Source of the DNA: Candidatus Omnitrophota bacterium
GTDB taxonomy: Bacteria; Omnitrophota; Gorgyraeia; B26-G9
Direction of reading: 5' to 3'
Assembly: GCA_016213925.1 (NCBI GenBank)
Contig: JACQZH010000042.1
Location: 1 to 57,816 of the forward strand
DNA length: 57,816 bases
Shown here one piece after another: positions 1 to 57,816 of the stretch (the first letter of the stretch is position 1; each line of letters begins with the position of its first letter). A program made the position numbers and the translations under genes. A model generated the notes under the pieces. It saw only the letters and a program-made list of their open reading frames with translations. It did not search any database and was not told where the DNA came from.

Positions 1-240
1 TTCCGCGATGCCTTTTCTTTCGTAGCCGTCAATCAGGCTTTGCGTCTGCTCCATTAAGAATTTGAATTCCGCGTCAATGTCTTCAAAATCAGATGCTTTG
101 GTTTCTTTGGCCTTGCCGGATTGTTTATCAAAGTATTGGCTGGGTAATGCGAAAACTGGAGGTATATCTATAAGAATTATCGCAACGCAGAGTATCAGCG
201 ATATGATTTCATGGAAAATGCTTTTTCTTCTATTCGGCAC
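1..240 (-). CDS. N-terminus of a secreted protein running off the left edge (partial)
   Basis: Not in the ORF track. GTG at 240 is preceded by a G-rich RBS-like sequence and opens MPNRRKSIFHEIISLILCVAIILIDIPPVFA-LPSQ... (basic N-region, hydrophobic core, VFA cleavage site); the frame stays open to base 1. Confidence 0.7.
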   Translation of the reverse strand, partial: MPNRRKSIFHEIISLILCVAIILIDIPPVFALPSQYFDKQSGKAKETKASDFEDIDAEFKFLMEQTQSLIDGYERKGIAE

Positions 241-600
241 AACCCACCCCCGGATTGTTTTAAGCATCCATGGCGTTAATTTTTCCTTAAACTACTGGGG
301 AATCAACACATATAAGTATACCATTTATTCATATTTGGCGCAAATTCAAAACAAGGAAAAGTCGCGTCACGTTAATAGTCCGGCTTGTTAATAGATAGGT
401 AAGCGGCCATTTGGGCAAATTTTGCCTAATGCAAAATTTGAGCGGGTTAAAACGCAGGGAAAAAGAAAAAGGACAGATGGATTTCCGTGTTCTTTTCAGT
501 TTTACGCATCCTCAACCATACATCAAACTCAAATTACAAGGATGTGACCATCTGTCCGTAATATAAGTATATCATAATATTTATAAGTCTGCCACTTTCT

Positions 601-629
601 TTGACAAAAATCATTTTTTGTGCTAAAGT
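601..629 (+). promoter_or_regulatory. sigma70-type promoter for the 636 gene
   Basis: TTGACA (601-606), 17-bp spacer ending TGC, TAAAGT (624-629); ATG follows after 6 nt. Confidence 0.65.
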
Positions 630-635
630 CTGAAT

Positions 636-1202
636 ATGAAAAGATTTATTACCGTTTGTTTGCTTTTAACATTTTTTTGCCCCGGCTGCGCCACTCTACA
701 AAAAAAGAGTGCAAAATTAAACCACGGCATTTCACAAGCTAAGGTCATAGAATTATTTGGCGAACCCGTCCAGAAAGTCCCTGTCGGCATAACGGAAAAA
801 AATTTAAGCGTGGAAGTATGGGAATACCAAAACAAAAAAGTTCCTTTATTAAAAAAAGATGAGTTCTGCATAATTATTTTTGTCGATAAAGAGCTCTATT
901 TCTGGACAACTGATTCCGCGGATAAAATTTTTGAAGAACTTATAAAACTCGGCGTAGTCAAAGAAGACATGCAGATCGGGCCATACGAGCAAAATAAAGC
1001 GCTCCAGGATTCAGCCGCTCAAGCTGAAAATATGAGAAGAACTATGGAAACAATCCGCACTTACCAGTTCTTTAAAGAAACACAGATGCAAATACAGCAT
1101 CAACAGCAAATACAAACTCTGCGCCAAAACCAGCTATTCCCTACGCCAAAGCCAGTACAACCTGTACAGTTCCAGCGCCCGCTTAAGCCAAATCAGCGGT
1201 AA
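636..1202 (+). CDS. lipoprotein, SmpA/BamE-like domain with Gln-rich tail
   Basis: Signal peptide with lipobox-like PGC; G.S...V...FG.P and EVWEY motifs. Confidence 0.6.
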   Translation: MKRFITVCLLLTFFCPGCATLQKKSAKLNHGISQAKVIELFGEPVQKVPVGITEKNLSVEVWEYQNKKVPLLKKDEFCIIIFVDKELYFWTTDSADKIFEELIKLGVVKEDMQIGPYEQNKALQDSAAQAENMRRTMETIRTYQFFKETQMQIQHQQQIQTLRQNQLFPTPKPVQPVQFQRPLKPNQR

Positions 1203-1268
1203 CATAAAAGAGGGATTAGGGATTGGAGGATGGGGGATGGGAATTAGCTTCCAATGATATCCAGCAGC

Positions 1269-2090
1269 TTACTTATTAATGGACTCTAAAAACGAGCATA
1301 TTGCCGCGCTAATTCTATCCTGGGCAATAAAAAAAGCGTCGTTATGGCCAGCGTTATCTATAAGTAAAAATTGCTTCGGCTCGGCAGCAGCAGTAAAAAG
1401 TTTTTCGCCTAAACGCAAAGGCACGATTTCATCCTGACTGCCATGAATAAATAACTTTGGTATTTTAACATTAGGGACTTTAGAAAAAGAATCAAACTTG
1501 GTTTTAAGAAAAACCGCCGGCAGAAAAGGATAGATAACTTTTGCCATATCTTTAACACAAGTAAACGTACCCTCTGTTATCAGCGCATCAAGCTTCACTT
1601 TATTTGCAAGATCTATTGCTACTGCCCCGCCCAAAGATTCTCCGTAAACAATAACCAAATGTTTTTCATTTGCCTTTTTCGATAAATCAATTATATATTT
1701 ATACGCGGCAAGCGCGTCAGCATACATACCCTGTTCGCTTGGGGCTCCCTCGCTTTTACCGTAACCACGGTAATCAAACATGAATGTATTGACATTGATC
1801 AAACTAAAAAATTTTATCTTATCAATACGATGGCTGATATTGCCGGCGTTGCCGTGACAGAAAATTATTGTATATTTAGCGTTTTCTGCCTTAACCAGCC
1901 AGCCATGCAGTTTGACTTTATCTTCAGCAGTAAAATACACATCCTCATACGCAAGCCCGATATCCGCAGGAACCATTTCAAGCTCCTTTTCCGGGTAATA
2001 AAGGCTGCTGTTCTCTAAATACCTCGCGTAAATATATACCGCCAGGACACAAATAACTCCAGTAAACAGAAACCTTAAAACACTTATCAT
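1269..2090 (-). CDS. membrane-anchored alpha/beta hydrolase (ABHD13/17-like)
   Basis: HGNAGN, DYRGYGKS, GESLGG nucleophile elbow, HGSQDEIVP, GHND. Confidence 0.9.
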   Translation of the reverse strand: MISVLRFLFTGVICVLAVYIYARYLENSSLYYPEKELEMVPADIGLAYEDVYFTAEDKVKLHGWLVKAENAKYTIIFCHGNAGNISHRIDKIKFFSLINVNTFMFDYRGYGKSEGAPSEQGMYADALAAYKYIIDLSKKANEKHLVIVYGESLGGAVAIDLANKVKLDALITEGTFTCVKDMAKVIYPFLPAVFLKTKFDSFSKVPNVKIPKLFIHGSQDEIVPLRLGEKLFTAAAEPKQFLLIDNAGHNDAFFIAQDRISAAICSFLESINK

Positions 2091-3097
2091 TTTCCCCTCT
2101 CTCCAACCGCCTGTTTGATTTTTTCAATAACATCTTCCGCGCTAATTCCCAGCATACACTTTGCCGGCCTGTTTTTTTCAGCACAGGAACCGGGATTTTT
2201 CCCGGGATAACAAGGCATGCAATCCAGCCGGCTCTTAGACTGTACAATATACTCTTTATGAAACAATGGATAAATAAAGTTTTTATTGGTTGCTCCGTAA
2301 AGGCCGATTGATTTCACGCCCGCACAGCTAGCCAGATGAAGTAAACTTGAATCCGGGCCAATAAAAACATCTAATCGTTTGATCATAGCTAATCCCTCTG
2401 CTAATCCCTTATCAGTAATAACCATTGTTTTGGCAGATACCTGCTCTAAAAAATCTCTCGTCCATTCTGAATTATCCGGCTTACCGAATACAAAAACCTT
2501 TGCGTTCAATTCAACATCCAAAAAATCAACAAGCTTGTTCCAATGCTCTATAGGCCAGCATTTTAACAGCCATCCGGCAAAAGGCATTATGCCCACAGAT
2601 ATTTTATGACTTTGGGGCCGGTTTTGCGCAAACATTTTATCAGCAAATTCATCGTTGGCTTTTGAAAACTTAAAATTAAACCTTGGCGGTTCATTCTTTA
2701 TGCCTATTTGCTCAAGCAGTTCCAAATATTTTTGGGCGACATGGCTGCTATAATCACGCACAACACTTTTAGCAGGTTTAATGCAGGCCGGTATATTAAA
2801 AAAATACTGCATCTGCGTATCCCTTAAGATAATCGCTAAATCGAATTTTCTACTGCGGATTTTAAAAATAAATCTTAAATATCCTAAAATCCCTTTATCG
2901 TTTTTTTTCTTATCAAATACAATTACCTCATCCACGCCATCGCAAACCTCTGCAACTTCCCTGGATTTATCTGAAGTAATAAAACTTATCCTCGCGTTTG
3001 GAAAATTCTTACGCAAAGGCCACACAACAACCATATCATAACAAACATCGCCGATATTGCTATGCCCGAAGACCAGTATGTTTTTAAAATTATCCAT
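2087..3097 (-). CDS. glycosyltransferase family 9 (LPS heptosyltransferase-like)
   Basis: SNIGD, KCWP, GPDSSLLHLA, GLYGAT motifs. Confidence 0.9.
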   Translation of the reverse strand: MDNFKNILVFGHSNIGDVCYDMVVVWPLRKNFPNARISFITSDKSREVAEVCDGVDEVIVFDKKKNDKGILGYLRFIFKIRSRKFDLAIILRDTQMQYFFNIPACIKPAKSVVRDYSSHVAQKYLELLEQIGIKNEPPRFNFKFSKANDEFADKMFAQNRPQSHKISVGIMPFAGWLLKCWPIEHWNKLVDFLDVELNAKVFVFGKPDNSEWTRDFLEQVSAKTMVITDKGLAEGLAMIKRLDVFIGPDSSLLHLASCAGVKSIGLYGATNKNFIYPLFHKEYIVQSKSRLDCMPCYPGKNPGSCAEKNRPAKCMLGISAEDVIEKIKQAVGERGK

Positions 3098-3357
3098 AAA
3101 TTTTCCCCGTGTATTTCATCAAAAAAACTGCTTCCATTTAAAGAAATTACCATATTATACGGTAAACATGCAAGCATTTCATTAAACAGCGAATATCGGT
3201 TAAAGTTTAGCAGTTAATTATGCCTTCCCTTTTATCCTGGACAAACTATCACAAAAACAATACAATATTATCTATCAAATAATTTAAACCAACTGTAAAA
3301 ACTATCGTTTTTTCAGCAGCTTAACTCTAAGTTAGACACAAAATACGGAGAAAATTA

Positions 3358-3729
3358 ATGCAGCTAAAACTAGACATAAACGAAAAAACAGGGCTATATT
3401 TAGGTACTGAAATAGATGAAAAATGGTGGAAACGGTACACAAAAAACAAATTATTGGCACGGGGTAATGGTAAATACTGGTATGATGACAAGGCATTTTA
3501 TTTTCTAAGATACCTCACAACAGAACCGATTACTATTTCATTAAAAGATATCAAGGAATTTAAATTTGGCAACTGGCATTCAGGAAGATGGTGTTTCGAA
3601 TATCCAATTTTAAAAATTATTTGGCTAAAAGACGGGCTTAAGTTAAGTTCGGGCTTTCTTATCTCAAAAAATAACGCTGATATTGAAAAAATTATAACTG
3701 AACTTAAGAATAAACTTAACGTTTTGTAA
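3358..3729 (+). CDS. hypothetical protein
   Basis: 123-aa ORF with GGAG RBS upstream; no motif recognised. Confidence 0.65.
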   Translation: MQLKLDINEKTGLYLGTEIDEKWWKRYTKNKLLARGNGKYWYDDKAFYFLRYLTTEPITISLKDIKEFKFGNWHSGRWCFEYPILKIIWLKDGLKLSSGFLISKNNADIEKIITELKNKLNVL

Positions 3730-3843
3730 CTCCATGTACAATACGTTTATCAAAACATCGATTTATCAATAAAAGTGCATAGTAACTCGCTTCTTTGCAA
3801 AAAGCGGGACAGGCAGGCAATCCCACTAAAGCAGTAGGAGATA

Positions 3844-4632
3844 TTATTCGCCTTCTAAAACCAACTCTCTATTCCCATAATCAATATTAAACTTAAAATT
3901 TTTAAAAAAAGACATTCCAAGCACTCCGTCCCAGGAAGAAACTCCTTCTGCTGAATCAAACATCATCACAGCATCAATATTTTTAAGTTCCACCTCCCCA
4001 ACGCGAACACTCTTTAACACAAAACATTTCCCCTTAAGAAGTTTCTCCCCAGCTGTTATAATTCTTACTTGATTCCAACTAATACCCATCCCTAATTTAT
4101 TTTTAATACTTTGGTTCAAAAATATATCCGTAGCTCCCGTATCAATTAATAACTCAACCGATATCCTGCCATTTAATAATGCTTCCACCCCCAGAGCATT
4201 ACCGCGTTTTATACATTTTATTACCTTCCTTGATATTTTCTGATTAGATGCTTCACTTGCTTTCTGCTGTTCTTCTCTTCGCTGTTCGAACTCTTTTTTT
4301 ATCCGCTGTTTATTTCTCTCCTCCTCTTCCTTAATCCGTTTCATTTCTTCAGCCGCTTCTCTTTCCCGTTGTCCAGCTTCAATTTCCCATTTACTTTTTA
4401 GCTGCTCAACTTCTTCTTTTTCGGCTCTTTTAATTTCTTTGATCTTTTCTTTTTTTAATTTTATCGAACCGAATCCCAACTCAATCATAACATATTCATC
4501 GGTTTCTTCCTGTATTAGCCCTTCCATCACCTTGCCGTTTTTTAAGTAAATAACATCCGCATATCCCCTGGCAAATATGCCAAACGTCAAAATAGTAAAA
4601 ATCATAAATAAAAAAATCTTTTTAATATTCAT
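3844..4632 (-). CDS. secreted retropepsin-like aspartyl protease (TIGR02281-like)
   Basis: Signal peptide, coiled coil, LIDTGAT and GVLGMSF motifs. Start moved to ATG 4632, which lies 6 nt after TG-TATAAT. Confidence 0.85.
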   Translation of the reverse strand: MNIKKIFLFMIFTILTFGIFARGYADVIYLKNGKVMEGLIQEETDEYVMIELGFGSIKLKKEKIKEIKRAEKEEVEQLKSKWEIEAGQREREAAEEMKRIKEEEERNKQRIKKEFEQRREEQQKASEASNQKISRKVIKCIKRGNALGVEALLNGRISVELLIDTGATDIFLNQSIKNKLGMGISWNQVRIITAGEKLLKGKCFVLKSVRVGEVELKNIDAVMMFDSAEGVSSWDGVLGMSFFKNFKFNIDYGNRELVLEGE

Positions 4633-4759
4633 ATTTTTATTATACAATAAAATCCGTAAATTTTAACTATTAAAAAAACTCTTGCTAATTAGTAAAAATT
4701 TTGTAAACTATATATTAACCTAAAATTAGGGATTATAACTTTTAAATTAGGAGGAGAAA

Positions 4760-5086
4760 ATGCGTAATAAAATAGTAACTTTGCTCTTAATCCTTGCAAT
4801 CGGTATCAATATTTGCGGCTGCGGAAGCCTTGTGGATAAAATGAACCGGCTTTCAATTAATATGACTAAGGATGAAGTCAGAGCCCTTTTCGGAACCAAT
4901 TTCAAAGCAATCGCCTCAAAAGTAGATTCTGACGGCAATGTCCTGGACCTATGGGAATTCTTTGACGGAAAAACAAAAGCGACCTATCAGATATACTTTT
5001 TAAATGACAAAGTTTCTCAATGGGGGAAAAAAGAAGACTTGAAAGCCTTTCCCGAACTTCACATGCCGGCTTATAAACCGCAGTAA
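4760..5086 (+). CDS. small lipoprotein (SmpA/BamE-like)
   Basis: AGGAG RBS, lipobox ICGC, MTKDEV..LFG, and F.NDKV.QWG. Confidence 0.7.
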   Translation: MRNKIVTLLLILAIGINICGCGSLVDKMNRLSINMTKDEVRALFGTNFKAIASKVDSDGNVLDLWEFFDGKTKATYQIYFLNDKVSQWGKKEDLKAFPELHMPAYKPQ

Positions 5087-5110
5087 GCTGCAGTTTCTTT
5101 AAAAAAAACC

Positions 5111-5145
5111 AAAGCGGATAGATTTGTAGCCTATCTGCTTTTTTT
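5111..5145 (+). terminator. intrinsic terminator, probably bidirectional
   Basis: AAAGCGGATAG...CTATCTGCTTT stem followed by a T-run, between convergent genes. Confidence 0.7.
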
Positions 5146-5193
5146 ATGGAAAATACGTGCCGAGCAATTGATTAATCAACCCAAAATTTGTAA

Positions 5194-6192
5194 TTATTGC
5201 TTATCTGCTTTAGCCGCTATAACTTTAATCTCTTCTTCAAATTGATTCTTTTTTAATCTTATCTGACAACTTTGCCCCTCTTCCGCATCGCTGTACGCAG
5301 CGCAAACATGCGCCGCTCTTTCAACCAGGCTTTCCAGTTTCTCTCCAAGCAGTAAACAAACCGGCCCGGGAATATGTTCCGCGCTCAATAAAATATCCGC
5401 AGCACTAAAAGATTTTTCAATCTCTCTGTTTTCCTGTTCATTGCGCCCGACTATAAGCTTTGACTTTTCATTAAGGCGTATATGCCTTCCCACTTTAAGT
5501 AAATTTAAATCCCGTAACACGGGATCAGGATTATGCTGAAAAAGATCTTTTAATCTAAGCGAAAAATTTTTATCTGTAAGCAAACATCCTCCTGCCGGAT
5601 TAGGGTACTCTTCTATCCCGTATTTTGCGGCAAGTTCAAACTGGAGTTTTCGTGAACGCCCTTGAATATCCATCAATAATCCCCGGTTCAGCAGGCCTTC
5701 TTTTTCCGGTTTTGTCTGCTCTAAAAGCTTTGCGCTAAGAGGACGCACCAGATATTCTTTATAGCCGGACATTTCGGCAACAACATCTAAAGACCTTCTA
5801 TTCTGTGACATCGGCCGTTCATTCAGCACTTCACCTGTAAAAATAAAATCAACCCCCTGCTCATCCATTATTTGCCCGGCAATATTAACCATAAGCGCAT
5901 GGCAGTCAATACAGGGATTCATGGTTTTTCCGTATCCATGAGGAGGGTTTTTAACAATTTCAAGATGGCGTTCAGTAATATCCTTTACAATAAGCTCAAT
6001 CCCAAGTTTTTCCGCAGCTTTATTAGCCATCTTAGGCCCAAAAAAAGGAGTCATAAAGGAAATTCCGGTAACTTCGATACCCTGCTCCAGCAGTAACTTC
6101 ACCGCAAGCATGCTGTCCAAACCGCCGGATAATAACCCTATCGCGTATACTTTCTTTTTCAAAATTATACCATTATCCCGAATTTTGCACAT
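5194..6192 (-). CDS. PP-loop tRNA thiouridine-modification protein (ThiI/MnmA-like); start uncertain
   Basis: SGGLDS PP-loop, NPCIDCH, TGEVL..RPMSQ, PAGGCLLTD. Confidence 0.85.
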   Translation of the reverse strand: MCKIRDNGIILKKKVYAIGLLSGGLDSMLAVKLLLEQGIEVTGISFMTPFFGPKMANKAAEKLGIELIVKDITERHLEIVKNPPHGYGKTMNPCIDCHALMVNIAGQIMDEQGVDFIFTGEVLNERPMSQNRRSLDVVAEMSGYKEYLVRPLSAKLLEQTKPEKEGLLNRGLLMDIQGRSRKLQFELAAKYGIEEYPNPAGGCLLTDKNFSLRLKDLFQHNPDPVLRDLNLLKVGRHIRLNEKSKLIVGRNEQENREIEKSFSAADILLSAEHIPGPVCLLLGEKLESLVERAAHVCAAYSDAEEGQSCQIRLKKNQFEEEIKVIAAKADKQ

Positions 6193-6444
6193 GAGTATCT
6201 GTTTTGTTCCTATCCTTATTAATTATAACAAGTTGCTCTAATGCAACGCAGCATTAAAATGTGCAAGCGAAATTCGGGATACCTCGATAGCAAGTCTAAA
6301 TCCTAAACGGATTTAGACTATCGCCCCTATTGGGCAAATTTTACTGTTGCCTGTCTGCCAGCCAGGCAGGCAAAATTTGGGATTATTTGAGCTTTTTAGT
6401 CTTTGAGCTTATGAACTTATCAGCTTATCAGCTTATGAGCTAAT

Positions 6445-6921
6445 TTATCTATTGATCTCAAGTATTTCAATTGTCATCATGCCGGAAGGAATTTTCACCT
6501 GAACAATATCTCCGATTTTCTTTCCAAGAATTCCTTTGCCTAAAGGCGAGGTAACAGAAATTTTATTTTTATTGAAATCAGCCTCTGCATCGCCGACAAG
6601 CATATATTCCTCAATCTCATTATCGTTTACCACTCTGATTTTAACTTTTGCTCCAAGCAGCACTTTATCTTTATCAATGTTCTCATTGTCAACGATACGG
6701 GCATGGCCCAGCATCCCTTCCAGCTCAGAAATTCTAGTTTCATTCAATGCCTGGGCTTCTTTTGCCGCCTGATATTCCGCATTTTCGCGCAAATCCCCAA
6801 GCGCCCGCGCTTTCTCAATCGCATCTGAGATCTCTCTGCGCCGCCGGTTCTTTAAAAAATCATATTCCTCTTTTAATTCATTGTAGCCTTCTCTAGTAAG
6901 AAAAACATCCCCTTTTGCCAT
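6445..6921 (-). CDS. greA: transcription elongation factor GreA
   Basis: LT.EGY..LKEE, GDLRENAEY, IS..SPLGK. Confidence 0.97.
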   Translation of the reverse strand: MAKGDVFLTREGYNELKEEYDFLKNRRRREISDAIEKARALGDLRENAEYQAAKEAQALNETRISELEGMLGHARIVDNENIDKDKVLLGAKVKIRVVNDNEIEEYMLVGDAEADFNKNKISVTSPLGKGILGKKIGDIVQVKIPSGMMTIEILEINR

Positions 6922-6953
6922 AATATTTTTACACTACCCCCTCTTTTGCCTCA

Positions 6954-7532
6954 TCACCTTTTGAACTCACAAATCTTTTGCCACCAACTGCTGCTATCCC
7001 ACTTCTGCAGATTTTTCCATAAACTTTTAGCGCTTTTCGAGCTTAAAAAACCAGGGGCTTTTTTAAAAAAAAGGCGCGCCTGTATATGGCCATGGTCATA
7101 ATATTCTTTTGCCTGTAATAAACATTCTAAAATATCCGCGTCACGGGCAATAATACTTTCTAAGTTTTTTTGTTCTACATAATCCTTGCGCCATTTTCGC
7201 ATCTCTTTTTTTATTGCCAGGGGCAATTCTTCTGTCTGATCTGAAAAAGCCATATTTTCAGCCTCGCCAAAATTCAGATAACGTACAGCCATTTTATGGG
7301 CATCATTAATACGCGCTTCATGGATGTCATTAAATAAACACATCATTACCACGCTATAGGCGTCAGCTTTTTCCATCTTAGCCATCGCATAACCTATAAC
7401 CGCACAGCGATAACAATGTTCCGCAACACTTTCCGGATTCTTAATTCCCAATACCCACCAGCCGCTGCGTTTTATGTTTTTCAGCAAACCCGCCTCGGCA
7501 AAAAAATTAAGCAGGTTATGTTCTTCTTTCAT
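6954..7532 (-). CDS. HD-domain hydrolase (YfbR/YGK1-like 5'-deoxynucleotidase)
   Basis: LK.IKRSGW, ESVAEH, DIHEAR, DADILE. Start at ATG 7532 after a GGGG RBS-like sequence. Confidence 0.85.
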   Translation of the reverse strand: MKEEHNLLNFFAEAGLLKNIKRSGWWVLGIKNPESVAEHCYRCAVIGYAMAKMEKADAYSVVMMCLFNDIHEARINDAHKMAVRYLNFGEAENMAFSDQTEELPLAIKKEMRKWRKDYVEQKNLESIIARDADILECLLQAKEYYDHGHIQARLFFKKAPGFLSSKSAKSLWKNLQKWDSSSWWQKICEFKR

Positions 7533-7956
7533 ATTGCCCCTTTTTGCCTGATAATCCCAAATTTTGGGATAACAAGGTTTTACCAAGCTTATCTAGACTT
7601 TTTTTAATCTCATCTCTGGTTTTTCTAAAGACATCAATGCCTTTGCCCTTCGGATCTTCCACCTGCCATATAAGCAGCGGGATGCCAGCCAAGACTGGGC
7701 AGCTATCCCCGCATCCCAGAGAAACTGCCAGGTCAATTTCTTTTGTCGATACTTCCTCAAATCCCTTTGAAACAGCATTTGAAATATCAATACCTATCTC
7801 TTTCATAACGGCAATAGCATCCGGATTCACATTGCCTGAAGGTTGAGAACCAGCACTATAAGCTTTAATCGCTCCGGAATAATAATGATTTGCCAAAGCC
7901 TCAGCTATCTGACTGCGGCAGGAATTTTCAATACATAAAAAAAGTACTTTTTTCAT
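7516..7956 (-). CDS. arsC: arsenate reductase, LMW-PTP family
   Basis: LFLC.ENSCRSQ.AE, SAGS, CP and DP motifs. Confidence 0.85.
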   Translation of the reverse strand: MKKVLFLCIENSCRSQIAEALANHYYSGAIKAYSAGSQPSGNVNPDAIAVMKEIGIDISNAVSKGFEEVSTKEIDLAVSLGCGDSCPVLAGIPLLIWQVEDPKGKGIDVFRKTRDEIKKSLDKLGKTLLSQNLGLSGKKGQYERRT

Positions 7957-7981
7957 TTCGCTATATTTCTCAAACGAAAAT

Positions 7982-9250
7982 TCAAAACTTATTAATCACC
8001 AGCCCGGTTGTTGGTTTTGGATAAAAATAAGTCGATTTCTGCGGCATCCTGCTACGGGAAAGCGCTATTTCTTTTACCTGCTGCGGCTTTGTCGCGTTCG
8101 GAAAAAAAGCAAGCGCGTAATGTTTTTTCTTCACGCAAGAAACAGCAAAATCAGGATCGCGGGTATAAGAGATATTTTCTTCTTTCTGCGGCTCATTAAG
8201 CTTGAAAATATGCTCAAAAACTATTTTATTAAGCATCGCCACATCAAGCCGCCTCCACTGCGCAAGAGTTTTTTTCATCAATCTTTCAAGCAGCCTTTTA
8301 TCTTTCATCTCCAAAGTATAAAACCTGCCTTTATGATACATCCCTAAAGAAAACCCGGCAGATTTTTTCTGCAGCTTTAGCATCATTTCAAGATTTCCCG
8401 CATGCGTTAACGCAAAGTAATCTTGTAGCTTCTTCAGCTTTCCTTCAAGCCCCGGAATATTTTTAACCAGCCGATGTGTCGGTAAAATACTCAGATTTTC
8501 CTCGCTAAATCCGGTAAAATACATTAGTACATAATTAAATTTGTCATCCGCAGTTGCTCCTTTTTTGAGCATCTCATGGCGAAATGCCCGGCAAACTTCG
8601 TAACGATGATGCCCGTCAGCAATAAATATCTGTTTTTTCTTCATCAGTTGCCTGATTTGATTTATCTTCTTTGCGTCATCGACCTTCCAAAAAGAATGTT
8701 TAACATTTTCTTTATCTTTAAAATTTATAAGCGGTTTTTTCTCTAATAAAGGCTTTATAACAGCTTCTATCTTTTTCCGGCTATCCAGATAAAACGAAAA
8801 TATCGGGCTTAAATTAGCCCGGACAGCACGGATAAGCTTTAATCTATCTTCCTTAGGCTTTGATAAAGTATGTTCATGCGGCAAACAATCCTGGCTTTTA
8901 TTTCCGAATTTTATAACGGCAAAAAAACCGATTCTTCTTTTACGTTTTCCTTCAAAATCATACTCCTGAGTATAGATATAGATACACGGTTTTTCGTCTG
9001 AAGTTAATATGCCTTCTTTCTGCCATTTTTCAAACAACTGCGCAGCCCGGCTATAACGGTTTTTAGTTTCATCATCCGCGGTAAACTGTTTACCCAGAAT
9101 CAGCCGCACAATATTAAACGGATGCTGCGCATAAAGCTCTTTCTGCTCTTTTTCGGAAATAATATCATAAGGCGGCGCAAAAACTTTACTTAAAGAGGCC
9201 ACTTTATTTTTGTTATACCTAAGCCCGTAAAAAGGGTGAATGTCTGCCAT
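7982..9250 (-). CDS. DUF1015 family protein
   Basis: PPYD, PHEHT, IADGHHRY, PTHR, MPQKSTYFYPK. Confidence 0.92.
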   Translation of the reverse strand: MADIHPFYGLRYNKNKVASLSKVFAPPYDIISEKEQKELYAQHPFNIVRLILGKQFTADDETKNRYSRAAQLFEKWQKEGILTSDEKPCIYIYTQEYDFEGKRKRRIGFFAVIKFGNKSQDCLPHEHTLSKPKEDRLKLIRAVRANLSPIFSFYLDSRKKIEAVIKPLLEKKPLINFKDKENVKHSFWKVDDAKKINQIRQLMKKKQIFIADGHHRYEVCRAFRHEMLKKGATADDKFNYVLMYFTGFSEENLSILPTHRLVKNIPGLEGKLKKLQDYFALTHAGNLEMMLKLQKKSAGFSLGMYHKGRFYTLEMKDKRLLERLMKKTLAQWRRLDVAMLNKIVFEHIFKLNEPQKEENISYTRDPDFAVSCVKKKHYALAFFPNATKPQQVKEIALSRSRMPQKSTYFYPKPTTGLVINKF

Positions 9251-9265
9251 TAATCCTGCTCCTTT

Positions 9266-9631
9266 TTATATTTTATTTTTGCAAAATAATTGCCCTATAC
9301 AAGACCCGATCCCGTCATAGATCAAATCTACGGCACTTGCTGTACGCATCGGTACAAAATACTGATGAAATTCATCGCTGGCTCCGTAAAGCACCGCTGC
9401 CAATACCGCCAAAAGACGAAAATTATTTCTTAATATTTCCCTATTATCCTCATTTTTGAACGCTCTTGCAAGCAAAAAACCAAACACCGCGTATTCCAGA
9501 GCGTGGGGAATCCCGTCTACGGAAAAAATCGGCTGAACCTCTTTCGGAAACCGAGATATAGAGGAAACTGAAAAAATTAATGCTGCCCATACTATCACCG
9601 GCAGCCAATATTTCCTGAATTCTTTTGTCAT
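9266..9631 (-). CDS. VanZ family membrane protein
   Basis: H..EY, YGASDEFHQYFVP.R. Confidence 0.9.
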   Translation of the reverse strand: MTKEFRKYWLPVIVWAALIFSVSSISRFPKEVQPIFSVDGIPHALEYAVFGFLLARAFKNEDNREILRNNFRLLAVLAAVLYGASDEFHQYFVPMRTASAVDLIYDGIGSCIGQLFCKNKI

Positions 9632-9639
9632 CTTTTGTT

Positions 9640-9966
9640 TTATTTATTCTCCGGAGAGTTTTTATCCGTCGTCTTAACCTTATCAGTTTTAGCTTCTGTT
9701 TTTACCTCTTTAGAAGCAGCATCTTTTGTTTTAGATTTATCGGCTGCCGAGGTTCCATTTTTCAGGGAAGGCTTATTTTCTTTACGCTTATAATCTGTCT
9801 CGTAGAAACCGCTGCCTTTAAAGATTATCCCTATCCCTGCCCCAATCATTCTTCTGGCCTTTTTCTTTTTGCACTTTGGGCATTTTGCAAGCGGTTTATC
9901 ATTCATCTTCTGAAAAACTTCAAAAACATGGCCGCAATCAGAACACTTAAAATCATATGTAGGCAC
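9640..9966 (-). CDS. FmdB family zinc-ribbon protein
   Basis: MPTYDFKC..CG...CPKC...IFKGSGFYETDY. Confidence 0.92.
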   Translation of the reverse strand: MPTYDFKCSDCGHVFEVFQKMNDKPLAKCPKCKKKKARRMIGAGIGIIFKGSGFYETDYKRKENKPSLKNGTSAADKSKTKDAASKEVKTEAKTDKVKTTDKNSPENK

Positions 9967-10040
9967 AACAACCTCCAGTTAAAACTCTAAAACCAAAACA
10001 CTAAACTATAAATAAAATCCTATTACGAAATCTCTACTCG

Positions 10041-11183
10041 CTACTTGAAAGCTTTCTTTATCTTCTCACTAATAGTCTCGTTTCTAAAATCTTCTCCGCT
10101 AAGCTTTGCAAATTCCAGCAATAGTTTTTTCTGCTGCGCGTTCAAATCCGTCGGCACAGTAATATGGACTTTTACATATTGATCGCCTTTGCCATAACCA
10201 TGCAGGTCAGCAAAACCTTTTCCGCTTATTCTGAAAACCTTCTCGCTTTGAGTGCCTGCAGGAATTTTCATATTAATTTTTTCTTTAAAAAGCGTCGGAA
10301 CTTCGATCTCAGTACCTAATGCCGCTTCCACAAAAGATATCGGCACCTTACAATAAACATCATTTTGGTGGCGTTCGAAAATTTCATGCTGCTTTAAATT
10401 GATTAAAATATATAAGTCCCCGTGCGGCCCGTTCTTTGTCCCGGCTTCGCCCTCTGAACGTACACGCAGATGAGAACCAGAATCAACGCCAGCAGGAACT
10501 TTTACATTTATCTTCCTTTCCACTGGTGTTTTTCCTGATCCGCGGCAGGTTTTACAAGGATTTTTTATTATAACGCCTTCCCCCCGGCAACTATCACAAG
10601 TACGCGCTATAGTGAAAAATCCGGCAGACTGTCCTACTTGCCCTGCTCCGCGGCAAGTCGGACACGTAGTCTTCTTAGTGCCCGGTTCAGCTCCCTCTCC
10701 ATCGCAGGATGAGCAAAGTTCACGCCTGTTAATAACTATTGTTTTTTCTATGCCTGAAGCCGCTTCTTCAAAAGTAAGCCCAAGTTCATACTCTAAATCT
10801 GCGCCGCGGCTTGCTCCGCTACGCCTGCGCCTTCCCGAAGAAGAGCCTCCTCCTGAAAAAAGCTCTTCAAAAATACTCCCGCCAAAACCGAGGTCTTCAA
10901 AAATAGAACTAAAATCAGCACCGCGGAATATATCTTCAGAACTATATTGATTATTTATCCCCGCGTGTCCAAAGCGGTCATACTGCGCGCGCTTATTTGT
11001 ATCTGTCAATACTGCGTAAGCCTCGGATATTTCTTTAAACTGCTCTTCTGCTTCCTTGCGTTTTTCCGAAGAGACCCTGTCCGGATGATACTTCATCGCA
11101 AGCTTGCGGTATGATTTTTTTATTTCATCAACAGAAGCATCTTTATTTACGCCAAGAATCTCATAATAATCCCGTTTAGTCAT
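10041..11183 (-). CDS. dnaJ: chaperone DnaJ
   Basis: J-domain with HPD and four CxxCxGxG repeats. Confidence 0.98.
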   Translation of the reverse strand: MTKRDYYEILGVNKDASVDEIKKSYRKLAMKYHPDRVSSEKRKEAEEQFKEISEAYAVLTDTNKRAQYDRFGHAGINNQYSSEDIFRGADFSSIFEDLGFGGSIFEELFSGGGSSSGRRRRSGASRGADLEYELGLTFEEAASGIEKTIVINRRELCSSCDGEGAEPGTKKTTCPTCRGAGQVGQSAGFFTIARTCDSCRGEGVIIKNPCKTCRGSGKTPVERKINVKVPAGVDSGSHLRVRSEGEAGTKNGPHGDLYILINLKQHEIFERHQNDVYCKVPISFVEAALGTEIEVPTLFKEKINMKIPAGTQSEKVFRISGKGFADLHGYGKGDQYVKVHITVPTDLNAQQKKLLLEFAKLSGEDFRNETISEKIKKAFK

Positions 11184-11267
11184 AATAATATCTGGGGTTA
11201 TGGGAATAGGGTTAAGGGAATAGTTGTATTTTTATATACCCTATCCCCTAATCCCTTTACCCTGTTT

Positions 11268-13157
11268 TTATTTTTTATCCTCATCTTCAACATTAAATTC
11301 GGCATCAACAATATCTTCTTCTTTGTTTTTGCCGGAATCCGCTTCTTGTTCAGGCGATGGCTGCGCTTTTTGCTGTGTTTTCCCTGATTTCTGCTGCTGT
11401 GCAGCAGACTGAGCTTTGTACACCGCTTCGGCAAGTTTATGCGAAGCCTGCGTCAGCTCTTCACTTGCTTTTTTAATCTTTTCAGTATCCCCTGTTTTGA
11501 TTTCATCTTTTAACACAGCCAGCTTTTTCTCAATCGCTTCTTTCTCCTGCGCGTTAACTTTGTCTCCGAAATCCTTTAATGATTTCTCCGTACTGTAAGC
11601 AAGCGCATCCGCCTGATTTTTTACTTCAACTTCTTCTTTTTTCCTTTTATCTTCTTCGGCAAACTTTTCCGCATCTTTAACCATTCTCTGGATCTCTTCC
11701 TCGGAAAGTTTTTTCGGAGCGGTGATTTTAATTGATTGCTCTTTTCCTGTGCCAAGATCTTTTGCCGAAACATGCACAATACCATTGGCATCAATATCAA
11801 AACCTACTTCAATTTGCGGGATCCCGCGCGGTGCCGGCGGAATACCAACCAGGTTAAACCGGCCTAACTCAACGTTATCATTAGCCATTTGCCTTTCACC
11901 CTGCAGAACCCTAATCGTAACTTCTGTCTGGTTATCCGCGGCAGTTGAAAATATCTGGCTTTTCTTAGTCGGAATCGTTGTATTGCGTTCAATAAGCTTG
12001 GTGCATACGCTGCCTAATGTTTCTATCCCTAGGGATAAAGGCGTAACATCAAGCAAAAGCACGTCTTTAACCTCTCCTTTAATGATTCCAGCCTGAATTG
12101 CCGCGCCCATTGCCACGCATTCCATCGGGTCCACGCCTCCTTCGATCTTTGTGCCGATAACATCTTCGACAAACTTTTGCACAATCGGCATACGTGTCGG
12201 GCCGCCAACCATAATAATCTTGTTTATATCACGAACAGCTATTTTCGAATCCTTAATCGCCGCTTCAACCGGCCCCCTGCAGCGTTCGATAATCGGGCTA
12301 ATCAATTCTTCAAGTTTTGCCCGGTTAATACTCATAGTTAAATGTTTCGGCCCGCTGGAATCCGCGGTGATAAAGGGAAGATTAATATCAGTTGTTACCG
12401 TGCTTGAAAGCTCTATCTTTGCTTTCTCCGCCGCTTCGCGTAAACGCTGCACAGCCATTTTATCGCCGCGCAGGTCTATACCGCTTTCTTTCTTAAATTG
12501 CAAAGCAATATAATCAATAAGCACATTATCCATATCCGTACCGCCAAGCTGCGTATCGCCGTGTGTTGACTTTACCTCAAAAACTCCTTCAGCCATTTCC
12601 ATGATAGTAACATCAAGCGTACCCCCGCCTAAATCAAAAACAAGGATTTTCTGCTCTTTTTTAGTTTTGTCCAATCCGTATGCTAAACAAGCGGCAGTAG
12701 GCTCATTTATTATTCTTAAAACCTTAAGCCCTGCAATTTCTCCGGCATCCTTGGTCGCCTGGCGCTGATTATCGTCAAAATAAGCCGGACAAGTAATTAC
12801 CGCTTCCTCAACTTTATCTCCAAGATACGACTCGGAATCTTCTTTGATCTTCTGCAGAATAAACGCTGATATCTGCTGTGGTGTATATTTTTTTCCATAC
12901 GCTTCAAATTTAAAGTCCGTACCCATTTTTCTTTTCGCCGCGATAATTGTACCCTGCGAATTGATTGCCGCCTGTCTGCGCGCCGGCTCACCGACTAAAC
13001 GCTGGCCGTCTTTTGTAAACGCTACATAAGAAGGGAAAGCCTTTCCTCCTCCCACAGTTGTGCCTTCCGCAGAAGGAATTATTACCGGCCTTCCGCCTTC
13101 TAAGATTGAAGCCGCTGAATTAGAAGTTCCCAAATCAATTCCGATTATTTTTGCCAT
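11268..13157 (-). CDS. dnaK: chaperone DnaK
   Basis: [15 protein letters not shown] and the substrate-binding domain. Start at ATG 13157 after GGAGG. Confidence 0.98.
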
Positions 13158-13324
13158 TTTTTTACCCTCCTTCAATGAGCCCCAGCTGTTTTGCATCCAC
13201 TCTTCCCTTAGCGAGAAAGCGCAGGAAGCGGCAGGAGCGAATTAATTCCGTCAATAACGGAATTTGTTAATTTTTGTATCCCATATTTTCTTTCACGCCT
13301 TCTACATCAATACTGCGTTTTTTA

Positions 13325-13806
13325 CTATTCATCCGCTTTACTTTCGCTGTCTTTTCTACCTTCTCTTTTTTTTGATACCCTTACTTTCGCCGTACGAAGA
13401 ACTCTATCATTAATCATATACCCTTTTTGCAGTTCCTCAAGCACGGTATTTTCCGGATGATCTTCAGATTCATCCTGCATCATTGCCTCATGATACCTAG
13501 GATCAAAAGTTTTTCCCAAAGCTTCTATATCCCGGACACCCTTATCCTTTAAAATCTCAAGCAAATGCTTTAAGATCATTTCTACTCCTTTATGCAATAC
13601 ATTAAAATCCTTGGTGTTGTCCGCCGCCTGAAATGCCCTTTGGAAATCATCAACAATCGGAATAAGTTCACTGATCATCTGCTCACTTGCAAACTTAATA
13701 AACATGGCTTTATCCCGCTCTAACCGTTTTCGTGAGTTTTCGAAATCAGCTTGTAAGCATCATTTTCATTATGTTTGTTATTTTTATTATTTTTCAATCC
13801 CGACAT
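13325..13806 (-). pseudogene. grpE: grpE, frameshifted by an apparent internal deletion near 13757
   Basis: The GrpE body (LQADFENSRKR...FDP..HEA...QKGY...RVLR.A.V) is preceded by an in-frame TGA at 13762-13760. The plausible start ATG at 13806 is in another frame. Confidence 0.8.
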
Positions 13807-13849
13807 ATCCCGTTTCCTAATCTGAATATTTCACGACAAAAATATCCCG

Positions 13850-14902
13850 CTAAACATTTATATCAGAAAGCACTTCACTGATTACATCTGCGACATACTG
13901 AACTGTCGCGATAGACTTTCCGTAATCCATGCGTTTGGACCCGATAATCCCTACCACACCCACAGGTTCAGCGTCAACATTATATTTTGTTAAGATAAGC
14001 GCGCAATCACTCATGGAAAACTCTTCGTTTTCTTCTCCGATAAACACTCTCACCTTATTCTGCCCGGAATCATCATCGATTACCTGCTTTACCAAAGCCT
14101 CCAAACTCAATTTTTCTTCAAAAAATTTCATTAAAGCCCGCATCATATGCAAATCTTCAAACTCGGGAAGTTCAAGTATATTACTCAACCCTTCCAGATA
14201 AAACCGCATTTTCTCATCAATAAGCGCGCTCAAATCAATGAGATCTACAGCTTGCTTCAATATATGAAAGAACGCATCACGCTCCTCGATCATCATCCGC
14301 CGTAATCTTGTCTTTACTTGAATGAGCAATTCTCCCTCAAACTGCTCATTCATGAAATTTTGTATCCTTTTTAACCTTTCCGCGTCTATTTTGGCGTCAA
14401 GTTTTATAACCGAATTCTTCGTTAATCCCGTATTTGTTATCAACGTAACGCAAATTTTTTTTTGGCTTAATGGAGTAAATTGCATTCTTTTGAAACGGCT
14501 GCGGTTTATTTGCGGCTGAGAAACCACTCCGGCGCAATGAGTAAATTCAGAAAGTATCCGCGAAGTTTTCCGGATCAATTCCTCAACTATCTGCTGCCTG
14601 GCAGCAAATTCATTACTAATACTATTCTGCTCCTGAACGGTAAGCCCGGAATATTCTAAAAGTTTGTCCACAAAAAATCTGTAGCCTTTATCCGTAGGAA
14701 TACGCCCGGCAGAAGTGTGCAAATGAGTAATAAGCCCCTGTTCTTCAAGGTCTGACATAACATTGCGCACAGAAGCAGGGCATAATCCAAGCTTATGCTT
14801 AGTACAAACTGTACGCGAGCTAACCGGATTCCCTGTCGATACATAGGTATTAATAACAATCCGTAAAATTTTTTCTCTTCTTGCTTCAACATCTACTTTC
14901 AT
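13850..14902 (-). CDS. hrcA: heat-inducible transcription repressor HrcA
   Basis: PVSS, ASVRNVM.DLE, HTSAGRIPTDKGYR, RMDY. Start at ATG 14902, downstream of CIRCE. Confidence 0.97.
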   Translation of the reverse strand: MKVDVEARREKILRIVINTYVSTGNPVSSRTVCTKHKLGLCPASVRNVMSDLEEQGLITHLHTSAGRIPTDKGYRFFVDKLLEYSGLTVQEQNSISNEFAARQQIVEELIRKTSRILSEFTHCAGVVSQPQINRSRFKRMQFTPLSQKKICVTLITNTGLTKNSVIKLDAKIDAERLKRIQNFMNEQFEGELLIQVKTRLRRMMIEERDAFFHILKQAVDLIDLSALIDEKMRFYLEGLSNILELPEFEDLHMMRALMKFFEEKLSLEALVKQVIDDDSGQNKVRVFIGEENEEFSMSDCALILTKYNVDAEPVGVVGIIGSKRMDYGKSIATVQYVADVISEVLSDINV

Positions 14903-14918
14903 CTCTATCACCAAAAAA

Positions 14919-14945
14919 TTAGCACTCTTAAACAAAGAGTGCTAA
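14919..14945. promoter_or_regulatory. CIRCE operator (HrcA binding site)
   Basis: Perfect TTAGCACTC-N9-GAGTGCTAA directly upstream of hrcA; minus-strand TTGACA at 14975-14970. Confidence 0.97.
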
Positions 14946-14971
14946 TAATATTAACATACCGCAAAAAATTG

Positions 14972-16276
14972 TCAAGGATTTTTTAGGAACTTTTCTTCGA
15001 ATTTATTATCTTTTGGCTCCAAAACATCCATACCTTTAAAAAATTTTTTAGCAATTAAAACCGGTAATTTAACCTCTAAATATACTCCGTCCAAACGGTA
15101 TTCCGAACTAATAATTTTCCCGTTTTGATGAAGAGTATTAAGCAGCTTCATATTAGTATGCGGGATAACAACCTTAATAGTTGTAGTTAAATTTAATAAC
15201 TGCGCCTCGATCCGGTCAAACAACTTATCAATATCTGTCATATATTTTGCCGAAACAGTAATACTGTTTAAGAATTTTTTCGAAAAACGCTCAAGAACAT
15301 TCTTATCTTCAACCAGGTCTATTTTATTTAAAATGTAAGTTACCGGTTTATTTTCCGCGTTTAATCTCCTTAAAACTTCCCAAATTGCGTCATTTTGCTG
15401 GTCAATCAAAAAGCTGGAAACATCCAGCACGATAAATAAAAAATCCGCCTCTGTAACAACCTCCAAAGTAGCCCGAAAAGCATCAATTAAATGATGCGGC
15501 AGGTTATGTAAAAACCCGACCGTATCGCTAATAAGTACGTTTTGCCTGCTAGCGGCAAGTTTTATCCCCTTTGTAACCGGATCAAGCGTGCTGAACATCT
15601 CATTTTTTGTTTTCACCTGCGCTCCGGTTAAAGCATTAAGCAAAGTTGATTTACCGGCATTCGTATAACCGACAAGCGCTATTGTCGGAAGAGCATTTTC
15701 TGTGCGTTTTTTCCTTATTTCAAAACGGCGGCTTTCCAGCGTCTCAATTTCTTCTTTAAGATACGCGACACGTTTACGTATCCGGCGGCGGTCTACTTCA
15801 AGCTTTTGTTCTCCAGGCCCCCTGGTACCGATCCCGCCGCCAAGGCGGGAAAGCGTAATCCCCTTTCCTGAAAGCCGCGGTAAAAGATATTGCAATTGCG
15901 CCAACTCCACCTGAAGCTTCCCTTCCTGGGTTTTGGCATGAGAAGCAAAAATATCTAATATCAGCTGAGTGCGGTCAATAGTCTTTATGCCAAGCTCTTC
16001 TTCAAGATTTCTCTGCTGAATAGGCGTTAAATCATTATTAAAAATAACAGTTTGCGCCTTTGTTGTCCGAGCTAACTGAGCAAGCTCCTGAACCTTACCT
16101 TTGCCAATATAAAAAGCAGGGGATATTTTTTTTAGATTACATTTTATATGCCCGGCAACATCAGCTCTGATAGTTTTCGTAAGCAAGTTTAATTCTTCGC
16201 TTAATTCCTCTAATGTCCAGGCCTGCTCCTTATTCGCCAGCTTAACCGTAACAAGTATGACTTTTTCCATAATCAA
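14972..16276 (-). CDS. hflX: GTPase HflX
   Basis: [33 protein letters not shown]. Confidence 0.97.
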
Positions 16277-16303
16277 TTTTTCTTAGTAGATACCACCGAA
16301 ATT

Positions 16304-17716
16304 TTACTTTTCAATAATCTTAATAATCGCCTCAGCAATATTTTCCGCTATTATTGCGTATCCTTCTTTTGTGCAATGATGGTCATCAGCTAAAATAAAA
16401 TATCTGCTGCGCTTTTGCCCGGCCAGATTTTTTTTAAAAACAGCGCTGTTATCCACCAAAGACACTTTATATTTTTCAGCAACACTTTTAACCGCCGCAA
16501 ACGACTGCTCCGGATAATCGGAAAAAATTAACTCAATATTGCGAGTACGGCAAATTTGAGCAACATTAGTTAGATTATTATACATATTTTCCTGCACATA
16601 GTCATCAATATTCAATCGCGGATTTTCCCTTGCAATCTTTTCAACCATTCGCATTTTAGCTGTTTTTTTACCTATCTTTCCCAGGGCTTTATTATAATAA
16701 ATTCTCGTATAAATCGATTCGTTATCCGGATCCAATTCCAACGCTTTCTCATAGTAAAAAATAACGCTTCCGTAATCTCCTTTTAGATAACAGTAGTCGG
16801 CAAACGCAATAAAACTTCCCAAGAGCCTTTTCTTAACAAAAGTATTCCGCGGGAAAAAACCATATATAGACTCATAAAAACTCACTTGCTCTTTGAATTT
16901 TTTCTGGTTTACAAAAATATCATCCAATTCAAAATATACCTCTTCAAATTCAGGCTCTGAAAATAATGCCTTCCTTAATACGCTAATTGCTTCTTCGTAC
17001 CTATTCATAAGTTTATAAAGGCGCCCCAACTCTAGCAAAACCAACGCATCCCATCCTTTTATAAACATCGCCTGTTTATAAATACGTTCCGCGTTTTTAA
17101 AATCATGTTTTTCCCTGAAATCATTCGCTTGCGCTATTAATTTGTTGATATCATCCTGCTTTAAAAAGAAATGCTTGCGCCCTTGGGAATACTCTTGCGC
17201 TATTAAACAATACTTTAAGTTATTCATAGTAACTGCAGTTAACTTAAGCAATTTAAAATTAGCCATTATTATCTTCACTCTAACATCCCAGTTATCCGCT
17301 CCAGCCCCGCTTTCAAAATTCCAGCTGTCGTTTGCTCCAACAAGCACCACGACAAAATCAGGAGATATTTTACCAAGCATATTTTTAAGCTTATTTAGGA
17401 CAAAAGCAGAATTTGCTCCGGAAACTCCCAGATTATATACCTTGAATTTTTCTTTTTGGAATTTTTTATTCAGCATTTCTTCAAGTTGAGCAGGGTAAGC
17501 ATTTTCAAATCCCGCGCCTATCCCATAAGTAAAGGAATCGCCAAGACATACTATAGTCCTGATATTTTTATTAAGCGGAGAAAATGAATAGCGAGGCAGC
17601 CATAAACGTTCTGCGGTAAAGCTCGCCAAGCGTAAAATAATCTCAAGCAAAATCAACGCAAAAATAGAACCTAAAAAAAATACCCAAAACTTATTTTTAA
17701 CTTTGTTTTCCCTCAT
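16304..17716 (-). CDS. SGNH/GDSL hydrolase with inserted TPR repeats and an N-terminal TM helix
   Basis: GDSFTYG, NLG..G, GAND and C-terminal D.HH motifs; TPR-like helices in the middle. Confidence 0.85.
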   Translation of the reverse strand: MRENKVKNKFWVFFLGSIFALILLEIILRLASFTAERLWLPRYSFSPLNKNIRTIVCLGDSFTYGIGAGFENAYPAQLEEMLNKKFQKEKFKVYNLGVSGANSAFVLNKLKNMLGKISPDFVVVLVGANDSWNFESGAGADNWDVRVKIIMANFKLLKLTAVTMNNLKYCLIAQEYSQGRKHFFLKQDDINKLIAQANDFREKHDFKNAERIYKQAMFIKGWDALVLLELGRLYKLMNRYEEAISVLRKALFSEPEFEEVYFELDDIFVNQKKFKEQVSFYESIYGFFPRNTFVKKRLLGSFIAFADYCYLKGDYGSVIFYYEKALELDPDNESIYTRIYYNKALGKIGKKTAKMRMVEKIARENPRLNIDDYVQENMYNNLTNVAQICRTRNIELIFSDYPEQSFAAVKSVAEKYKVSLVDNSAVFKKNLAGQKRSRYFILADDHHCTKEGYAIIAENIAEAIIKIIEK

Positions 17717-17895
17717 GCTTGAAAATCATTATATTACATATCGACAATAAATTACAACCTAAAGGAAGGCTTATCTATTCTTATTTTGATTTTTGATATT
17801 ATGAATCAAAAATTGCAGGCTATACAAACCTTACATGCTTTTGATTTTTAGCTTTTGGTTTTTTGATTTTTAGTTTAGCATTACTATCAGCGAAA

Positions 17896-20800
17896 TCATA
17901 TCGCCTGTTCAACATACCCATAAGTACCTACAATCTCCGGTTTTAGGGTAATTACGTTAATTCCTTGCGTCGTGTCATCATTAAGCGCGCCATTATCATT
18001 TACTGATACTTTAAATAATCCAATATCGTCTTTTAACCTTTGAAATCTTGCCTGCATCCCTTGCTCTTTTAAAAGCCCGCTCAAAACCTTTTCCCAGCTT
18101 CCATTTTCGGCAATTTTTTCGTCCTTACGTACCTGCTCATACAGCTGTCTCAAAACCAAAGTTAAATCATTTTCATCTTTTCTAGAAAGAAACTCAAGCA
18201 ATTTAAGCCATATGCTAAACGCTTCAAAATCACCCCATTGATGCCCGGCTTTCTCTTTTAAAAAAAGAGGAAGCATTATATTTACTAACCGCGCCCTTTG
18301 TATCTGCGCTTTCAATGATTCGATTGTTTCATCAATAATATCATAATCAAAAGGATAGCTCAGCGTTTGATCCGGCTTCCCTGAAAACCGTTTTTTAATA
18401 TATGCCCAAAGGTAAGCCGCTTTATTCGCAGGTAAATGCTTTCTAACCTGCGCTTCATAATATTCCTGCAGTTCTGGCCACTTTCCAAGGCTCGGATAAT
18501 CCCGCCAAATCCTCAAAATTTCCGAAATATCGCGGGTATCAAGCAAGTTAATACGCTCTTTAAGCTGCTCCTCGTCATTTATTGAATCATCAAAATATAG
18601 ATAATAAGGATACCCTTCTACAGCTCTAATAACTCCAAGCTCATTTAATTTTTCAATAATCCTCTCATCTAAAAACTCTCCGGAAGGGATGCGCCTTTTG
18701 GTAACCTTATCCCAGTCATACTTGGCAGGCGTATAATCTAAGGGATTTGCCGTAACATGGTAAAGCCTGTTTAACTCAAGCAATCTATTACCGTTTTCAA
18801 TAATTTGCCGAAAAGCATAATTACCCATATTAGAATCCAGCGGGACAACATTTCCTATCATATTTTTTTCCAATTCAATATATTTATCTATATCGCTTTT
18901 AGCTTTCAGCAAATCATTGGCGCGTTTTCTATTCACCAAATCATGTATTGCGGACCTGGAAACATTAGATAACGCCATAAACTTACGCACATTTCGCTCT
19001 ATAGCGCCTTTTTCATTTGCCGGTATTGACTTCTTATTTTCAAGGACTATTATATCCCTCGGGACAATATTTCCTCCCATACGCGGCTGCAGCACATTAT
19101 AAAAAAAAGGCTCATAATACTTTTCGAAGTAATCCATATCAACTGCCGCTTCATAATTAATCCCTTGCTCATATTTATGCACCGAAAAAAACTTATCAAA
19201 ATCCATATGTATTACCGGCGATAAAAAATCCGTGATACATCTTAATAAATTTATCAGAAAACCTTTTTGAGGCATTCTTTTATTAACCTTATCAGTTATA
19301 AACTTCCAAATCTTCAACTTCAACGCAGAGGAATAAAATAAAGGTTCTCTTGAATTACTCAGCAACTTACCTCCTTCATACCAGTCTTTTCCGCTTAACT
19401 TTTTTCTTATCGCTTCCCATTCGTGAGTATTCAGCGCGTCCCTAAACTCATCAAGGTCATCAAATCCAAGTTCTTTAAGAAACGCCTTTGCTTTAGCGTC
19501 TTCTAAAGAAGCTATTTCATTAAGCATAAATAAAACCTCTTCAATACTCATTGCCATTAAACCAAATTCGCAATTATTCTCCCATTCAATTATAAACGGC
19601 TCTTCTGTATACTGCAGCAGGAAACGCTGCGCAAGAAGCTTCGCTGTCTGCCCTTTGCCTTTCTGGCTTTTTCCCCTTTTAGCGACACGGAAGAAACGTA
19701 TTTTATTTAAACAGCACACAATCACTGATATCATTCTTTTGTTTATTTTTTCACCAGCGGTAATTCCAATGCCTTCGGCAAAAATTACTCGGGAACCGGG
19801 AATAACTCTTTCTTTGAGAAATACCTGTTTGCCTATCTCTAAGTCAATGGAATAAGTCCTGATAAGCAGCACATCTTTGCCCCAATCCTGCTTTTCATAA
19901 ATATGCGGTACTTCATTTATATAAAGCACTACATTTTCCCTATCCTGTCCGCAGCGAATATTTAGGGTTGCAAACTCCAGGCTTTGAAGCTTATCCGTTT
20001 TATATATAATTCGCGGGCTTCCATCAGGAGCAAATGCCATTGAAATCACTTCAGCGCCGTGCGTAATATTGCCGATATTGTCTTTTCTTACAATCTCCGG
20101 AATTTCAGTCCATATCTTTTTTGCATCTTCTTCTACTATAAATTCACTCATTTTCCTTCTAATACCTCTTCGGTCAACATATTCCGCTTCCCCCAGGGAT
20201 AGATAATGTTTTTCTTCCCTGCCAATTCCCTCACTTCTGACCGCGAAACTCGTTTCACCCAATTCAAGGCCGGCATATTGCTTATTTTGGCTATCTTTCA
20301 GCTGCGATTGCCAAACTCCGCTGTCCGCGGAAGAAACCCATCTTAATGTTTCTCCTCCGATATAAATCACTATATAATTGTTTTCATCTAATCCTATTTT
20401 TACCACACCTGAAAGCTTCGTATCATACGCTGTCCTTAACGCAACATCTCCTTTTAATAAAGCAGACAAAGTCCGATCATTTTGTTCCATATCAAATTTT
20501 TCCGTCACTACTTCCGTAGTTTGCCCGATAAAACTGCCTTTATTGTCTCTATACGAAGTCTTTTCCCAAAGCTGCCAGATAGCATCTATATCCATACTGT
20601 TAAAACCGCAGCCGCTTAATTTATTTTTGAATTTTCGCTCCAATTGCGCGTTATCCAAAATTAGCTGGGCAATTTTCCCCTTTCTTTTTATATCCGCATC
20701 ATCGATCACACCTTCTAAAAGCCAGAAAGCATAATTCTCATCACTGGCATCTGTTCTTATAAACTGATTTTCCTGCAGTTTTTTAAAATACTCCGGAGTA

Positions 20801-21453
20801 AAATACATCTTAACCGGACGGCCAAAATATATCTGCCTGTCGCTATTTTGTCTTAAATTATGGTCAAATTTCTCCAGCTCCGGTTTTACGAGATAGCCTA
20901 TTCGCCTGATTTTAGTTAACATCCTTTCTATCGTAAATGTCTTTCCGGTGCCGCCTTTTCCTACAAAACCAATTACTTTAGGGCGTTTAAAATAATTTCC
21001 CCTCTTCTCTTTAGGCACTTTTTTTTCTCTTCCTTCAAGCTCCTTTATCGCGTTTATTATTTTTTGCAAAATTGTGGAAAATGAATCTCTGCCTGTTACT
21101 GACTCGGAAATTTTATCCAGCTTCCTCACAAAACCATCAGCAATTCCTTCGGCAATTTTTTCTAAACCGTCTTTAATTTGAAGAACACTATCATCAAAAC
21201 CAAAGAGGCTGTTTGATCCTTTTTGGCTGGAAGAAAGATTCACGAAATCTTTTTCAGGGTTTTTGAATATCCTTTGCAAAAAAACCGCATCCATGCGCAA
21301 TTGAGGAGACAATGTGGCACTTAGATTATTTTTTTTAAATTCAAACGATTCAATATCCGCACCGCAGGAATACGGCAGGAAATCAAGCAAAAGAAAAGCA
21401 TATATTACCAGAATTACCGTGGGTTTTAAAAATTTATTCTTCATATTTCCCAA
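17896..21453 (-). CDS. large signal-peptide protein containing a P-loop kinase-like (uridine kinase/PRK-like) domain
   Basis: N-terminal hydrophobic segment; VIGFVGKGGTGKT Walker A; KFD, AYD and VIFAEGI motifs separated by long inserts. Confidence 0.6.
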   Translation of the reverse strand: MGNMKNKFLKPTVILVIYAFLLLDFLPYSCGADIESFEFKKNNLSATLSPQLRMDAVFLQRIFKNPEKDFVNLSSSQKGSNSLFGFDDSVLQIKDGLEKIAEGIADGFVRKLDKISESVTGRDSFSTILQKIINAIKELEGREKKVPKEKRGNYFKRPKVIGFVGKGGTGKTFTIERMLTKIRRIGYLVKPELEKFDHNLRQNSDRQIYFGRPVKMYFTPEYFKKLQENQFIRTDASDENYAFWLLEGVIDDADIKRKGKIAQLILDNAQLERKFKNKLSGCGFNSMDIDAIWQLWEKTSYRDNKGSFIGQTTEVVTEKFDMEQNDRTLSALLKGDVALRTAYDTKLSGVVKIGLDENNYIVIYIGGETLRWVSSADSGVWQSQLKDSQNKQYAGLELGETSFAVRSEGIGREEKHYLSLGEAEYVDRRGIRRKMSEFIVEEDAKKIWTEIPEIVRKDNIGNITHGAEVISMAFAPDGSPRIIYKTDKLQSLEFATLNIRCGQDRENVVLYINEVPHIYEKQDWGKDVLLIRTYSIDLEIGKQVFLKERVIPGSRVIFAEGIGITAGEKINKRMISVIVCCLNKIRFFRVAKRGKSQKGKGQTAKLLAQRFLLQYTEEPFIIEWENNCEFGLMAMSIEEVLFMLNEIASLEDAKAKAFLKELGFDDLDEFRDALNTHEWEAIRKKLSGKDWYEGGKLLSNSREPLFYSSALKLKIWKFITDKVNKRMPQKGFLINLLRCITDFLSPVIHMDFDKFFSVHKYEQGINYEAAVDMDYFEKYYEPFFYNVLQPRMGGNIVPRDIIVLENKKSIPANEKGAIERNVRKFMALSNVSRSAIHDLVNRKRANDLLKAKSDIDKYIELEKNMIGNVVPLDSNMGNYAFRQIIENGNRLLELNRLYHVTANPLDYTPAKYDWDKVTKRRIPSGEFLDERIIEKLNELGVIRAVEGYPYYLYFDDSINDEEQLKERINLLDTRDISEILRIWRDYPSLGKWPELQEYYEAQVRKHLPANKAAYLWAYIKKRFSGKPDQTLSYPFDYDIIDETIESLKAQIQRARLVNIMLPLFLKEKAGHQWGDFEAFSIWLKLLEFLSRKDENDLTLVLRQLYEQVRKDEKIAENGSWEKVLSGLLKEQGMQARFQRLKDDIGLFKVSVNDNGALNDDTTQGINVITLKPEIVGTYGYVEQAI

Positions 21454-21946
21454 GAGATCCCACTCTTTCCAAATAACCGCATTAGTTATTCCTCAAAAAG
21501 AATAAAGAAAACAAAGAAGTATACCATATTTTTCACTTTATCGCCATAAAAACCAAAATTTGCCTAGCGGCGAAACAGGCAAAATCCGGGTTTATGCTAA
21601 AAATCAAGATTTGGAATAATTCGACAGGAAAGAACTAAACGGAATTAAATAAATTAATGCAAGCGTACTATAATCAGTAAAATTAATAACAAAACATAGC
21701 AGCGAAGAGTAATCTGCAACACTTTAAAAAACGTCTCTTTCTTAAAAGAATAATTAAATTTTCCTCCAATTTGAACATCCCATCCTCTTCTATATCTTCG
21801 CATATGATTCCTCAAATTTAAGTTATGTTAATCTTTTAAAATCTATTTAATTATAGCATATTTCTTAGAAGCTTGCAAGTTAGATTTGATTTTTTACAGG
21901 GAGATAATTTGAGATATAACTTATTACAGTAATTGTAGTTATGAAG

Positions 21947-23443
21947 CTATCTGCTGTTGCTTTTTGTTAATTGTGCTAACCTTTTGACTGTCTGGCTTGT
22001 AATTTGCTCGAAATTTAAACGCCACTGCCAATTACCTCCAGCCACTCCCGGAATATTCATCCGGCTTTCACCGCCCAAGCCTAAAACATCCTGCAAAGGA
22101 AAAATAACTACCTTTGCTATTGATTTCATTGCCAACTCTATAAACTCCCAATGTATTTTATCAATTAAAACCTTATGTCCTATATACTCAACCAGCCTGT
22201 TTTTATCCTCGATCCTTGCCTCAAACTCAAACCATCCTTTGATAGTATTATTATCATGCGTACCTGTATAGACAACGCAATTTTCCGTATAATTATGCGG
22301 CAAAAACGGATGTTTAATCAGATCTTCTCCAAAAGCAAATATCAGTATTTTCATCCCGGGAAATTTAAAAAATTTCATAACATCTTTTACCTCTTCAGTT
22401 ATTATCCCTAAATCCTCAGCAATAATCGGTAGCCCGGGAAAACGCTTAAGTAAAACATTAAAAAAATCTAAAGCCGGCGCTTTTTGCCATTTTCCATTTA
22501 CTGCAGTTTCTTCACCGCTAGGAACCTCCCAAAAATCAACAAAACCGCGGAAATGGTCAATCCTCGCTAAATCAAAAAGCTTCAGGTTATGCTCTACCCT
22601 TTTTATCCACCATTTATATTTATTTTTTTTAAGCGCATCCCAATCATAAACCGGATTTCCCCAAAGCTGCCCTGTTTTGCTAAAATAATCAGGAGGAACT
22701 CCGGCGACAAAATCCAATTTTTTATCACGGTTAAGCTTAAAAATATCAGGGTTTGTCCAGGCATCAACACTGTCATAAGTAACATATATGGGAATGTCTC
22801 CGATAATTTTCACTCCTTTTTTATTAGCATACATCTTTAGTTCATGCCATTGAGTAAAACACAGATATTGCAAAAATTTTTCCCGTTCGATTTTTTCTTT
22901 AAGCTTTACCTTTAATTTAGTTAACGCTTTCTTTTCCCTGTCGCGTATTTCCTGCGGCCAATCACTCCAAACTCTATAACCGAAATTTTCTTTAAAAACA
23001 ATAAAACTAGCATAGTCATCAAGCCAGTATTTGTTTTTCCGGCAAAACTCATTATATAAAAAAAACTCTTTCCCCTTTACAAAACGGCTAAAAGCTAAAT
23101 CACAAATCCTGTTTTTTAATTCATACGCTTTTTCGTAATTAACCTTGTCTATAGAAACAACCTCTTCGTTTTTTATATCTTCTTTTTCAAGCAGTCCTTT
23201 TTCAATTAATTTTCGCGGGCTGATAAAAATATAATTGCAGGCAAACGCAGAAGCAGAGCTGTATGGAGAGTTTCCATTAATCGCGCTTGTCGGGTTAAGC
23301 GGTAAAATCTGCCAGTATTTCTGCCCGCAATCTGCGAGAAAATCAACGAATTTATAGGCCTCATCTCCCAAGTCACCTACGCAAAATGGCGACGGTAAAG
23401 AACTAATATGCAATAAGATGCCGCTTCCTTTTTTTTTCATCAT
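21947..23443 (-). CDS. malQ: 4-alpha-glucanotransferase (GH77)
   Basis: GILLHISSLP, GDIPIYV, GVPPDYFS.TGQLWGNP, RIDHFRGF, AEDLG, GTHDN. Confidence 0.97.
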   Translation of the reverse strand: MMKKKGSGILLHISSLPSPFCVGDLGDEAYKFVDFLADCGQKYWQILPLNPTSAINGNSPYSSASAFACNYIFISPRKLIEKGLLEKEDIKNEEVVSIDKVNYEKAYELKNRICDLAFSRFVKGKEFFLYNEFCRKNKYWLDDYASFIVFKENFGYRVWSDWPQEIRDREKKALTKLKVKLKEKIEREKFLQYLCFTQWHELKMYANKKGVKIIGDIPIYVTYDSVDAWTNPDIFKLNRDKKLDFVAGVPPDYFSKTGQLWGNPVYDWDALKKNKYKWWIKRVEHNLKLFDLARIDHFRGFVDFWEVPSGEETAVNGKWQKAPALDFFNVLLKRFPGLPIIAEDLGIITEEVKDVMKFFKFPGMKILIFAFGEDLIKHPFLPHNYTENCVVYTGTHDNNTIKGWFEFEARIEDKNRLVEYIGHKVLIDKIHWEFIELAMKSIAKVVIFPLQDVLGLGGESRMNIPGVAGGNWQWRLNFEQITSQTVKRLAQLTKSNSR

Positions 23444-23520
23444 TATTCCCCATAAATAATATCGGTAAATTAATCATTAATTGCGAAACAGAATTACTTC
23501 CTGCGGATACTTTAAAAAAT

Positions 23521-25947
23521 CTAAATACTTTTTACGCTCAGGTATTTACCTAAAGCGGAAAACGCATCCATCCAGCGCTTTGCGGTTTTATCTCCATGGT
23601 TTGCCTTTCCTTCCATTTTATCATGCATTCTTTTCCCCATAAAAAAGAAGCTGTTTTGCGCTTCCCATAAGCGCAGCGGAAGTTCCAGCGGCTGCAGGAT
23701 TTTAAAAATCCCTTCAACGGTTTTCATCAACGGGATATCTCCCGGATTGCTGCTTATTCTTTCCATAAGCTCATTGATTTTCTGCCCGGCAATAAAACCT
23801 AATGTTGTTTTATCGATTTTTAAAGGCCAGCGCTTTATTTCAACAATCAGATCACGCAGTTTTTTAAAATCAACCTCTTCCGCTTTAAGCTCTTTAAGCA
23901 GGTCAGCATTAACGATAAATTCCAGCGTACTTGAAAAAATTCCCGGAAGAGGAATGCTGATTTCCTTCATTGCCAGCATAATCGGATAATGATGTTCATT
24001 GATTTGCCTAAAAGAAGTTTCGATTTCCCTAAGAGTAGAACCAAGTATATTTGTAAGCGCCTGGCGCTGCATATCTTTAAAAAGATGCCAGAAAGAATAC
24101 TCATGGCTATTAAAATATTTATCCAGTAAAGAGATTATCTGGGCAACATCACTTTTTTCAAAAGCTTCTCTCATCTCCTGCTGCATTATTAAAAAAGTTT
24201 CATCATCAAGCAGATCGCAAACTCCGCCAAACACATTATGGTCTCCAAGATGTAAAATAGCAAAACTTTTTGCGCCTTTTTCATATGTTATCTGAGATTT
24301 AATTTTTACGCTTCCCATGCACAACTTCTGCCGTCCGGCTTCCAGCCGTTCAAATGCAATACGCTTTGCCTCATAACAGTAAATATCGCTAACCTCTTCG
24401 TAATTCGCAAACAAAGACCAGAGTGCGTAATGCGCTCCCGCCCTTTGCATATCAAGCTTAGCCGGCCTAACAAACATTTCATACAATTTCGCGCCATTCT
24501 CATATTCGGATATATTACTTTTTGCCTCTTCTATAATCTCAAGATAATCATCTTCTAGATCAAAACCTGTTGCCTGTTTTATCAACTGCATTGCTCTTGA
24601 AGCGTAATGAATTACCTGCATTGCCTCAATCCCGGAGATATCATCAAAAAACCAGCCGCAGCTGGTATACATCAACATTGCGTAACGTTGAGATTCAAGC
24701 AGCCTTAATACTTTAATTGTGTCTGCCTCTGATAATTCTTTGCTTTTATTAGCATTTAAAAATTCGCTGACCTGCGCCGGAACTCTGTCTAATATAACCG
24801 AAATATACTCATTACGCACATGCCAGGGATCATTAACATACATTGACATCTGATCCTCGTATATCTTTACCATCTTATCTCTTAGCCAATCCATAGCGTT
24901 ACGCAAGGGAGCCCGCCACTGCTGGTTCCAGGAAGAATGTGTTCCTATCTTACAACCGCAGTTACTTCTCCAGCGTTCCACACTGTGAAAGCAGCTCCAG
25001 GAAGAATTCTCTATAATCTGGACTTCATATTGCGGAGGAAATTTTTCCAGGTATTCTCCGTATATGGTGATTTTTGCCAGGTCATTGGAAGCTATGTAAT
25101 TAAAAGCGTAAGAAAGCGCCATTTCTCCATAATGATGATGATGTCCGTAAGTTTCTCCGTCAGTAGCAATATGTACCAGCTGCGGTTCTGTTCTTTTCGC
25201 GTCAAAAGTCCCTATCAGCCTTTTGGCAAAATTTTCTCCGTTCCTCAACAGTCCGCCAAACGCGACATCCTGAGAAACCGGGCCATCATAAAAAAATATG
25301 TTAATAACCCTTCCGGAAGGCAGGCGGCATAAATATGGCCTTTTAGGATCTATATTCCCTCCGATTACATCAGCCCATTTTTTTTCTTCGACCTTCCTTA
25401 TTCTTTGCGCCTGATAGGGAGAAAGTACTGTGAAAGTTATACCGTATTCCGTAAGCAAATCAAGTGTCTCATAATCCACTGCTGTTTCCGAAAGCCACAT
25501 CCCTTCAGGCTTACGCCCGAAGCGGTAAAAAAAATCTTTAATTCCCCATAAAATCTGCGTACGCTTGTCCTGTAAATTAGCCAGCGGCATAATTAAATGA
25601 TTATATACCTGCGCAAGCGCGGAACCGTGGCCGGAAAATTTTTCCCGGCTTTGTTTATCCGCTTCAATAATAATCTTATACGTCTTTGGCTGATGGCGTT
25701 CCATCCAGGAAAGCAATGTCGGCCCGAAATTAAAACTCATGTTAGAATAATTATTAACTATATCAATAATATTGTTTTCCCGCTCAAGTATCCTGGAAAC
25801 CGCATTCGGCGCATAACATTCCGAAGTAATGCGTTCGTTCCAATCGGGATAAGGATACGCCGCATCCTGGAGTTCAACTTCCTCAAGCCAGGGATTTTCC
25901 CTCGGCGGCTGATAGAAATGTCCGTGTATGCATAAATATTTATCCAT
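23521..25947 (-). CDS. glycoside hydrolase family 57 with DUF3536
   Basis: HGHFYQPPRENPW, GMWLSET, ATDGETYGHH, MYTSCGWFFDD. Confidence 0.93.
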   Translation of the reverse strand: MDKYLCIHGHFYQPPRENPWLEEVELQDAAYPYPDWNERITSECYAPNAVSRILERENNIIDIVNNYSNMSFNFGPTLLSWMERHQPKTYKIIIEADKQSREKFSGHGSALAQVYNHLIMPLANLQDKRTQILWGIKDFFYRFGRKPEGMWLSETAVDYETLDLLTEYGITFTVLSPYQAQRIRKVEEKKWADVIGGNIDPKRPYLCRLPSGRVINIFFYDGPVSQDVAFGGLLRNGENFAKRLIGTFDAKRTEPQLVHIATDGETYGHHHHYGEMALSYAFNYIASNDLAKITIYGEYLEKFPPQYEVQIIENSSWSCFHSVERWRSNCGCKIGTHSSWNQQWRAPLRNAMDWLRDKMVKIYEDQMSMYVNDPWHVRNEYISVILDRVPAQVSEFLNANKSKELSEADTIKVLRLLESQRYAMLMYTSCGWFFDDISGIEAMQVIHYASRAMQLIKQATGFDLEDDYLEIIEEAKSNISEYENGAKLYEMFVRPAKLDMQRAGAHYALWSLFANYEEVSDIYCYEAKRIAFERLEAGRQKLCMGSVKIKSQITYEKGAKSFAILHLGDHNVFGGVCDLLDDETFLIMQQEMREAFEKSDVAQIISLLDKYFNSHEYSFWHLFKDMQRQALTNILGSTLREIETSFRQINEHHYPIMLAMKEISIPLPGIFSSTLEFIVNADLLKELKAEEVDFKKLRDLIVEIKRWPLKIDKTTLGFIAGQKINELMERISSNPGDIPLMKTVEGIFKILQPLELPLRLWEAQNSFFFMGKRMHDKMEGKANHGDKTAKRWMDAFSALGKYLSVKSI

Positions 25948-26076
25948 TACAATGCTCCAATTTTTTGTATAAAAACTAACTCGCTTCTATTATACCACCG
26001 TCTTCCAGAAACTACATCTTTATGATTTATGATTTATTATTTAACATAAATCATTAGCGACAATCAAGGAAACCAT

Positions 26077-26577
26077 TTAAACACTTAAAAAAAAGCTTTC
26101 TAATTTTCTGCGGCTGCTTCGCAATACTTCCTTCAAAGGATACCCCATGCTTATAACTGCCATAAGTTCAAATCCCCTGTCTATACGCAAATATTCGCCA
26201 ACCGCGTCTTTTTTGTTTAATATCTCACCCATCCAGCATGTTCCAATGCCAAGCTCATGAGCGCAAAGCAGCATATTCTGTATGCACGCTCCCACAGCCA
26301 TAACATCTTTATCACGGTCATAGCTTTTTGCCTTATCAAGAAAAACACATACACATACCGGAGCATTTATAATAATCCCGCCATACTTGGTAAATTGAGC
26401 CAATTTTTGTTTATGTTGTTGTTCTTTTATTACAATGAATTTCCAGGGCTGGTTATTTAATCCTGACGGCGCCCATATCCCAGCCTGGATTATCTCTTTA
26501 ACAACATCATCTAATACCTGCTGATTGCTGTATTTGCGAATCGACCTTCTCTTGCTTATAGCTTCTTTTACCTTCAT
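26077..26577 (-). CDS. nitroreductase family protein
   Basis: RRSIRKY, APSGLNNQPW, QNMLL.A..LGIGTCW. Confidence 0.93.
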   Translation of the reverse strand: MKVKEAISKRRSIRKYSNQQVLDDVVKEIIQAGIWAPSGLNNQPWKFIVIKEQQHKQKLAQFTKYGGIIINAPVCVCVFLDKAKSYDRDKDVMAVGACIQNMLLCAHELGIGTCWMGEILNKKDAVGEYLRIDRGFELMAVISMGYPLKEVLRSSRRKLESFFLSV

Positions 26578-27032
26578 CTTTTACCTATATTTAGATTTTT
26601 TTCAAAAAAATTCTTAACTTCAAATCCCCTTAACATCCGCCATAAAAAAAAATAAAACATTGCCGGAACCGAACCGGTTTTTGTATCCATTATTAAATGC
26701 AGCGTATAACCAACGCTCATTGCCATAATATAGTAATTATTTGTATATATCATAATTACCCATAGCAGAATAGCAATTTCATTGCAATGAAATAAAAGGT
26801 AAAGTTTCTCAAACGGCTGCCTTCTCTCATTATTAGCAATGGAAAAAAAATCATAAATCTTCTTTATATTAAGGCAGGAAAACCCCCTATGTATGAAAAA
26901 TTCTATCACATGATCAATATCAATAAAAACACCAAAGATAAAACAAATAATTCCAGCAAAATAATCCTTAATAAAAAAAGCTACTGTTGTACCTGCGAAT
27001 AAAGATGCGATAATATGCCGAGACGGCTTCAT
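26574..27032 (-). CDS. membrane protein, putative metal-dependent hydrolase
   Basis: TM helices with H, DIDH, FH..E and HL..D motifs. Confidence 0.65.
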   Translation of the reverse strand: MKPSRHIIASLFAGTTVAFFIKDYFAGIICFIFGVFIDIDHVIEFFIHRGFSCLNIKKIYDFFSIANNERRQPFEKLYLLFHCNEIAILLWVIMIYTNNYYIMAMSVGYTLHLIMDTKTGSVPAMFYFFLWRMLRGFEVKNFFEKNLNIGKR

Positions 27033-27150
27033 TTTTTACCCTGCAATCCATAAGTTATTTTTATTATTATAACAAAAAAGATTTCATAAATCGAGAGTGC
27101 TGATTAATCGGGGGTTTTATACTACAGGATAGGGAAACTATAAACGCAGA

Positions 27151-27558
27151 TCATGCTTCAATATTAAATTCTTTGCCATAATTTTTTTTGGTTTCATTCC
27201 AGCCTTTATAGCAATAATCAAGCAAATGTTTAAACTCTACTGTATCTACATTTTCTAATTGCACGCCAGCATGAAAGTTATCCGGAGAATCATGTACTCT
27301 TTCTTTAACCCAAACCACCTTTCCAGTCGCAAATATCGGCATAACCGTCCCAGGAAAGTTTATCTGCCAATCAAGCAAAGAATTTTTCTCTACTTTTCTA
27401 TTTAATGCCGCTTTAAAACCGCCGCGGCTGAAATTTTCAGCTAAAAATATTCCGCTGATGCCCGCTTCTTGAGTATTGAATTCTCCGTCAATGGCAGTAC
27501 CAAAACGCATATATTTTCTTCGTTCTTCAAACACAGATAAATAACTCCTCTTTGTCAA
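27151..27558 (-). CDS. PilZ domain protein (c-di-GMP receptor)
   Basis: ERRKYMR (RxxxR) and NFSRGG (D/NxSxxG); GKVVW. Confidence 0.85.
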   Translation of the reverse strand: MTKRSYLSVFEERRKYMRFGTAIDGEFNTQEAGISGIFLAENFSRGGFKAALNRKVEKNSLLDWQINFPGTVMPIFATGKVVWVKERVHDSPDNFHAGVQLENVDTVEFKHLLDYCYKGWNETKKNYGKEFNIEA

Positions 27559-27639
27559 CTAATACATTTGTAGAACATCCGCAAAAAGCTGATTAAGTAT
27601 ACCATACTTTATGAAATTTGCAACAGTACGTCTAAATAA

Positions 27640-28731
27640 CTATTTATTCATCGCTGTTACAGCTTCGCTGATAAACTCATCCATCAACTCTTTTACCGTA
27701 ACAATCTTATCCACCCTTGTAGCATTACTTCCGGCAAACACAACTGCTTCATCTATATTGCTTGTTACGGCATTTATTAATGCCTTTGCTATACAATAAG
27801 GGACGCTCTTGGGGTCGCATGTCTTAAGGCAGCGGTAATGACAGGAAACAGGAATCTTTTCACCGTTAACAACTCTTTCAACTAATTTAGTCTTGATTGC
27901 CCGGCCTGGCATTCCTACCGGGCTTTTAATAATCACAATGTCCTCTGTCCTGCAATTAATGTATTTTTGCTTAAAATCATCCGGTACAGAACATTCATTT
28001 GTAGCAACAAAACGGGTTGCTATCTGCACTCCTCCAACTCCAAGCTTAAAAAATTTAGCGATATCTTTACCTGTATATATGCCTCCGGCAGCAATAACCG
28101 GAATATTTGCTTTAAACTGTTTTTCGTATCCTCTGACGACTTTTATAACTTCAACAACTAATTCTTCTAACGCGTTATCTTTTGCTGCGGTCAGTTCTTC
28201 AAAACTGAATCCTAAATGTCCGCCGGCTTTCGGGCCTTCAACTATAATCGCATCCGGGATATAATCATACTTCTTCTTCCAGGTCTTAATAATTATATCT
28301 GTAGCCCTGTCTGAAGAAACAATCGGTATCAGCTTAGTTTTGGAAGCGCCATCTTTAGCATATTCCGGCAAGCGTAAAGGCAATCCTGCTCCGGAAATTA
28401 TAAAATTCGCTTTCTCCCTCACCGCAGTACGCACTAAATCCTCATAATTGCTGACAGCAACCAGTATGTTGACTCCAATAACCCCTTTTGTCAATGAACG
28501 CGCCTTACGTAATTCCTGAGCTAGGCCTTCACGGGAAGCCCTAACAAAGTCACTTTTCATCAGCTCAGAAAGATACCCGAGCCCTACACTGGCTATTGTT
28601 CCGGCCCCTCCGTAATTCGCAACAGCGCTAGCTAATGATGCCGTCGATATTGCCACTCCCATTCCACCTTGTATAATCGGAACCTTAATTGTTAAATCTC
28701 CAAGCACCAGCGGTTTTAATTCACTTACCAT
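27640..28731 (-). CDS. nitronate monooxygenase / FabK-like flavoprotein
   Basis: PIIQGGMG, SGAGLP, EGPKAGGH, AAGGI, SPVGMPGRA, C..C...C. Confidence 0.9.
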   Translation of the reverse strand: MVSELKPLVLGDLTIKVPIIQGGMGVAISTASLASAVANYGGAGTIASVGLGYLSELMKSDFVRASREGLAQELRKARSLTKGVIGVNILVAVSNYEDLVRTAVREKANFIISGAGLPLRLPEYAKDGASKTKLIPIVSSDRATDIIIKTWKKKYDYIPDAIIVEGPKAGGHLGFSFEELTAAKDNALEELVVEVIKVVRGYEKQFKANIPVIAAGGIYTGKDIAKFFKLGVGGVQIATRFVATNECSVPDDFKQKYINCRTEDIVIIKSPVGMPGRAIKTKLVERVVNGEKIPVSCHYRCLKTCDPKSVPYCIAKALINAVTSNIDEAVVFAGSNATRVDKIVTVKELMDEFISEAVTAMNK

Positions 28732-29003
28732 GTTTTCCCATCTTTCTATTTAATATACTTTCTTTGGCTGGAGATCAATTGGTGAATTATATTGCCAAAT
28801 AAAATATTACTCTTTTTCCGCGCTTTTAAAACTGCTTGCCATAAAAAAATTATAAAAAACAACTATTTTCAAGACACTAGATTTGTCCTGAGATAAAGCT
28901 GCTATTTATTTTTTTAGATATTATACTATTATACCTTATAAAAAGCAAGCAGTATCTATTTTTATCAGCAAAACAAAGATACTTGAGCCTTTTAGAAACT
29001 TTA

Positions 29004-29044
29004 TAAGTAAAATGTCCGCCTTTTAAGGGCGGACATTTTACTTA
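29004..29044 (-). terminator. intrinsic terminator after the thiazole synthase gene
   Basis: 17-bp perfect inverted repeat TAAGTAAAATGTCCGCC / GGCGGACATTTTACTTA. Confidence 0.8.
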
Positions 29045-29058
29045 CTTCAGGTATATTT

Positions 29059-29868
29059 TTAAACAGTAATAACTTCTTTATCGGAAAACTGTTCTTTTTT
29101 ATTCAACTTTTTTATTATTTGCTCTGCCGCTTTCCTGCCTGAGAAAAGCATCCCTCCAAATGTCGGCCCCATACGGGGTATGCCGTAAACGGTAGCCGCT
29201 GCCATCCCCATAACATATAAGCCGGGATAAACCTCCCCTGTCTTTTCAACTACAAGATCCTCTGATGTGCACACATCCATAGGGCCGTAGGTCTGTATTT
29301 TTAACAGGCCTCTTTTCTCAAGGCTTTTCGCCACCCATGCATCGTGGCCGGTAGCATCAATTACTACTTTTGACTCCAAAGCAATCGGATCAACGCAAGT
29401 AATCTGCCTCGGCAAAGCCGAAACCGGCGACCAATTAATAACCGTGCCTTCAACCCTATTATTACGATGGACAACATCGTCAAATTTGGTAAGGTTAAGG
29501 ATTTTAGCGCCTGAATCGCAGGTTGCGGAAATAAGCTTTGAACAGGCAGTAGGGCCATCAGTAACAAACAAGCCGTCCTCTATTTCTTTATACGGTATTT
29601 TTAATTCATCAAGGATAGTATCTGCCGGAGCCCTGAAGGTCAAAGTATTCATAAAATAACCGCCTATCCAGAATCCGCCCCCTATATAGTTATTGCTTTC
29701 TATTATAAGCGTTTTAATACCCGCATTTGCCAGATCGCGTGCCGCGACAAGGCCGCTTGGCCCGCCGCCTACCACTATAACGTCAGAAACAATATACTCC
29801 TCAAACCACTTGGTAAACTCGCCAACAATAGCTCTGCTTATCTGTGACTCTTTTATTTTCTTAAACAT
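29059..29868 (-). CDS. thi4: Thi4-family thiazole synthase (Cys-type)
   Basis: GGGPSG, GGG.W.GG, TCVDP, DATGHD, PRMGPTFGGM..SG; lies under a TPP riboswitch. Confidence 0.93.
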   Translation of the reverse strand: MFKKIKESQISRAIVGEFTKWFEEYIVSDVIVVGGGPSGLVAARDLANAGIKTLIIESNNYIGGGFWIGGYFMNTLTFRAPADTILDELKIPYKEIEDGLFVTDGPTACSKLISATCDSGAKILNLTKFDDVVHRNNRVEGTVINWSPVSALPRQITCVDPIALESKVVIDATGHDAWVAKSLEKRGLLKIQTYGPMDVCTSEDLVVEKTGEVYPGLYVMGMAAATVYGIPRMGPTFGGMLFSGRKAAEQIIKKLNKKEQFSDKEVITV

Positions 29869-29919
29869 CTCTCCATCCTCCTTATTTTAGTAATCCTACA
29901 ACAGAATAAGCGCGGAAAA

Positions 29920-29952
29920 ATAAAAAAACCTTTATGCCGACACATAAAGGTT
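29920..29952 (-). terminator. riboswitch expression-platform terminator
   Basis: Minus strand AACCTTTATG-tgtcgg-CATAAAGGTT followed by a U-run, between the aptamer and thi4. Confidence 0.8.
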
Positions 29953-29970
29953 ATCAGTTTTCATACCCCC

Positions 29971-30062
29971 TCTCCCTCCGCTGGCATTATCCAGATCAGG
30001 TTCATCGGGTAATCCGCTTGTTTCACGGAACTCTCAGGCCGGTTTACCGCCTCCCCGCTTAA
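29971..30062 (-). promoter_or_regulatory. TPP riboswitch
   Basis: Minus strand GGGG...CTGAGA...ACCC..TGAACCTGATCTGGATAATGCCAGCGGAGGGA matches the THI-box consensus. Confidence 0.95.
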
Positions 30063-30125
30063 CACTAGTTTTATTAAATCACAAAATCCATTTTATTACA
30101 AGTAATAAAAAATTGACCCTGATAG

Positions 30126-30200
30126 CTGAAGCGCGTCCGAACACTTACGATCAGCCAACCGACGCCGTTTAATCCGATGTATTATCAAACTACGAGTTAA
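30126..30200 (+). other. orphan serine-recombinase C-terminal tail (left end of an older element)
   Basis: Encodes LKRVRTLTISQPTPFNPMYYQTTS*, 12/22 identical to the attL tail at 31753-31818. Confidence 0.7.
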
Positions 30201-31350
30201 TGCTTCCGGCATTTCTGTAACTGAAAACATCGGCTGTCTGGCGATGCTGATCTTCAGTGCCGCCATATATCAATGCCGGTTTTCCCGTATTCTTTTTATT
30301 CAGCTTCTGGTAATAGCGCAATCCTTTGAAATAATCCTCGTTGATCGTGCTTCCCAACTTCACTTCAACCGGCTTAATGGATGTGCCGTCCTCAAGGAGG
30401 ACATCAACCTCATTGCCGACATTGTCGCGAAAGAAATAGATATTGCTGTTCTTACCTTGATTTGTCCGGGCCTTCAAAAGCTCGGCAACAACGAAATTTT
30501 CAAATAACGAACCTTTAAGCGGGTGCTGTGCAATATGCTTGGCGTCTTGTATATCCAAAAGATACGATGCCAACCCGCAATCGGTAAAGTATAACTTTGG
30601 CGCTTTAATAAGCCGCTTGCCGAAATTGGTGTGGTGCGGACGCACAAGAAATATAATGTAGCTCGCCTCAAGCACGCTTAACCAGCTTTTAGCTGTGTTA
30701 TGATTAATACCGCAATCATTGGCCAGATTCGATAAATTCACTATCTGCGCCACTCTGCCAGCGCACAGTTTGATGAATTTCTCAAATTTCGCAAGATCCT
30801 TCACATTAATAAGTGCCCGGATATCCCTCTCAAGGTAGGTACTCACATAAAAGGAAAGAGCCTCGGACGGATTAAGCTTCTTATCGTGGATCCGGGGATA
30901 AAAGCCGGTAAAAAGAACCTTATCTATAGGCTTTGCCTTGTCAGAATAAATTTCAGCGTATGAGAACGGCAAAAGAACCGCCAGCGCAGTCCTTCCGGCA
31001 AGGCTCTGGCTAACCGTATTTAAAAGGTGAAAGTTCTGGCTTCCGGTCAGAATAAAATGGCCGGGCTTGTCTTTTGTGTCTACGATCTCCTGAATATACG
31101 ATACCAACTCCGGAACACGCTGAATTTCATCAATGATAGCACCATCTTTGTGGCATTCGGCAAGAAAAGCCCTCGGATCATTCTTTGCGTAATTGCGGGT
31201 ATCTATGTTCTCCAAAGAAAAATACTGCCTCTTTGGGAATAATGCCTTGCAAAGAGTCGTCTTGCCTGATTGGCGCGGCCCGGTGATGGTAACGACTGGA
31301 TATTGGCGCGCGTAATGCAGGATCTTCTCTGAAATGGTTCGTTTTATCAT
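30190..31350 (-). CDS. AAA_14 ATPase with DUF4143 domain
   Basis: GPRQSGKT, IIDEIQ, LTGS, YLERD, K.PKLYF.D.G, EVD and EVK motifs. Confidence 0.93.
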   Translation of the reverse strand: MIKRTISEKILHYARQYPVVTITGPRQSGKTTLCKALFPKRQYFSLENIDTRNYAKNDPRAFLAECHKDGAIIDEIQRVPELVSYIQEIVDTKDKPGHFILTGSQNFHLLNTVSQSLAGRTALAVLLPFSYAEIYSDKAKPIDKVLFTGFYPRIHDKKLNPSEALSFYVSTYLERDIRALINVKDLAKFEKFIKLCAGRVAQIVNLSNLANDCGINHNTAKSWLSVLEASYIIFLVRPHHTNFGKRLIKAPKLYFTDCGLASYLLDIQDAKHIAQHPLKGSLFENFVVAELLKARTNQGKNSNIYFFRDNVGNEVDVLLEDGTSIKPVEVKLGSTINEDYFKGLRYYQKLNKKNTGKPALIYGGTEDQHRQTADVFSYRNAGSINS

Positions 31351-31356
31351 GATACA

Positions 31357-31385
31357 AGTATATATTGAGTTTTACATTTTGTCAA
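31357..31385 (-). promoter_or_regulatory. near-consensus sigma70 promoter of the DUF4143 gene
   Basis: TTGACA-17 bp-TATACT, then 6 nt to ATG 31350. Confidence 0.8.
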
Positions 31386-31686
31386 TCCAATTCGCAATCT
31401 GTAAAGGCCATATTTGTACAGGTTTACCATATCGTATAGGTATTGTATAGGGCAGCTCCTATTCACATCCGTAAAACCATCCTGTCAGGATTTAACATTA
31501 AATGTTCTTTTATGACAGTAAAGTTTTCTTAATTGCGTCACAGTAAAATGTCACAGCAACTATCAAATCCGCTTCATTTGCGCGTGCGCGATGATCTTAT
31601 TCATTAATTAAGCTGATCAATAGGGGCACTACTTGACTACATTTCTGAGGGATTAGGGACAATTATTTCTCCCTCGGACAAAGAAA

Positions 31687-31735
31687 TACCCTCACGCGCC
31701 TGTGGCTCGCAAGAGCCCCGGTTCGCATGAGGGTA
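31687..31735. repeat. compound hairpin adjacent to attL
   Basis: TACCCTCACGCG / CGCATGAGGGTA outer stem enclosing GGCTC-GCAA-GAGCC. It would follow tRNA-His directly in the empty site. Confidence 0.6.
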
Positions 31736-31737
31736 AT

Positions 31738-31746
31738 AAATGGGGT
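31738..31746. repeat. attL core
   Basis: AAATGGGGT, followed in the recombinase frame by RWLSRVRLALISNPAPYNPLFYQS*. Confidence 0.75.
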
Positions 31747-31835
31747 CGCTGGCTCAGCCGAGTTAGACTGGCTTTAATATCAAATCCAGCGCCTTATAAT
31801 CCGCTATTTTACCAAAGTTAATAGAGAAAATACAC

Positions 31836-31941
31836 TCATATTTCAATCAGCTGGCCGTCTTCTACGGCCATTACGCTCTCGCCGAAATATTCTTCAAATC
31901 TCTCCGGACGCTCTGTATGGATCGAACCGCCGCACTTTGAC
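31836..31941 (-). pseudogene. C-terminal remnant of an MBL-fold/RNase J-like gene
   Basis: Reads IHTERPERFEEYFGESVMAVEDGQLIEI*; adding one base restores VPIHTE, which is typical of beta-CASP C-termini. Confidence 0.45.
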
Positions 31942-33267
31942 CTAAGCCGGTATGCAAATTTTTAATTCGGAATCGAATATTTTAAGCGTTTTGCCATTTG
32001 CGCCATTAAAACAATTACACTCTTCCAGAATATGTTGCAGATTATTTTTCTGTTCTTCCTTTTTTAACAAAATATTTAATGCGCGGGGCGTATCATTAAA
32101 GTCGATTTTCAGCTCATCAGGAAAGGTAGTTTTAGGAAAATTCTTATATTTCCATTCATAATTAATACAACATTCTAATTTATCAGTATCTTTTGGTGTA
32201 AATTCAACTAATGGCCTGCTCCACATTGATAGTTCATCGGCAAATATAAGAAGAGTCGCGATTGGTGTTTTTAATTGGCAATTGTGATCAAAAAAATGCC
32301 TATGGTCTTCCGATACATGACCGAGATGAAGATATTTTTTTCGTTTAGTTAAATCATGCAATAAACAAGCCTCGGCGGCTATTTGAAATGCAATATACAA
32401 CTCTGTGTTGATTATCTGAGATTGATAAAGATCTTCCGCAATATCCAACACCATTAATGATGAAGCCACGGAATGATTTAATGGAAGGCAATCGTGAATA
32501 AAACCACAGGGGATATTTTCCCGCCTCATCTTTTTCAATCTTTCATCTGATTCTTTATCAAGGTCTTGTTTAGTACGCTGATACCACTCATGATGTTCAA
32601 TTATGAACCGTGCCAACAAACTTTTATTTATTACCTTGCTTCGTATTTTTGTAATATCCATAGAGTCGCAACCAACCAGATTCAATTTAAAAAGTCTTTC
32701 CTCATAGGTACGTAAAAATTTATAGCCGTAACCAAAATCATGAAAAATAGCTGCTAGGAAAACAGCGGCCGACATAATAGTTTGTTTTTTATCTTCATGA
32801 AAATATATTTTCTCCTCTTTGCACCATTGCTTAAAATGAGCGCAATCAAATTGCCACTTCACCATAGCATCATTCCAAAATTTATGGAATAATTCATCAC
32901 AAACAAAAGTTACTTTAAGCATATGCACGAAATGATCCCTATAGTCTGAATCTTCGGGTTCCACATAATTTAACCACTCGATATACGCAAGTTCTTCAAT
33001 GTGTTGTGCCAAAGGAGGAAATACCTTACTAAAAACTACCGAATACGCTAAGGCGCAGTATTCCATCTCATGAAAATAATTAGACGGAACTGATTCTTTC
33101 AACTTTTCGAATATAAAACACTTATTTTCTGACTTATTCCTAAATTCTCTACCCGTAACATAACGCTCAACGTCTATCATGTCATCGAAATAAGTCACAT
33201 TATCTTTAATAAGCCCAGATATCCACTTCCAAAATTCTTCATTGGAAAAAGTGGTTTGCTTAGTCAT
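31942..33267 (-). CDS. HD-domain phosphohydrolase (gene 3 of the candidate defence cassette)
   Basis: YRDHFVH, AAIFHDFGY, NHSVAS, LLHD, LLIFADEL, giving the H...HD...H...H...D pattern. Confidence 0.8.
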   Translation of the reverse strand: MTKQTTFSNEEFWKWISGLIKDNVTYFDDMIDVERYVTGREFRNKSENKCFIFEKLKESVPSNYFHEMEYCALAYSVVFSKVFPPLAQHIEELAYIEWLNYVEPEDSDYRDHFVHMLKVTFVCDELFHKFWNDAMVKWQFDCAHFKQWCKEEKIYFHEDKKQTIMSAAVFLAAIFHDFGYGYKFLRTYEERLFKLNLVGCDSMDITKIRSKVINKSLLARFIIEHHEWYQRTKQDLDKESDERLKKMRRENIPCGFIHDCLPLNHSVASSLMVLDIAEDLYQSQIINTELYIAFQIAAEACLLHDLTKRKKYLHLGHVSEDHRHFFDHNCQLKTPIATLLIFADELSMWSRPLVEFTPKDTDKLECCINYEWKYKNFPKTTFPDELKIDFNDTPRALNILLKKEEQKNNLQHILEECNCFNGANGKTLKIFDSELKICIPA

Positions 33268-33295
33268 TTGTAAATCCCATTTTTATCATCTTCAT

Positions 33296-34225
33296 CTATA
33301 TTTTTTCTATCTCTAAGCACCATTTTTGAAAAGGAGTAGGGTGCTCACGGCTCTCTGGACTATTGATCAAGTGATTGACAGTTTCTAGTATTTGCTCTAT
33401 ATCAAATTCCTCAGCCAGAGATGCTGTATCTTTAAGTTTATCAAGAATTTTTTCGTCTACTTTGCGCTTTTCTTGTAAGGACTTTAAATCACTCAATATC
33501 TCTGTTAATTTGAATGCTGGATTGCGTGATCCAGCGGCCGAGAATTTATTAAACAGAATGCTGTTCGCCTTTAACCACTCTTCACGCACCTCTTTATTTA
33601 TGGCTACATATATTTGCGATAATGTTGAAAATAAAGCACGGTAGTCAGGTCTATCCGGGGAAGTAACAAAAATTGAGTGCTTCTTGAATTTATATTTTTC
33701 TATTTCATTGAATTTTATCTCTCGCATGGCCTGGGACATACCGTAAAGACCCGGAGGAGTATCGATAATGAGTGTCTCAAAATTATTCTGCGCAAGAAGC
33801 TCTAAAATATCTCGCATCCTACTTCGAAAGAAATGTAGCCTCTCCTCTTGAGAGATTAAGGCAACAATGATTTTAAGATCCTCAAATATAGAACTAGAAG
33901 GCATAAAGAAAATTTTCTTGTGCTTAGCAATAGGTATGCAAAAATCGCTTCCAACTCGCTCGGGTTCCTTTTTATATTGCCTAAACACTAACGGATCGGA
34001 TAAAAGCAATTCATTCAAATAGCGGACGTTATTTTTTTCTTTGCTAAAAATATCAACAAGGCTTGTTCCTGTTATATCGCCATCAATAATAAGTGTCTTT
34101 TTGTCTTCTTTAAGTGCTACCCATCCGGCTTTAGCCAATGCAACAGATGTCTTACCTACACCGCCTTTTTGGGAATGTATCGTGTAAATTTTAACTTCTG
34201 TTTTTTGTTTTTGAGGTTCCATCAT
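33296..34225 (-). CDS. ParA/MinD-family ATPase (gene 2)
   Basis: Deviant Walker A SQKGGVGKT, LIIDGD, IIDTPPG, NK. Confidence 0.9.
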   Translation of the reverse strand: MMEPQKQKTEVKIYTIHSQKGGVGKTSVALAKAGWVALKEDKKTLIIDGDITGTSLVDIFSKEKNNVRYLNELLLSDPLVFRQYKKEPERVGSDFCIPIAKHKKIFFMPSSSIFEDLKIIVALISQEERLHFFRSRMRDILELLAQNNFETLIIDTPPGLYGMSQAMREIKFNEIEKYKFKKHSIFVTSPDRPDYRALFSTLSQIYVAINKEVREEWLKANSILFNKFSAAGSRNPAFKLTEILSDLKSLQEKRKVDEKILDKLKDTASLAEEFDIEQILETVNHLINSPESREHPTPFQKWCLEIEKI

Positions 34226-34237
34226 TTTGTTCTTTGT

Positions 34238-37200
34238 TTAAGATAAATCATTTAAAATACGGCGAAAATTTTCTCGGCTGCTTAATGGAACATATGATAA
34301 AAATGACTCTAAAACTGGAGCCATCCTTTTTAATATATCCCGCACTTTTCTATTATCTGCCTTATTAGCATTTAATACGGGTGTTAAGACGGCGTAATCT
34401 CCGCCAATCAGAACAAATATCAGTAAGTAGCTAATGATTAATTCATTTATTTCATCATTGCAAAGCAGATAATCAATATTCTTGAATTGTTCGCAAAAAA
34501 CAGGTGTCCACGTAAGATTCCTTTTTATTTGCAAAAACAATAATATTTCCGAGAATGCCCCACAATTCGACGATGCCAAAGGAAGTTCAAATCCGCAAGT
34601 TTGCCTTAAAATCGTATTATCCTTTTTAAATGCGTCCAATTCATTAGGATATTCCTTCTCTTCGTGAGACAATAAAAATACTTTTAATGAAGAAATTACC
34701 ATGGTAACGATTGGTTGCTGGCTACCCTTGATATACTCAGAAAGCTTTGGCAGTTCTGTTGTTAGGAAATCTTTAGCTGAAGTAAATTTCGCAAGATCGC
34801 ATACCTTTTCAGCATCTGCAAGCCCTTTATTAACTTTTTCTCCTAAAAAACCAATTGCTTCCCCATAATATTTTTTAAAGAAACCTGGAACAGATTTGGA
34901 CAATGGTATATTCCAATGCAATCCTAAAATCTTGGAACCTTCCGGAATTTGACTGTTTCCAGTCCATATATCTTTTGCCAGCTTATTCATGATCGTATTG
35001 CTAATATGCGGGTTGAGCGCATCTATGGGAAACCTAAGACCTTTCAACGCATTATTGGATTCAATATCTCCGTCCTCTGCTATAGCAAATAATGCACAAA
35101 CAGCATAGCTCAATAAGTCCGCCTTATTGACTGTGAGATACCTCGACGCAGCAAAACTCGGCTTTGCATTGATAAAGTGATGCCTAAATTGCATCAACGA
35201 AAAGACGTTTTGTTCATTTTTTAGAATACTACTTATGTATGCGGCTTTGTTTTCCGTTGTTAATTTTTCACCTGATTTCGTAATACTAATAACAGTTTCT
35301 CGAGCCATCCACCAAGCAAGTGCAACTTTTCTCTCATCATCATAATCGATATGCATGTTAAGATCGAGATACCGCAAGTAGTAAATTGCCAATTCCCTAC
35401 GTAACGACCATATCAATTGCATAAGCGCCATTTCTGGTATATGCAAATTATTTTGTGGCTTATTAGCAAATAATAATCTTTCAAAAATTGCATCTAGAAA
35501 GTCATAAAATTCCTTGTTAGTAAAATCACTTTTAGCATCATCTTTTGCATCAGCGCGGGCATTAAGAACTATTTCCAGTATCAAAAGCCACGCTAAATGA
35601 TCTTCTTTTTTAAAATTCTCTATCCACTTTTTTGTAAGTTCCAAAATTTCACGGGAAGATATACCATTTATCGTATCTTTTAATATCGCGTAAATACCTT
35701 TTTGAGAAAAATAAGGCACAAAATATACATTATCCAAATACCAATTTAAAATACTTTCAAGGTCATCATTCCCCTGGATTTTCTTCTCTATTCTTTGCCC
35801 AATAGCGTCTTTATCAAATGGATCGTCAAGCAATAGTGGTAAACTACTAATAATCGATTCAGTACCGGGCTCAAGCGCACTTTTTAACGCCATACCTATA
35901 AATGCTCGGCGATCTTTACTGGAAATACGTTGATCGCTCAATTGCTTTAGCATATACTGCGCATAGAGAAAGTCTTTAAGTAAAGAATCTGAAATTTCAC
36001 GGGCAGCAAGTGGCCAAACGAATGGTTTTTCAGAAACAATGTTATCGTACCGATCTTTAATTATTTTCTTGGTGTATCCAGAAATAAATGTGGCATCTAA
36101 TAATTCATTTGCGACGGTTTTTCGTATTTCTATCGAATCTGCTCCTATTAAATCATGAAGAACAAGCAGCTCCCCGCCTTTTTTTTCAGAAGGAGGAATA
36201 AAAATAAGTGGGCCTGCCTTGAAGTCTTCAACAGTAGCCACAGCTCTTTCGGGTGGCATCTCAGACAAAGCGCCTACTATATCCTTAATTGCCTCCTCAG
36301 ACAATGTAGGTCGCGGCGATGAATCATCTTCTTTTTTACGAGAAATACCCACATCAAATTCCTGCAAATAGGGAATTAATCTTTCGTCAATTTGAGCCCC
36401 TTGCAAATCTCCATAAAATGCCCTTAGCATCTGTAATGTAATAATCTTGCCTAAATCTTTACTAAAATTATCCTTGATTCCTTTCTTCAAGAAAAATATT
36501 AATGTGTCGATCCTTTTTTCGTATGAAAAACCTAGACTGTCGAAAGCTTGATCAAGTAACTTTTTAAATCCCACAGGGCTTTTTTGGCCAATAATTCCGA
36601 TAAACAGATGTTGTATAATTGAGTTTTCCGTCATTGCCGTGATATTACTTCGAATATCTTGCTGCAAACCTTGTGGCCCTTGTGGGAAAGCACGTAGAAA
36701 AACTTGCCTTGTTATCTCATCTCGCTTCTCTTCACTAAATGCGGGATCTGTCCAGATATTTATGAGAGCGTCTATCCAGACATTCACCCACTGCATGTAG
36801 AATTTCACCCCACAAAGCGTTGGTGGAATTGTTGGCTCTCTACCAAGGAAAAGCCCATTATCTTTCATGCATTCATTACTATATTTAATGAGGGCTTCCA
36901 GCGGTTTCCCTAAAGGATTATTCTTATATTCTAAAGCAAAGAAAATGATTATTTCAGAAGTAGGTATTAAAAAACGGTAGCGCCACTCACATAATTTTAA
37001 GAAAGCTTGCGAATACTCTTCAAGTGAAATGATTTTATCTTCAAATAGGCTCTGTAGTAATGTATCAGACCCAAATTGCTTATTTATTGGGTGTTTTACT
37101 ATTTGCATCTGAATAAACCGGTCATCAACTAAAAGTGGCAGTTCTTTTCTTTCAGCCAACTGAAATGTTTCAACCGTAAGGATATCGTAAATATGAAGAC

Positions 37201-40200
37201 TCTTCATTTTTTGAGTTTCTTCTTTGATAAAAACGTGTTCCGGAATAAATAACCTATTGTTTCCTTTTTTAGTATCTTTGAGTAGCGCCAATAACTCCTT
37301 CTGCCATTGCGCAACTCTGTCAAAAAAAACAACCTCACGGATTTTCCTTTGGATATTTTGCCACACAGTCTTTTCTACAACAATTTTTAATCCAGCGTCA
37401 TTTATTAAATCAATTAAGTCGTATCGTTCGGCTAATTCTAGCGTAATCTCATCAAAAACTAATCGCACAGCCTTATCAAAGATATCATTTAGTCCAGTAG
37501 TTGTTATATCTTCTTTGTCCTGAATGATTTTCTTTAGTTCTAAATAACGTGCTTCGCGTATCCTACCTTTTTCATATAATCGCGAAAGAATCTGATGAAA
37601 ACGTATAACAATTACTGATGAATTTTCTGGAATCTCTTCCTTCTCAAGATACGCAGAAACTAAAGGAAGATTTTCTGCTTCTGCCAAACGAATGGCTAAT
37701 TTAACTTCGGTATCTTTATGTGAATCTGGAAGACTGATATGTTTTATCAAATCGCTATCGAATTTCTTTTCCAAGTTTTTAAATATTTTTTCTTGAGATG
37801 CCTGGATTGGCTTATACTTTTGCTTATCTTCTTCCAAAGCCAGATGCAGAATATCAGGATAATATATTGCATCAAATTTACTTATCAATTTAGGTATTAA
37901 TCCCAATTGGTGTAGCGTGATTAAAGCAGTGTAATCTATTACAATATTTTTTATATTCGAAGGGATACAGATAGGGACTAGTTTATTTTTTTCTACCCGA
38001 AATCCATTGGTCGAATATGTCGTAAATTCTGGTCTCGTTGATTCTTCGGGTAAAAACGCCAATGGCTGCGTCCGATACGCCCAATCCAGATATAGTGGGA
38101 TATTAAAAAAACTGCTGAAAAAATAACGCAAGGCCTTTCCTTGGCTATACTGTTCGCATAACTTTTTTCTAGACTCATAGCGACGATGAACCATATCCTT
38201 GATTTCATCCAGAGAAACAGCCCTAAATACCTGATCCTGAATTTTTCCTGCCTGTTTTAATTGTTCGAGTCTCATTAATGCCTTGTGAGCTTTTTCTTCT
38301 TCTCCGATCCGGAACCCCAAATCAACATATTCCAATAGTAAAGCTGGTTCATCCTGAAAACGCTCGAAACAATTATCAAGTGTTTCAAAAGCGCTTTTTT
38401 CTTTATCGCTAGCCCGCAAAATATGTGCCGCTAATCGTAGGCATTTCAGATTTACTTCTTTGCCACATTTGATAAATGCTTTTATTATTTCGATGGCTTC
38501 ATTATATTTTTCTTGTACTGATAGTACTTCTGCATAGCCATAAGCAAGCTCTGGATCTTGAGGATTATTTTTTACCAGACTATTCCATGCCTGCTCTGAT
38601 TTCGCATAATACCCCAAGTTCCTGGCTGAAATAGCTTTGTAATACATTGTTGTATTATCACTTATCCCCAATATTTCTAATTTTTCGGCGGTTTCAAAGG
38701 CTCCTTTGTCATTCTCCAATTTCATTTGAACCTTGAGCAGCTCTCGTAAAATAAATTGATCTGGATATATTCTTTGGCTCTCCCCAAGAAGCTGCTCCGC
38801 AATTTGATATTCACCTTTTTTTATAGCTTCTACCGCGTGCCGGTATTTACACAATATCTGCAAATGAGGCGGCGGATTTTGGGCTTCAATCTCAGAAATA
38901 AGCTTGAGCGCATCATCGGAATTGCCCTTCGACTCCTGATAACCTGCTTCCAAATATTTCCGCCACAAGCTGTCCGGAGAAAGATATTCATAAATTATTC
39001 TCTGCGATTCTTCTTGTTTTTTAATCTGATTACCAATGTCAAAAATAATTCCTGCGGCACGTTCTTTTTCTGTATCATCTGACGTAAGTTCTAATACTTT
39101 CTTGGCATTTTCCCAGGCATTTTTAGCATCATTCAACCTCTGACTCTGCAAAAAAGCCATTATCAACAATGCCCAGGATTGTTCGGGGTAATCGCCGGAA
39201 AGAGCGATAACTATACTTTTAACAATATCTTCATCGATTAAACTTCCTCTAGACGCTACATATTCAGCAACTTCGTGAGCAATAGGGCGAACTGAAATTA
39301 TATATTTTGCCGCCTTATCGGCACTCTTATAATCTCCGAGAAAATTCAAGGCTTGCATTTTTGTTACTAATGCGCGATAAGCAAAATAATAATCTTTTAA
39401 ACTATTTTTTATTGCAACCCCATATTCTTGGGAAAATATTTTTTCTGCACTTTCCACGGATTTTTCGCAAAGAATCTTTCCTTCGCTATCTATATCCTGA
39501 GCATAAACAACTCTATCAGTCTTGCCTGTGGATTTAAGTGCTCGTCTAAAATAGGCGTCTGACATAAACGCACAAACCTTATCGTAAAAATGCTCATTTT
39601 TATACAAAGAGGTTGCGATAGAATCATTTTTCTTTTTTTCCTCAAAATCTAATAAAAAATCGTTATACTTCTTCTCTGCTTCACTAATATTGCCTGTCAT
39701 TACCAAAATATATAATGCCTCTGCCAACCATGGGGTTTTTATTTCATTCTTCAAGATAAAATCAGATCCCATTTCAAACTTTTCAGTGTCAATCAGCAAA
39801 GTTAACCAAAAAGAAATGGTTTTATCATCCTTTGAATGAGAAACAAGATCAATTGATGCGTCCGCCTTTCCTTCAAATAACAAAAGTTTTGCTGTTACTC
39901 GAGCTAATCTTTCTTTCCACTTTGATTGGTTTGTAATATTTTGATAGACAGTATTGGCCTTATCATAATATTTCCGCGCCTCACTTATATATCCTTTGCG
40001 TTCTAAATTTAAGAAAACATCAGTCAATGTAATAAAGCCTTCCAATTTTGATTCTTCATTGAGTGCGTCATTTTTATCGCTTAAATAGCGCGATAATTCC
40101 TCGGCATGTTTCTTCATAACTTCTTGGGTAGGCATACATCCATCGCCCCACACCTTATTGCAAATTTCCTTTACTTTCGCATCGCAGACATCTGCAAGAT

Positions 40201-41152
40201 CTTTTTCTAATCGCTCCACCTGAATAGTTTTAAAAGTAATTTGGGTAATAAAATCTGTTGGCGTTTCTTGCAATTTTTTCTGAAGAACTAACCTGTTTAG
40301 ATCATTGAGAGTTTCGACAATCTCATTATGATTTTCGATAATAATAACGTGGAATCCCTTGCTTTTAAATTCTTCAAATAAAATTTCAAAGTCAGCGATC
40401 TCGACAAGATAATCGTCATAAGGTATTTCTTCCCTTTGTTCAGGAAATTTTAAAAATATACAGGGGGCCCTCCGAAATTCTCCAAATCTTTTCAATACAT
40501 ACTCATCGGCGTCCCTCAATCGTTGATCTGTAAAACTTGTTCCGACAAAAAGCAATGTGTTTTGCACTGCTTTTGACTTTAGCCATTCATTAAAAGAAGA
40601 ATGTTCTAACTTATATTTGAGATAATCGTTCGAGGTGATAATAATTGAGGATGGAGAGTTAATATCGCCGTGTAACTTTACAACTGTCTTTTTCACAGGA
40701 ACAATAGAGGGAATATCCCAATCCTGAATAATAATGGCTGGTGCAATTCCTTCTTTACGAAAAGCATCTTCGAGCACACTATCATAGTTCGTTGTAATAA
40801 ATAAATTTGTATCCAGACTTATTAATGTCTTGTGAAGGGTTTCAGGAGAATGTGGATGTGTTTTTATCCTTTCTGCAATTTCTTCTCGAAAGGGCAACGC
40901 TCCGATTTCTTTTTCAATCTTTGTTGCAATTCTCAATAAGTCTTTTTCCTTGGTTTTTATTTTAAACTTAAGTTGGATATCAGATATTAATTTAGTCCAT
41001 AGTGGCAGTCCTATTGCAACTGAGCAGCCTGCACCAATAAAAATAGCCAACCGTTTTTTCAATAGCTCATCAGCTAAATATACAACAGCCTTTTCATTTG
41101 CTTCTTTGCTCTTTTGAAGAAATTGTATTTTTTTGTCTATGGTTTTTTTCAT
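34238..41152 (-). CDS. 2304-aa SIR2 - TPR - tandem PIN-like protein (gene 1)
   Basis: SIR2 motifs IFIGAGCS, ITTNYD, KLHG, FVGTSFTD; TPR-like helical repeats; PIN-like IVIDYTAL (~aa 1070), LVFDEITL (~1230), LPLLVDDRF (~1340); ~900-aa unassigned helical C-terminus. Confidence 0.8.
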   Translation of the reverse strand: MKKTIDKKIQFLQKSKEANEKAVVYLADELLKKRLAIFIGAGCSVAIGLPLWTKLISDIQLKFKIKTKEKDLLRIATKIEKEIGALPFREEIAERIKTHPHSPETLHKTLISLDTNLFITTNYDSVLEDAFRKEGIAPAIIIQDWDIPSIVPVKKTVVKLHGDINSPSSIIITSNDYLKYKLEHSSFNEWLKSKAVQNTLLFVGTSFTDQRLRDADEYVLKRFGEFRRAPCIFLKFPEQREEIPYDDYLVEIADFEILFEEFKSKGFHVIIIENHNEIVETLNDLNRLVLQKKLQETPTDFITQITFKTIQVERLEKDLADVCDAKVKEICNKVWGDGCMPTQEVMKKHAEELSRYLSDKNDALNEESKLEGFITLTDVFLNLERKGYISEARKYYDKANTVYQNITNQSKWKERLARVTAKLLLFEGKADASIDLVSHSKDDKTISFWLTLLIDTEKFEMGSDFILKNEIKTPWLAEALYILVMTGNISEAEKKYNDFLLDFEEKKKNDSIATSLYKNEHFYDKVCAFMSDAYFRRALKSTGKTDRVVYAQDIDSEGKILCEKSVESAEKIFSQEYGVAIKNSLKDYYFAYRALVTKMQALNFLGDYKSADKAAKYIISVRPIAHEVAEYVASRGSLIDEDIVKSIVIALSGDYPEQSWALLIMAFLQSQRLNDAKNAWENAKKVLELTSDDTEKERAAGIIFDIGNQIKKQEESQRIIYEYLSPDSLWRKYLEAGYQESKGNSDDALKLISEIEAQNPPPHLQILCKYRHAVEAIKKGEYQIAEQLLGESQRIYPDQFILRELLKVQMKLENDKGAFETAEKLEILGISDNTTMYYKAISARNLGYYAKSEQAWNSLVKNNPQDPELAYGYAEVLSVQEKYNEAIEIIKAFIKCGKEVNLKCLRLAAHILRASDKEKSAFETLDNCFERFQDEPALLLEYVDLGFRIGEEEKAHKALMRLEQLKQAGKIQDQVFRAVSLDEIKDMVHRRYESRKKLCEQYSQGKALRYFFSSFFNIPLYLDWAYRTQPLAFLPEESTRPEFTTYSTNGFRVEKNKLVPICIPSNIKNIVIDYTALITLHQLGLIPKLISKFDAIYYPDILHLALEEDKQKYKPIQASQEKIFKNLEKKFDSDLIKHISLPDSHKDTEVKLAIRLAEAENLPLVSAYLEKEEIPENSSVIVIRFHQILSRLYEKGRIREARYLELKKIIQDKEDITTTGLNDIFDKAVRLVFDEITLELAERYDLIDLINDAGLKIVVEKTVWQNIQRKIREVVFFDRVAQWQKELLALLKDTKKGNNRLFIPEHVFIKEETQKMKSLHIYDILTVETFQLAERKELPLLVDDRFIQMQIVKHPINKQFGSDTLLQSLFEDKIISLEEYSQAFLKLCEWRYRFLIPTSEIIIFFALEYKNNPLGKPLEALIKYSNECMKDNGLFLGREPTIPPTLCGVKFYMQWVNVWIDALINIWTDPAFSEEKRDEITRQVFLRAFPQGPQGLQQDIRSNITAMTENSIIQHLFIGIIGQKSPVGFKKLLDQAFDSLGFSYEKRIDTLIFFLKKGIKDNFSKDLGKIITLQMLRAFYGDLQGAQIDERLIPYLQEFDVGISRKKEDDSSPRPTLSEEAIKDIVGALSEMPPERAVATVEDFKAGPLIFIPPSEKKGGELLVLHDLIGADSIEIRKTVANELLDATFISGYTKKIIKDRYDNIVSEKPFVWPLAAREISDSLLKDFLYAQYMLKQLSDQRISSKDRRAFIGMALKSALEPGTESIISSLPLLLDDPFDKDAIGQRIEKKIQGNDDLESILNWYLDNVYFVPYFSQKGIYAILKDTINGISSREILELTKKWIENFKKEDHLAWLLILEIVLNARADAKDDAKSDFTNKEFYDFLDAIFERLLFANKPQNNLHIPEMALMQLIWSLRRELAIYYLRYLDLNMHIDYDDERKVALAWWMARETVISITKSGEKLTTENKAAYISSILKNEQNVFSLMQFRHHFINAKPSFAASRYLTVNKADLLSYAVCALFAIAEDGDIESNNALKGLRFPIDALNPHISNTIMNKLAKDIWTGNSQIPEGSKILGLHWNIPLSKSVPGFFKKYYGEAIGFLGEKVNKGLADAEKVCDLAKFTSAKDFLTTELPKLSEYIKGSQQPIVTMVISSLKVFLLSHEEKEYPNELDAFKKDNTILRQTCGFELPLASSNCGAFSEILLFLQIKRNLTWTPVFCEQFKNIDYLLCNDEINELIISYLLIFVLIGGDYAVLTPVLNANKADNRKVRDILKRMAPVLESFLSYVPLSSRENFRRILNDLS

Positions 41153-41196
41153 GTTATACCCGATTGCCTTTTATATCGTCAATCACCAGAGTTCGG

Positions 41197-43581
41197 TTAA
41201 TTCGCGGCTACTTCATACAAATACTTCTGAAACTCAATAAACGTCGTCCGGATATTATCGACGCCGCCTAAGGCTTCTTCTGCATCGCGAATGGCCTGAT
41301 ATTTCAAGGTCAGCAGATCAGGAAGCTTCTCTTGATCAAGCTCTTCAACGCCGGTCTCAATGTACTTAGACAGCACAAACTCAAGGAACTCTTTGTGCTT
41401 GTTATCCAATCCTCGGAAAATCTTTGTCTGGGCATTGGCGACACGCTCTTCTCGACTGATTGGTTTTACTGCAAAGGAGATATACTCAAGCACATCAAAT
41501 AAATCGCTATTCTCAGCGTTAATTAATTTCTGTAAACTAATTAGAACATCTACTCCGTAACCGGCATCAAAAAGCTTTTCAAGTAATATCTTGCGTGTTA
41601 CCGGACTTGACCAGATCTTTCGAAGCTCATCTTCGCTTTTGAAGAACTCGGGCAAGGCACCGAATATCCCCTTTAAAAACTCCTCCGCTGAAATCGGCTT
41701 GCCGTCTGCGCTCCAAAACGATGTCGCGATCATGTGCTGAATTTCGCGCTCTTTGCCGTCACGAAGCTTAATCTTTACCTTTTTAGGACACTCACAAGGA
41801 CTCTTGCCGCATTTAGGGCAAACAGGCGGCGGATCTTTTATACAGACGCATGGTCGTTGGCCGCAACGTGGGCAAACCCGGGGAGGATTCTTCTCACATA
41901 CGCAGGGATTCTCACCACACTTGGGGCAGACTTCAACGATTGGCTCGCCGTCCCATTCCGGATCAGCAAAGTGATGATACGCGTCCACAAAATCATAAAT
42001 GGTGAAATAATCCTTACCGTCAAATAACCGTGTGCCACGACCAATGATCTGCTTAAACTCAATCATAGAATTGATAGGCCGCATAAGGATAATATTACGG
42101 ATATTCCGGGCATCGACTCCGGTAGAGAGCTTTTGAGAGGTTGTCAGTATTGTCGGGACAGTTTTCTCGTTATCCTGAAACTCCCGCAAATATTGCTCCC
42201 CAAGCTTACCGTCATTGGCGGTGACTCGAACGCAATAATTCGGTTCCGTGCTTTTCTTATACTGATTAACCAATTCCCGCACAGCCATTGCATGATCCTG
42301 ACTGGCGCAAAAGACAAGAGCTTTTTCATTCTGATTGATTTCTGAGAGAAATATCTGCACCCGCTTGGCTTCGCGCTCTTTGATCTCTATAATTTTGTTA
42401 AAATCTGGCTCGGTATAGATTTTGCCTTCTTCTACTTCGCCCTCGATGATCTTGTCATCCGAGGTGTAAACATAATCGTCAATCGTCGTCTTAATACGCT
42501 TAACCTTGAACGGAGTCAAGAATCCATCATTAATGCCTTCTTTAAGCGAATAGACATACACCGGATCGCCAAAATAGCGGTAAGTATCCACATTGTCCCG
42601 ACGTTTAGGCGTTGCAGTTAACCCAAGCTGAACAGCTGGAGAGAAATATTCCATAATACCGCGCCAATTACTTTCGTCATTCGCCCCGCCGCGGTGACAT
42701 TCGTCTATAACGATAAAATCAAAATAATCTGCTGGATATTCACCAAAATATGGCGCGGGTTTGCCGTCTTTATCTTTCCCACTCATAAAGGTCTGGAAGA
42801 TAGTAAAGAAAATACTGCCGTTAGTCGGAACACTGCCTTTTTTGCTGATTTCTGTGGGGTTAATTCGAACGAGCGCGTCCTCGGGGAATGCTGAAAAGGC
42901 GTTGAATGCCTGATCAGCAAGAATATTTCTATCAGCAAGGAATAGAATGCGCGGCCTGCGGCTTCCGTCACGCTTCAAATTCCAGCGTGTTTGATAGAGT
43001 TTCCAAGCTATCTGAAAAGCGATAAAAGTTTTGCCTGTGCCGGTAGCCAAGGTAAGCAACATGCGCGGCTTATCTTCAGCAATGGCGGCCATTGCGTTAT
43101 TAACTGCGATTTCCTGATAATAACGTACTTCTTTTGTGCCGCCAACATCTTCAAACGGCACTTGACTGAATTTATCCCGCCATTGGTTTTGAGTGTCAAA
43201 AGTCTTATTCCACAACTCATCCGGAGATGGGAAAGCGGCAACTGGTCCTTCTTTGCCGGTCTTCATGCAGATCTGGTAAATCTCTTTGCCGTTACTGGCA
43301 TAAGTCGTATCAAGATGCATCATTCCGGCATAGTTTTTGGCTTGCGCAATGCCTTCGCCGACTTCGAGCTCATTGCTTTTGGCTTCAATAATAGCAAGCT
43401 TACGGCCACGATATACCAGCACATAATCCGCGATTAGCGGTTTGGCGCGTCCTCCGCCGGTCTGTATTTTCCCGGCAGTGATTTTATATTCCCGCAAGAC
43501 TTTTGTGCTATCGACCACGCCCCAGCCGCTGGCTTTGAGCTTCGGGTCAATATATTCCGCTCTGGTTTCGGCTTCGTTCAT
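41197..43581 (-). CDS. hsdR: type I restriction subunit R (EcoAI/EcoEI-like)
   Basis: NEAETR..IDP, ADY...IEAK, RYYQ, ATGTGKT, DECHRG, TATP, QIIGRGTR, EcoEI-like C-terminus; ATGA overlap with hsdS. Confidence 0.95.
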   Translation of the reverse strand: MNEAETRAEYIDPKLKASGWGVVDSTKVLREYKITAGKIQTGGGRAKPLIADYVLVYRGRKLAIIEAKSNELEVGEGIAQAKNYAGMMHLDTTYASNGKEIYQICMKTGKEGPVAAFPSPDELWNKTFDTQNQWRDKFSQVPFEDVGGTKEVRYYQEIAVNNAMAAIAEDKPRMLLTLATGTGKTFIAFQIAWKLYQTRWNLKRDGSRRPRILFLADRNILADQAFNAFSAFPEDALVRINPTEISKKGSVPTNGSIFFTIFQTFMSGKDKDGKPAPYFGEYPADYFDFIVIDECHRGGANDESNWRGIMEYFSPAVQLGLTATPKRRDNVDTYRYFGDPVYVYSLKEGINDGFLTPFKVKRIKTTIDDYVYTSDDKIIEGEVEEGKIYTEPDFNKIIEIKEREAKRVQIFLSEINQNEKALVFCASQDHAMAVRELVNQYKKSTEPNYCVRVTANDGKLGEQYLREFQDNEKTVPTILTTSQKLSTGVDARNIRNIILMRPINSMIEFKQIIGRGTRLFDGKDYFTIYDFVDAYHHFADPEWDGEPIVEVCPKCGENPCVCEKNPPRVCPRCGQRPCVCIKDPPPVCPKCGKSPCECPKKVKIKLRDGKEREIQHMIATSFWSADGKPISAEEFLKGIFGALPEFFKSEDELRKIWSSPVTRKILLEKLFDAGYGVDVLISLQKLINAENSDLFDVLEYISFAVKPISREERVANAQTKIFRGLDNKHKEFLEFVLSKYIETGVEELDQEKLPDLLTLKYQAIRDAEEALGGVDNIRTTFIEFQKYLYEVAAN

Positions 43582-44558
43582 GAGCATACTCCTGCGAGTT
43601 CACCATTAAATACTTTTTGTAGTATCGATTTTTTTAATTCTTCCAGATCCCTCAACTTCTGATGATAAATAACCTCGAGTCTTTTTGTTTCGACAGATAG
43701 AGCATCGAGCTTGGCGACAATGCATTTTTGTTCAGTGAGAGATGGGAAAAAACTGGAGTAGGAAAATAAATGTTCCCGATTAACCTTTGGCATACCCGCT
43801 CTAGCAGAACCTTTTATTGCAAAATCAGTAAACTCTTTTGTTAGGAGTAAGAAGTACAAAAAGTCTCTGTCTAGTATTGAAGCTATGGGTTTTAAGGGAT
43901 ATATATCTGCACTACATAAACCTGAAAAGTCTGGTCGCGCTACTTTCACTAAATATGGACGTATTTTGCTATAAAGGATCATTAAATTATTGAAAGTAAA
44001 TTTTCCAGAAATCAATTCTTCTTCTCTTGATGTTTTCAAATCAATCAAGCGCCCTGTCATGCTCTCAATGTTTGCTCCACCAACATGATATTGATCAACA
44101 TATAATTCTTCTCGTGGATCAATTAACTTTGAAGAGATTTCACACACTTCACCCAGTTTTTTTTCCTCCCATCCATCGCCCGGATTGGCAAAGACGCTCT
44201 GCAAATATGACTCGAAAAGCTCATGGGCGTTTTGCAAATGTTTTGATACTGTCTGCTTAAGATAGCCATCCAAGATGAGAAATAAAAACCGTGGTGAAAT
44301 ATTTTTAAAATTTAATAACACATAGGTTCTTTGATATGCCTCAAATTTCCCTTTGTAGTAACTAACCGCTCCCACATCTCCATTGCCAGCAATCAAAAGC
44401 GCTTCTGTATCAAATGAAAATTCGTCGCTATAGGTATGTTCTCTAGCGCATGTAAAAAATGGGAATTCTCCGTTTGGGTTTCCTTGATTGACATCCTTCT
44501 TGCCAGTTTTAATCTCACATACTTCCCCCAGTTTTTTCACTTCCCAGTTTTTCTTCAT
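43578..44558 (-). pseudogene. hsdS: type I specificity subunit with an apparent in-frame central deletion
   Basis: Two W..KKLGEVCEI repeats, but only the second TRD is followed by P.L.EQ..IV..LD. The first is fused directly to HLQNAHELFES near 44240; total length only 326 aa. Confidence 0.7.
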
Positions 44559-46009
44559 ACCAACCCTCGAATCGTCTTCATTATTTCCGCGCTCTCCTCA
44601 TCCAGCTTTTTCATTGAAGCCAAAATCTCTTTTGGCTCACGCAATACTGTTTCATCCTTTTTATGTGGATTCTTAACCGAGAGATCAAACGTGGTTTTAT
44701 CCACATCGGCCACACTCACAGTCCAAGAATTTTCCGAATCGGCTTTAGTCTTGTGTAGCTTTATAAAATCTGCCAGATCATTTTCATTAAGAGGGTTAGT
44801 CTTGCCAAGGTTTCGGTCAAGATTAAGCTGATAAAACCAAACCTTACGTGTCGGCACGCCTTTTTCAAAAAAAAGCACGACGGTCTTAACGCCAGCGCCA
44901 GTGAACGTGCCGCCGGGTAAATCAAGCACTGTATGAAGATTGCAACTCTCCAGCAAGAGCTTACGCAGGCTTGTCGAGGCGTTATCAGTGTTAGAAAGAA
45001 AAGTATTTTTGATTACCACACCAGCTCGACCGCCAGCTTTCAAGATTTTAATAAAATGCTGTAGGAATAAAATCGCGGTTTCACATGTCTTTATGGGAAA
45101 ATTCTGTTGCACCTACTCGCGTTCCTTACCGCCAAAGGGTGGATTGGCAAGGACGATTGTATAGCGGTCTTTTTCCTGAATATCCGCAAGGTTTTCAACC
45201 AGCGTATTTGTATGGACGATATTTGGCGCCTCAATGCCATGCAAAATCATGTTCATCGTGCCGATAATGTAGGCGAGTGATTTCTTTTCTTTGCCGTAAA
45301 AAGTATTTTTCTGGAGCGTTTGGGCATCTTTGGTTGTCAGGTTCTTTTTCGTCTTGAGATATTCGAAGGCTTCGCACAAGAAACCTGCGGATCCAACCGC
45401 GCCATCATAGATTTTATTGCCGATTTCAGGCGCGACCACCTTCACGATGGTTTTAATTAGCGGCCGGGGCGTGTAATACTCGCCGCCGTTTCTGCCCGCG
45501 TTTCCCATATTCTTAATCTTGTCCTCATACAAATGGGACATTTCATGCTTCTCGGCACTAGAACGGAAACGAAGCTCGTCAATTAAATTGATGACTTCGC
45601 GCAGGTTGTAGCCGCTTTGAATCTTGTTCTTAAGTTCGTTAAAGATTTCGCCAATTTTATATTCAATGGTGTCGGCACTCTCGGCATTGGTTTTAAACTT
45701 TTTTAGGTAGGGAAATAACTTGTGGTCGACAAAATCTTTCAAGTCATCGCCACCGAGGGCCTTGTGGTGGTCAAGTTTGCCGTCCTTACCCTTGGGAACA
45801 GCCCAGACTTCCCAGCGATATTCCGGGCTGATAATTCCCGTGTAGGTTTTGCCTCTTAACTCTGCCGCCGATTTCTTCTCCTGCTCCAGATCATCCAAAT
45901 ATTTCAGAAAAAGAATCCAAGAGGTCTGCTCCACATAATCCAGTTCACTACTGCAACCGGCATCTTTATGCAGGATATCGTCAATATTCTTAAAGGTTTG
46001 CTCAAACAT
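44555..46009 (-). pseudogene. hsdM: type I methyltransferase subunit M, interrupted by one in-frame TAG
   Basis: GEYYTPR, YDGAVGSAGF, NPPF; the sequence GGKERE-TAG(45115-45113)-VQQNFPI continues in the same frame. Confidence 0.9.
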
Positions 46010-46078
46010 TAGCCGTCCTTCTCTGTTTTATATGCTTCCCAGTGACCACTACGTCCTCTTGATGGCACCGCCTAAACG

Positions 46079-47292
46079 TTATTTCCCAATTATTTCCCCA
46101 TGCCCACCTTTATCTGGGCCGGTACGACGAATTTGCCCCTTATTTTGCATTTTACTTAGATGATATTTTATGCCTTCTTCGGTCAGGCCGATAACCACTG
46201 ATAATTCCTTCCGGGTAATTTGCGGGTTTTTCCTTATTTCTTCGATAATTTTCTGGGTAGTTTTCTGGGTAGTTTTCTGGGTAGTATCCTGAGCCTTTTT
46301 AGGAGCACTCTCGGCCTCTGGCCGATAGAATGTCACAACAAATCCTGTCTTGATATTCTCAAATGTCACCCGCACGCCCGCGGCTTTACATTCATCAACA
46401 ATGCGCTTAAAACCAGAACCCCAGCGTTCAATGTCTTTTGCGTAATAAAAAGTGTCCGCAATCAACGGGTTGCGCGGGATGCTTTTCTCTCTGCCTTTAA
46501 TAAATTCCTCCGGCGAGTGGTCATAGGGAAACTGTCCGGGATTGTATATCTCAATTCTATTGCGATAAATTGCCAGCTCATTACCGGAAGGATTGTTGAA
46601 ATCGCGATGGCAGAGGGAATTGATAATGGCTTCCTTCATGGCGCGAATGGGAACCTCCGGAATTTCGACCCTCGTGCTACCGGAAAGATCAGCGCGCCAG
46701 TTGATGTGCTCTTTGACATAAGTTTCACATTGAATAATTATGTCAAAAAGAGTTCCCTTGAAAGATTGGATATCCAAAAACGTCGTCTTTTCATCCGTGG
46801 CAAAGACAGCCGCACGCACCTCAATGCGATTGTCTTTACAAAAGAGCGCTCGGCCCGCGTTAAGCAGTTTTTTACCACTGAGAAGGTGAAGTAATTCAGA
46901 CATCTCCGATCCCCATGCATAAATGTAGTTATTTTTCTTTTCTACTAAACGCCTCAGCTCATTAACCGAGAGTTTCTTGTCTTCCTCCCCAGAGCCGAAT
47001 ACACGCCATCCTGCCCGCTAACTTTAACAATAATGCAATCCTTGCCCTGTATCTTCTTGATCTGAATGTCTGGATGTACCTTGGGCTCAATCCAATCGCT
47101 GATAGCTTTTGAAATATCATGCGGGGTCGATTTACCGATCTGCTGTCCTAAAACGTTTCCATCGTCTTTAATCCCAAAATAGACCGTACCTTTACTGTGT
47201 TTATTCAGCATAGCCCCCAAGGAGATAATCGCCTCTTTGAGTTCCGATGTTGATTTCTTAAGTTCTACAATTTCGCTTTCTGTGAATTTCAT
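46079..47292 (-). pseudogene. AlbA_2/Schlafen - HATPase_c_4 - HTH ('RecG-like') regulator, split
   Basis: N-part ESE.VELK, A..N..G..YFGI.DDG; C-part EAIINSL.HRD, NPG, PRNPLIA, IERWGSG and HTH; frameshift near 46990. Confidence 0.8.
46249..46284. repeat. 12-bp tandem repeat x3 (TTTTCTGGGTAG), encoding TTQK
   Basis: Seen directly; forms the linker before the HTH. Confidence 0.85.
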
Positions 47293-47330
47293 ATGTCATC
47301 CTTTTTTGCCCTTCTTTGTGCTCAATCTTA

Positions 47331-47359
47331 TTTACAAAAAGGGTATAAAACATTATAAT
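47331..47359 (+). promoter_or_regulatory. sigma70 promoter for the rightward backbone gene
   Basis: TTTACA-17 bp-TATAAT. Confidence 0.6.
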
Positions 47360-47411
47360 ATAAAAGATTAGGCATTGCTATCAAAATTTGCTGGATACAA
47401 AACGTAAATCC

Positions 47412-48506
47412 ATGAAAAATACACCGGAAAAAGATAATTTCACATATATCCATGACGACTATGAGGACTGCAATTTTTGCGCCCAGAAATACAAGGGCTA
47501 CAGCGTCTTCAAGTATTCGGGTGGCAGAAGCATTGATATAGAGTTCTGCCCCAAGAAAATGGACGCATTAGGCATCGTTGTGGACGCGGCATATTCGATG
47601 ACATATTACGAAGTCAAGCATCCGAAACTGTTCAAAAATCAAGGCATACCTGATGACATTCCATCATACGCTGATTATTTAAAATATGAGAATTTTATGC
47701 ATGACAAAGATAAAAAAGGATGCCTTGCGCTTATAAATAAAAAGGTTGCCGCTAAAAAGAACGGAGTTTTTCAGATCAAAACGATTCCTCTTAATAAAGA
47801 ATATCTGGATAATTGCATTGCTAATAAACAGGAAATGATTTTCTTAGGGCTACATGTACAATTAAGCAAAATCAGCGTCGCCAAGATAAACAAAGATGCT
47901 CCGCATGGAAGCGGCATTGACGAATACAAGGACATTAAGGACATTGATGAGCAAACAAAAAAGATCATCATGGGCCTAAGGCCGGAACGGCTTTATCACA
48001 TTCTCACTGCTTATCATACGCAAGAAACATTTGATGAGGGCGATGTCGAGAATTTTCTTACGGGATCAAAGGACTTCATTGAAGAAATAGATGAGGTCAT
48101 TCATTTCAAAGATTCTGATTTCAAGACGCTACTGGATAAAATGGCGCGTCTTTGCTTTTTGTGGAGAGACAAGCAGGACGTCTCGTCAGAATTTATAAAA
48201 GAGGCGAACGACTTCATTCTCCTCAGACGCAAAACGGAATATAACCCGATAGTCGAATTTATCGGGGTTTTCTTTGATGATTTAATCAGCGACGTCATCG
48301 CAAATAACCGGCTTATCGAGTGCAAGCATTGCCATTTATTGGCGGCTTATTTTCGCAATAAGAAGTTTTGTAGCAAGGCAACCGATGGCCGCAATTGCTT
48401 CGGAAGGCATCACAGCAAACAAGATTACCTGCGTCACAAAGGGAAAAGACTACCCGTAAAGCGGGCATGGATCAAAAAAGCTCGGCGAGAAATCCCCGGA
48501 TATTAG
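47412..48506 (+). CDS. hypothetical protein with a C-terminal CGNR-like zinc finger
   Basis: CKHC...KKFCS...C followed by a basic tail. Start at ATG 47412 preferred over TTG 47388. Confidence 0.6.
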   Translation: MKNTPEKDNFTYIHDDYEDCNFCAQKYKGYSVFKYSGGRSIDIEFCPKKMDALGIVVDAAYSMTYYEVKHPKLFKNQGIPDDIPSYADYLKYENFMHDKDKKGCLALINKKVAAKKNGVFQIKTIPLNKEYLDNCIANKQEMIFLGLHVQLSKISVAKINKDAPHGSGIDEYKDIKDIDEQTKKIIMGLRPERLYHILTAYHTQETFDEGDVENFLTGSKDFIEEIDEVIHFKDSDFKTLLDKMARLCFLWRDKQDVSSEFIKEANDFILLRRKTEYNPIVEFIGVFFDDLISDVIANNRLIECKHCHLLAAYFRNKKFCSKATDGRNCFGRHHSKQDYLRHKGKRLPVKRAWIKKARREIPGY

Positions 48507-48651
48507 CTCAACCATACAGAAACACCCCCTCTTTAAGATTTTTCTTTATATAAAGAAAATCGCAAAAATCCCGTCGTTTATCAATCTACAACATTTCTAA
48601 AACTACGCTAAACTTTACTCTGTAAGCAGGATTTACAGAGTTTTTTATTTT

Positions 48652-48858
48652 ATGGCAATGTTTGCCAAGCAGTTTAGCGGATCGAAAATGTTATCCAAAC
48701 AGGCAATCGAAGAATTTCAGGAAATCTACTTAAAGACCTACGGCAGAGAGCTGTCGTTTGATGATGCCGCGGAGCAGGCGCATCAGCTCATCCGCTTTTT
48801 AAAGTTCGCTTTAGGGTATCCGTTAGACTACCAGACAAAGGACGTGAATGATGAATGA
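48652..48858 (+). CDS. small hypothetical protein upstream of the primase (start may be 48688)
   Basis: LS..AIEEFQ.IY...YG..LS..DA helical pattern; overlaps the primase start. Confidence 0.6.
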   Translation: MAMFAKQFSGSKMLSKQAIEEFQEIYLKTYGRELSFDDAAEQAHQLIRFLKFALGYPLDYQTKDVNDE

Positions 48859-50896
48859 CCAGCGTATCAGCAAGATCTACGATTACAAGGACGCGGCCGG
48901 AGGCCTTGTTTTTCAGGTCGTCCGGTTTGAGCCAAAGGGCTTTTCACAAAGGCGGCCGTTCAATGACGGCTTTGCTTGGGGATTAACCGAGGGTTGGTAT
49001 CAAAAGAACGGTCAGGCGAATAATTATTACAGGATCAAAGACGAGCCCGCGAACAAGTCAACGCCGCCCCTCTCTGATGCGGTCTGGTTTGATGCTGTGG
49101 ATCCGGTTCTTTATCGCTTGCAGGAGGTGATGCGAGGCATTCAGGATTGTGAGACGATCTTTATTTGTGAAGGCGAGAAGGACGCGGACAATCTCGCCGG
49201 GTTAGGCTTTATCGCGACATCTTGCCCTACCGAGGCATTGCATGGATGCTGTGAGGCCGTGGTCATAGCCGACAAGGATGAGCCGGGACGAATACACGCC
49301 CATACAATAGCAGGCAGTCTTTGCGCGACGGGCATTCTGGTTAAGCTCATCGAACTGCCCGATATTGATGGCACACCGGTCAAAGATGTTTCGGATTGGT
49401 TAACCGCTGGCGGAACGCACGCGGCTTTTCTTGATCTCTTAAAGCAATGCCCGCACTGGACACCTTCACAAATAGATACCAATGCTTCTATCGCTCCGGA
49501 CTTACAAAACCTCATCAGTCAATACGGCGATCCATATTATCTGAGCAAGGACGGCGCTGTTACAGCTCTAAATCAAGCATTTTGGGCAAGCCTGCATCAA
49601 GCAGAACACATTCAACTCTTTGAGCCTGATGAACGGGAATTTTATCGCTACAATCCGGAAAGCGGACTCTATAGCGTTATTTCAGAAGACACAATCAAGC
49701 AGGAAATAGCCGCACGCATTCTTGATGTATCGCGAGAGCAAGGCTTGCCGTCACTTGAACGTAAACGAACCAACAGCAGTCAGAATCATATCGTGGCCCA
49801 GCTTAAAGGCATCAGCGAAAAAAAGAACGCCTTTCGTCGCGACAATACGATCGTTCATCTGGCCAATGGAGTGATCGTGTTTAAGAATAACGGCGAGGCG
49901 GACTTTTGCTCCTTCTCTCCTGATTACTGTTCACGCAACCAGTGTCCAATCCCTTTTGACGCCTCGGCGAAATGCGACCGGTTCTTTGATGAACTTCTTA
50001 TTCCGTCCGTTTCCGCTGATGACGCGCTTCTCTTGCAGAAATACACCGGTCTTTGTCTTTTGGGCAATAACCTCATCCAGAAACTGCTCATCCTTGACGG
50101 CAAGCCCGGGCGCGGCAAATCAACCTTGGCCTTGATCATTCAGAAGCTGGTTGGGCAGATCAATGTCACGGAACTACGCACTCGGCACCTTAGCGAGCGT
50201 TTCGAACTGTTCCGTTATCTTAAAAAGAATCTTCTTGTGGGCGTGGACGTGCCGGGCCAGTTTCTTTCAGAAAAAGGCGCTTATGTTATCAAAGGATTGG
50301 TTGGCGGAGATTGGTTTGATGCAGAGCAGAAATGCGGCACAGGAAGTTTTCCGTTTCAGGGCAATTTCTGTATCCTGATCACTTCCAATTCGCGTTTGCA
50401 GGTGCGCCTTGACGGTGATACCGGCGCATGGAAAAGACGGCTACTGATCATTCGATTCGAAGCACCTGCGCCTGCAAAAAAGATTCCGCACTTTGATGAC
50501 TTACTGATTCAGGAAGAAGGCAGTGGCATTCTTAACTGGGCATTGCAGGGATTGGGCCTGCTTCTTAAGGACATTCAGACCGGCGGCGACATTAAATTGT
50601 CAAAGGCACAGGATAAAATCGTTGAGGGCTTGCTTGCTGAAAGCGACAGCTTACGGCACTTCCTTATAGAGAATGTTGTTCAGGATGAGGAAGCGGACCT
50701 TTCAACTACGGAGATCGTGGAGGCTTATGCCGAGTATTGCCCTTTAAAGGGATGGAACCCCAAGCCTATTACCGTGATTCACCGTGAGCTCGAAAGTTTA
50801 ATGCTGGAATTGTTTGGGACGTCAAAATCACACTCGATAAAGCGGGACGACAAAAGCACCAAGGGTTTTCGCCGGGTTGCGTTTAAGGACAAGTGA
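48848..50896 (+). CDS. phage/plasmid primase-helicase (Toprim + D5/P4-type SF3 ATPase)
   Basis: EGEKD and D.D Toprim motifs, KDVSDW, LANG, GKPGRGKST Walker A, ITSN, WKRRL. Confidence 0.9.
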   Translation: MMNDQRISKIYDYKDAAGGLVFQVVRFEPKGFSQRRPFNDGFAWGLTEGWYQKNGQANNYYRIKDEPANKSTPPLSDAVWFDAVDPVLYRLQEVMRGIQDCETIFICEGEKDADNLAGLGFIATSCPTEALHGCCEAVVIADKDEPGRIHAHTIAGSLCATGILVKLIELPDIDGTPVKDVSDWLTAGGTHAAFLDLLKQCPHWTPSQIDTNASIAPDLQNLISQYGDPYYLSKDGAVTALNQAFWASLHQAEHIQLFEPDEREFYRYNPESGLYSVISEDTIKQEIAARILDVSREQGLPSLERKRTNSSQNHIVAQLKGISEKKNAFRRDNTIVHLANGVIVFKNNGEADFCSFSPDYCSRNQCPIPFDASAKCDRFFDELLIPSVSADDALLLQKYTGLCLLGNNLIQKLLILDGKPGRGKSTLALIIQKLVGQINVTELRTRHLSERFELFRYLKKNLLVGVDVPGQFLSEKGAYVIKGLVGGDWFDAEQKCGTGSFPFQGNFCILITSNSRLQVRLDGDTGAWKRRLLIIRFEAPAPAKKIPHFDDLLIQEEGSGILNWALQGLGLLLKDIQTGGDIKLSKAQDKIVEGLLAESDSLRHFLIENVVQDEEADLSTTEIVEAYAEYCPLKGWNPKPITVIHRELESLMLELFGTSKSHSIKRDDKSTKGFRRVAFKDK

Positions 50897-50897
50897 T

Positions 50898-51347
50898 ATG
50901 GGCTTAGATCTGTCCAGGTTAGAGAAAGTAAAGCGCCGGGGTTCAAACACAATAGCGCGCTGTCCGGCTTGCGCTGAATCAGGGAGTGACCGCAAGGGTG
51001 AGCATTTATTGATTAACGCTGCTGGTCAATTTGGCTGTGTCTTGTTCCCCGGGCAGAATGGCCAACAGCACCGCCAGCGCATATTTGAGTTGGCAGGGGT
51101 CAAAGAAACGACAAGCAAAGGCTTTGAAGTCAGGAAACCCCTCTCTCCTCCAGCAGGTGCTTCGGTTATTCAGAAGGATATTCTGGGACATTTGGGACGC
51201 ATCCCATCAACTCACGCCCGAAAGAGTTTTGAAAATCATCTAAGTGAAAAAGAGTATAAAGCGCAAGAAGAACCGACTGATAGTGTCCCAAGCGTCCCAG
51301 AGAGTGAGAATGACTGTTTAGACGAGTTGGGGCCAAGACCATTTTGA
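50898..51347 (+). CDS. small zinc-ribbon protein (primase zinc-finger-like)
   Basis: ARCPAC...D...H...FGC in the N-terminal half. Confidence 0.6.
   Translation: MGLDLSRLEKVKRRGSNTIARCPACAESGSDRKGEHLLINAAGQFGCVLFPGQNGQQHRQRIFELAGVKETTSKGFEVRKPLSPPAGASVIQKDILGHLGRIPSTHARKSFENHLSEKEYKAQEEPTDSVPSVPESENDCLDELGPRPF
51183..51300. repeat. inverted TGGGAC iteron pairs (candidate replication origin)
   Basis: CTGGGACATTTGGGACGC (51183-51200) versus the reverse complement of 51283-51300, CTGGGACGCTTGGGACAC; 15/18 match around an A-rich spacer. Confidence 0.55.
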
Positions 51348-51361
51348 AAGGAGATTTATTC

Positions 51362-52030
51362 ATGTCCACAAAGAAACAGATCGAGGCAAACAAACAGAAC
51401 GCGCTTGTGTCAACCGGGCCGGTGACGGCTGAGGGCAAGGCTCTTGTGTCACAGAACGCTGTTAAGCACGGCATCTTCGCCCGGGATTTGATTATCACAT
51501 CGGGCGATGGTAAGGAAGATAAGCAGGAGTATAACGAGCTTTTAGACGGCCTTATCGTAAGCCTTGCCCCTTCCGGACAGATAGAGTGCCTATTGGTTGA
51601 AAAGATAGCCGCTGATTACTGGCGCCTGCGCCGAGTATTGCGTTTTGAAACCGGCAGTATTCGTAAGCAACTCGATACGGCAATCGATGATTACTATAAT
51701 AAAATGGACTACTTTGGCAACAAAGAGCACAAAACCAATAAGGAAATTAACAAGGAAATGGCCTCTTGTAGGACAAACAATGACAAGCCCCGGATTGCCG
51801 AGCTGAAACAGGCCAAGCGTAAAAACAAGTACGCCGAGGAAGTTACAGTCAAAATAAGCAGTTTGCCTGCCGCGGAGGATTGGGACAAGGTCATCAAGTA
51901 TGAGAAGGCAGTCCAGCGGTCAATATTACAGAACCTTGCCCTATTGAAACGCCTGCAATCTATGCGATTAACAAAAAGAATTCTTTTTTATGAAACGCTC
52001 GGCGCCCGATATAGGCGACAAACTACTTGA
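51362..52030 (+). CDS. hypothetical protein with an 'AN..NA..STGP.T.EGK..S.NA.KHG' N-terminus
   Basis: AAGGAG RBS; N-terminal motif and W.L.R..R.E; function unknown. Confidence 0.7.
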   Translation: MSTKKQIEANKQNALVSTGPVTAEGKALVSQNAVKHGIFARDLIITSGDGKEDKQEYNELLDGLIVSLAPSGQIECLLVEKIAADYWRLRRVLRFETGSIRKQLDTAIDDYYNKMDYFGNKEHKTNKEINKEMASCRTNNDKPRIAELKQAKRKNKYAEEVTVKISSLPAAEDWDKVIKYEKAVQRSILQNLALLKRLQSMRLTKRILFYETLGARYRRQTT

Positions 52031-52083
52031 ACCAATCGGGAACACAAGTTATAATGTTTTATAACCTTAAAGGAGAGAAACCT

Positions 52084-52260
52084 ATGCCTGAATATTTAAA
52101 AATCCATGAAGCGGCGGACCTGCTTAAGATCACCAAGCAGACATTGCGCAATTGGGATAAGCAGGGCAAGCTAACGCCTCACCGCCATCCTCTCAACAAT
52201 TACCGTCTGTATAAGAAGTCTGATTTGATTAAGCTTTTAAACAAGATCGAGAAGAAATGA
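52084..52260 (+). CDS. MerR-type HTH protein, candidate recombination directionality factor
   Basis: I.EAADLL.I...TLRNWD..GKL...R...N.YRLY; AAGGAG RBS; ATGA overlap with the recombinase. Confidence 0.8.
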   Translation: MPEYLKIHEAADLLKITKQTLRNWDKQGKLTPHRHPLNNYRLYKKSDLIKLLNKIEKK

Positions 52261-53831
52261 TCGCCAAGCCCGTCAGATATTTTCTTTACGCCCGCAAGTC
52301 ATCGGAGAACGAAGACAAACAGGTCGCCTCCGTCCCCTCACAGATCGAAGAGCTCAAGAAGCTTGCCCAAGAGATGAATCTAAACATCGTTGAAATCTTC
52401 ACCGAGGAGAAATCTGCCAAGGCCCCGGGACGTCCGGTCTTTAGTCAGATGATCGCGGATATTCACAAAGGCCGCGCCGAGGGCATTCTTTGCTGGAAAT
52501 TAGACCGTCTGGCGCGTAACCCAATCGACGGCGGCACGATTAGCTGGATGCTTCAGCAATCGATTATCCGGCATATTCAAACATTCCAGCGCGCCTATCA
52601 CCCCACAGACAATGTTCTGATGATGAATCTTGAATTTGGCATGGCCAATCAATTCATTCTCGATTTAAGCGTTAACACCAAGCGCGGACAAAGAAATAAA
52701 ATTCAACAAGGCTGGCTTCCGCACAAGCCGCCGTTCGGATATCTCAACAATCTTTACAATCAACCGGATAAGCCGCCGATCTACCCTGACCCGGTATCTT
52801 TCCCGATCATGAAGAAACTTTGGGCGATTCTTTTGGAGAAACGCTGTTCCATTGACAAACTTTTTGATATCGCTCACGGGATGGGCCTAAAGATGGCTAA
52901 GGGCGCTAAGATGTCGAGCCATAACTTCTACCTGCTCTTTCGTAATCCCTTCTATTACGGCGCGTTTCTTTGGAATGACGAGGTATATCCGGGAAAGCAT
53001 GAGCCTATGATCACCAAGATAGAGTTTGATTTAGCACAAAAAATCATAAATAGCCGGAGTTTTCCTCGGGAGCAAACACACACTTTTGCCTTCACCGGCC
53101 TGATGCGTTGCGGAGAATGCGGGGCTTATATTACCGCTGAGGAAAAGTTTAAACACTTAAAGAATGGCGGCACAAATCATCACACTTATTATCGTTGCAC
53201 AAAAAGGATCAAGCGGGATTGCTCCGAGCCGCCTATACGATTAGAGGATCTTGAGAATCAGATCCGTGACATTTTAGGCAAAATAACCATACCGCCGCAA
53301 TTCCGGGATTGGGCGATAAAACAACTTAAAGTTGATCAATCAAAAGAAATAGTCGACCGCGATGAAATCACCAAGGCGCACCGGCATAATCTGGATGCCT
53401 GCGCGAAAAAATTGGACGCGCTTTTTAATATGCGCTTAAACGAAGAAATCGGGCCCGATGAGTACGCTAAGAAAAAAGACGATCTATTGCGGGAAAAGCA
53501 AAAATATGAGGAGTTAATCGGTGATACTCAGCAGAGGATCGAAACTTGGTTAGAACGGGCTGACAAAGCCTTCACTTTCGCTCAAACCGCTCAAAACCGC
53601 TTCGAAACGGGCACTTTGGAGGACAAGCGGTATGTTCTCTCGTGTTTAGGTTCGAACCTCGTCCTGACGGGCAAACAACTGCGATTTCAGGTCGACAAAA
53701 GCCTTGCTCTCTTCCAAGAGGTTGCCCCAGACGTACAAAGCCTCCACAACCGGTTAGAACCGACGCAACTCGTTGATTCTACGACCGATTGGGAGGCTTT
53801 ATATGCTCAAAATAAAAAATGGGGTGGATGA
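52257..53831 (+). CDS. large serine recombinase (integrase)
   Basis: YARKS catalytic Ser, SAK..GRP.F, LDRL.RN, PFGY, G.H...I, CGECG zinc ribbon, YYRC, coiled coil. The last codons (W-G-G-stop) lie inside tRNA-His. Confidence 0.95.
   Translation: MIAKPVRYFLYARKSSENEDKQVASVPSQIEELKKLAQEMNLNIVEIFTEEKSAKAPGRPVFSQMIADIHKGRAEGILCWKLDRLARNPIDGGTISWMLQQSIIRHIQTFQRAYHPTDNVLMMNLEFGMANQFILDLSVNTKRGQRNKIQQGWLPHKPPFGYLNNLYNQPDKPPIYPDPVSFPIMKKLWAILLEKRCSIDKLFDIAHGMGLKMAKGAKMSSHNFYLLFRNPFYYGAFLWNDEVYPGKHEPMITKIEFDLAQKIINSRSFPREQTHTFAFTGLMRCGECGAYITAEEKFKHLKNGGTNHHTYYRCTKRIKRDCSEPPIRLEDLENQIRDILGKITIPPQFRDWAIKQLKVDQSKEIVDRDEITKAHRHNLDACAKKLDALFNMRLNEEIGPDEYAKKKDDLLREKQKYEELIGDTQQRIETWLERADKAFTFAQTAQNRFETGTLEDKRYVLSCLGSNLVLTGKQLRFQVDKSLALFQEVAPDVQSLHNRLEPTQLVDSTTDWEALYAQNKKWGG
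53817..53825. repeat. attR core
   Basis: AAATGGGGT overlapping the tRNA-His CCA end and the recombinase K-W-G codons. Confidence 0.75.
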
Positions 53832-53897
53832 CGGGATTCGAACCCGCGGCCCCAAGAACCACAATCTTGTGCTCTAACCAGCTGAGCTACATCCACC
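53820..53897 (-). tRNA. tRNA-His (GTG)
   Basis: G-1 plus GTGGATG/CATCCAC acceptor stem, anticodon arm CAAGA-ttGTGgt-TCTTG, GGTTCGAATC, encoded CCA. Confidence 0.97.
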
Positions 53898-54003
53898 GTA
53901 CTTGGCAAATGGCTAATAGTTAATACTTAAATTTATTTTGTTATATATTATTTGTCTTTTACTTTTCACTATTTGCCATTTAATACGTGCTATGTGCCAA
54001 TAA

Positions 54004-54080
54004 TGGCGTCCCTGGCCTGATTCGAACAGGCGACCCTCTGCTTAGAAGGCAGATGCTCTATCCAACTGAGCTACAGGGAC
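54004..54080 (-). tRNA. tRNA-Arg (TCT)
   Basis: GTCCCTG/CAGGGAC acceptor stem, TCTGC-ctTCTaa-GCAGA, GTTCGAATC, CCA. Confidence 0.97.
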
Positions 54081-54118
54081 CCTGAATAGCTAATAGCTAC
54101 TGGCAAATAGCTAATAGT

Positions 54119-54287
54119 TCATTTAAGACTATTCTTAAAAGCCCTTATTTTCTTTATAAGCGTTTCAGCCTTCTGATAAAAATCAATTCTTTCTTTCTCA
54201 GAATGAAAATTTTTCTGTAATATTATATATATCTTCCGCGTAAGAAATCGCTAATTCCCATATTTCTAAATCTTCAAATCTAAACAT
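54119..54287 (-). pseudogene. four-helix-bundle (23S rRNA IVS-type) protein remnant
   Basis: GGAG RBS, MFRFEDLEIWELAISYAEDI*, and the C-terminus YQKAETLIKKIRAFKNSLK*; the middle is missing; flanked by heptamer repeats. Confidence 0.7.
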
Positions 54288-54326
54288 TCTGCTCCATTAG
54301 CAATTTGCTATCAGCCATTAGCTATA

Positions 54327-54526
54327 TTGGTCGGGGCGGAAGGATTCGCCTCCTCCACTCAAAACATCGTGCCTGTCCCGCCCTTTGGCGGGATTTTTCG
54401 CTGCGTAGGCTCCCCTTCGTTCTCTAAATTTACATCCCTGTAAATTTGAGCTCCCATAAGGTCGCTCCGTTCACTACGCTTCGAATCCTTCTTACTCCTA
54501 TTATTTGGTCGGGGCGGAAGGATTCG
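54327..54526. repeat. 22-bp duplication of the tRNA-Pro 3' end enclosing a palindromic mini-element
   Basis: TTGGTCGGGGCGGAAGGATTCG at 54327-54348 and 54505-54526. Confidence 0.85.
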
Positions 54527-54583
54527 AACCTTCGACATCTTGGTCCCAAACCAAGCGCTCTAGCCAAACTGAGCCACGCCCCG
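54506..54583 (-). tRNA. tRNA-Pro (TGG)
   Basis: CGGGGCG/CGCCCCG acceptor stem, CTTGG-ttTGGga-CCAAG, GGTTCGAATC, CCA. Confidence 0.97.
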
Positions 54584-54704
54584 AAAACAAAAATCTGCTT
54601 TAAAAAATTAAACGCTGTCAAATAACCGAAAATTTTCGCTATAAAACTGCCTAGTTAAATCCCTAATCCTTCTTCTTATGAAAAATTTAAAAACTATATT
54701 TTAA

Positions 54705-54749
54705 TATAAAAGTGTAGAGAACTTAACTAATATCCTCTACACTTTTATA
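54705..54749 (-). terminator. probable terminator hairpin
   Basis: 15-bp inverted repeat TATAAAAGTGTAGAG / CTCTACACTTTTATA just after the stop at 54775. Confidence 0.6.
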
Positions 54750-54774
54750 AAAATTATCTTTTCAAGGCCTATTT

Positions 54775-55203
54775 TTATTGCTTTCTCTGCTCTTGCTTTT
54801 TCCCCTCTTGTTTTTTAACCTTTTCCTTCTTTTCCTTTTCTTCTTTCTGCATCTCTTTTGCCGGCATTATAATACTTAAGGAAATAAGTACATTTTTTTC
54901 ATTGCCTTTTTTATCTTTTACTTTATGAAAAGTAGCTAAAATTTTCGCGTCTCTTGCCAATTCATCCAGTTAAATTTTGACCAGTTGGCCTTTGCTATCT
55001 TCGACGACAATGGCAGAACCGGTTTTTGACTTAAATTCCACATAATCTACTCTACCAACTACTCCAAACACATTTCGCGCCTGCAGTCCCTCTAACGCTG
55101 TTACCGATTGAGTAAGAGTCGCATCCTCCGCTTTTAAACTATGTGCTTGAACAAATAAACCCATCAAAAGCAATAATCCAAAAACCAAAAATTTTCTTTT
55201 CAT
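54775..55203 (-). pseudogene. secreted protein split by an in-frame TAA
   Basis: The signal-peptide ORF 55203-54970 and ORF 54960-54775 are in the same frame: QLVKI*LDELARDAK. Confidence 0.6.
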
Positions 55204-55359
55204 TATATCCTCCTTATAGAACTAAAATTTATTATTTAGTATAACACCATTCAAAAATAAGGTCAAGAAATTAGAAGTGATATCACATCCTAATACCGGC
55301 AACCTATACATATAACGGCAATAATAATACTTTATCTTTTATATGCGGATTTTTAAAAT

Positions 55360-55749
55360 CTAAAAATCCTTTTTCCAAAAAAGCTTCACACTCCCATCAT
55401 CAGAATCAACCTTTAAATCAAGTTTATGGCGATTAAGATACGCATCATCCAATTCATTGATCCAATCGACGTAATCAACCCCTTTTTCCAGGAATTCCGA
55501 AACATTTGGGATATAATATTTATGCAAAGTGAGCCTAATTGTTTCCATAGTAATTTTTCTTTTTTCAGGATACTCGTCTTTTTTTTCCTCGCACTTATTC
55601 ATCATAATATCCCATGTATTAGAATCATAGGTTCGTAACAAGCCATTTTTTTTATCGATACGCTCTTCTGCCGCTGCTCCTACTGTTACAAAGGGTATCA
55701 CCGTAAATAAAACAATGTATGTAAGCCTGACTAAAGTCTTCATATCCAC
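55360..55749 (-). CDS. hypothetical exported protein
   Basis: Signal-peptide-like N-terminus; C-terminal Phe. Confidence 0.6.
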   Translation of the reverse strand: MDMKTLVRLTYIVLFTVIPFVTVGAAAEERIDKKNGLLRTYDSNTWDIMMNKCEEKKDEYPEKRKITMETIRLTLHKYYIPNVSEFLEKGVDYVDWINELDDAYLNRHKLDLKVDSDDGSVKLFWKKDF

Positions 55750-55763
55750 TTAACAACAGCACG

Positions 55764-56513
55764 TCATAGTTCTTTATGTTGACAATTTTTCTGCCTTATA
55801 ACTTCGTAGCAAAATATCGCCGCCGCTACTGCAGCGTTTAGAGAAAGCTCATTTCCAGGCATAGGCAGGCTAACCTTAAAGTCAAGCTCCGAGAACAACC
55901 CCTGGCGTATTCCTTTATCCTCTGATCCTATAACCGCGCATAAAGGAAAAGGCAAAGAAAACCGTGTGATCTCCTCGCCATCTTTTACCACTGTTCCTAC
56001 GACCCAATAGCCTGCCTCTTTTATTGATTTAAGCGCAGGAATTAAATTCGTTACCTGTGTGACCGGGACATAGTTTTCTCCTCCGCAAGCTACACGCAAA
56101 ACCGTCTCATTTATACCAGCACTCCGATGCTTAGGAATAATCAACGCAAACTTACCGAAACAAGCAGCGCTTCGCAAAATAGAACCCACATTCTGAGGGT
56201 CGGTAATACTGCTTAGAGCCAGTAAAGTTATCTTTTCTTCTTTTGCGAAAGTGAGCAACTCCTCCAGCTTGACATAGGAAAACTCCTCTATTTCGGCCAT
56301 AACCCCTTGAGCATGGACATATTGCGCCCTGGATTCAAAATCGCGTTGATTAAGCTCTTCACAGGATATATTCTTTTTCCTTGCCAGTTCTCTTATGTTT
56401 TCCGTATTCGAATCGACCTGGAAGAATATTTTCCTGATGCTTTTTGGATTTGCCTTGATGCGTTCATAGACCTGATGCTTTCCAAATAACTTCATCAAAT
56501 CACTCCCTATCAA
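55764..56513 (-). CDS. rlmB: 23S rRNA (Gm2251) 2'-O-methyltransferase, SpoU family
   Basis: QGV, DPQNVGSILRSA, GSEDKG, SLNAAVA. Confidence 0.9.
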   Translation of the reverse strand: MIGSDLMKLFGKHQVYERIKANPKSIRKIFFQVDSNTENIRELARKKNISCEELNQRDFESRAQYVHAQGVMAEIEEFSYVKLEELLTFAKEEKITLLALSSITDPQNVGSILRSAACFGKFALIIPKHRSAGINETVLRVACGGENYVPVTQVTNLIPALKSIKEAGYWVVGTVVKDGEEITRFSLPFPLCAVIGSEDKGIRQGLFSELDFKVSLPMPGNELSLNAAVAAAIFCYEVIRQKNCQHKEL

Positions 56514-56516
56514 ATT

Positions 56517-57815
56517 TTAAATATTCGGCAGGATTAACTGCGCAATTTTAAAATATATTATTATGCCCAGCACATCAACCATTGTCGCTACCATCGGCCC
56601 ACTCATAAGCGCCGGATCAAGTTTCAGCCTACGGAAAATTATCGGCAATCCCGCTCCGAAAACAGCAGCCATAAATATAGTTATTCCCATTGAAGCCCCT
56701 ACAGCTAAACTCAGCAGCCAGTTATGCTCCAAAATCGAAACAACAACCGACCCTAATACTGCAACAGTTACTCCTATACATATACCCAGCAATGATTCTC
56801 TTAACACAACCTTAAAAAAATCATTAACCTTAATATCTCCAACCGCCAGGCTGCGAATAACTATCGCCGCAGACTGCGAGCCGGCATTACCGCCCATTGC
56901 TATCTGAATAGGCACAAAAAAAGTCAATGCCAACATACTGTTTATAGACGCGTGATTGCTTTTCAGGACAAAAGCGGATATAGATTCAATAAGCACAAGC
57001 ACAAAAAGCCAAAAACTTCTTTTCCAGAACAGGTTGAAAAAATTAGCATCTAAATACGGTTTTTCCACAGGCAAAACCGCCGCCATTTTTTCCATATCCT
57101 CAGTTGCCTCCTGCTCAATAATATCTACGATATCATCAATAGTTATAATACCGACAAGCTTGTCATTATAATCAACTACCGGAGCTTCCAGCAGGTCATA
57201 GCGCTTAAAAAGCCCTGCAACCTCTTTCTGAAGCGCTAACTCATTTACTTTTATAAAATCCGTATTTTCCTTAAGATCTTTTATCAGCATATCCGCCGGA
57301 GCTTTTATCAAATCCTGCAGTTCGACTATTCCCAGAAGTTTATGATTGATATCCGTAACATAAATCGAATTCAAATTAAAATCATGCTCAAAACTCAAAC
57401 TATCCTGCAATTTTAATATTGCCGCGCGCGCAGTTATCTCTTTTCTTATCTCAACGAAATCAGTTGTCATTATTGATCCTGCGGTACCTTTCTCATAGGT
57501 CATCAATTCCCTGACGTCATCTACCTCTTCTGTTTTCATCAGCCTAAAAAACCTTTTCATAATCTTAGGCGGCAGGTCATGAAAAAGATCCGCGCGTTCA
57601 TCAGAAGCCATTTCGTTTAATACCTGCGAGACTTCGCTATTATCCAGGTTATTCAGTAGAAAAGACTGGTCCGCAAATTTCATATATTCAAAAAGCTCAA
57701 CCGCTAAACGCCTGGTCAATAACTTGAATATAAAAATCTTCTCATTATCGCTGAAATGATGCCACCCTTCGGCAATATCGATTGAGGGGATTTTCGAAAG
57801 CAAAGCTTTAAGTTC
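56517..57815 (-). CDS. mgtE: magnesium transporter MgtE (5' end beyond the window)
   Basis: MgtE_N helices, CBS pair (TAGSIMT, GIITIDD), GGNAGSQ, DPA..SGP...T..D. Confidence 0.95.
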   Translation of the reverse strand, partial: ELKALLSKIPSIDIAEGWHHFSDNEKIFIFKLLTRRLAVELFEYMKFADQSFLLNNLDNSEVSQVLNEMASDERADLFHDLPPKIMKRFFRLMKTEEVDDVRELMTYEKGTAGSIMTTDFVEIRKEITARAAILKLQDSLSFEHDFNLNSIYVTDINHKLLGIVELQDLIKAPADMLIKDLKENTDFIKVNELALQKEVAGLFKRYDLLEAPVVDYNDKLVGIITIDDIVDIIEQEATEDMEKMAAVLPVEKPYLDANFFNLFWKRSFWLFVLVLIESISAFVLKSNHASINSMLALTFFVPIQIAMGGNAGSQSAAIVIRSLAVGDIKVNDFFKVVLRESLLGICIGVTVAVLGSVVVSILEHNWLLSLAVGASMGITIFMAAVFGAGLPIIFRRLKLDPALMSGPMVATMVDVLGIIIYFKIAQLILPNI

Positions 57816-57816
57816 G

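Follow-up and report, generated by a model that had tools for sequence, protein, structure and literature searches.

A serine recombinase gene that ends within its predicted attachment site at the 3' end of tRNA-His in an Omnitrophota cargo island

To characterize the region around a tRNA-His gene in Candidatus Omnitrophota, we analyzed a window of 57,816 nt (contig JACQZH010000042.1). The stretch from 31738 to 53825 is in all likelihood an integrative cargo island of 22.1 kb, joined to this gene at its very 3' (CCA) terminus. Its features are as follows.

31689..31733, minus strand: host side of the predicted attB (B arm), folding into a strong hairpin (-39.4 kcal/mol, z -4.3)
31738..31746, plus strand: predicted attL core, left copy of AAATGGGGT (repeat search, empty-site comparison)
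31747..31821, plus strand: predicted P' arm of attP, the tail-coding segment RWLSRVRLALISNPAPYNPLFYQS (same tail fused to int in homologues)
31942..47292, minus strand: cargo block (Pfam)
47388..52030, plus strand: conserved core module upstream of int, consisting of orf372, P4-type primase/DUF5906, orf156, and orf228 (Pfam, NCBIfam)
52027..52260, plus strand: 77-aa MerR/HTH_17 (excisionase-like) protein (PF00376, 5.9e-12; PF12728, 1.7e-9)
52257..53831, plus strand: int, large serine recombinase, integrated (short) form of 524 aa (Pfam Resolvase, Recombinase, Zn_ribbon_recom)
53649..53658, no strand assigned: palindrome GGTTCGAACC, motif A, read G-S-N-L inside int (serine codon TCG in 113/118 loci)
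53752..53761, no strand assigned: GGTTAGAACC, motif B, read R-L-E-P inside int (spacing survey of loci)
53817..53825, plus strand: predicted attR core, right copy of AAATGGGGT, carrying int codons K-W-G and the CCA end of tRNA-His
53820..53896, minus strand: intact tRNA-His(GTG), predicted B' arm of attB (ARAGORN; Rfam tRNA, 68.5 bits)
53835-53844: T-loop box GATTCGAACC in tRNA-His

By Pfam, the cargo genes encode an HD-domain protein, a ParA-like ATPase, and a 2304-aa SIR2-TPR protein. They are accompanied by a type I restriction-modification set (hsdR, hsdS, and hsdM, the last interrupted in frame by the TAG at 45113-45115) and by an AlbA_2/HATPase_c_4 gene that is also split; the defence genes in the island are of the restriction-modification and SIR2 types. 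Within the core module, the P4-type primase/DUF5906 protein occupies 48848-50896, and tBLASTn matches to the module were found in 4-17 other loci, including some of the tail type described below. The stop of the MerR-like gene overlaps the start of int, and such a gene adjoins int in 25 loci; from its sequence, the protein is a candidate directionality factor or regulator. However, this partner, to which the original prediction had given a role, was not constant: it is absent from more distant subgroups that share the anatomy, where another small ORF precedes int.

The int product has a catalytic domain at residues 9-152 (PF00239, E 3e-19) with the Y-x-R-x-S..Q serine motif (YARKSSENEDKQ, residues 11-22), followed by Recombinase (PF07508, 1.2e-6) and zinc ribbon (PF13408, 1.2e-10) domains. 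The residues Y, K, S, E, and Q were invariant in 73 homologues, and the int gene in the window is intact and keeps all of them. In the AF2 model of the homologue P0012, long helices (347-394 and 400-451) follow the ribbon, giving the order of catalytic domain, recombinase domain, and zinc ribbon with coiled coil found in the Listeria A118/LI, Bxb1, phiC31, and SPbeta integrases. A Foldseek search with this model matched solved serine integrase-att complexes over the full length (approximately 510-530 of 535 columns, E 1e-18), the matches being 9y66_A, 9dxh_A, 9tep_A, 9iu2_A, and 4kis_A (E 8.6e-19 to 7e-12). By its domains and this structural match, int is a large serine recombinase with predicted catalytic activity.

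The inserted int gene ends ..YAQNKKWGG*, with its TGA stop (53829-53831) lying 12 nt inside the 3' end of tRNA-His and its TGG (Trp) codon being the antisense of the encoded CCA. From 31738, the int codon phase reads K-W-G-RWLSRVRLALISNPAPYNPLFYQS* for 24 codons to a stop at 31819-31821. Both ends had been proposed in the original prediction, as NKKWGG* written in antisense tRNA-His and as an in-frame 24-aa tail behind the left core, and the coordinates, the codon count, and the ARAGORN call agree with it; its placement of the crossover within the last int codons, leaving tRNA-His intact in both states, also held.

Exactly two copies of the 9-bp core are present in the window, at 31738 and 53817 on the same strand. 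The second copy alone was not significant, since 0.73 matches of this 9-mer are expected in the window and at least two copies occurred in 16/100 shuffles, and no second copy of longer tRNA-His 3' fragments was found in the window with up to 3 mismatches. The repeat could accordingly be a chance match, with the true left boundary elsewhere. However, in empty sites of three related genomes (G018, G036, and G038), the left flank of the window directly adjoins the tRNA-His 3' end: approximately 60 nt there match 31677-31737/31738 at 81-90% identity, which sets the flank at 31689-31746 directly against tRNA-His and supports the boundary at 31738 that had originally been predicted. Moreover, the DNA to the right of 31746 encodes the tail of the family, and four other islands are arranged alike at their far ends, making a chance repeat highly improbable. 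On the right, the final 300 nt of int share 97% identity with locus L001 from another genome, but identity falls to 74% in the adjoining tRNA (nt 9-76) and to 54% over the 300 nt beyond, so that the close match ends where the tRNA begins. Contigs from two public runs cross the attL junction with no mismatch, namely X1 (31306-31783), which may be the source sample of the window, and X2 (31345-32239).

The B-arm hairpin probably terminates transcription of the tRNA Pro-Arg-His cluster, as judged from its position: in the empty sites it lies 10 nt past the tRNA CCA and is followed by a U-rich run on the tRNA strand, and it is kept beside tRNA-His in all three genomes. The B arm also holds GGTTCGCA (31720-31727), a mirror of the tRNA T-loop box, and the attL of the G420 island has a GGTTCGCA-type box at the same offset, -21 to -14. 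Because the two host-side boxes are mirror-symmetric (8/9 outer positions pair), we infer that the crossover dinucleotide is the GG at 31742-31743, the antisense of CC in CCA.

These features suggest a mechanism in which the predicted recombinase would have inserted the island at the tRNA-His CCA end. The attP would consist of the last int codons, with the int 3' coding sequence as P arm, a crossover within the 9-bp identity, and a P' arm that now forms the far left end of the island. With attP so placed, the int frame must end differently in the two states. In the inserted state it stops two codons into the tRNA antisense, and in the uninterrupted state, i.e., an excised circle or a tandem copy, it continues for 24 codons in the P' arm.

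We found that the tail also carries a DNA motif. Its V-R-T is encoded by GTT CGA ACC, and the entropies at the three third positions are 0.35, 0.00, and 0.57 bit, compared with 1.0-1.7 bit for other conserved codons (15 sequences), and the coding DNA is GTTCGAACC, a copy of the tRNA T-arm box. In the window, the P' copy is degenerate (GTTAGACTG, 31762-31770), fitting 5-6 of 9 consensus positions. The P' box lies 5 bp farther from the crossover than does the T-loop box in the tRNA. The distance from motif B to the next box was 82-83 nt in 34/37 loci where int overlaps a tRNA, whereas 19 tRNA-free loci (tail-type by C-terminus reading) had 87-88 nt; in the window it is 83 nt, or 88 nt across the virtual attP. 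The available part of Rutherford et al. 2013 (PMC3783163) describes a zinc-ribbon motif 5 bp nearer the center in attB than in attP, and both the short att identity of 9 bp and the 5-bp box offset are as expected of large serine recombinase sites, including those of phages. V-R-T therefore appears to be conserved largely because GTTCGAACC is a DNA recognition motif, the putative P' half-site of attP, and we infer that the zinc-ribbon domain is a candidate contact for the box. No mirror copy of the box was found in the P arm at the expected -19 to -25, so attP is not a simple inverted repeat, and the zinc-ribbon-motif reading draws on P', B, and B' only. Measured from the inferred center, the box lies 3-4 bp farther out than in Listeria integrase sites.

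This layout was found across the family. The int ORF end overlaps an opposite-strand tRNA or tmRNA gene in 80 of 162 distinct loci, comprising 14 kinds: His (30), Asn (16), Gln (9), Lys (7), Ala, Trp, and Ser (3 each), Arg and Leu (2 each), and tmRNA, Asp, Tyr, Ile, and Met (1 each). One relative, L011, has an int that ends in a tmRNA gene. Among the 120 best protein homologues, 11 have a W..WL..VR tail, for which the original prediction had suggested looking, joined to int without interruption; the uninterrupted form occurs in 27 loci, none of which (0/27) holds any tRNA gene, and the tail (WGRWL..VRT..) also stands at four attL ends of other inserted islands. Of the two findings named as refuting the original prediction, a different left boundary in related genomes and homologues that always lack the tail, neither was made. 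A state-dependent end of int characterizes the recombinase family as a whole, whose targets are the 3' ends of many tRNA genes and of tmRNA. Tail-type copies sometimes lie within chromosomal contigs as large as 2.18 Mb that show no second int in the vicinity, and therefore "uninterrupted" does not always mean "free circle." Inserted forms end in anything from G* to approximately 20 extra residues, e.g., ..ERGDLNPRPPEPQSGALSN*.

Serine integrases are major genome-engineering tools, each matched to a rare natural target. If the present reading is true, a near-universal T-arm box plus acceptor end would explain how one lineage has moved among at least 14 tRNA/tmRNA kinds in many phyla, and integration vectors with a broad host range could naturally be developed from this family. 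The case also cautions that a conserved peptide encoded at the end of a gene may reflect an underlying DNA-binding site.

Inside int, copies of the box recur at fixed spacing, which is kept even where the reading frame differs. Downstream of motif A, the distance is 102/103 nt to motif B and 191 bp to the P' box; motif B is in turn followed after 83 nt by the tRNA T-loop box or, in the uninterrupted form, after 88 nt by the P' box. We know of no earlier description of such palindrome copies inside int, nor, to our knowledge, are accessory "arm-type" binding sites known for serine integrases. These copies may represent an unrecognized layer of serine-integrase att architecture or regulation.

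The original prediction proposed that the long (uninterrupted) and short (inserted) integrases could differ in function, in that the tail would tune directionality or mark the protein for stability, perhaps in concert with the MerR-like protein. By construction, only the long form can integrate and only the short form can excise. The tail is predicted to be helical (residues 520-535 of P0012; mean pLDDT 81 for 521-530), and beyond the crossover in 21 correctly anchored loci of the tail type, the int frame has no stop for 11-42 codons (median, approximately 31), compared with medians of 11 and 13 for the other two frames, being the longest in 13/21, although these are related sequences and not independent. 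The Leu-Leu after V-R-T-C is kept despite CTN/TTG codon switches, and a distal ..P.P[YF]N.LFYQ[SQ](A)* is common to the window, G420, and G041 with synonymous changes (pN/pS of 0.38, 0.44, and 0.87 on only 10-12 synonymous sites). In addition, 12/39 tails end in Ala or Val, reminiscent of the ssrA-like tags described for integration-dependent immunity in the available parts of PMC4557955 and PMC3694055. However, while homologues do carry the tail, its conservation, otherwise the chief argument for a functional long isoform, is largely accounted for by the P' half-site, as the best-conserved residues are fixed at the DNA level. Past V-R-T-[CW], tails vary widely in sequence and length (1-32 more residues), inserted forms tolerate whatever the tRNA antisense encodes, some family members lack the MerR-like gene, and McMurdie et al. 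(PMC3146451), in the part available, considered a function for the corresponding dsiB segment unlikely. Selection on the tail at the protein level is weak, and a functional isoform switch is possible but doubtful. We are equally hesitant about a joint reading in which the T-arm box plus acceptor/CCA end as target, the in-phase int-internal 10-bp palindromes, and the integrating and excising isoforms make up a state-dependent directionality switch. Under this joint reading, the family would be widespread in Omnitrophota, Patescibacteria, Elusimicrobiota, Planctomycetota, and others; motif A, motif B 103 bp farther along, and the P' box after another 88 bp would be putative accessory sites; and insertion would remove the tRNA operon terminator, causing read-through from the tRNA cluster antisense into int.

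Alternatively, the island may be a fixed, decaying remnant that has lost excision, with the frame continuity at 31738 a relic of no present consequence. The in-frame TAG in hsdM, the split AlbA_2/HATPase_c_4 gene, and the poor fit of the P' box to the consensus are consistent with decay. Neither an excised circle nor an empty site of the window element was seen, terminal overlaps were found in 0/39 whole-contig loci, and the inserted junction alone was seen in the genome itself and in contigs of 4 runs; a loose end at 31738-31746 was absent from the Logan contigs of these runs, which are from one study, and contigs drop rare variants. However, int is intact with every family-invariant residue, the 24-codon tail frame is open like those of G420 and G041, and the L001 protein is 98% identical. 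The 97% identity of the int end to L001, against only 74% for tRNA-His, implies recent mobility. We consider decay quite unlikely, and the element can be presumed still to excise.

Genes that span attP are reportedly known among tyrosine integrases, namely phage Mx8 intP/intX and SSV1 int, and for Mx8 and mycobacteriophage BPs a functional difference between the two forms is said to have been shown experimentally. Unlike in Mx8 and BPs, a functional difference between the isoforms is only a possibility in the window, and the conserved tail residues are explained by DNA constraints. In the phage large serine integrases, the targets are protein-coding or intergenic and attP lies outside int, whereas the window system appears to use a tRNA 3' end as attB, a universal T-arm sequence as box, an attP inside int, and extra upstream boxes. 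The original prediction had named tyrosine precedents only, but serine cases exist in dsiB (McMurdie et al. 2011, PMC3146451) and in the streptococcal IME_Spy2096_SNF2, whose recombination site lies within its own serine integrase gene according to the accessible text of Coluzzi et al. 2017 (PMC5357655). As in Mx8, SSV1, BPs, and this IME, integration alters the 3' end of the gene spanning attP, which makes its product dependent on the integration state.

As described in the available portion of PMC3146451, Dehalococcoides DsiB is a large serine recombinase of approximately 540 aa encoded at an island end beside the tmRNA gene; the dsiB 3' end always overlaps the att site, with the stop outside the island in ssrA or a neighboring island, and these ssrA islands carry cargo and can stand in tandem. 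The int gene of the window is similar in its 3' end overlapping att and its stop outside the island. However, the DsiB target is the ssrA T-loop region, with a repeat of 20 bp, whereas the window uses the tRNA-His CCA end with a 9-bp identity, and the small serine recombinase partner DsiA has no counterpart near int, as Pfam Resolvase gave no match in the four ORFs at 48848-52260 upstream of it (MerR-like, orf228, orf156, and primase). In that portion, the DsiB authors described no conserved tail, T-arm-box mimic, or 5-bp offset. Dehalococcoides records were found neither among the 80 loci kept nor among the matches listed. In the available text on tycheposons (Hackl et al., bioRxiv 10.1101/2020.12.28.424599), which were described in Prochlorococcus and are nearly all tyrosine-recombinase elements (a large serine recombinase in 27/937), we found no mention of int overlapping its att site. 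Like the window island, they carry cargo beside tRNA genes and bring a site-specific integrase along with primase or helicase genes of their own.

The 3' end of int, the large serine recombinase gene of the island, overlaps a tRNA gene on the opposite strand:

52257-53831, plus strand: int, 524 aa, with Resolvase, Recombinase and zinc-ribbon domains
53820-53896, minus strand (opposite int): tRNA-His(GTG)

Because of this overlap, the final int codons TGG GGT GGA and the TGA stop are the antisense of the CCA end and acceptor stem of the tRNA, and the protein ends in ..DWEALYAQNKKWGG before the stop. Two copies of the 9-bp core AAATGGGGT lie in the window, at 31738 and 53817, and past 31738 the codon phase is unchanged, reading K-W-G-RWLSRVRLALISNPAPYNPLFYQS up to a stop. 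The end of int, the recurrence of the core at 31738, and the in-frame tail all belonged to the original prediction, and rechecking coordinates and translation found them correct in every element. The closest int loci were from Omnitrophota MAGs. The genome of the window (2.27 Mb, 81 contigs) also encodes a second large serine recombinase on contig C29 (14918-16138), 36% identical to int.

The 9-mer by itself is at chance level (0.73 matches expected, with two or more in 16 of 100 shuffles), so the island boundary rests on genome comparison instead. We searched for the left flank in 41 genomes, i.e., that of the window and 40 relatives, and three of them matched window positions 31677 to 31737/31738 over approximately 50 to 60 nt at 81 to 90% identity (G018, G036, and G038). 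The match directly adjoined the 3' end of tRNA-His in all three. These sites are unoccupied, and they show that the insertion begins, on its left, within or just past the 9-bp core; the predicted left boundary is thus the same in related genomes. At the right end, the last 300 nt of int were 97% identical to those of an int locus in another genome (L001), while on the tRNA side the first 8 nt were identical, the remaining tRNA was 74% identical, and the following 300 nt were 54% identical. Since identity drops at the tRNA, the mobile DNA ends at the tRNA tip. The junction is single copy in the genome of the window itself. Logan contigs of four public sequencing runs from one study (X1, X2, X6, and X17) were compared with window positions 29000 to 34000, and those of X1 and X2 ran across the attL junction with a sequence identical to the window; X1 may itself be the source sample. 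No loose end was present at 31738-31746 in the contigs of the four runs, which is no evidence against excision, as Logan contigs drop rare variants. Terminal overlaps indicative of circularity were found in none of 39 whole-contig loci, which neither supports nor excludes circles.

Among the best 120 of 6,324 protein homologues, most were 522 to 527 aa long with tRNA-antisense residues at the C-terminus, and 11 were longer, ending in ..W[GL][RPG][WLF]L..[VIF]R[TNM][CLY].. We fetched 185 int loci from genome and metagenome collections, of which 162 remained once identical C-termini had been removed. The end of the int reading frame overlapped an opposite-strand tRNA or tmRNA gene, of 14 kinds, in 80 of the 162; the remainder comprised 12 that stop at a contig end, 10 with an unmatched C-terminus, and 60 without a called tRNA. 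When the C-termini of these 60 were read by eye, 27 carried the tail (30 including an FRT variant) and 9 carried the T-loop-antisense signature DSN. No tRNA gene of any kind was found at the 27 tail-type loci. The tail frame was also present at the far end of four other inserted islands, reading WGRILNEVRTCLLEAA in the two copies of genome G421, WGGWLKQVRTCLLATH in G419, and WGRWLSDFRNLMISQPTPFNPLFYQQA in G420, each followed by a stop. Because proteins, loci, and far island ends all carry the tail, an attP inside the end of int is a property of a large family, and the int anatomy and the predicted occurrence of the tail in homologues are confirmed and extended to the whole of it. The family is spread over Omnitrophota, Patescibacteria/Saccharibacteria, Elusimicrobiota, Margulisiibacteriota, Planctomycetota, and others. 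A strict back-translated tail pattern matched only the genome of the window and G041 among 401 Omnitrophota genomes, the pattern being too narrow to gauge rarity. No relatives of P0012, a tail-bearing homologue, were found in the IMG/VR viral contigs.

Tandem arrays were considered as a general source of the tail forms and rejected, as a second int (2.5 kb downstream) was present at only one of the 27 tail-type loci (L089). In five genomes with tail-type copies, nothing else exceeded 30% identity to P0012; genome G425 had two more matches at 24 to 29% identity on other contigs. Given so few second copies, tandems account for some tail forms at most. Two further arrangements were observed. Locus L027, which has a near-twin of the window's tail, includes an orphan attP-like site (3040-3201, genome G041) consisting of the last ~40 int codons and the full tail. 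This site adjoins an unrelated opposite-strand gene, with neither an int gene nor a tRNA in the surrounding 6 kb, and may have arisen by deletion or belong to an element that is mobilised in trans. Locus L319 (G421, contig C5) has two nearly identical P'-arm/tail segments approximately 1,157 nt apart, both oriented alike and upstream of a single inserted island, which suggests that insertions at this one tRNA-His occurred in tandem or left remnants.

The conservation of the tail lies largely in its DNA. The sequence beneath the residues V-R-T was GTTCGAACC in almost all tail-type loci, with third-position entropies for V, R, and T of 0.35, 0.00, and 0.57 bit, respectively, compared with 1.0 to 1.7 bit for other conserved codons (Pro -9, Tyr -13); all values come from the same 15 sequences, members of one subgroup at 40% identity. 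The low entropy at V-R-T indicates that the constraint acts on DNA. GTTCGAACC equals the tRNA T-arm box, which in the tRNA-His of the window is GATTCGAACC at 53835-53844. Two related motifs lie upstream within int:

53649-53658: motif A, GGTTCGAACC, read G-S-N-L
53752-53761: motif B, GGTTAGAACC, read R-[LF]-E-P

The distance from motif B to the next box was 82 to 83 nt in 34 of 37 tRNA-overlap loci and 87 to 88 nt in 19 tRNA-free loci, whose C-termini were read as tail-type. With the tRNA tip as the zero point, the shift was again 5 bp: the box lay at +18 or +23 in the His group, and at +16 or +21 in a pair that targets Asn. In large serine integrases, a 5-bp outward displacement of a motif in attP relative to attB is the hallmark of recognition by the zinc-ribbon domain (Rutherford et al. 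2013, PMC3783163), and in this respect the present family is like those integrases. A mirror copy of the box in the P arm, looked for at -19 to -25, was not found. The host-side left flank carries GGTTCGCA at 31720-31727, which mirrors the T-loop box in the empty-site arrangement, with 8 of the outer 9 positions pairing; the mirror centre is the GG of TGG (CC of CCA), within the 9-bp core. The chance of such a mirror is about 1 in 1,000, a rough after-the-fact estimate, and the attL of the G420 island has the same host-side box at the same offset.

Motifs A and B are copies of a T-arm-like 10-bp palindrome, GGTT[C/A]GAACC, and their third codon positions are conserved in up to 126 loci. In the 118 loci scored for motif A, the codon is TCG for Ser in 113, GGT for Gly in 97, and AAC for Asn in 117. 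For motif B, TTA encodes 47 of the 51 Leu residues found across 90 loci, and 115 of 126 loci have G as the last base of the preceding codon. Some homologues read motif B in another frame (K-V-R-T-S) with the DNA kept. The A-B spacing was 102 or 103 nt in 65 of the 66 loci measured, and tail-type loci have three boxes at -191, -88, and 0. With one mismatch allowed, the palindrome had 11 matches in the window against 3.08 expected, a number reached in 0 of 100 shuffles. A further one-mismatch copy lies inside int at 53548-53557. A scan of genomes for two boxes 92 to 94 nt apart gave at least 120 stretches, although neighbouring tRNA genes match too, and Dehalococcoides was not among the matches listed.

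The 77-aa MerR-like protein encoded next to int is unlikely to be the general reader of the palindrome, as the full array also occurs in subgroups with a different ORF upstream of int. Because the array is present where the MerR-like gene is not, the integrase itself would be the likelier reader. The ORF in these distant subgroups is conserved, not MerR-like, and without a Pfam family:

L086 5672-5863, L101 5673-5858, L054 5769-5954, L080 5667-5864, and other int loci: 57-65-aa ORF just upstream of int, consensus M.LS.KAIKEFKEIY..EFG..ISDEEAQE.G..L..LFK.IYRPIP

Its product is a candidate directionality factor.

The original prediction had also proposed that the long integrase of the uninterrupted gene and the short one of the inserted gene could act as a functional switch. 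The uninterrupted gene is the sole protein source for integration and the inserted gene the sole source for excision, so any difference between the isoforms would act directly on directionality. In the AlphaFold2 model of P0012, the tail is predicted to form a helix at residues 520 to 535 (pLDDT of 81 for 521 to 530), and past the crossover, the 21 anchored loci have an int frame without a stop for 11 to 42 codons, the medians of the other frames being 11 and 13. A distal ..P.P[YF]N.LFYQ.. is common to the window, G420, and G041 with synonymous differences, giving pN/pS values of 0.38, 0.44, and 0.87, respectively, from very few sites. However, tails extend from 1 to 32 residues past V-R-T, conservation falls to the background level four codons past the box, and the C-terminus of the inserted forms is set by the tRNA antisense, which adds anything between one and approximately twenty residues. 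We take this mixed evidence to indicate some, weak selection on the tail peptide and consider a functional isoform switch improbable; the DNA-level explanation partly displaces it.

Insertion would also rearrange the tRNA transcription unit. On the tRNA strand, the left flank (31655-31745, minus strand) is a strong hairpin with a U-run after it. This is probably where transcription of the tRNA Pro-Arg-His cluster terminates, and in the inserted state 22 kb separate it from the cluster. No terminator-like sites were found on the minus strand within int (52257-53831). With the probable terminator displaced and none found in int, read-through from the tRNA operon could run antisense across int when the island is inserted.

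Integrase genes overlapping their att sites are known for the tyrosine recombinases of Mx8 and SSV1. For serine recombinases, such an overlap was described for Dehalococcoides dsiB in 2011 (PMC3146451) and noted for the integrase gene of one streptococcal IME (PMC5357655). Text searches of openly accessible articles gave no account of a serine integrase family that targets tRNA tips, of the T-arm-box mimic, or of the intragenic box array. An att-overlapping serine recombinase gene is therefore already known, and it is the box array inside int that stands out as unexplained.

The remaining content of the island is as follows:

between the two cores: HD protein and ParA-like ATPase
34238-41152: SIR2-TPR protein, 2,304 aa, with N-terminal SIR2_2, TPR repeats, and a sub-threshold PIN-domain match (TPR-GreAB-C-PIN system)
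45113-45115: single in-frame TAG splitting hsdM of the type I restriction-modification system (..GGKERE, stop, VQQNFP..)
46079-47292: two adjacent ORFs with stops between, AlbA_2 (Schlafen-type) and HATPase_c_4 + HTH_24
plus strand: conserved module of orf372, P4-type primase/DUF5906 protein, orf156, orf228, 77-aa MerR/HTH_17 protein, and int

The SIR2-TPR protein is probably a defence protein, and the AlbA_2 and HATPase_c_4 + HTH_24 pair looks like one broken gene. The plus-strand module also adjoins int at other loci, with the MerR-like gene at 25 of them. Just beyond the island, a Thi4-family gene (29059-29868) is preceded by a TPP riboswitch (29956-30067; Rfam, 61.7 bits).

What the first reader, a model, noticed from the sequence alone, without database searches (positions are those of the whole stretch)
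31942..41152. Candidate undescribed defence system: SIR2-TPR-PIN-PIN giant protein + ParA/MinD ATPase + HD phosphohydrolase
Seen: three uninterrupted, co-oriented genes with 12- and 28-nt gaps, starting 44 nt after hsdR inside an integrative element. They look AT-richer than the backbone and have no stops or frameshifts, while neighbouring hsdM, hsdS and the AlbA gene are broken. Established: SIR2 domains are NAD+-depleting effectors in Thoeris, DSR and SIR2-HerA; TPR arrays sense phage proteins; TPR+PIN giants occur in the GreAB-C-PIN conflict systems. Inference: a sensor-effector protein paired with an ATPase switch and a nucleotide-processing HD enzyme. I do not recognise this combination as a named system.
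Basis: partly seen in the sequence, partly recalled or inferred. Interest (0 to 1): 0.88.

Follow-up and report, generated by a model that had tools for sequence, protein, structure and literature searches.

The report
Conserved SIR2 giant, ParA, HD cassette
Three adjacent genes (a 2304-residue protein with NAD-cleaving and RNA-cleaving domains, a ParA-like ATPase and an HD metal-dependent hydrolase) recur together in the same order in many uncultured microbes, which suggests an unnamed three-part relative of a published but little-tested class of predicted anti-virus proteins.

Summary
Three intact, co-oriented minus-strand genes lie at 34238-41152 (2304 aa), 33296-34225 (309 aa) and 31942-33267 (441 aa). 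The gaps are 44, 12 and 28 nt, and GC is 0.33-0.39 against 0.41-0.45 in the flanks.

The order giant-ParA-HD is conserved. A ParA homologue lies directly upstream of the HD gene in 22 of 24 evaluable metagenome loci. A giant lies upstream of ParA in 19 of 19. Protein identity falls to about 24-38% and flanks differ.

The giant comprises:
- a ThsA-type SIR2 domain with N122 and H161 conserved;
- a TPR array;
- a double PIN of the published TPR-GreAB-C-PIN (TGP) class;
- a roughly 760-aa alpha-solenoid extension that about 1100-aa TGP proteins lack.

ParA keeps an intact deviant Walker A. The HD protein keeps an H..HD..H..HD..D motif set and an HD-superfamily fold. A ParA-HD complex model passed its controls (0.69 against 0.00).

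PADLOC matched nothing beyond the SIR2 domain, and my literature searches found no description of the trio.

Verdict: a real, rare, mobile three-gene variant of the TGP class. A defence role and the mechanism are inferred, not shown.

The parts
34238..41152 (-). Giant gene, 2304 aa (P0001): SIR2, TPR, conserved linker, double PIN, alpha-solenoid extension
   Evidence: Uninterrupted ORF. Full-length homologues are 2282-2340 aa.
40274..41098 (-). SIR2 NADase domain, residues about 19-293, ThsA type
   Evidence: PADLOC ThsA 1.6e-40 over residues 19-293. Pfam SIR2_2 1.1e-23. PDB ThsA 6lhx 1.3e-24, with N122 and H161 aligned to chain residues 112 and 152. H161 is invariant and N122 is at least 90% conserved in 21 giants.
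38201..40255 (-). Helical / TPR region, residues about 300-984
   Evidence: Pfam TPR_14, TPR_16, TPR_19 and ANAPC3 hits at 836-927. NCBIfam PgaA TPR at 769-961. PDB LapB at 691-926. Residues 300-690 have no family hit.
37955..38200 (-). Conserved roughly 80-aa domain, residues about 985-1066, in the position where TGP proteins carry GreA/B-C
   Evidence: Invariant Y1002, Y1021, D1023, W1024, T1044, Y1046, T1048 and N1049 in 11 sequences. A profile search of PDB sequences gave no GreA/Gfh1 hit, so the identity is unverified.
37478..37951 (-). First PIN-like unit, residues about 1068-1225
   Evidence: PF20698 PIN-TPR-GreABC profile positions 1-32 match residues 1071-1102 at 25.9 bits, below the gathering score of 27.8. 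The same N-terminal match occurs in L088, L101 and L108. D1073 is at least 90% conserved.
37013..37462 (-). Second PIN unit, residues about 1231-1380
   Evidence: In homologues L084 and L100, PF20698 covers profile positions 1-131 and 6-132 of 138 at 35.7 and 36.2 bits, above the gathering score. These map to about 1236-1350 here. D1343 and D1344 are invariant and D1363 is at least 90% conserved in the 21 giants. E1260 is invariant in the 11-sequence alignment. D1234 is the majority residue.
36518..37012 (-). Conserved region that ends the TGP core, residues about 1381-1545
   Evidence: W1390, R1391, Y1392 and F1394 are invariant. Proteins of about 1100 aa match the giant only up to about residue 1545, at their own C-termini. 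Four of 8 such proteins scanned carry TPR hits plus PF20698, and the other 4 carry TPR hits only, at E<=1e-4.
34241..36517 (-). C-terminal alpha-solenoid extension, residues about 1546-2304, specific to the giants
   Evidence: AlphaFold2 model of residues 1540-2304: mean pLDDT 87.0, pTM 0.83, nearly all helix. Only generic HEAT/ARM-type matches: Foldseek best karyopherin beta2 at E 6.6e-4 with TM 0.13, and VIA best Z 10.0. No Pfam family.
33296..34225 (-). ParA/MinD-like ATPase, 309 aa (P0002)
   Evidence: Pfam AAA_31, ParA, CbiA and ArsA_ATPase above their gathering scores. Invariant HSQKGGVGKTS (K20, K25), D48, D50 and D155 in 30 sequences. A distinct clade among the 85 database proteins matched.
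31942..33267 (-). HD-superfamily metal-dependent hydrolase, 441 aa (P0003)
   Evidence: Invariant H112, H115, H176-D177, H265, H304-D305 and D344 in 32 sequences. AlphaFold2 pLDDT 86.3, pTM 0.91. VIA-align Z 9.4-6.0 to PPX/GppA, class I phosphodiesterases, HD-GYP, SAMHD1 and Cas3-HD. Pfam HD scores only 20.5 bits, below the gathering score of 22.

Best explanation
These three genes are one operon-like, horizontally mobile cassette. It is most likely an abortive-infection type anti-phage or anti-mobile-element system.

Sensor-effector. The giant is a member of the TPR-GreAB-C-PIN (TGP) class. It has a TPR array and a 760-residue alpha-solenoid as binding or sensing surfaces. It carries a double PIN ribonuclease module and an N-terminal ThsA-type SIR2 domain that would hydrolyse NAD+ once activated.

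Partners. The two small proteins form a complex. The ParA-like ATPase has an intact deviant Walker A, so it is expected to dimerise on ATP. It binds the N-terminal helical domain of the HD protein through surfaces conserved only in this clade. I infer that the ParA-HD pair docks on the extension that only these giants have. I also infer that ATP binding and hydrolysis by ParA gate the system, and that the HD enzyme is a second effector, a phosphodiesterase or nuclease with a two-metal type motif set.

Shown here: gene integrity, domain identities, conserved catalytic residues, strict synteny, sporadic distribution, and a complex model that passed its controls.

Inferred: the defence role, NAD+ depletion, RNA cleavage, the docking site, the gating role of ParA, and the HD substrate.
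For: Synteny.
- I examined 31 metagenome loci fetched with the HD alignment.
- A ParA homologue lies directly upstream of HD, on the same strand, in 22 of the 24 loci that have at least about 770 nt upstream.
- A giant lies upstream of ParA in 19 of the 19 loci with sequence there.
- The three-gene order is seen in 11 of 21 clusters at >=90% nt identity.
- Locus GC ranges from 0.29 to 0.52, and protein identity to the window falls to 24-38%.
- Spacing is tight or overlapping in all loci listed.
- Independent of the loci, ParA and HD database hits share the same longest-contig length in 10 cases. Giants share it in at least 4 cases.

Mobility and context.
- The HD family was found in 0 of 40 relatives and 0 of 400 other genomes sampled from the same phylum.
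- Cassette GC is lower than its flanks.
- In the window it lies beside type I R-M genes, within about 13 kb of a serine recombinase and tRNA genes.
- Other copies lie beside Type ISP restriction genes (L089, L094), hsdM (L087), an integrase (L088) and an SMC_N/AAA_21 ATPase (L101).

Active sites.
- SIR2 N122 and H161 align to ThsA positions 112 and 152 and are conserved.
- PIN D1343 and D1344 are invariant and D1363 is at least 90% conserved in the 21 giants. E1260 is invariant in the 11-sequence set.
- ParA K20, K25, D48, D50 and D155 are invariant.
- The HD motif residues are invariant.

Link between extension and partners. Proteins of about 1100 aa match the giant only up to about residue 1545; 4 of the 8 scanned carry the PF20698 PIN. 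Kaur et al. 2021 state that TGP genes 'mostly occur as standalone genes' (PMC8195603 section 7).

ParA-HD complex model.
- Score 0.69 (three runs: 0.00, 0.72, 0.69). Best of 3 controls 0.00.
- The mark was reached by 58 of 80 solved complexes and 2 of 110 mismatched pairs. These counts hold only roughly because my own alignments were used.
- The runs agree in at least 0% of their contacts. Partner pLDDT is at least 69.
- The interface includes clade-invariant ParA residues L75, P78, L123, Q126, L130 and R136, and the conserved HD residues W13, E67 and A72.
Against: - No experiment and no expression data are available.
- Two of 24 evaluable loci have no ParA upstream of HD (L109 and L111). Both carry only partial HD matches.
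- One of three complex runs scored 0.00, and the runs' contact agreement is given as at least 0%.
- One copy (L084) sits between purH and an alcohol-dehydrogenase gene, not in a recognisable defence island.
- The window's own PIN match is below Pfam's gathering score.
- The GreA/B-C domain could not be verified.
- The HD fold matches are middling (Z <= 9.4) for a mostly helical protein, and Foldseek found nothing at E <= 0.001.
- Docking of ParA-HD on the extension was not tested.
- Nine of the loci belong to one >=90% nt cluster, so independent lineages are fewer than loci.
Confidence: 0.6

Rival explanations
1. Same three-part system, but the roles are reversed. The giant is mainly the sensor. 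The ParA-HD complex is the principal effector. ATP-bound ParA dimers bind DNA non-specifically, as partition ParA proteins do, and bring a Cas3-like HD nuclease onto phage or host DNA. SIR2 and PIN act only as back-up.
For: - The HD protein keeps a five-motif H, HD, H, H(D), D pattern. By my recollection this is the pattern of two-metal HD nucleases and phosphodiesterases.
- There are weak matches to Cas3 HD: PADLOC E 0.015, and VIA Z 6.0-6.2 to 4q2d, 8wth and 3skd.
- ParA keeps all ATPase residues.
- The ParA-HD complex model passed: 0.69 against a best control of 0.00; 58 of 80 solved complexes and 2 of 110 mismatched pairs reach the mark, roughly; contact agreement at least 0%; partner pLDDT at least 69.
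Against: - The best fold matches are phosphodiesterases and the PPX/GppA domain (Z 9.4-8), not nucleases.
- No DNA-binding feature of this ParA was tested.
- SIR2 and PIN catalytic residues are conserved, which argues that they are used.
Confidence: 0.2
2. The giant is a self-sufficient TGP defence protein. ParA-HD is a separate two-gene module (its own defence, toxin-antitoxin or maintenance function) that merely travels beside it.
For: - TGP proteins are reported as mostly stand-alone (PMC8195603 section 7).
- A TGP protein with a small partner (Agp/Bab) is reported to act without any ParA or HD (bioRxiv 10.1101/2024.11.07.622273, passages read).
Against: - A giant lies upstream of ParA in 19 of 19 loci with sequence there. 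Gaps are small or overlapping across copies of 24-94% identity.
- Every HD homologue with at least about 770 nt of upstream sequence and a full-length match has ParA beside it.
- The giants that carry the partners also carry a 760-aa extension that the roughly 1100-aa forms lack.
- The three proteins diverge in step from the window's copies.
Confidence: 0.1
3. The cassette is not an immune system. It is a housekeeping or regulatory module, for example control of NAD or RNA turnover or of cell-cycle or partition functions through the ParA-like ATPase.
For: - ParA/MinD ATPases usually act in positioning or partition (general knowledge).
- One copy lies between purH and an alcohol-dehydrogenase gene (L084).
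Against: - The family was not found in 0 of 40 relatives or 0 of 400 other sampled genomes of the phylum.
- The cassette has lower GC than its flanks.
- The window copy lies beside type I R-M genes, within about 13 kb of a serine recombinase. Other copies lie beside restriction genes or an integrase.
- The closest solved relatives of the SIR2 domain are anti-phage NADases: ThsA and KomC.
Confidence: 0.07

Closest known systems
TPR-GreA/B-C-PIN (TGP) conflict proteins with variable N-terminal effectors, including SIR2 (Kaur, Iyer, Burroughs, Aravind 2021, eLife; PMC8195603, section 7 read)
   Same: - Same order of parts: N-terminal effector (here SIR2), TPR array, then the family-specific PIN (PF20698).
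- PF20698 was found in 12 of 21 giants, and above the gathering score in two sub-region scans.
- The core is homologous to roughly 1100-aa proteins of the TPR + PF20698 type up to residue about 1545.
- An effector change is seen in this clade: TIR plus SIR2 in P0152, and no SIR2 in P0173.
   Different: - These proteins are about twice as long (2282-2340 aa for the full-length homologues), with a roughly 760-aa alpha-solenoid after the PIN region.
- They have two strictly conserved neighbours, ParA-like and HD. The paper describes the class as mostly stand-alone with few conserved neighbours.
- The GreA/B-C domain was not verified here.
Agp/Bab of E. coli ECOR25, a TGP protein with an amyloid-signalling partner (bioRxiv 10.1101/2024.11.07.622273, passages read)
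   Same: - A TGP-class protein working with a small adjacent partner gene.
- Reported there as anti-phage with abortive infection, which is the only experimental support for the class that I found.
   Different: - Agp is 1094 aa, has no SIR2 and no extension, and signals through an amyloid motif to the 109-aa Bab.
- Here the partners are an ATPase and an HD enzyme.
- I did not test for an amyloid motif.
Thoeris ThsA (SIR2-SLOG NADase; PDB 6lhx, 8bto)
   Same: - It is the best sequence match of the SIR2 domain: profile E 9.6e-41, single sequence 1.3e-24.
- N122 and H161 align with chain positions 112 and 152. I recall these as the catalytic Asn and His of ThsA.
   Different: - There is no SLOG domain. 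The PADLOC ThsA profile is matched only over positions 6-282 of 478.
- No TIR-domain ThsB gene is adjacent.
- So activation by a ThsB-made nucleotide signal is not expected.
DSR2 (defence-associated sirtuin with a C-terminal alpha-solenoid that binds phage tail tube protein; PMC11850899, abstract seen in a search listing)
   Same: - A single large polypeptide with an N-terminal SIR2 NADase and a C-terminal alpha-solenoid.
- It works like a plausible model for sensing through the solenoid.
   Different: - NCBIfam Dsr2 scores 49.8 bits against a cut-off of 1400, over the SIR2 part only.
- DSR2 has no PIN, no TPR-PIN core and no ParA or HD partners.
ParA/MinD (SIMIBI, deviant Walker A) ATPases, including the MinD/ParA-like domains noted in bacterial conflict systems by Kaur et al. 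2020 (PMC7159879, passages read)
   Same: - KGGVGKT Walker A with the signature lysine, and conserved Asp residues.
- Pfam ParA, CbiA and AAA_31 score above their gathering scores.
   Different: - The conflict-system MinD/ParA-like domains described in that paper are fused domains and are predicted there to be inactive. This one is a separate protein with all ATPase residues intact.
- It has clade-specific conserved surfaces, predicted to hold the HD protein.
- It does not reach any NCBIfam cut-off. The best is KGGVGR-variant AAA at 38.3 bits against 90.

Membership tests
TPR-GreAB-C-PIN (TGP) system | TPR array in the constant region | tested here: met
   Pfam TPR families at 836-927. TPR_19 and ANAPC3 in 16 of 21 giants.
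TPR-GreAB-C-PIN (TGP) system | Family-specific PIN domain (Pfam PF20698) | tested here: met
   The window protein scores 25.9 bits, below the gathering score of 27.8, over profile positions 1-32 only. Homologous sub-regions of L084 and L100 score 35.7 and 36.2 bits over profile positions 1-131 and 6-132 of 138. 12 of 21 giants match at E<=0.001. ESM Atlas neighbours carry PF20698 in 26-43% of members, score 0.92-0.94.
TPR-GreAB-C-PIN (TGP) system | GreA/B C-terminal-like domain between TPR and PIN | tested here: inconclusive
   A conserved roughly 80-aa domain lies in that position. A profile search of PDB sequences gave no GreA/Gfh1 match at E<=10.
TPR-GreAB-C-PIN (TGP) system | Variable N-terminal effector domain (SIR2 is among those listed in the paper) | tested here: met
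   SIR2_2 in 20 of 21 giants. One has TIR plus SIR2 and one lacks SIR2.
TPR-GreAB-C-PIN (TGP) system | Mostly stand-alone gene with few conserved neighbours (as described in PMC8195603) | tested here: not met
   ParA and HD genes follow the giant in 19 of 19 loci with sequence there.
Thoeris (ThsA/ThsB) | SIR2 domain with catalytic Asn/His | tested here: met
   N122 and H161 align to 6lhx positions 112 and 152. They are conserved.
Thoeris (ThsA/ThsB) | SLOG signal-binding domain in ThsA, and an adjacent TIR-domain ThsB | tested here: not met
   The ThsA profile is matched only over positions 6-282 of 478. No SLOG or TIR family appears in the giant or in the neighbouring genes.
DSR2 | NCBIfam NF041819 equivalog score | tested here: not met
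   49.8 bits against a cut-off of 1400, over residues 26-209 only.
ParA/MinD deviant Walker A ATPases | KGGxxGK[ST] motif with signature lysine, and a family HMM above threshold | tested here: met
   Invariant HSQKGGVGKTS. Pfam ParA 40.0 bits against 27.1, and AAA_31 40.6 bits against 27.
KGGVGR-motif variant AAA ATPase (NF047398) | Curated score and the KGGVGR motif | tested here: not met
   38.3 bits against a cut-off of 90. The motif here is KGGVGKT.
HD superfamily phosphohydrolases | H...HD...D metal-binding motifs on the helical HD fold | tested here: met
   H115, H176-D177, H265, H304-D305 and D344 are invariant in 32 sequences. VIA Z 9.4 (rmsd 3.9, 167 aligned) to the PPX/GppA domain, Z 9.1 (5.3, 215) to PDE9A, and many HD-superfamily rows. 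Pfam HD itself scores only 20.5 bits against a gathering score of 22.
Cas3-type HD nuclease | Specific similarity to the Cas3 HD domain | tested here: inconclusive
   PADLOC Cas3 E 0.015. VIA Z 6.0-6.2 to 4q2d, 8wth and 3skd, below the phosphodiesterase rows.
Any named system in PADLOC-DB v2.0.0 | Model hits to all components | tested here: not met
   The giant hits only SIR2-bearing models: ThsA, LmuA, PDC-S25, PDC-S65 and SIR2. ParA hits PDC-M28B at 5e-4 over residues 5-52 and Csn2 at 9e-4. HD hits Cas3 at 0.015. DefenseFinder was not available.

The most novel reading that the evidence does not exclude
This is a new three-component immune architecture. A ParA-type ATPase, normally a positioning switch, has been recruited as the nucleotide-dependent gate of a TGP-class giant. 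It holds an orphan two-metal HD enzyme as a third effector on a dedicated alpha-solenoid dock. That would make it the first TGP system with an NTPase threshold and three catalytic outputs: NAD+ (SIR2), RNA (double PIN), and a nucleic acid or nucleotide (HD).
Probability: 0.3. Interest if true: 0.8.

Novelty: new variant of a known kind. Interest (0 to 1): 0.64.

Why it matters
TGP proteins are a widespread predicted immune class. I found only one experimental study of them (Agp/Bab).

This clade offers a version with clear handles for testing:
- two conserved partner proteins;
- a predicted ParA-HD interface built from clade-invariant residues;
- intact catalytic motifs in four enzymes;
- a discrete extension that correlates with the partners.

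If it defends, it would add a ParA-type ATPase and an orphan HD family to the list of immune components. It would also show how a single-gene sensor-effector grows into a multi-protein system.

The cassette is rare. I found 53 HD clusters among 5.8 billion protein clusters. Contig titles and source names point to uncultured groundwater and sediment bacteria and some archaea, so homology-based defence finders are likely to have missed it.

Tried and rejected
Searches that yielded nothing useful:
-, genome-contig scan with the ParA alignment. The tool chose the generic Walker A as its pattern and returned only ordinary ParA/MinD genes (22-50% identity in the best segment, mostly over the N-terminal half).
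-, viral-contig scan with the HD alignment. 53 pattern matches, none a relative.
-, own relatives and phylum. The HD family was found only in the window's genome (0 of 40 and 0 of 400 others). This is 'not found in those searched'; many of those genomes are incomplete.
-, RF01959 on the window's own genome. It matched a partial SSU rRNA but could not tell archaeal from bacterial (the control rang in all 14 genomes). One search then settled it as bacterial.
-, Foldseek of the HD model against PDB. Nothing at E<=0.001.
-, fold searches of the extension. Only generic alpha-solenoids, no enzyme fold, and the Z values lie within the range the tool warns is common for helical repeats.
-, profile searches of PDB sequences with the linker domain and with the double-PIN region. 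No GreA and no PIN structure was found. The only hit was toxofilin at 0.0012, which I take as spurious.
-, hhalign between the two PIN-like units. Only short weak matches (probability 12% and 1%). The duplication rests on the Pfam matches.
-, promoter and terminator scan. Counts equal to shuffles (35 against 35.4; 8 against 6.5), so no statement on transcription units.
-, sequencing runs. No RNA holder listed.
-, PADLOC. PDC-M28B and Csn2 for ParA and Cas3 for HD were rejected as noise or Walker A only.
-, NCBIfam. PgaA, Dsr2 and MinD matches were all far below their cut-offs.

Literature. Searches found no paper describing a SIR2-TGP giant with ParA and HD partners. One search found 0 papers holding at least 4 of 6 terms.

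Readings considered and rejected:
- Thoeris, because there is no SLOG domain and no ThsB.
- DSR2, because the score is far below the cut-off.
- A plasmid partition ParA, because it is not on a plasmid-like contig, sits between the giant and the HD gene, and has no adjacent ParB.

Not done:
- A neighbourhood check of the second group of roughly 2060-2170-aa giants (no contigs available).

Full report
**Observation.** The window has three uninterrupted minus-strand ORFs:
- 34238-41152, 2304 aa, P0001;
- 33296-34225, 309 aa, P0002;
- 31942-33267, 441 aa, P0003.

The gaps between them are 12 and 28 nt. The first gene starts 44 nt downstream of an HsdR gene at 41197-43587 (ResIII, EcoEI_R_C). GC of the 1-kb windows across the cassette is 0.33-0.39. 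The flanks have 0.41-0.45.

hsdM carries one in-frame TAG. The AlbA_2/HATPase_c_4 gene is split into two ORFs. hsdS is a single ORF with two Methylase_S stretches, and I see no break in it. A large serine recombinase at 52257-53831 abuts three tRNA genes, and a DUF5906 protein lies nearby. An integrative island is therefore plausible. The genome is bacterial (SSU_rRNA_bacteria, 784 bits), 2.27 Mb in 81 contigs.

**The giant.**
- Residues 19-293 are a ThsA-type SIR2 domain: PADLOC ThsA 1.6e-40, Pfam SIR2_2 1.1e-23, and a profile of 11 homologues against PDB sequences gives ThsA 6lhx at 9.6e-41.
- In the pairwise alignment, N122 and H161 fall on 6lhx positions 112 and 152. I recall these as the catalytic pair of ThsA. 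H161 is invariant and N122 is at least 90% conserved in 21 giants.
- TPR families match between about 690 and 961.
- A conserved roughly 80-residue domain follows at 985-1066. It sits where TGP proteins are said to carry GreA/B-C, but a profile search of PDB sequences found no Gre factor. I leave it unverified.
- Two PIN-like units follow. The family-specific Pfam model PF20698 matches residues 1071-1102 with its first 32 positions, at 25.9 bits, just under the gathering score.
- In the homologous sub-regions of L084 and L100, PF20698 matches nearly full length, at 35.7 and 36.2 bits, at the position equivalent to about 1236-1350.
- D1343 and D1344 are invariant and D1363 is at least 90% conserved in the 21 giants. 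E1260 is invariant in the 11-sequence alignment.
- The ESM Atlas neighbours of residues 990-1560 are PF20698 and 'HTH_upstream_double_PIN' clusters.

**The extension.** I ran an exhaustive HMMER search with residues 1105-2304. It found 343 representatives.
- About two dozen are full-length giants.
- Many proteins of about 1100 aa match only up to giant residue about 1545, at their own C-termini.
- I scanned eight of the latter. All eight have TPR hits. Four also have PF20698, starting near residue 645. That is the TGP layout and the size of Agp (1094 aa).

Residues about 1546-2304 are therefore an addition to the TGP core. AlphaFold2 models residues 1540-2304 with mean pLDDT 87.0 and pTM 0.83 as an almost purely helical solenoid. 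Fold searches return only generic HEAT/ARM-type proteins.

**The small proteins.**
- P0002 is a ParA/MinD-type ATPase, with four Pfam families above threshold. HSQKGGVGKTS, D48, D50 and D155 are invariant in 30 clade members. It reaches no NCBIfam cut-off.
- P0003 barely registers with Pfam HD (20.5 bits against 22).
- Its family keeps H112, H115, H176-D177, H265, H304-D305 and D344 invariant in 32 sequences.
- Its model (pLDDT 86.3, pTM 0.91) aligns with HD-superfamily structures: PPX/GppA Z 9.4, PDE9A 9.1, HD-GYP 7.4, SAMHD1 7.3, Cas3 HD about 6. Foldseek found nothing at E<=0.001.
- The superfamily is clear. The subfamily and the substrate are not.

**Is the trio conserved?** Database searches gave 85 proteins for ParA, 53 for HD and 10 long proteins for the giant's C-terminal part. 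Nine of those ten are full-length giants with SIR2_2; the tenth is a 1270-aa protein with no Pfam domain on record. ParA and HD hits share the same longest-contig length in 10 cases. Giants share it in at least 4.

I then fetched 31 metagenome loci with the HD alignment and mapped all three proteins by tblastn and by HMMs.
- ParA lies directly upstream of HD in 22 of the 24 loci with enough upstream sequence.
- The exceptions, L109 and L111, hold only partial HD matches.
- Seven loci begin too close to HD to tell.
- A giant lies upstream of ParA in 19 of 19 loci with sequence there.
- All 10 loci that reach the giant's N-terminus have SIR2.
- Full-length giants in the loci are 2297-2340 aa, and the genes are close-packed or overlapping.
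- The loci form 21 clusters at >=90% nt identity, counting the window. The full order is visible in 11 of them.
- Nine loci fall in one cluster and are not independent. Even within it the flanks differ: purH in L084, and Type ISP restriction genes in L089 and L094.
- Only L082, a near relative at 85-96% protein identity, shares the window's hsdR.

**Distribution and context.** The HD family was not found in 40 relatives or in 400 other sampled genomes of the same phylum. It was not found in viral contigs either.

Names attached by the sources to some homologues mention Promethearchaeota, Aenigmarchaeota, Thermodesulfobacteriota and marine sediment.

Neighbours of other copies include Type ISP restriction genes, hsdM, a tyrosine integrase and an SMC_N/AAA_21 ATPase. 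They also include plain housekeeping genes. This is the pattern of a mobile accessory cassette that often, but not always, sits with defence genes.

- The score was 0.69 (runs 0.00, 0.72, 0.69). The best of 3 controls scored 0.00.
- The mark was reached by 58 of 80 solved complexes and 2 of 110 mismatched pairs. These counts hold only roughly because my own alignments were used.
- The runs agree in at least 0% of contacts. Partner pLDDT is at least 69.
- The interface joins ParA 75-85 and 118-136 to HD 9-22 and 53-91.
- These stretches hold clade-invariant residues: L75, P78, L123, Q126, L130 and R136 in ParA, and W13, E67 and A72 in HD.
- The model supports binding. It does not show it.

**Comparison with what is known.** Kaur et al. 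2021 (PMC8195603, section 7 read) defined the TPR-GreA/B-C-PIN system. They list SIR2 among 13 alternative N-terminal effectors. They describe the genes as mostly stand-alone. They propose binding to RNA polymerase, transcript cleavage by PIN, and effector release as a back-up.

The Agp/Bab preprint (passages read) reports anti-phage abortive infection for a 1094-aa TGP protein with an amyloid partner.

The present giants meet the TPR, PIN and effector criteria. They fail the 'stand-alone' description, and they add an extension and two partners. They are not Thoeris (no SLOG, no ThsB) and not DSR2 (49.8 bits against 1400).

PADLOC-DB v2 has no model for the ParA or HD proteins. My six literature searches found no description of the trio.

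**Mechanism, with its status.**

Shown: four sets of catalytic motifs are intact and conserved, the three genes are inherited as a unit, and ParA-HD binding is supported by a model that passed its controls.

Inferred:
- The giant senses an invader cue through its TPR or solenoid surfaces, or through RNA polymerase as proposed for the class.
- It cleaves RNA with PIN and depletes NAD+ with SIR2.
- The ParA-HD complex docks on the clade-specific extension.
- ATP-dependent ParA dimerisation gates the system.
- HD is an additional phosphodiesterase or nuclease effector.

The main rival keeps the parts but makes ParA-HD the chief, DNA-directed effector. Separate-module and non-immune readings are less likely, given the synteny and the sporadic distribution.

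**Verdict.** The feature is real and well above chance. It is a new variant of a known kind. Confidence is 0.6 for the three-part defence reading, and much lower for any single mechanistic step.

Noticed in passing
window 45113-45115 (minus strand), within hsdM 44555-46009: hsdM is interrupted by a single in-frame TAG (…GKERE*VQQNF…). The two ORFs are contiguous in one frame and carry the two halves of the N6_Mtase profile. This could be a nonsense mutation or read-through; I did not test which.
   Followed up: partly
window 52257-53831 (+), and tRNAs at 53820-53896, 54004-54080 and 54506-54583 (-): A large serine recombinase (Resolvase, Recombinase, Zn_ribbon_recom) has a 3' end that overlaps tRNA-His, next to tRNA-Arg and tRNA-Pro. 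This is a likely edge of an integrative island that holds the R-M genes and the cassette. No repeat or attachment-site search was made.
   Followed up: partly
window 48848-50896 (+) and 30190-31350 (-): A 682-aa protein with DUF5906 and a 386-aa AAA_14/DUF4143 ATPase flank the R-M plus cassette block. Three further ORFs between 47388 and 52030 have no Pfam family.
   Followed up: no
window 46079-46903 and 46954-47292 (-): An AlbA_2 (Schlafen-like) N-terminal piece and a HATPase_c_4 + HTH_24 piece lie in two separate ORFs. This looks like a split gene.
   Followed up: no
proteins P0189-P0294, alignment A6: A second group of 15 long TGP-like proteins (about 2060-2360 aa). PF20698 is present in 11 of 15, none has SIR2, and 2 have Mrr_cat. 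Their consensus resembles the giants beyond the PIN region too. Whether they have ParA/HD neighbours is unknown.
   Followed up: partly
protein P0152 (2447 aa) and P0173 (2089 aa): One giant carries a TIR domain in front of its SIR2 domain, giving two NAD-directed domains in tandem. Another has no SIR2 and starts with a helical region.
   Followed up: partly
L084 versus L089 and L094: Copies whose HD genes are >=90% identical in DNA sit in different flanks: purH and an alcohol dehydrogenase in one, Type ISP restriction genes in the others. This suggests recent movement of the cassette.
   Followed up: partly
L084-L086 (ParA), L090 and L094 (HD): Some metagenome copies have ParA or HD split over two frames. 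These are frameshifts, either assembly errors or decay.
   Followed up: no
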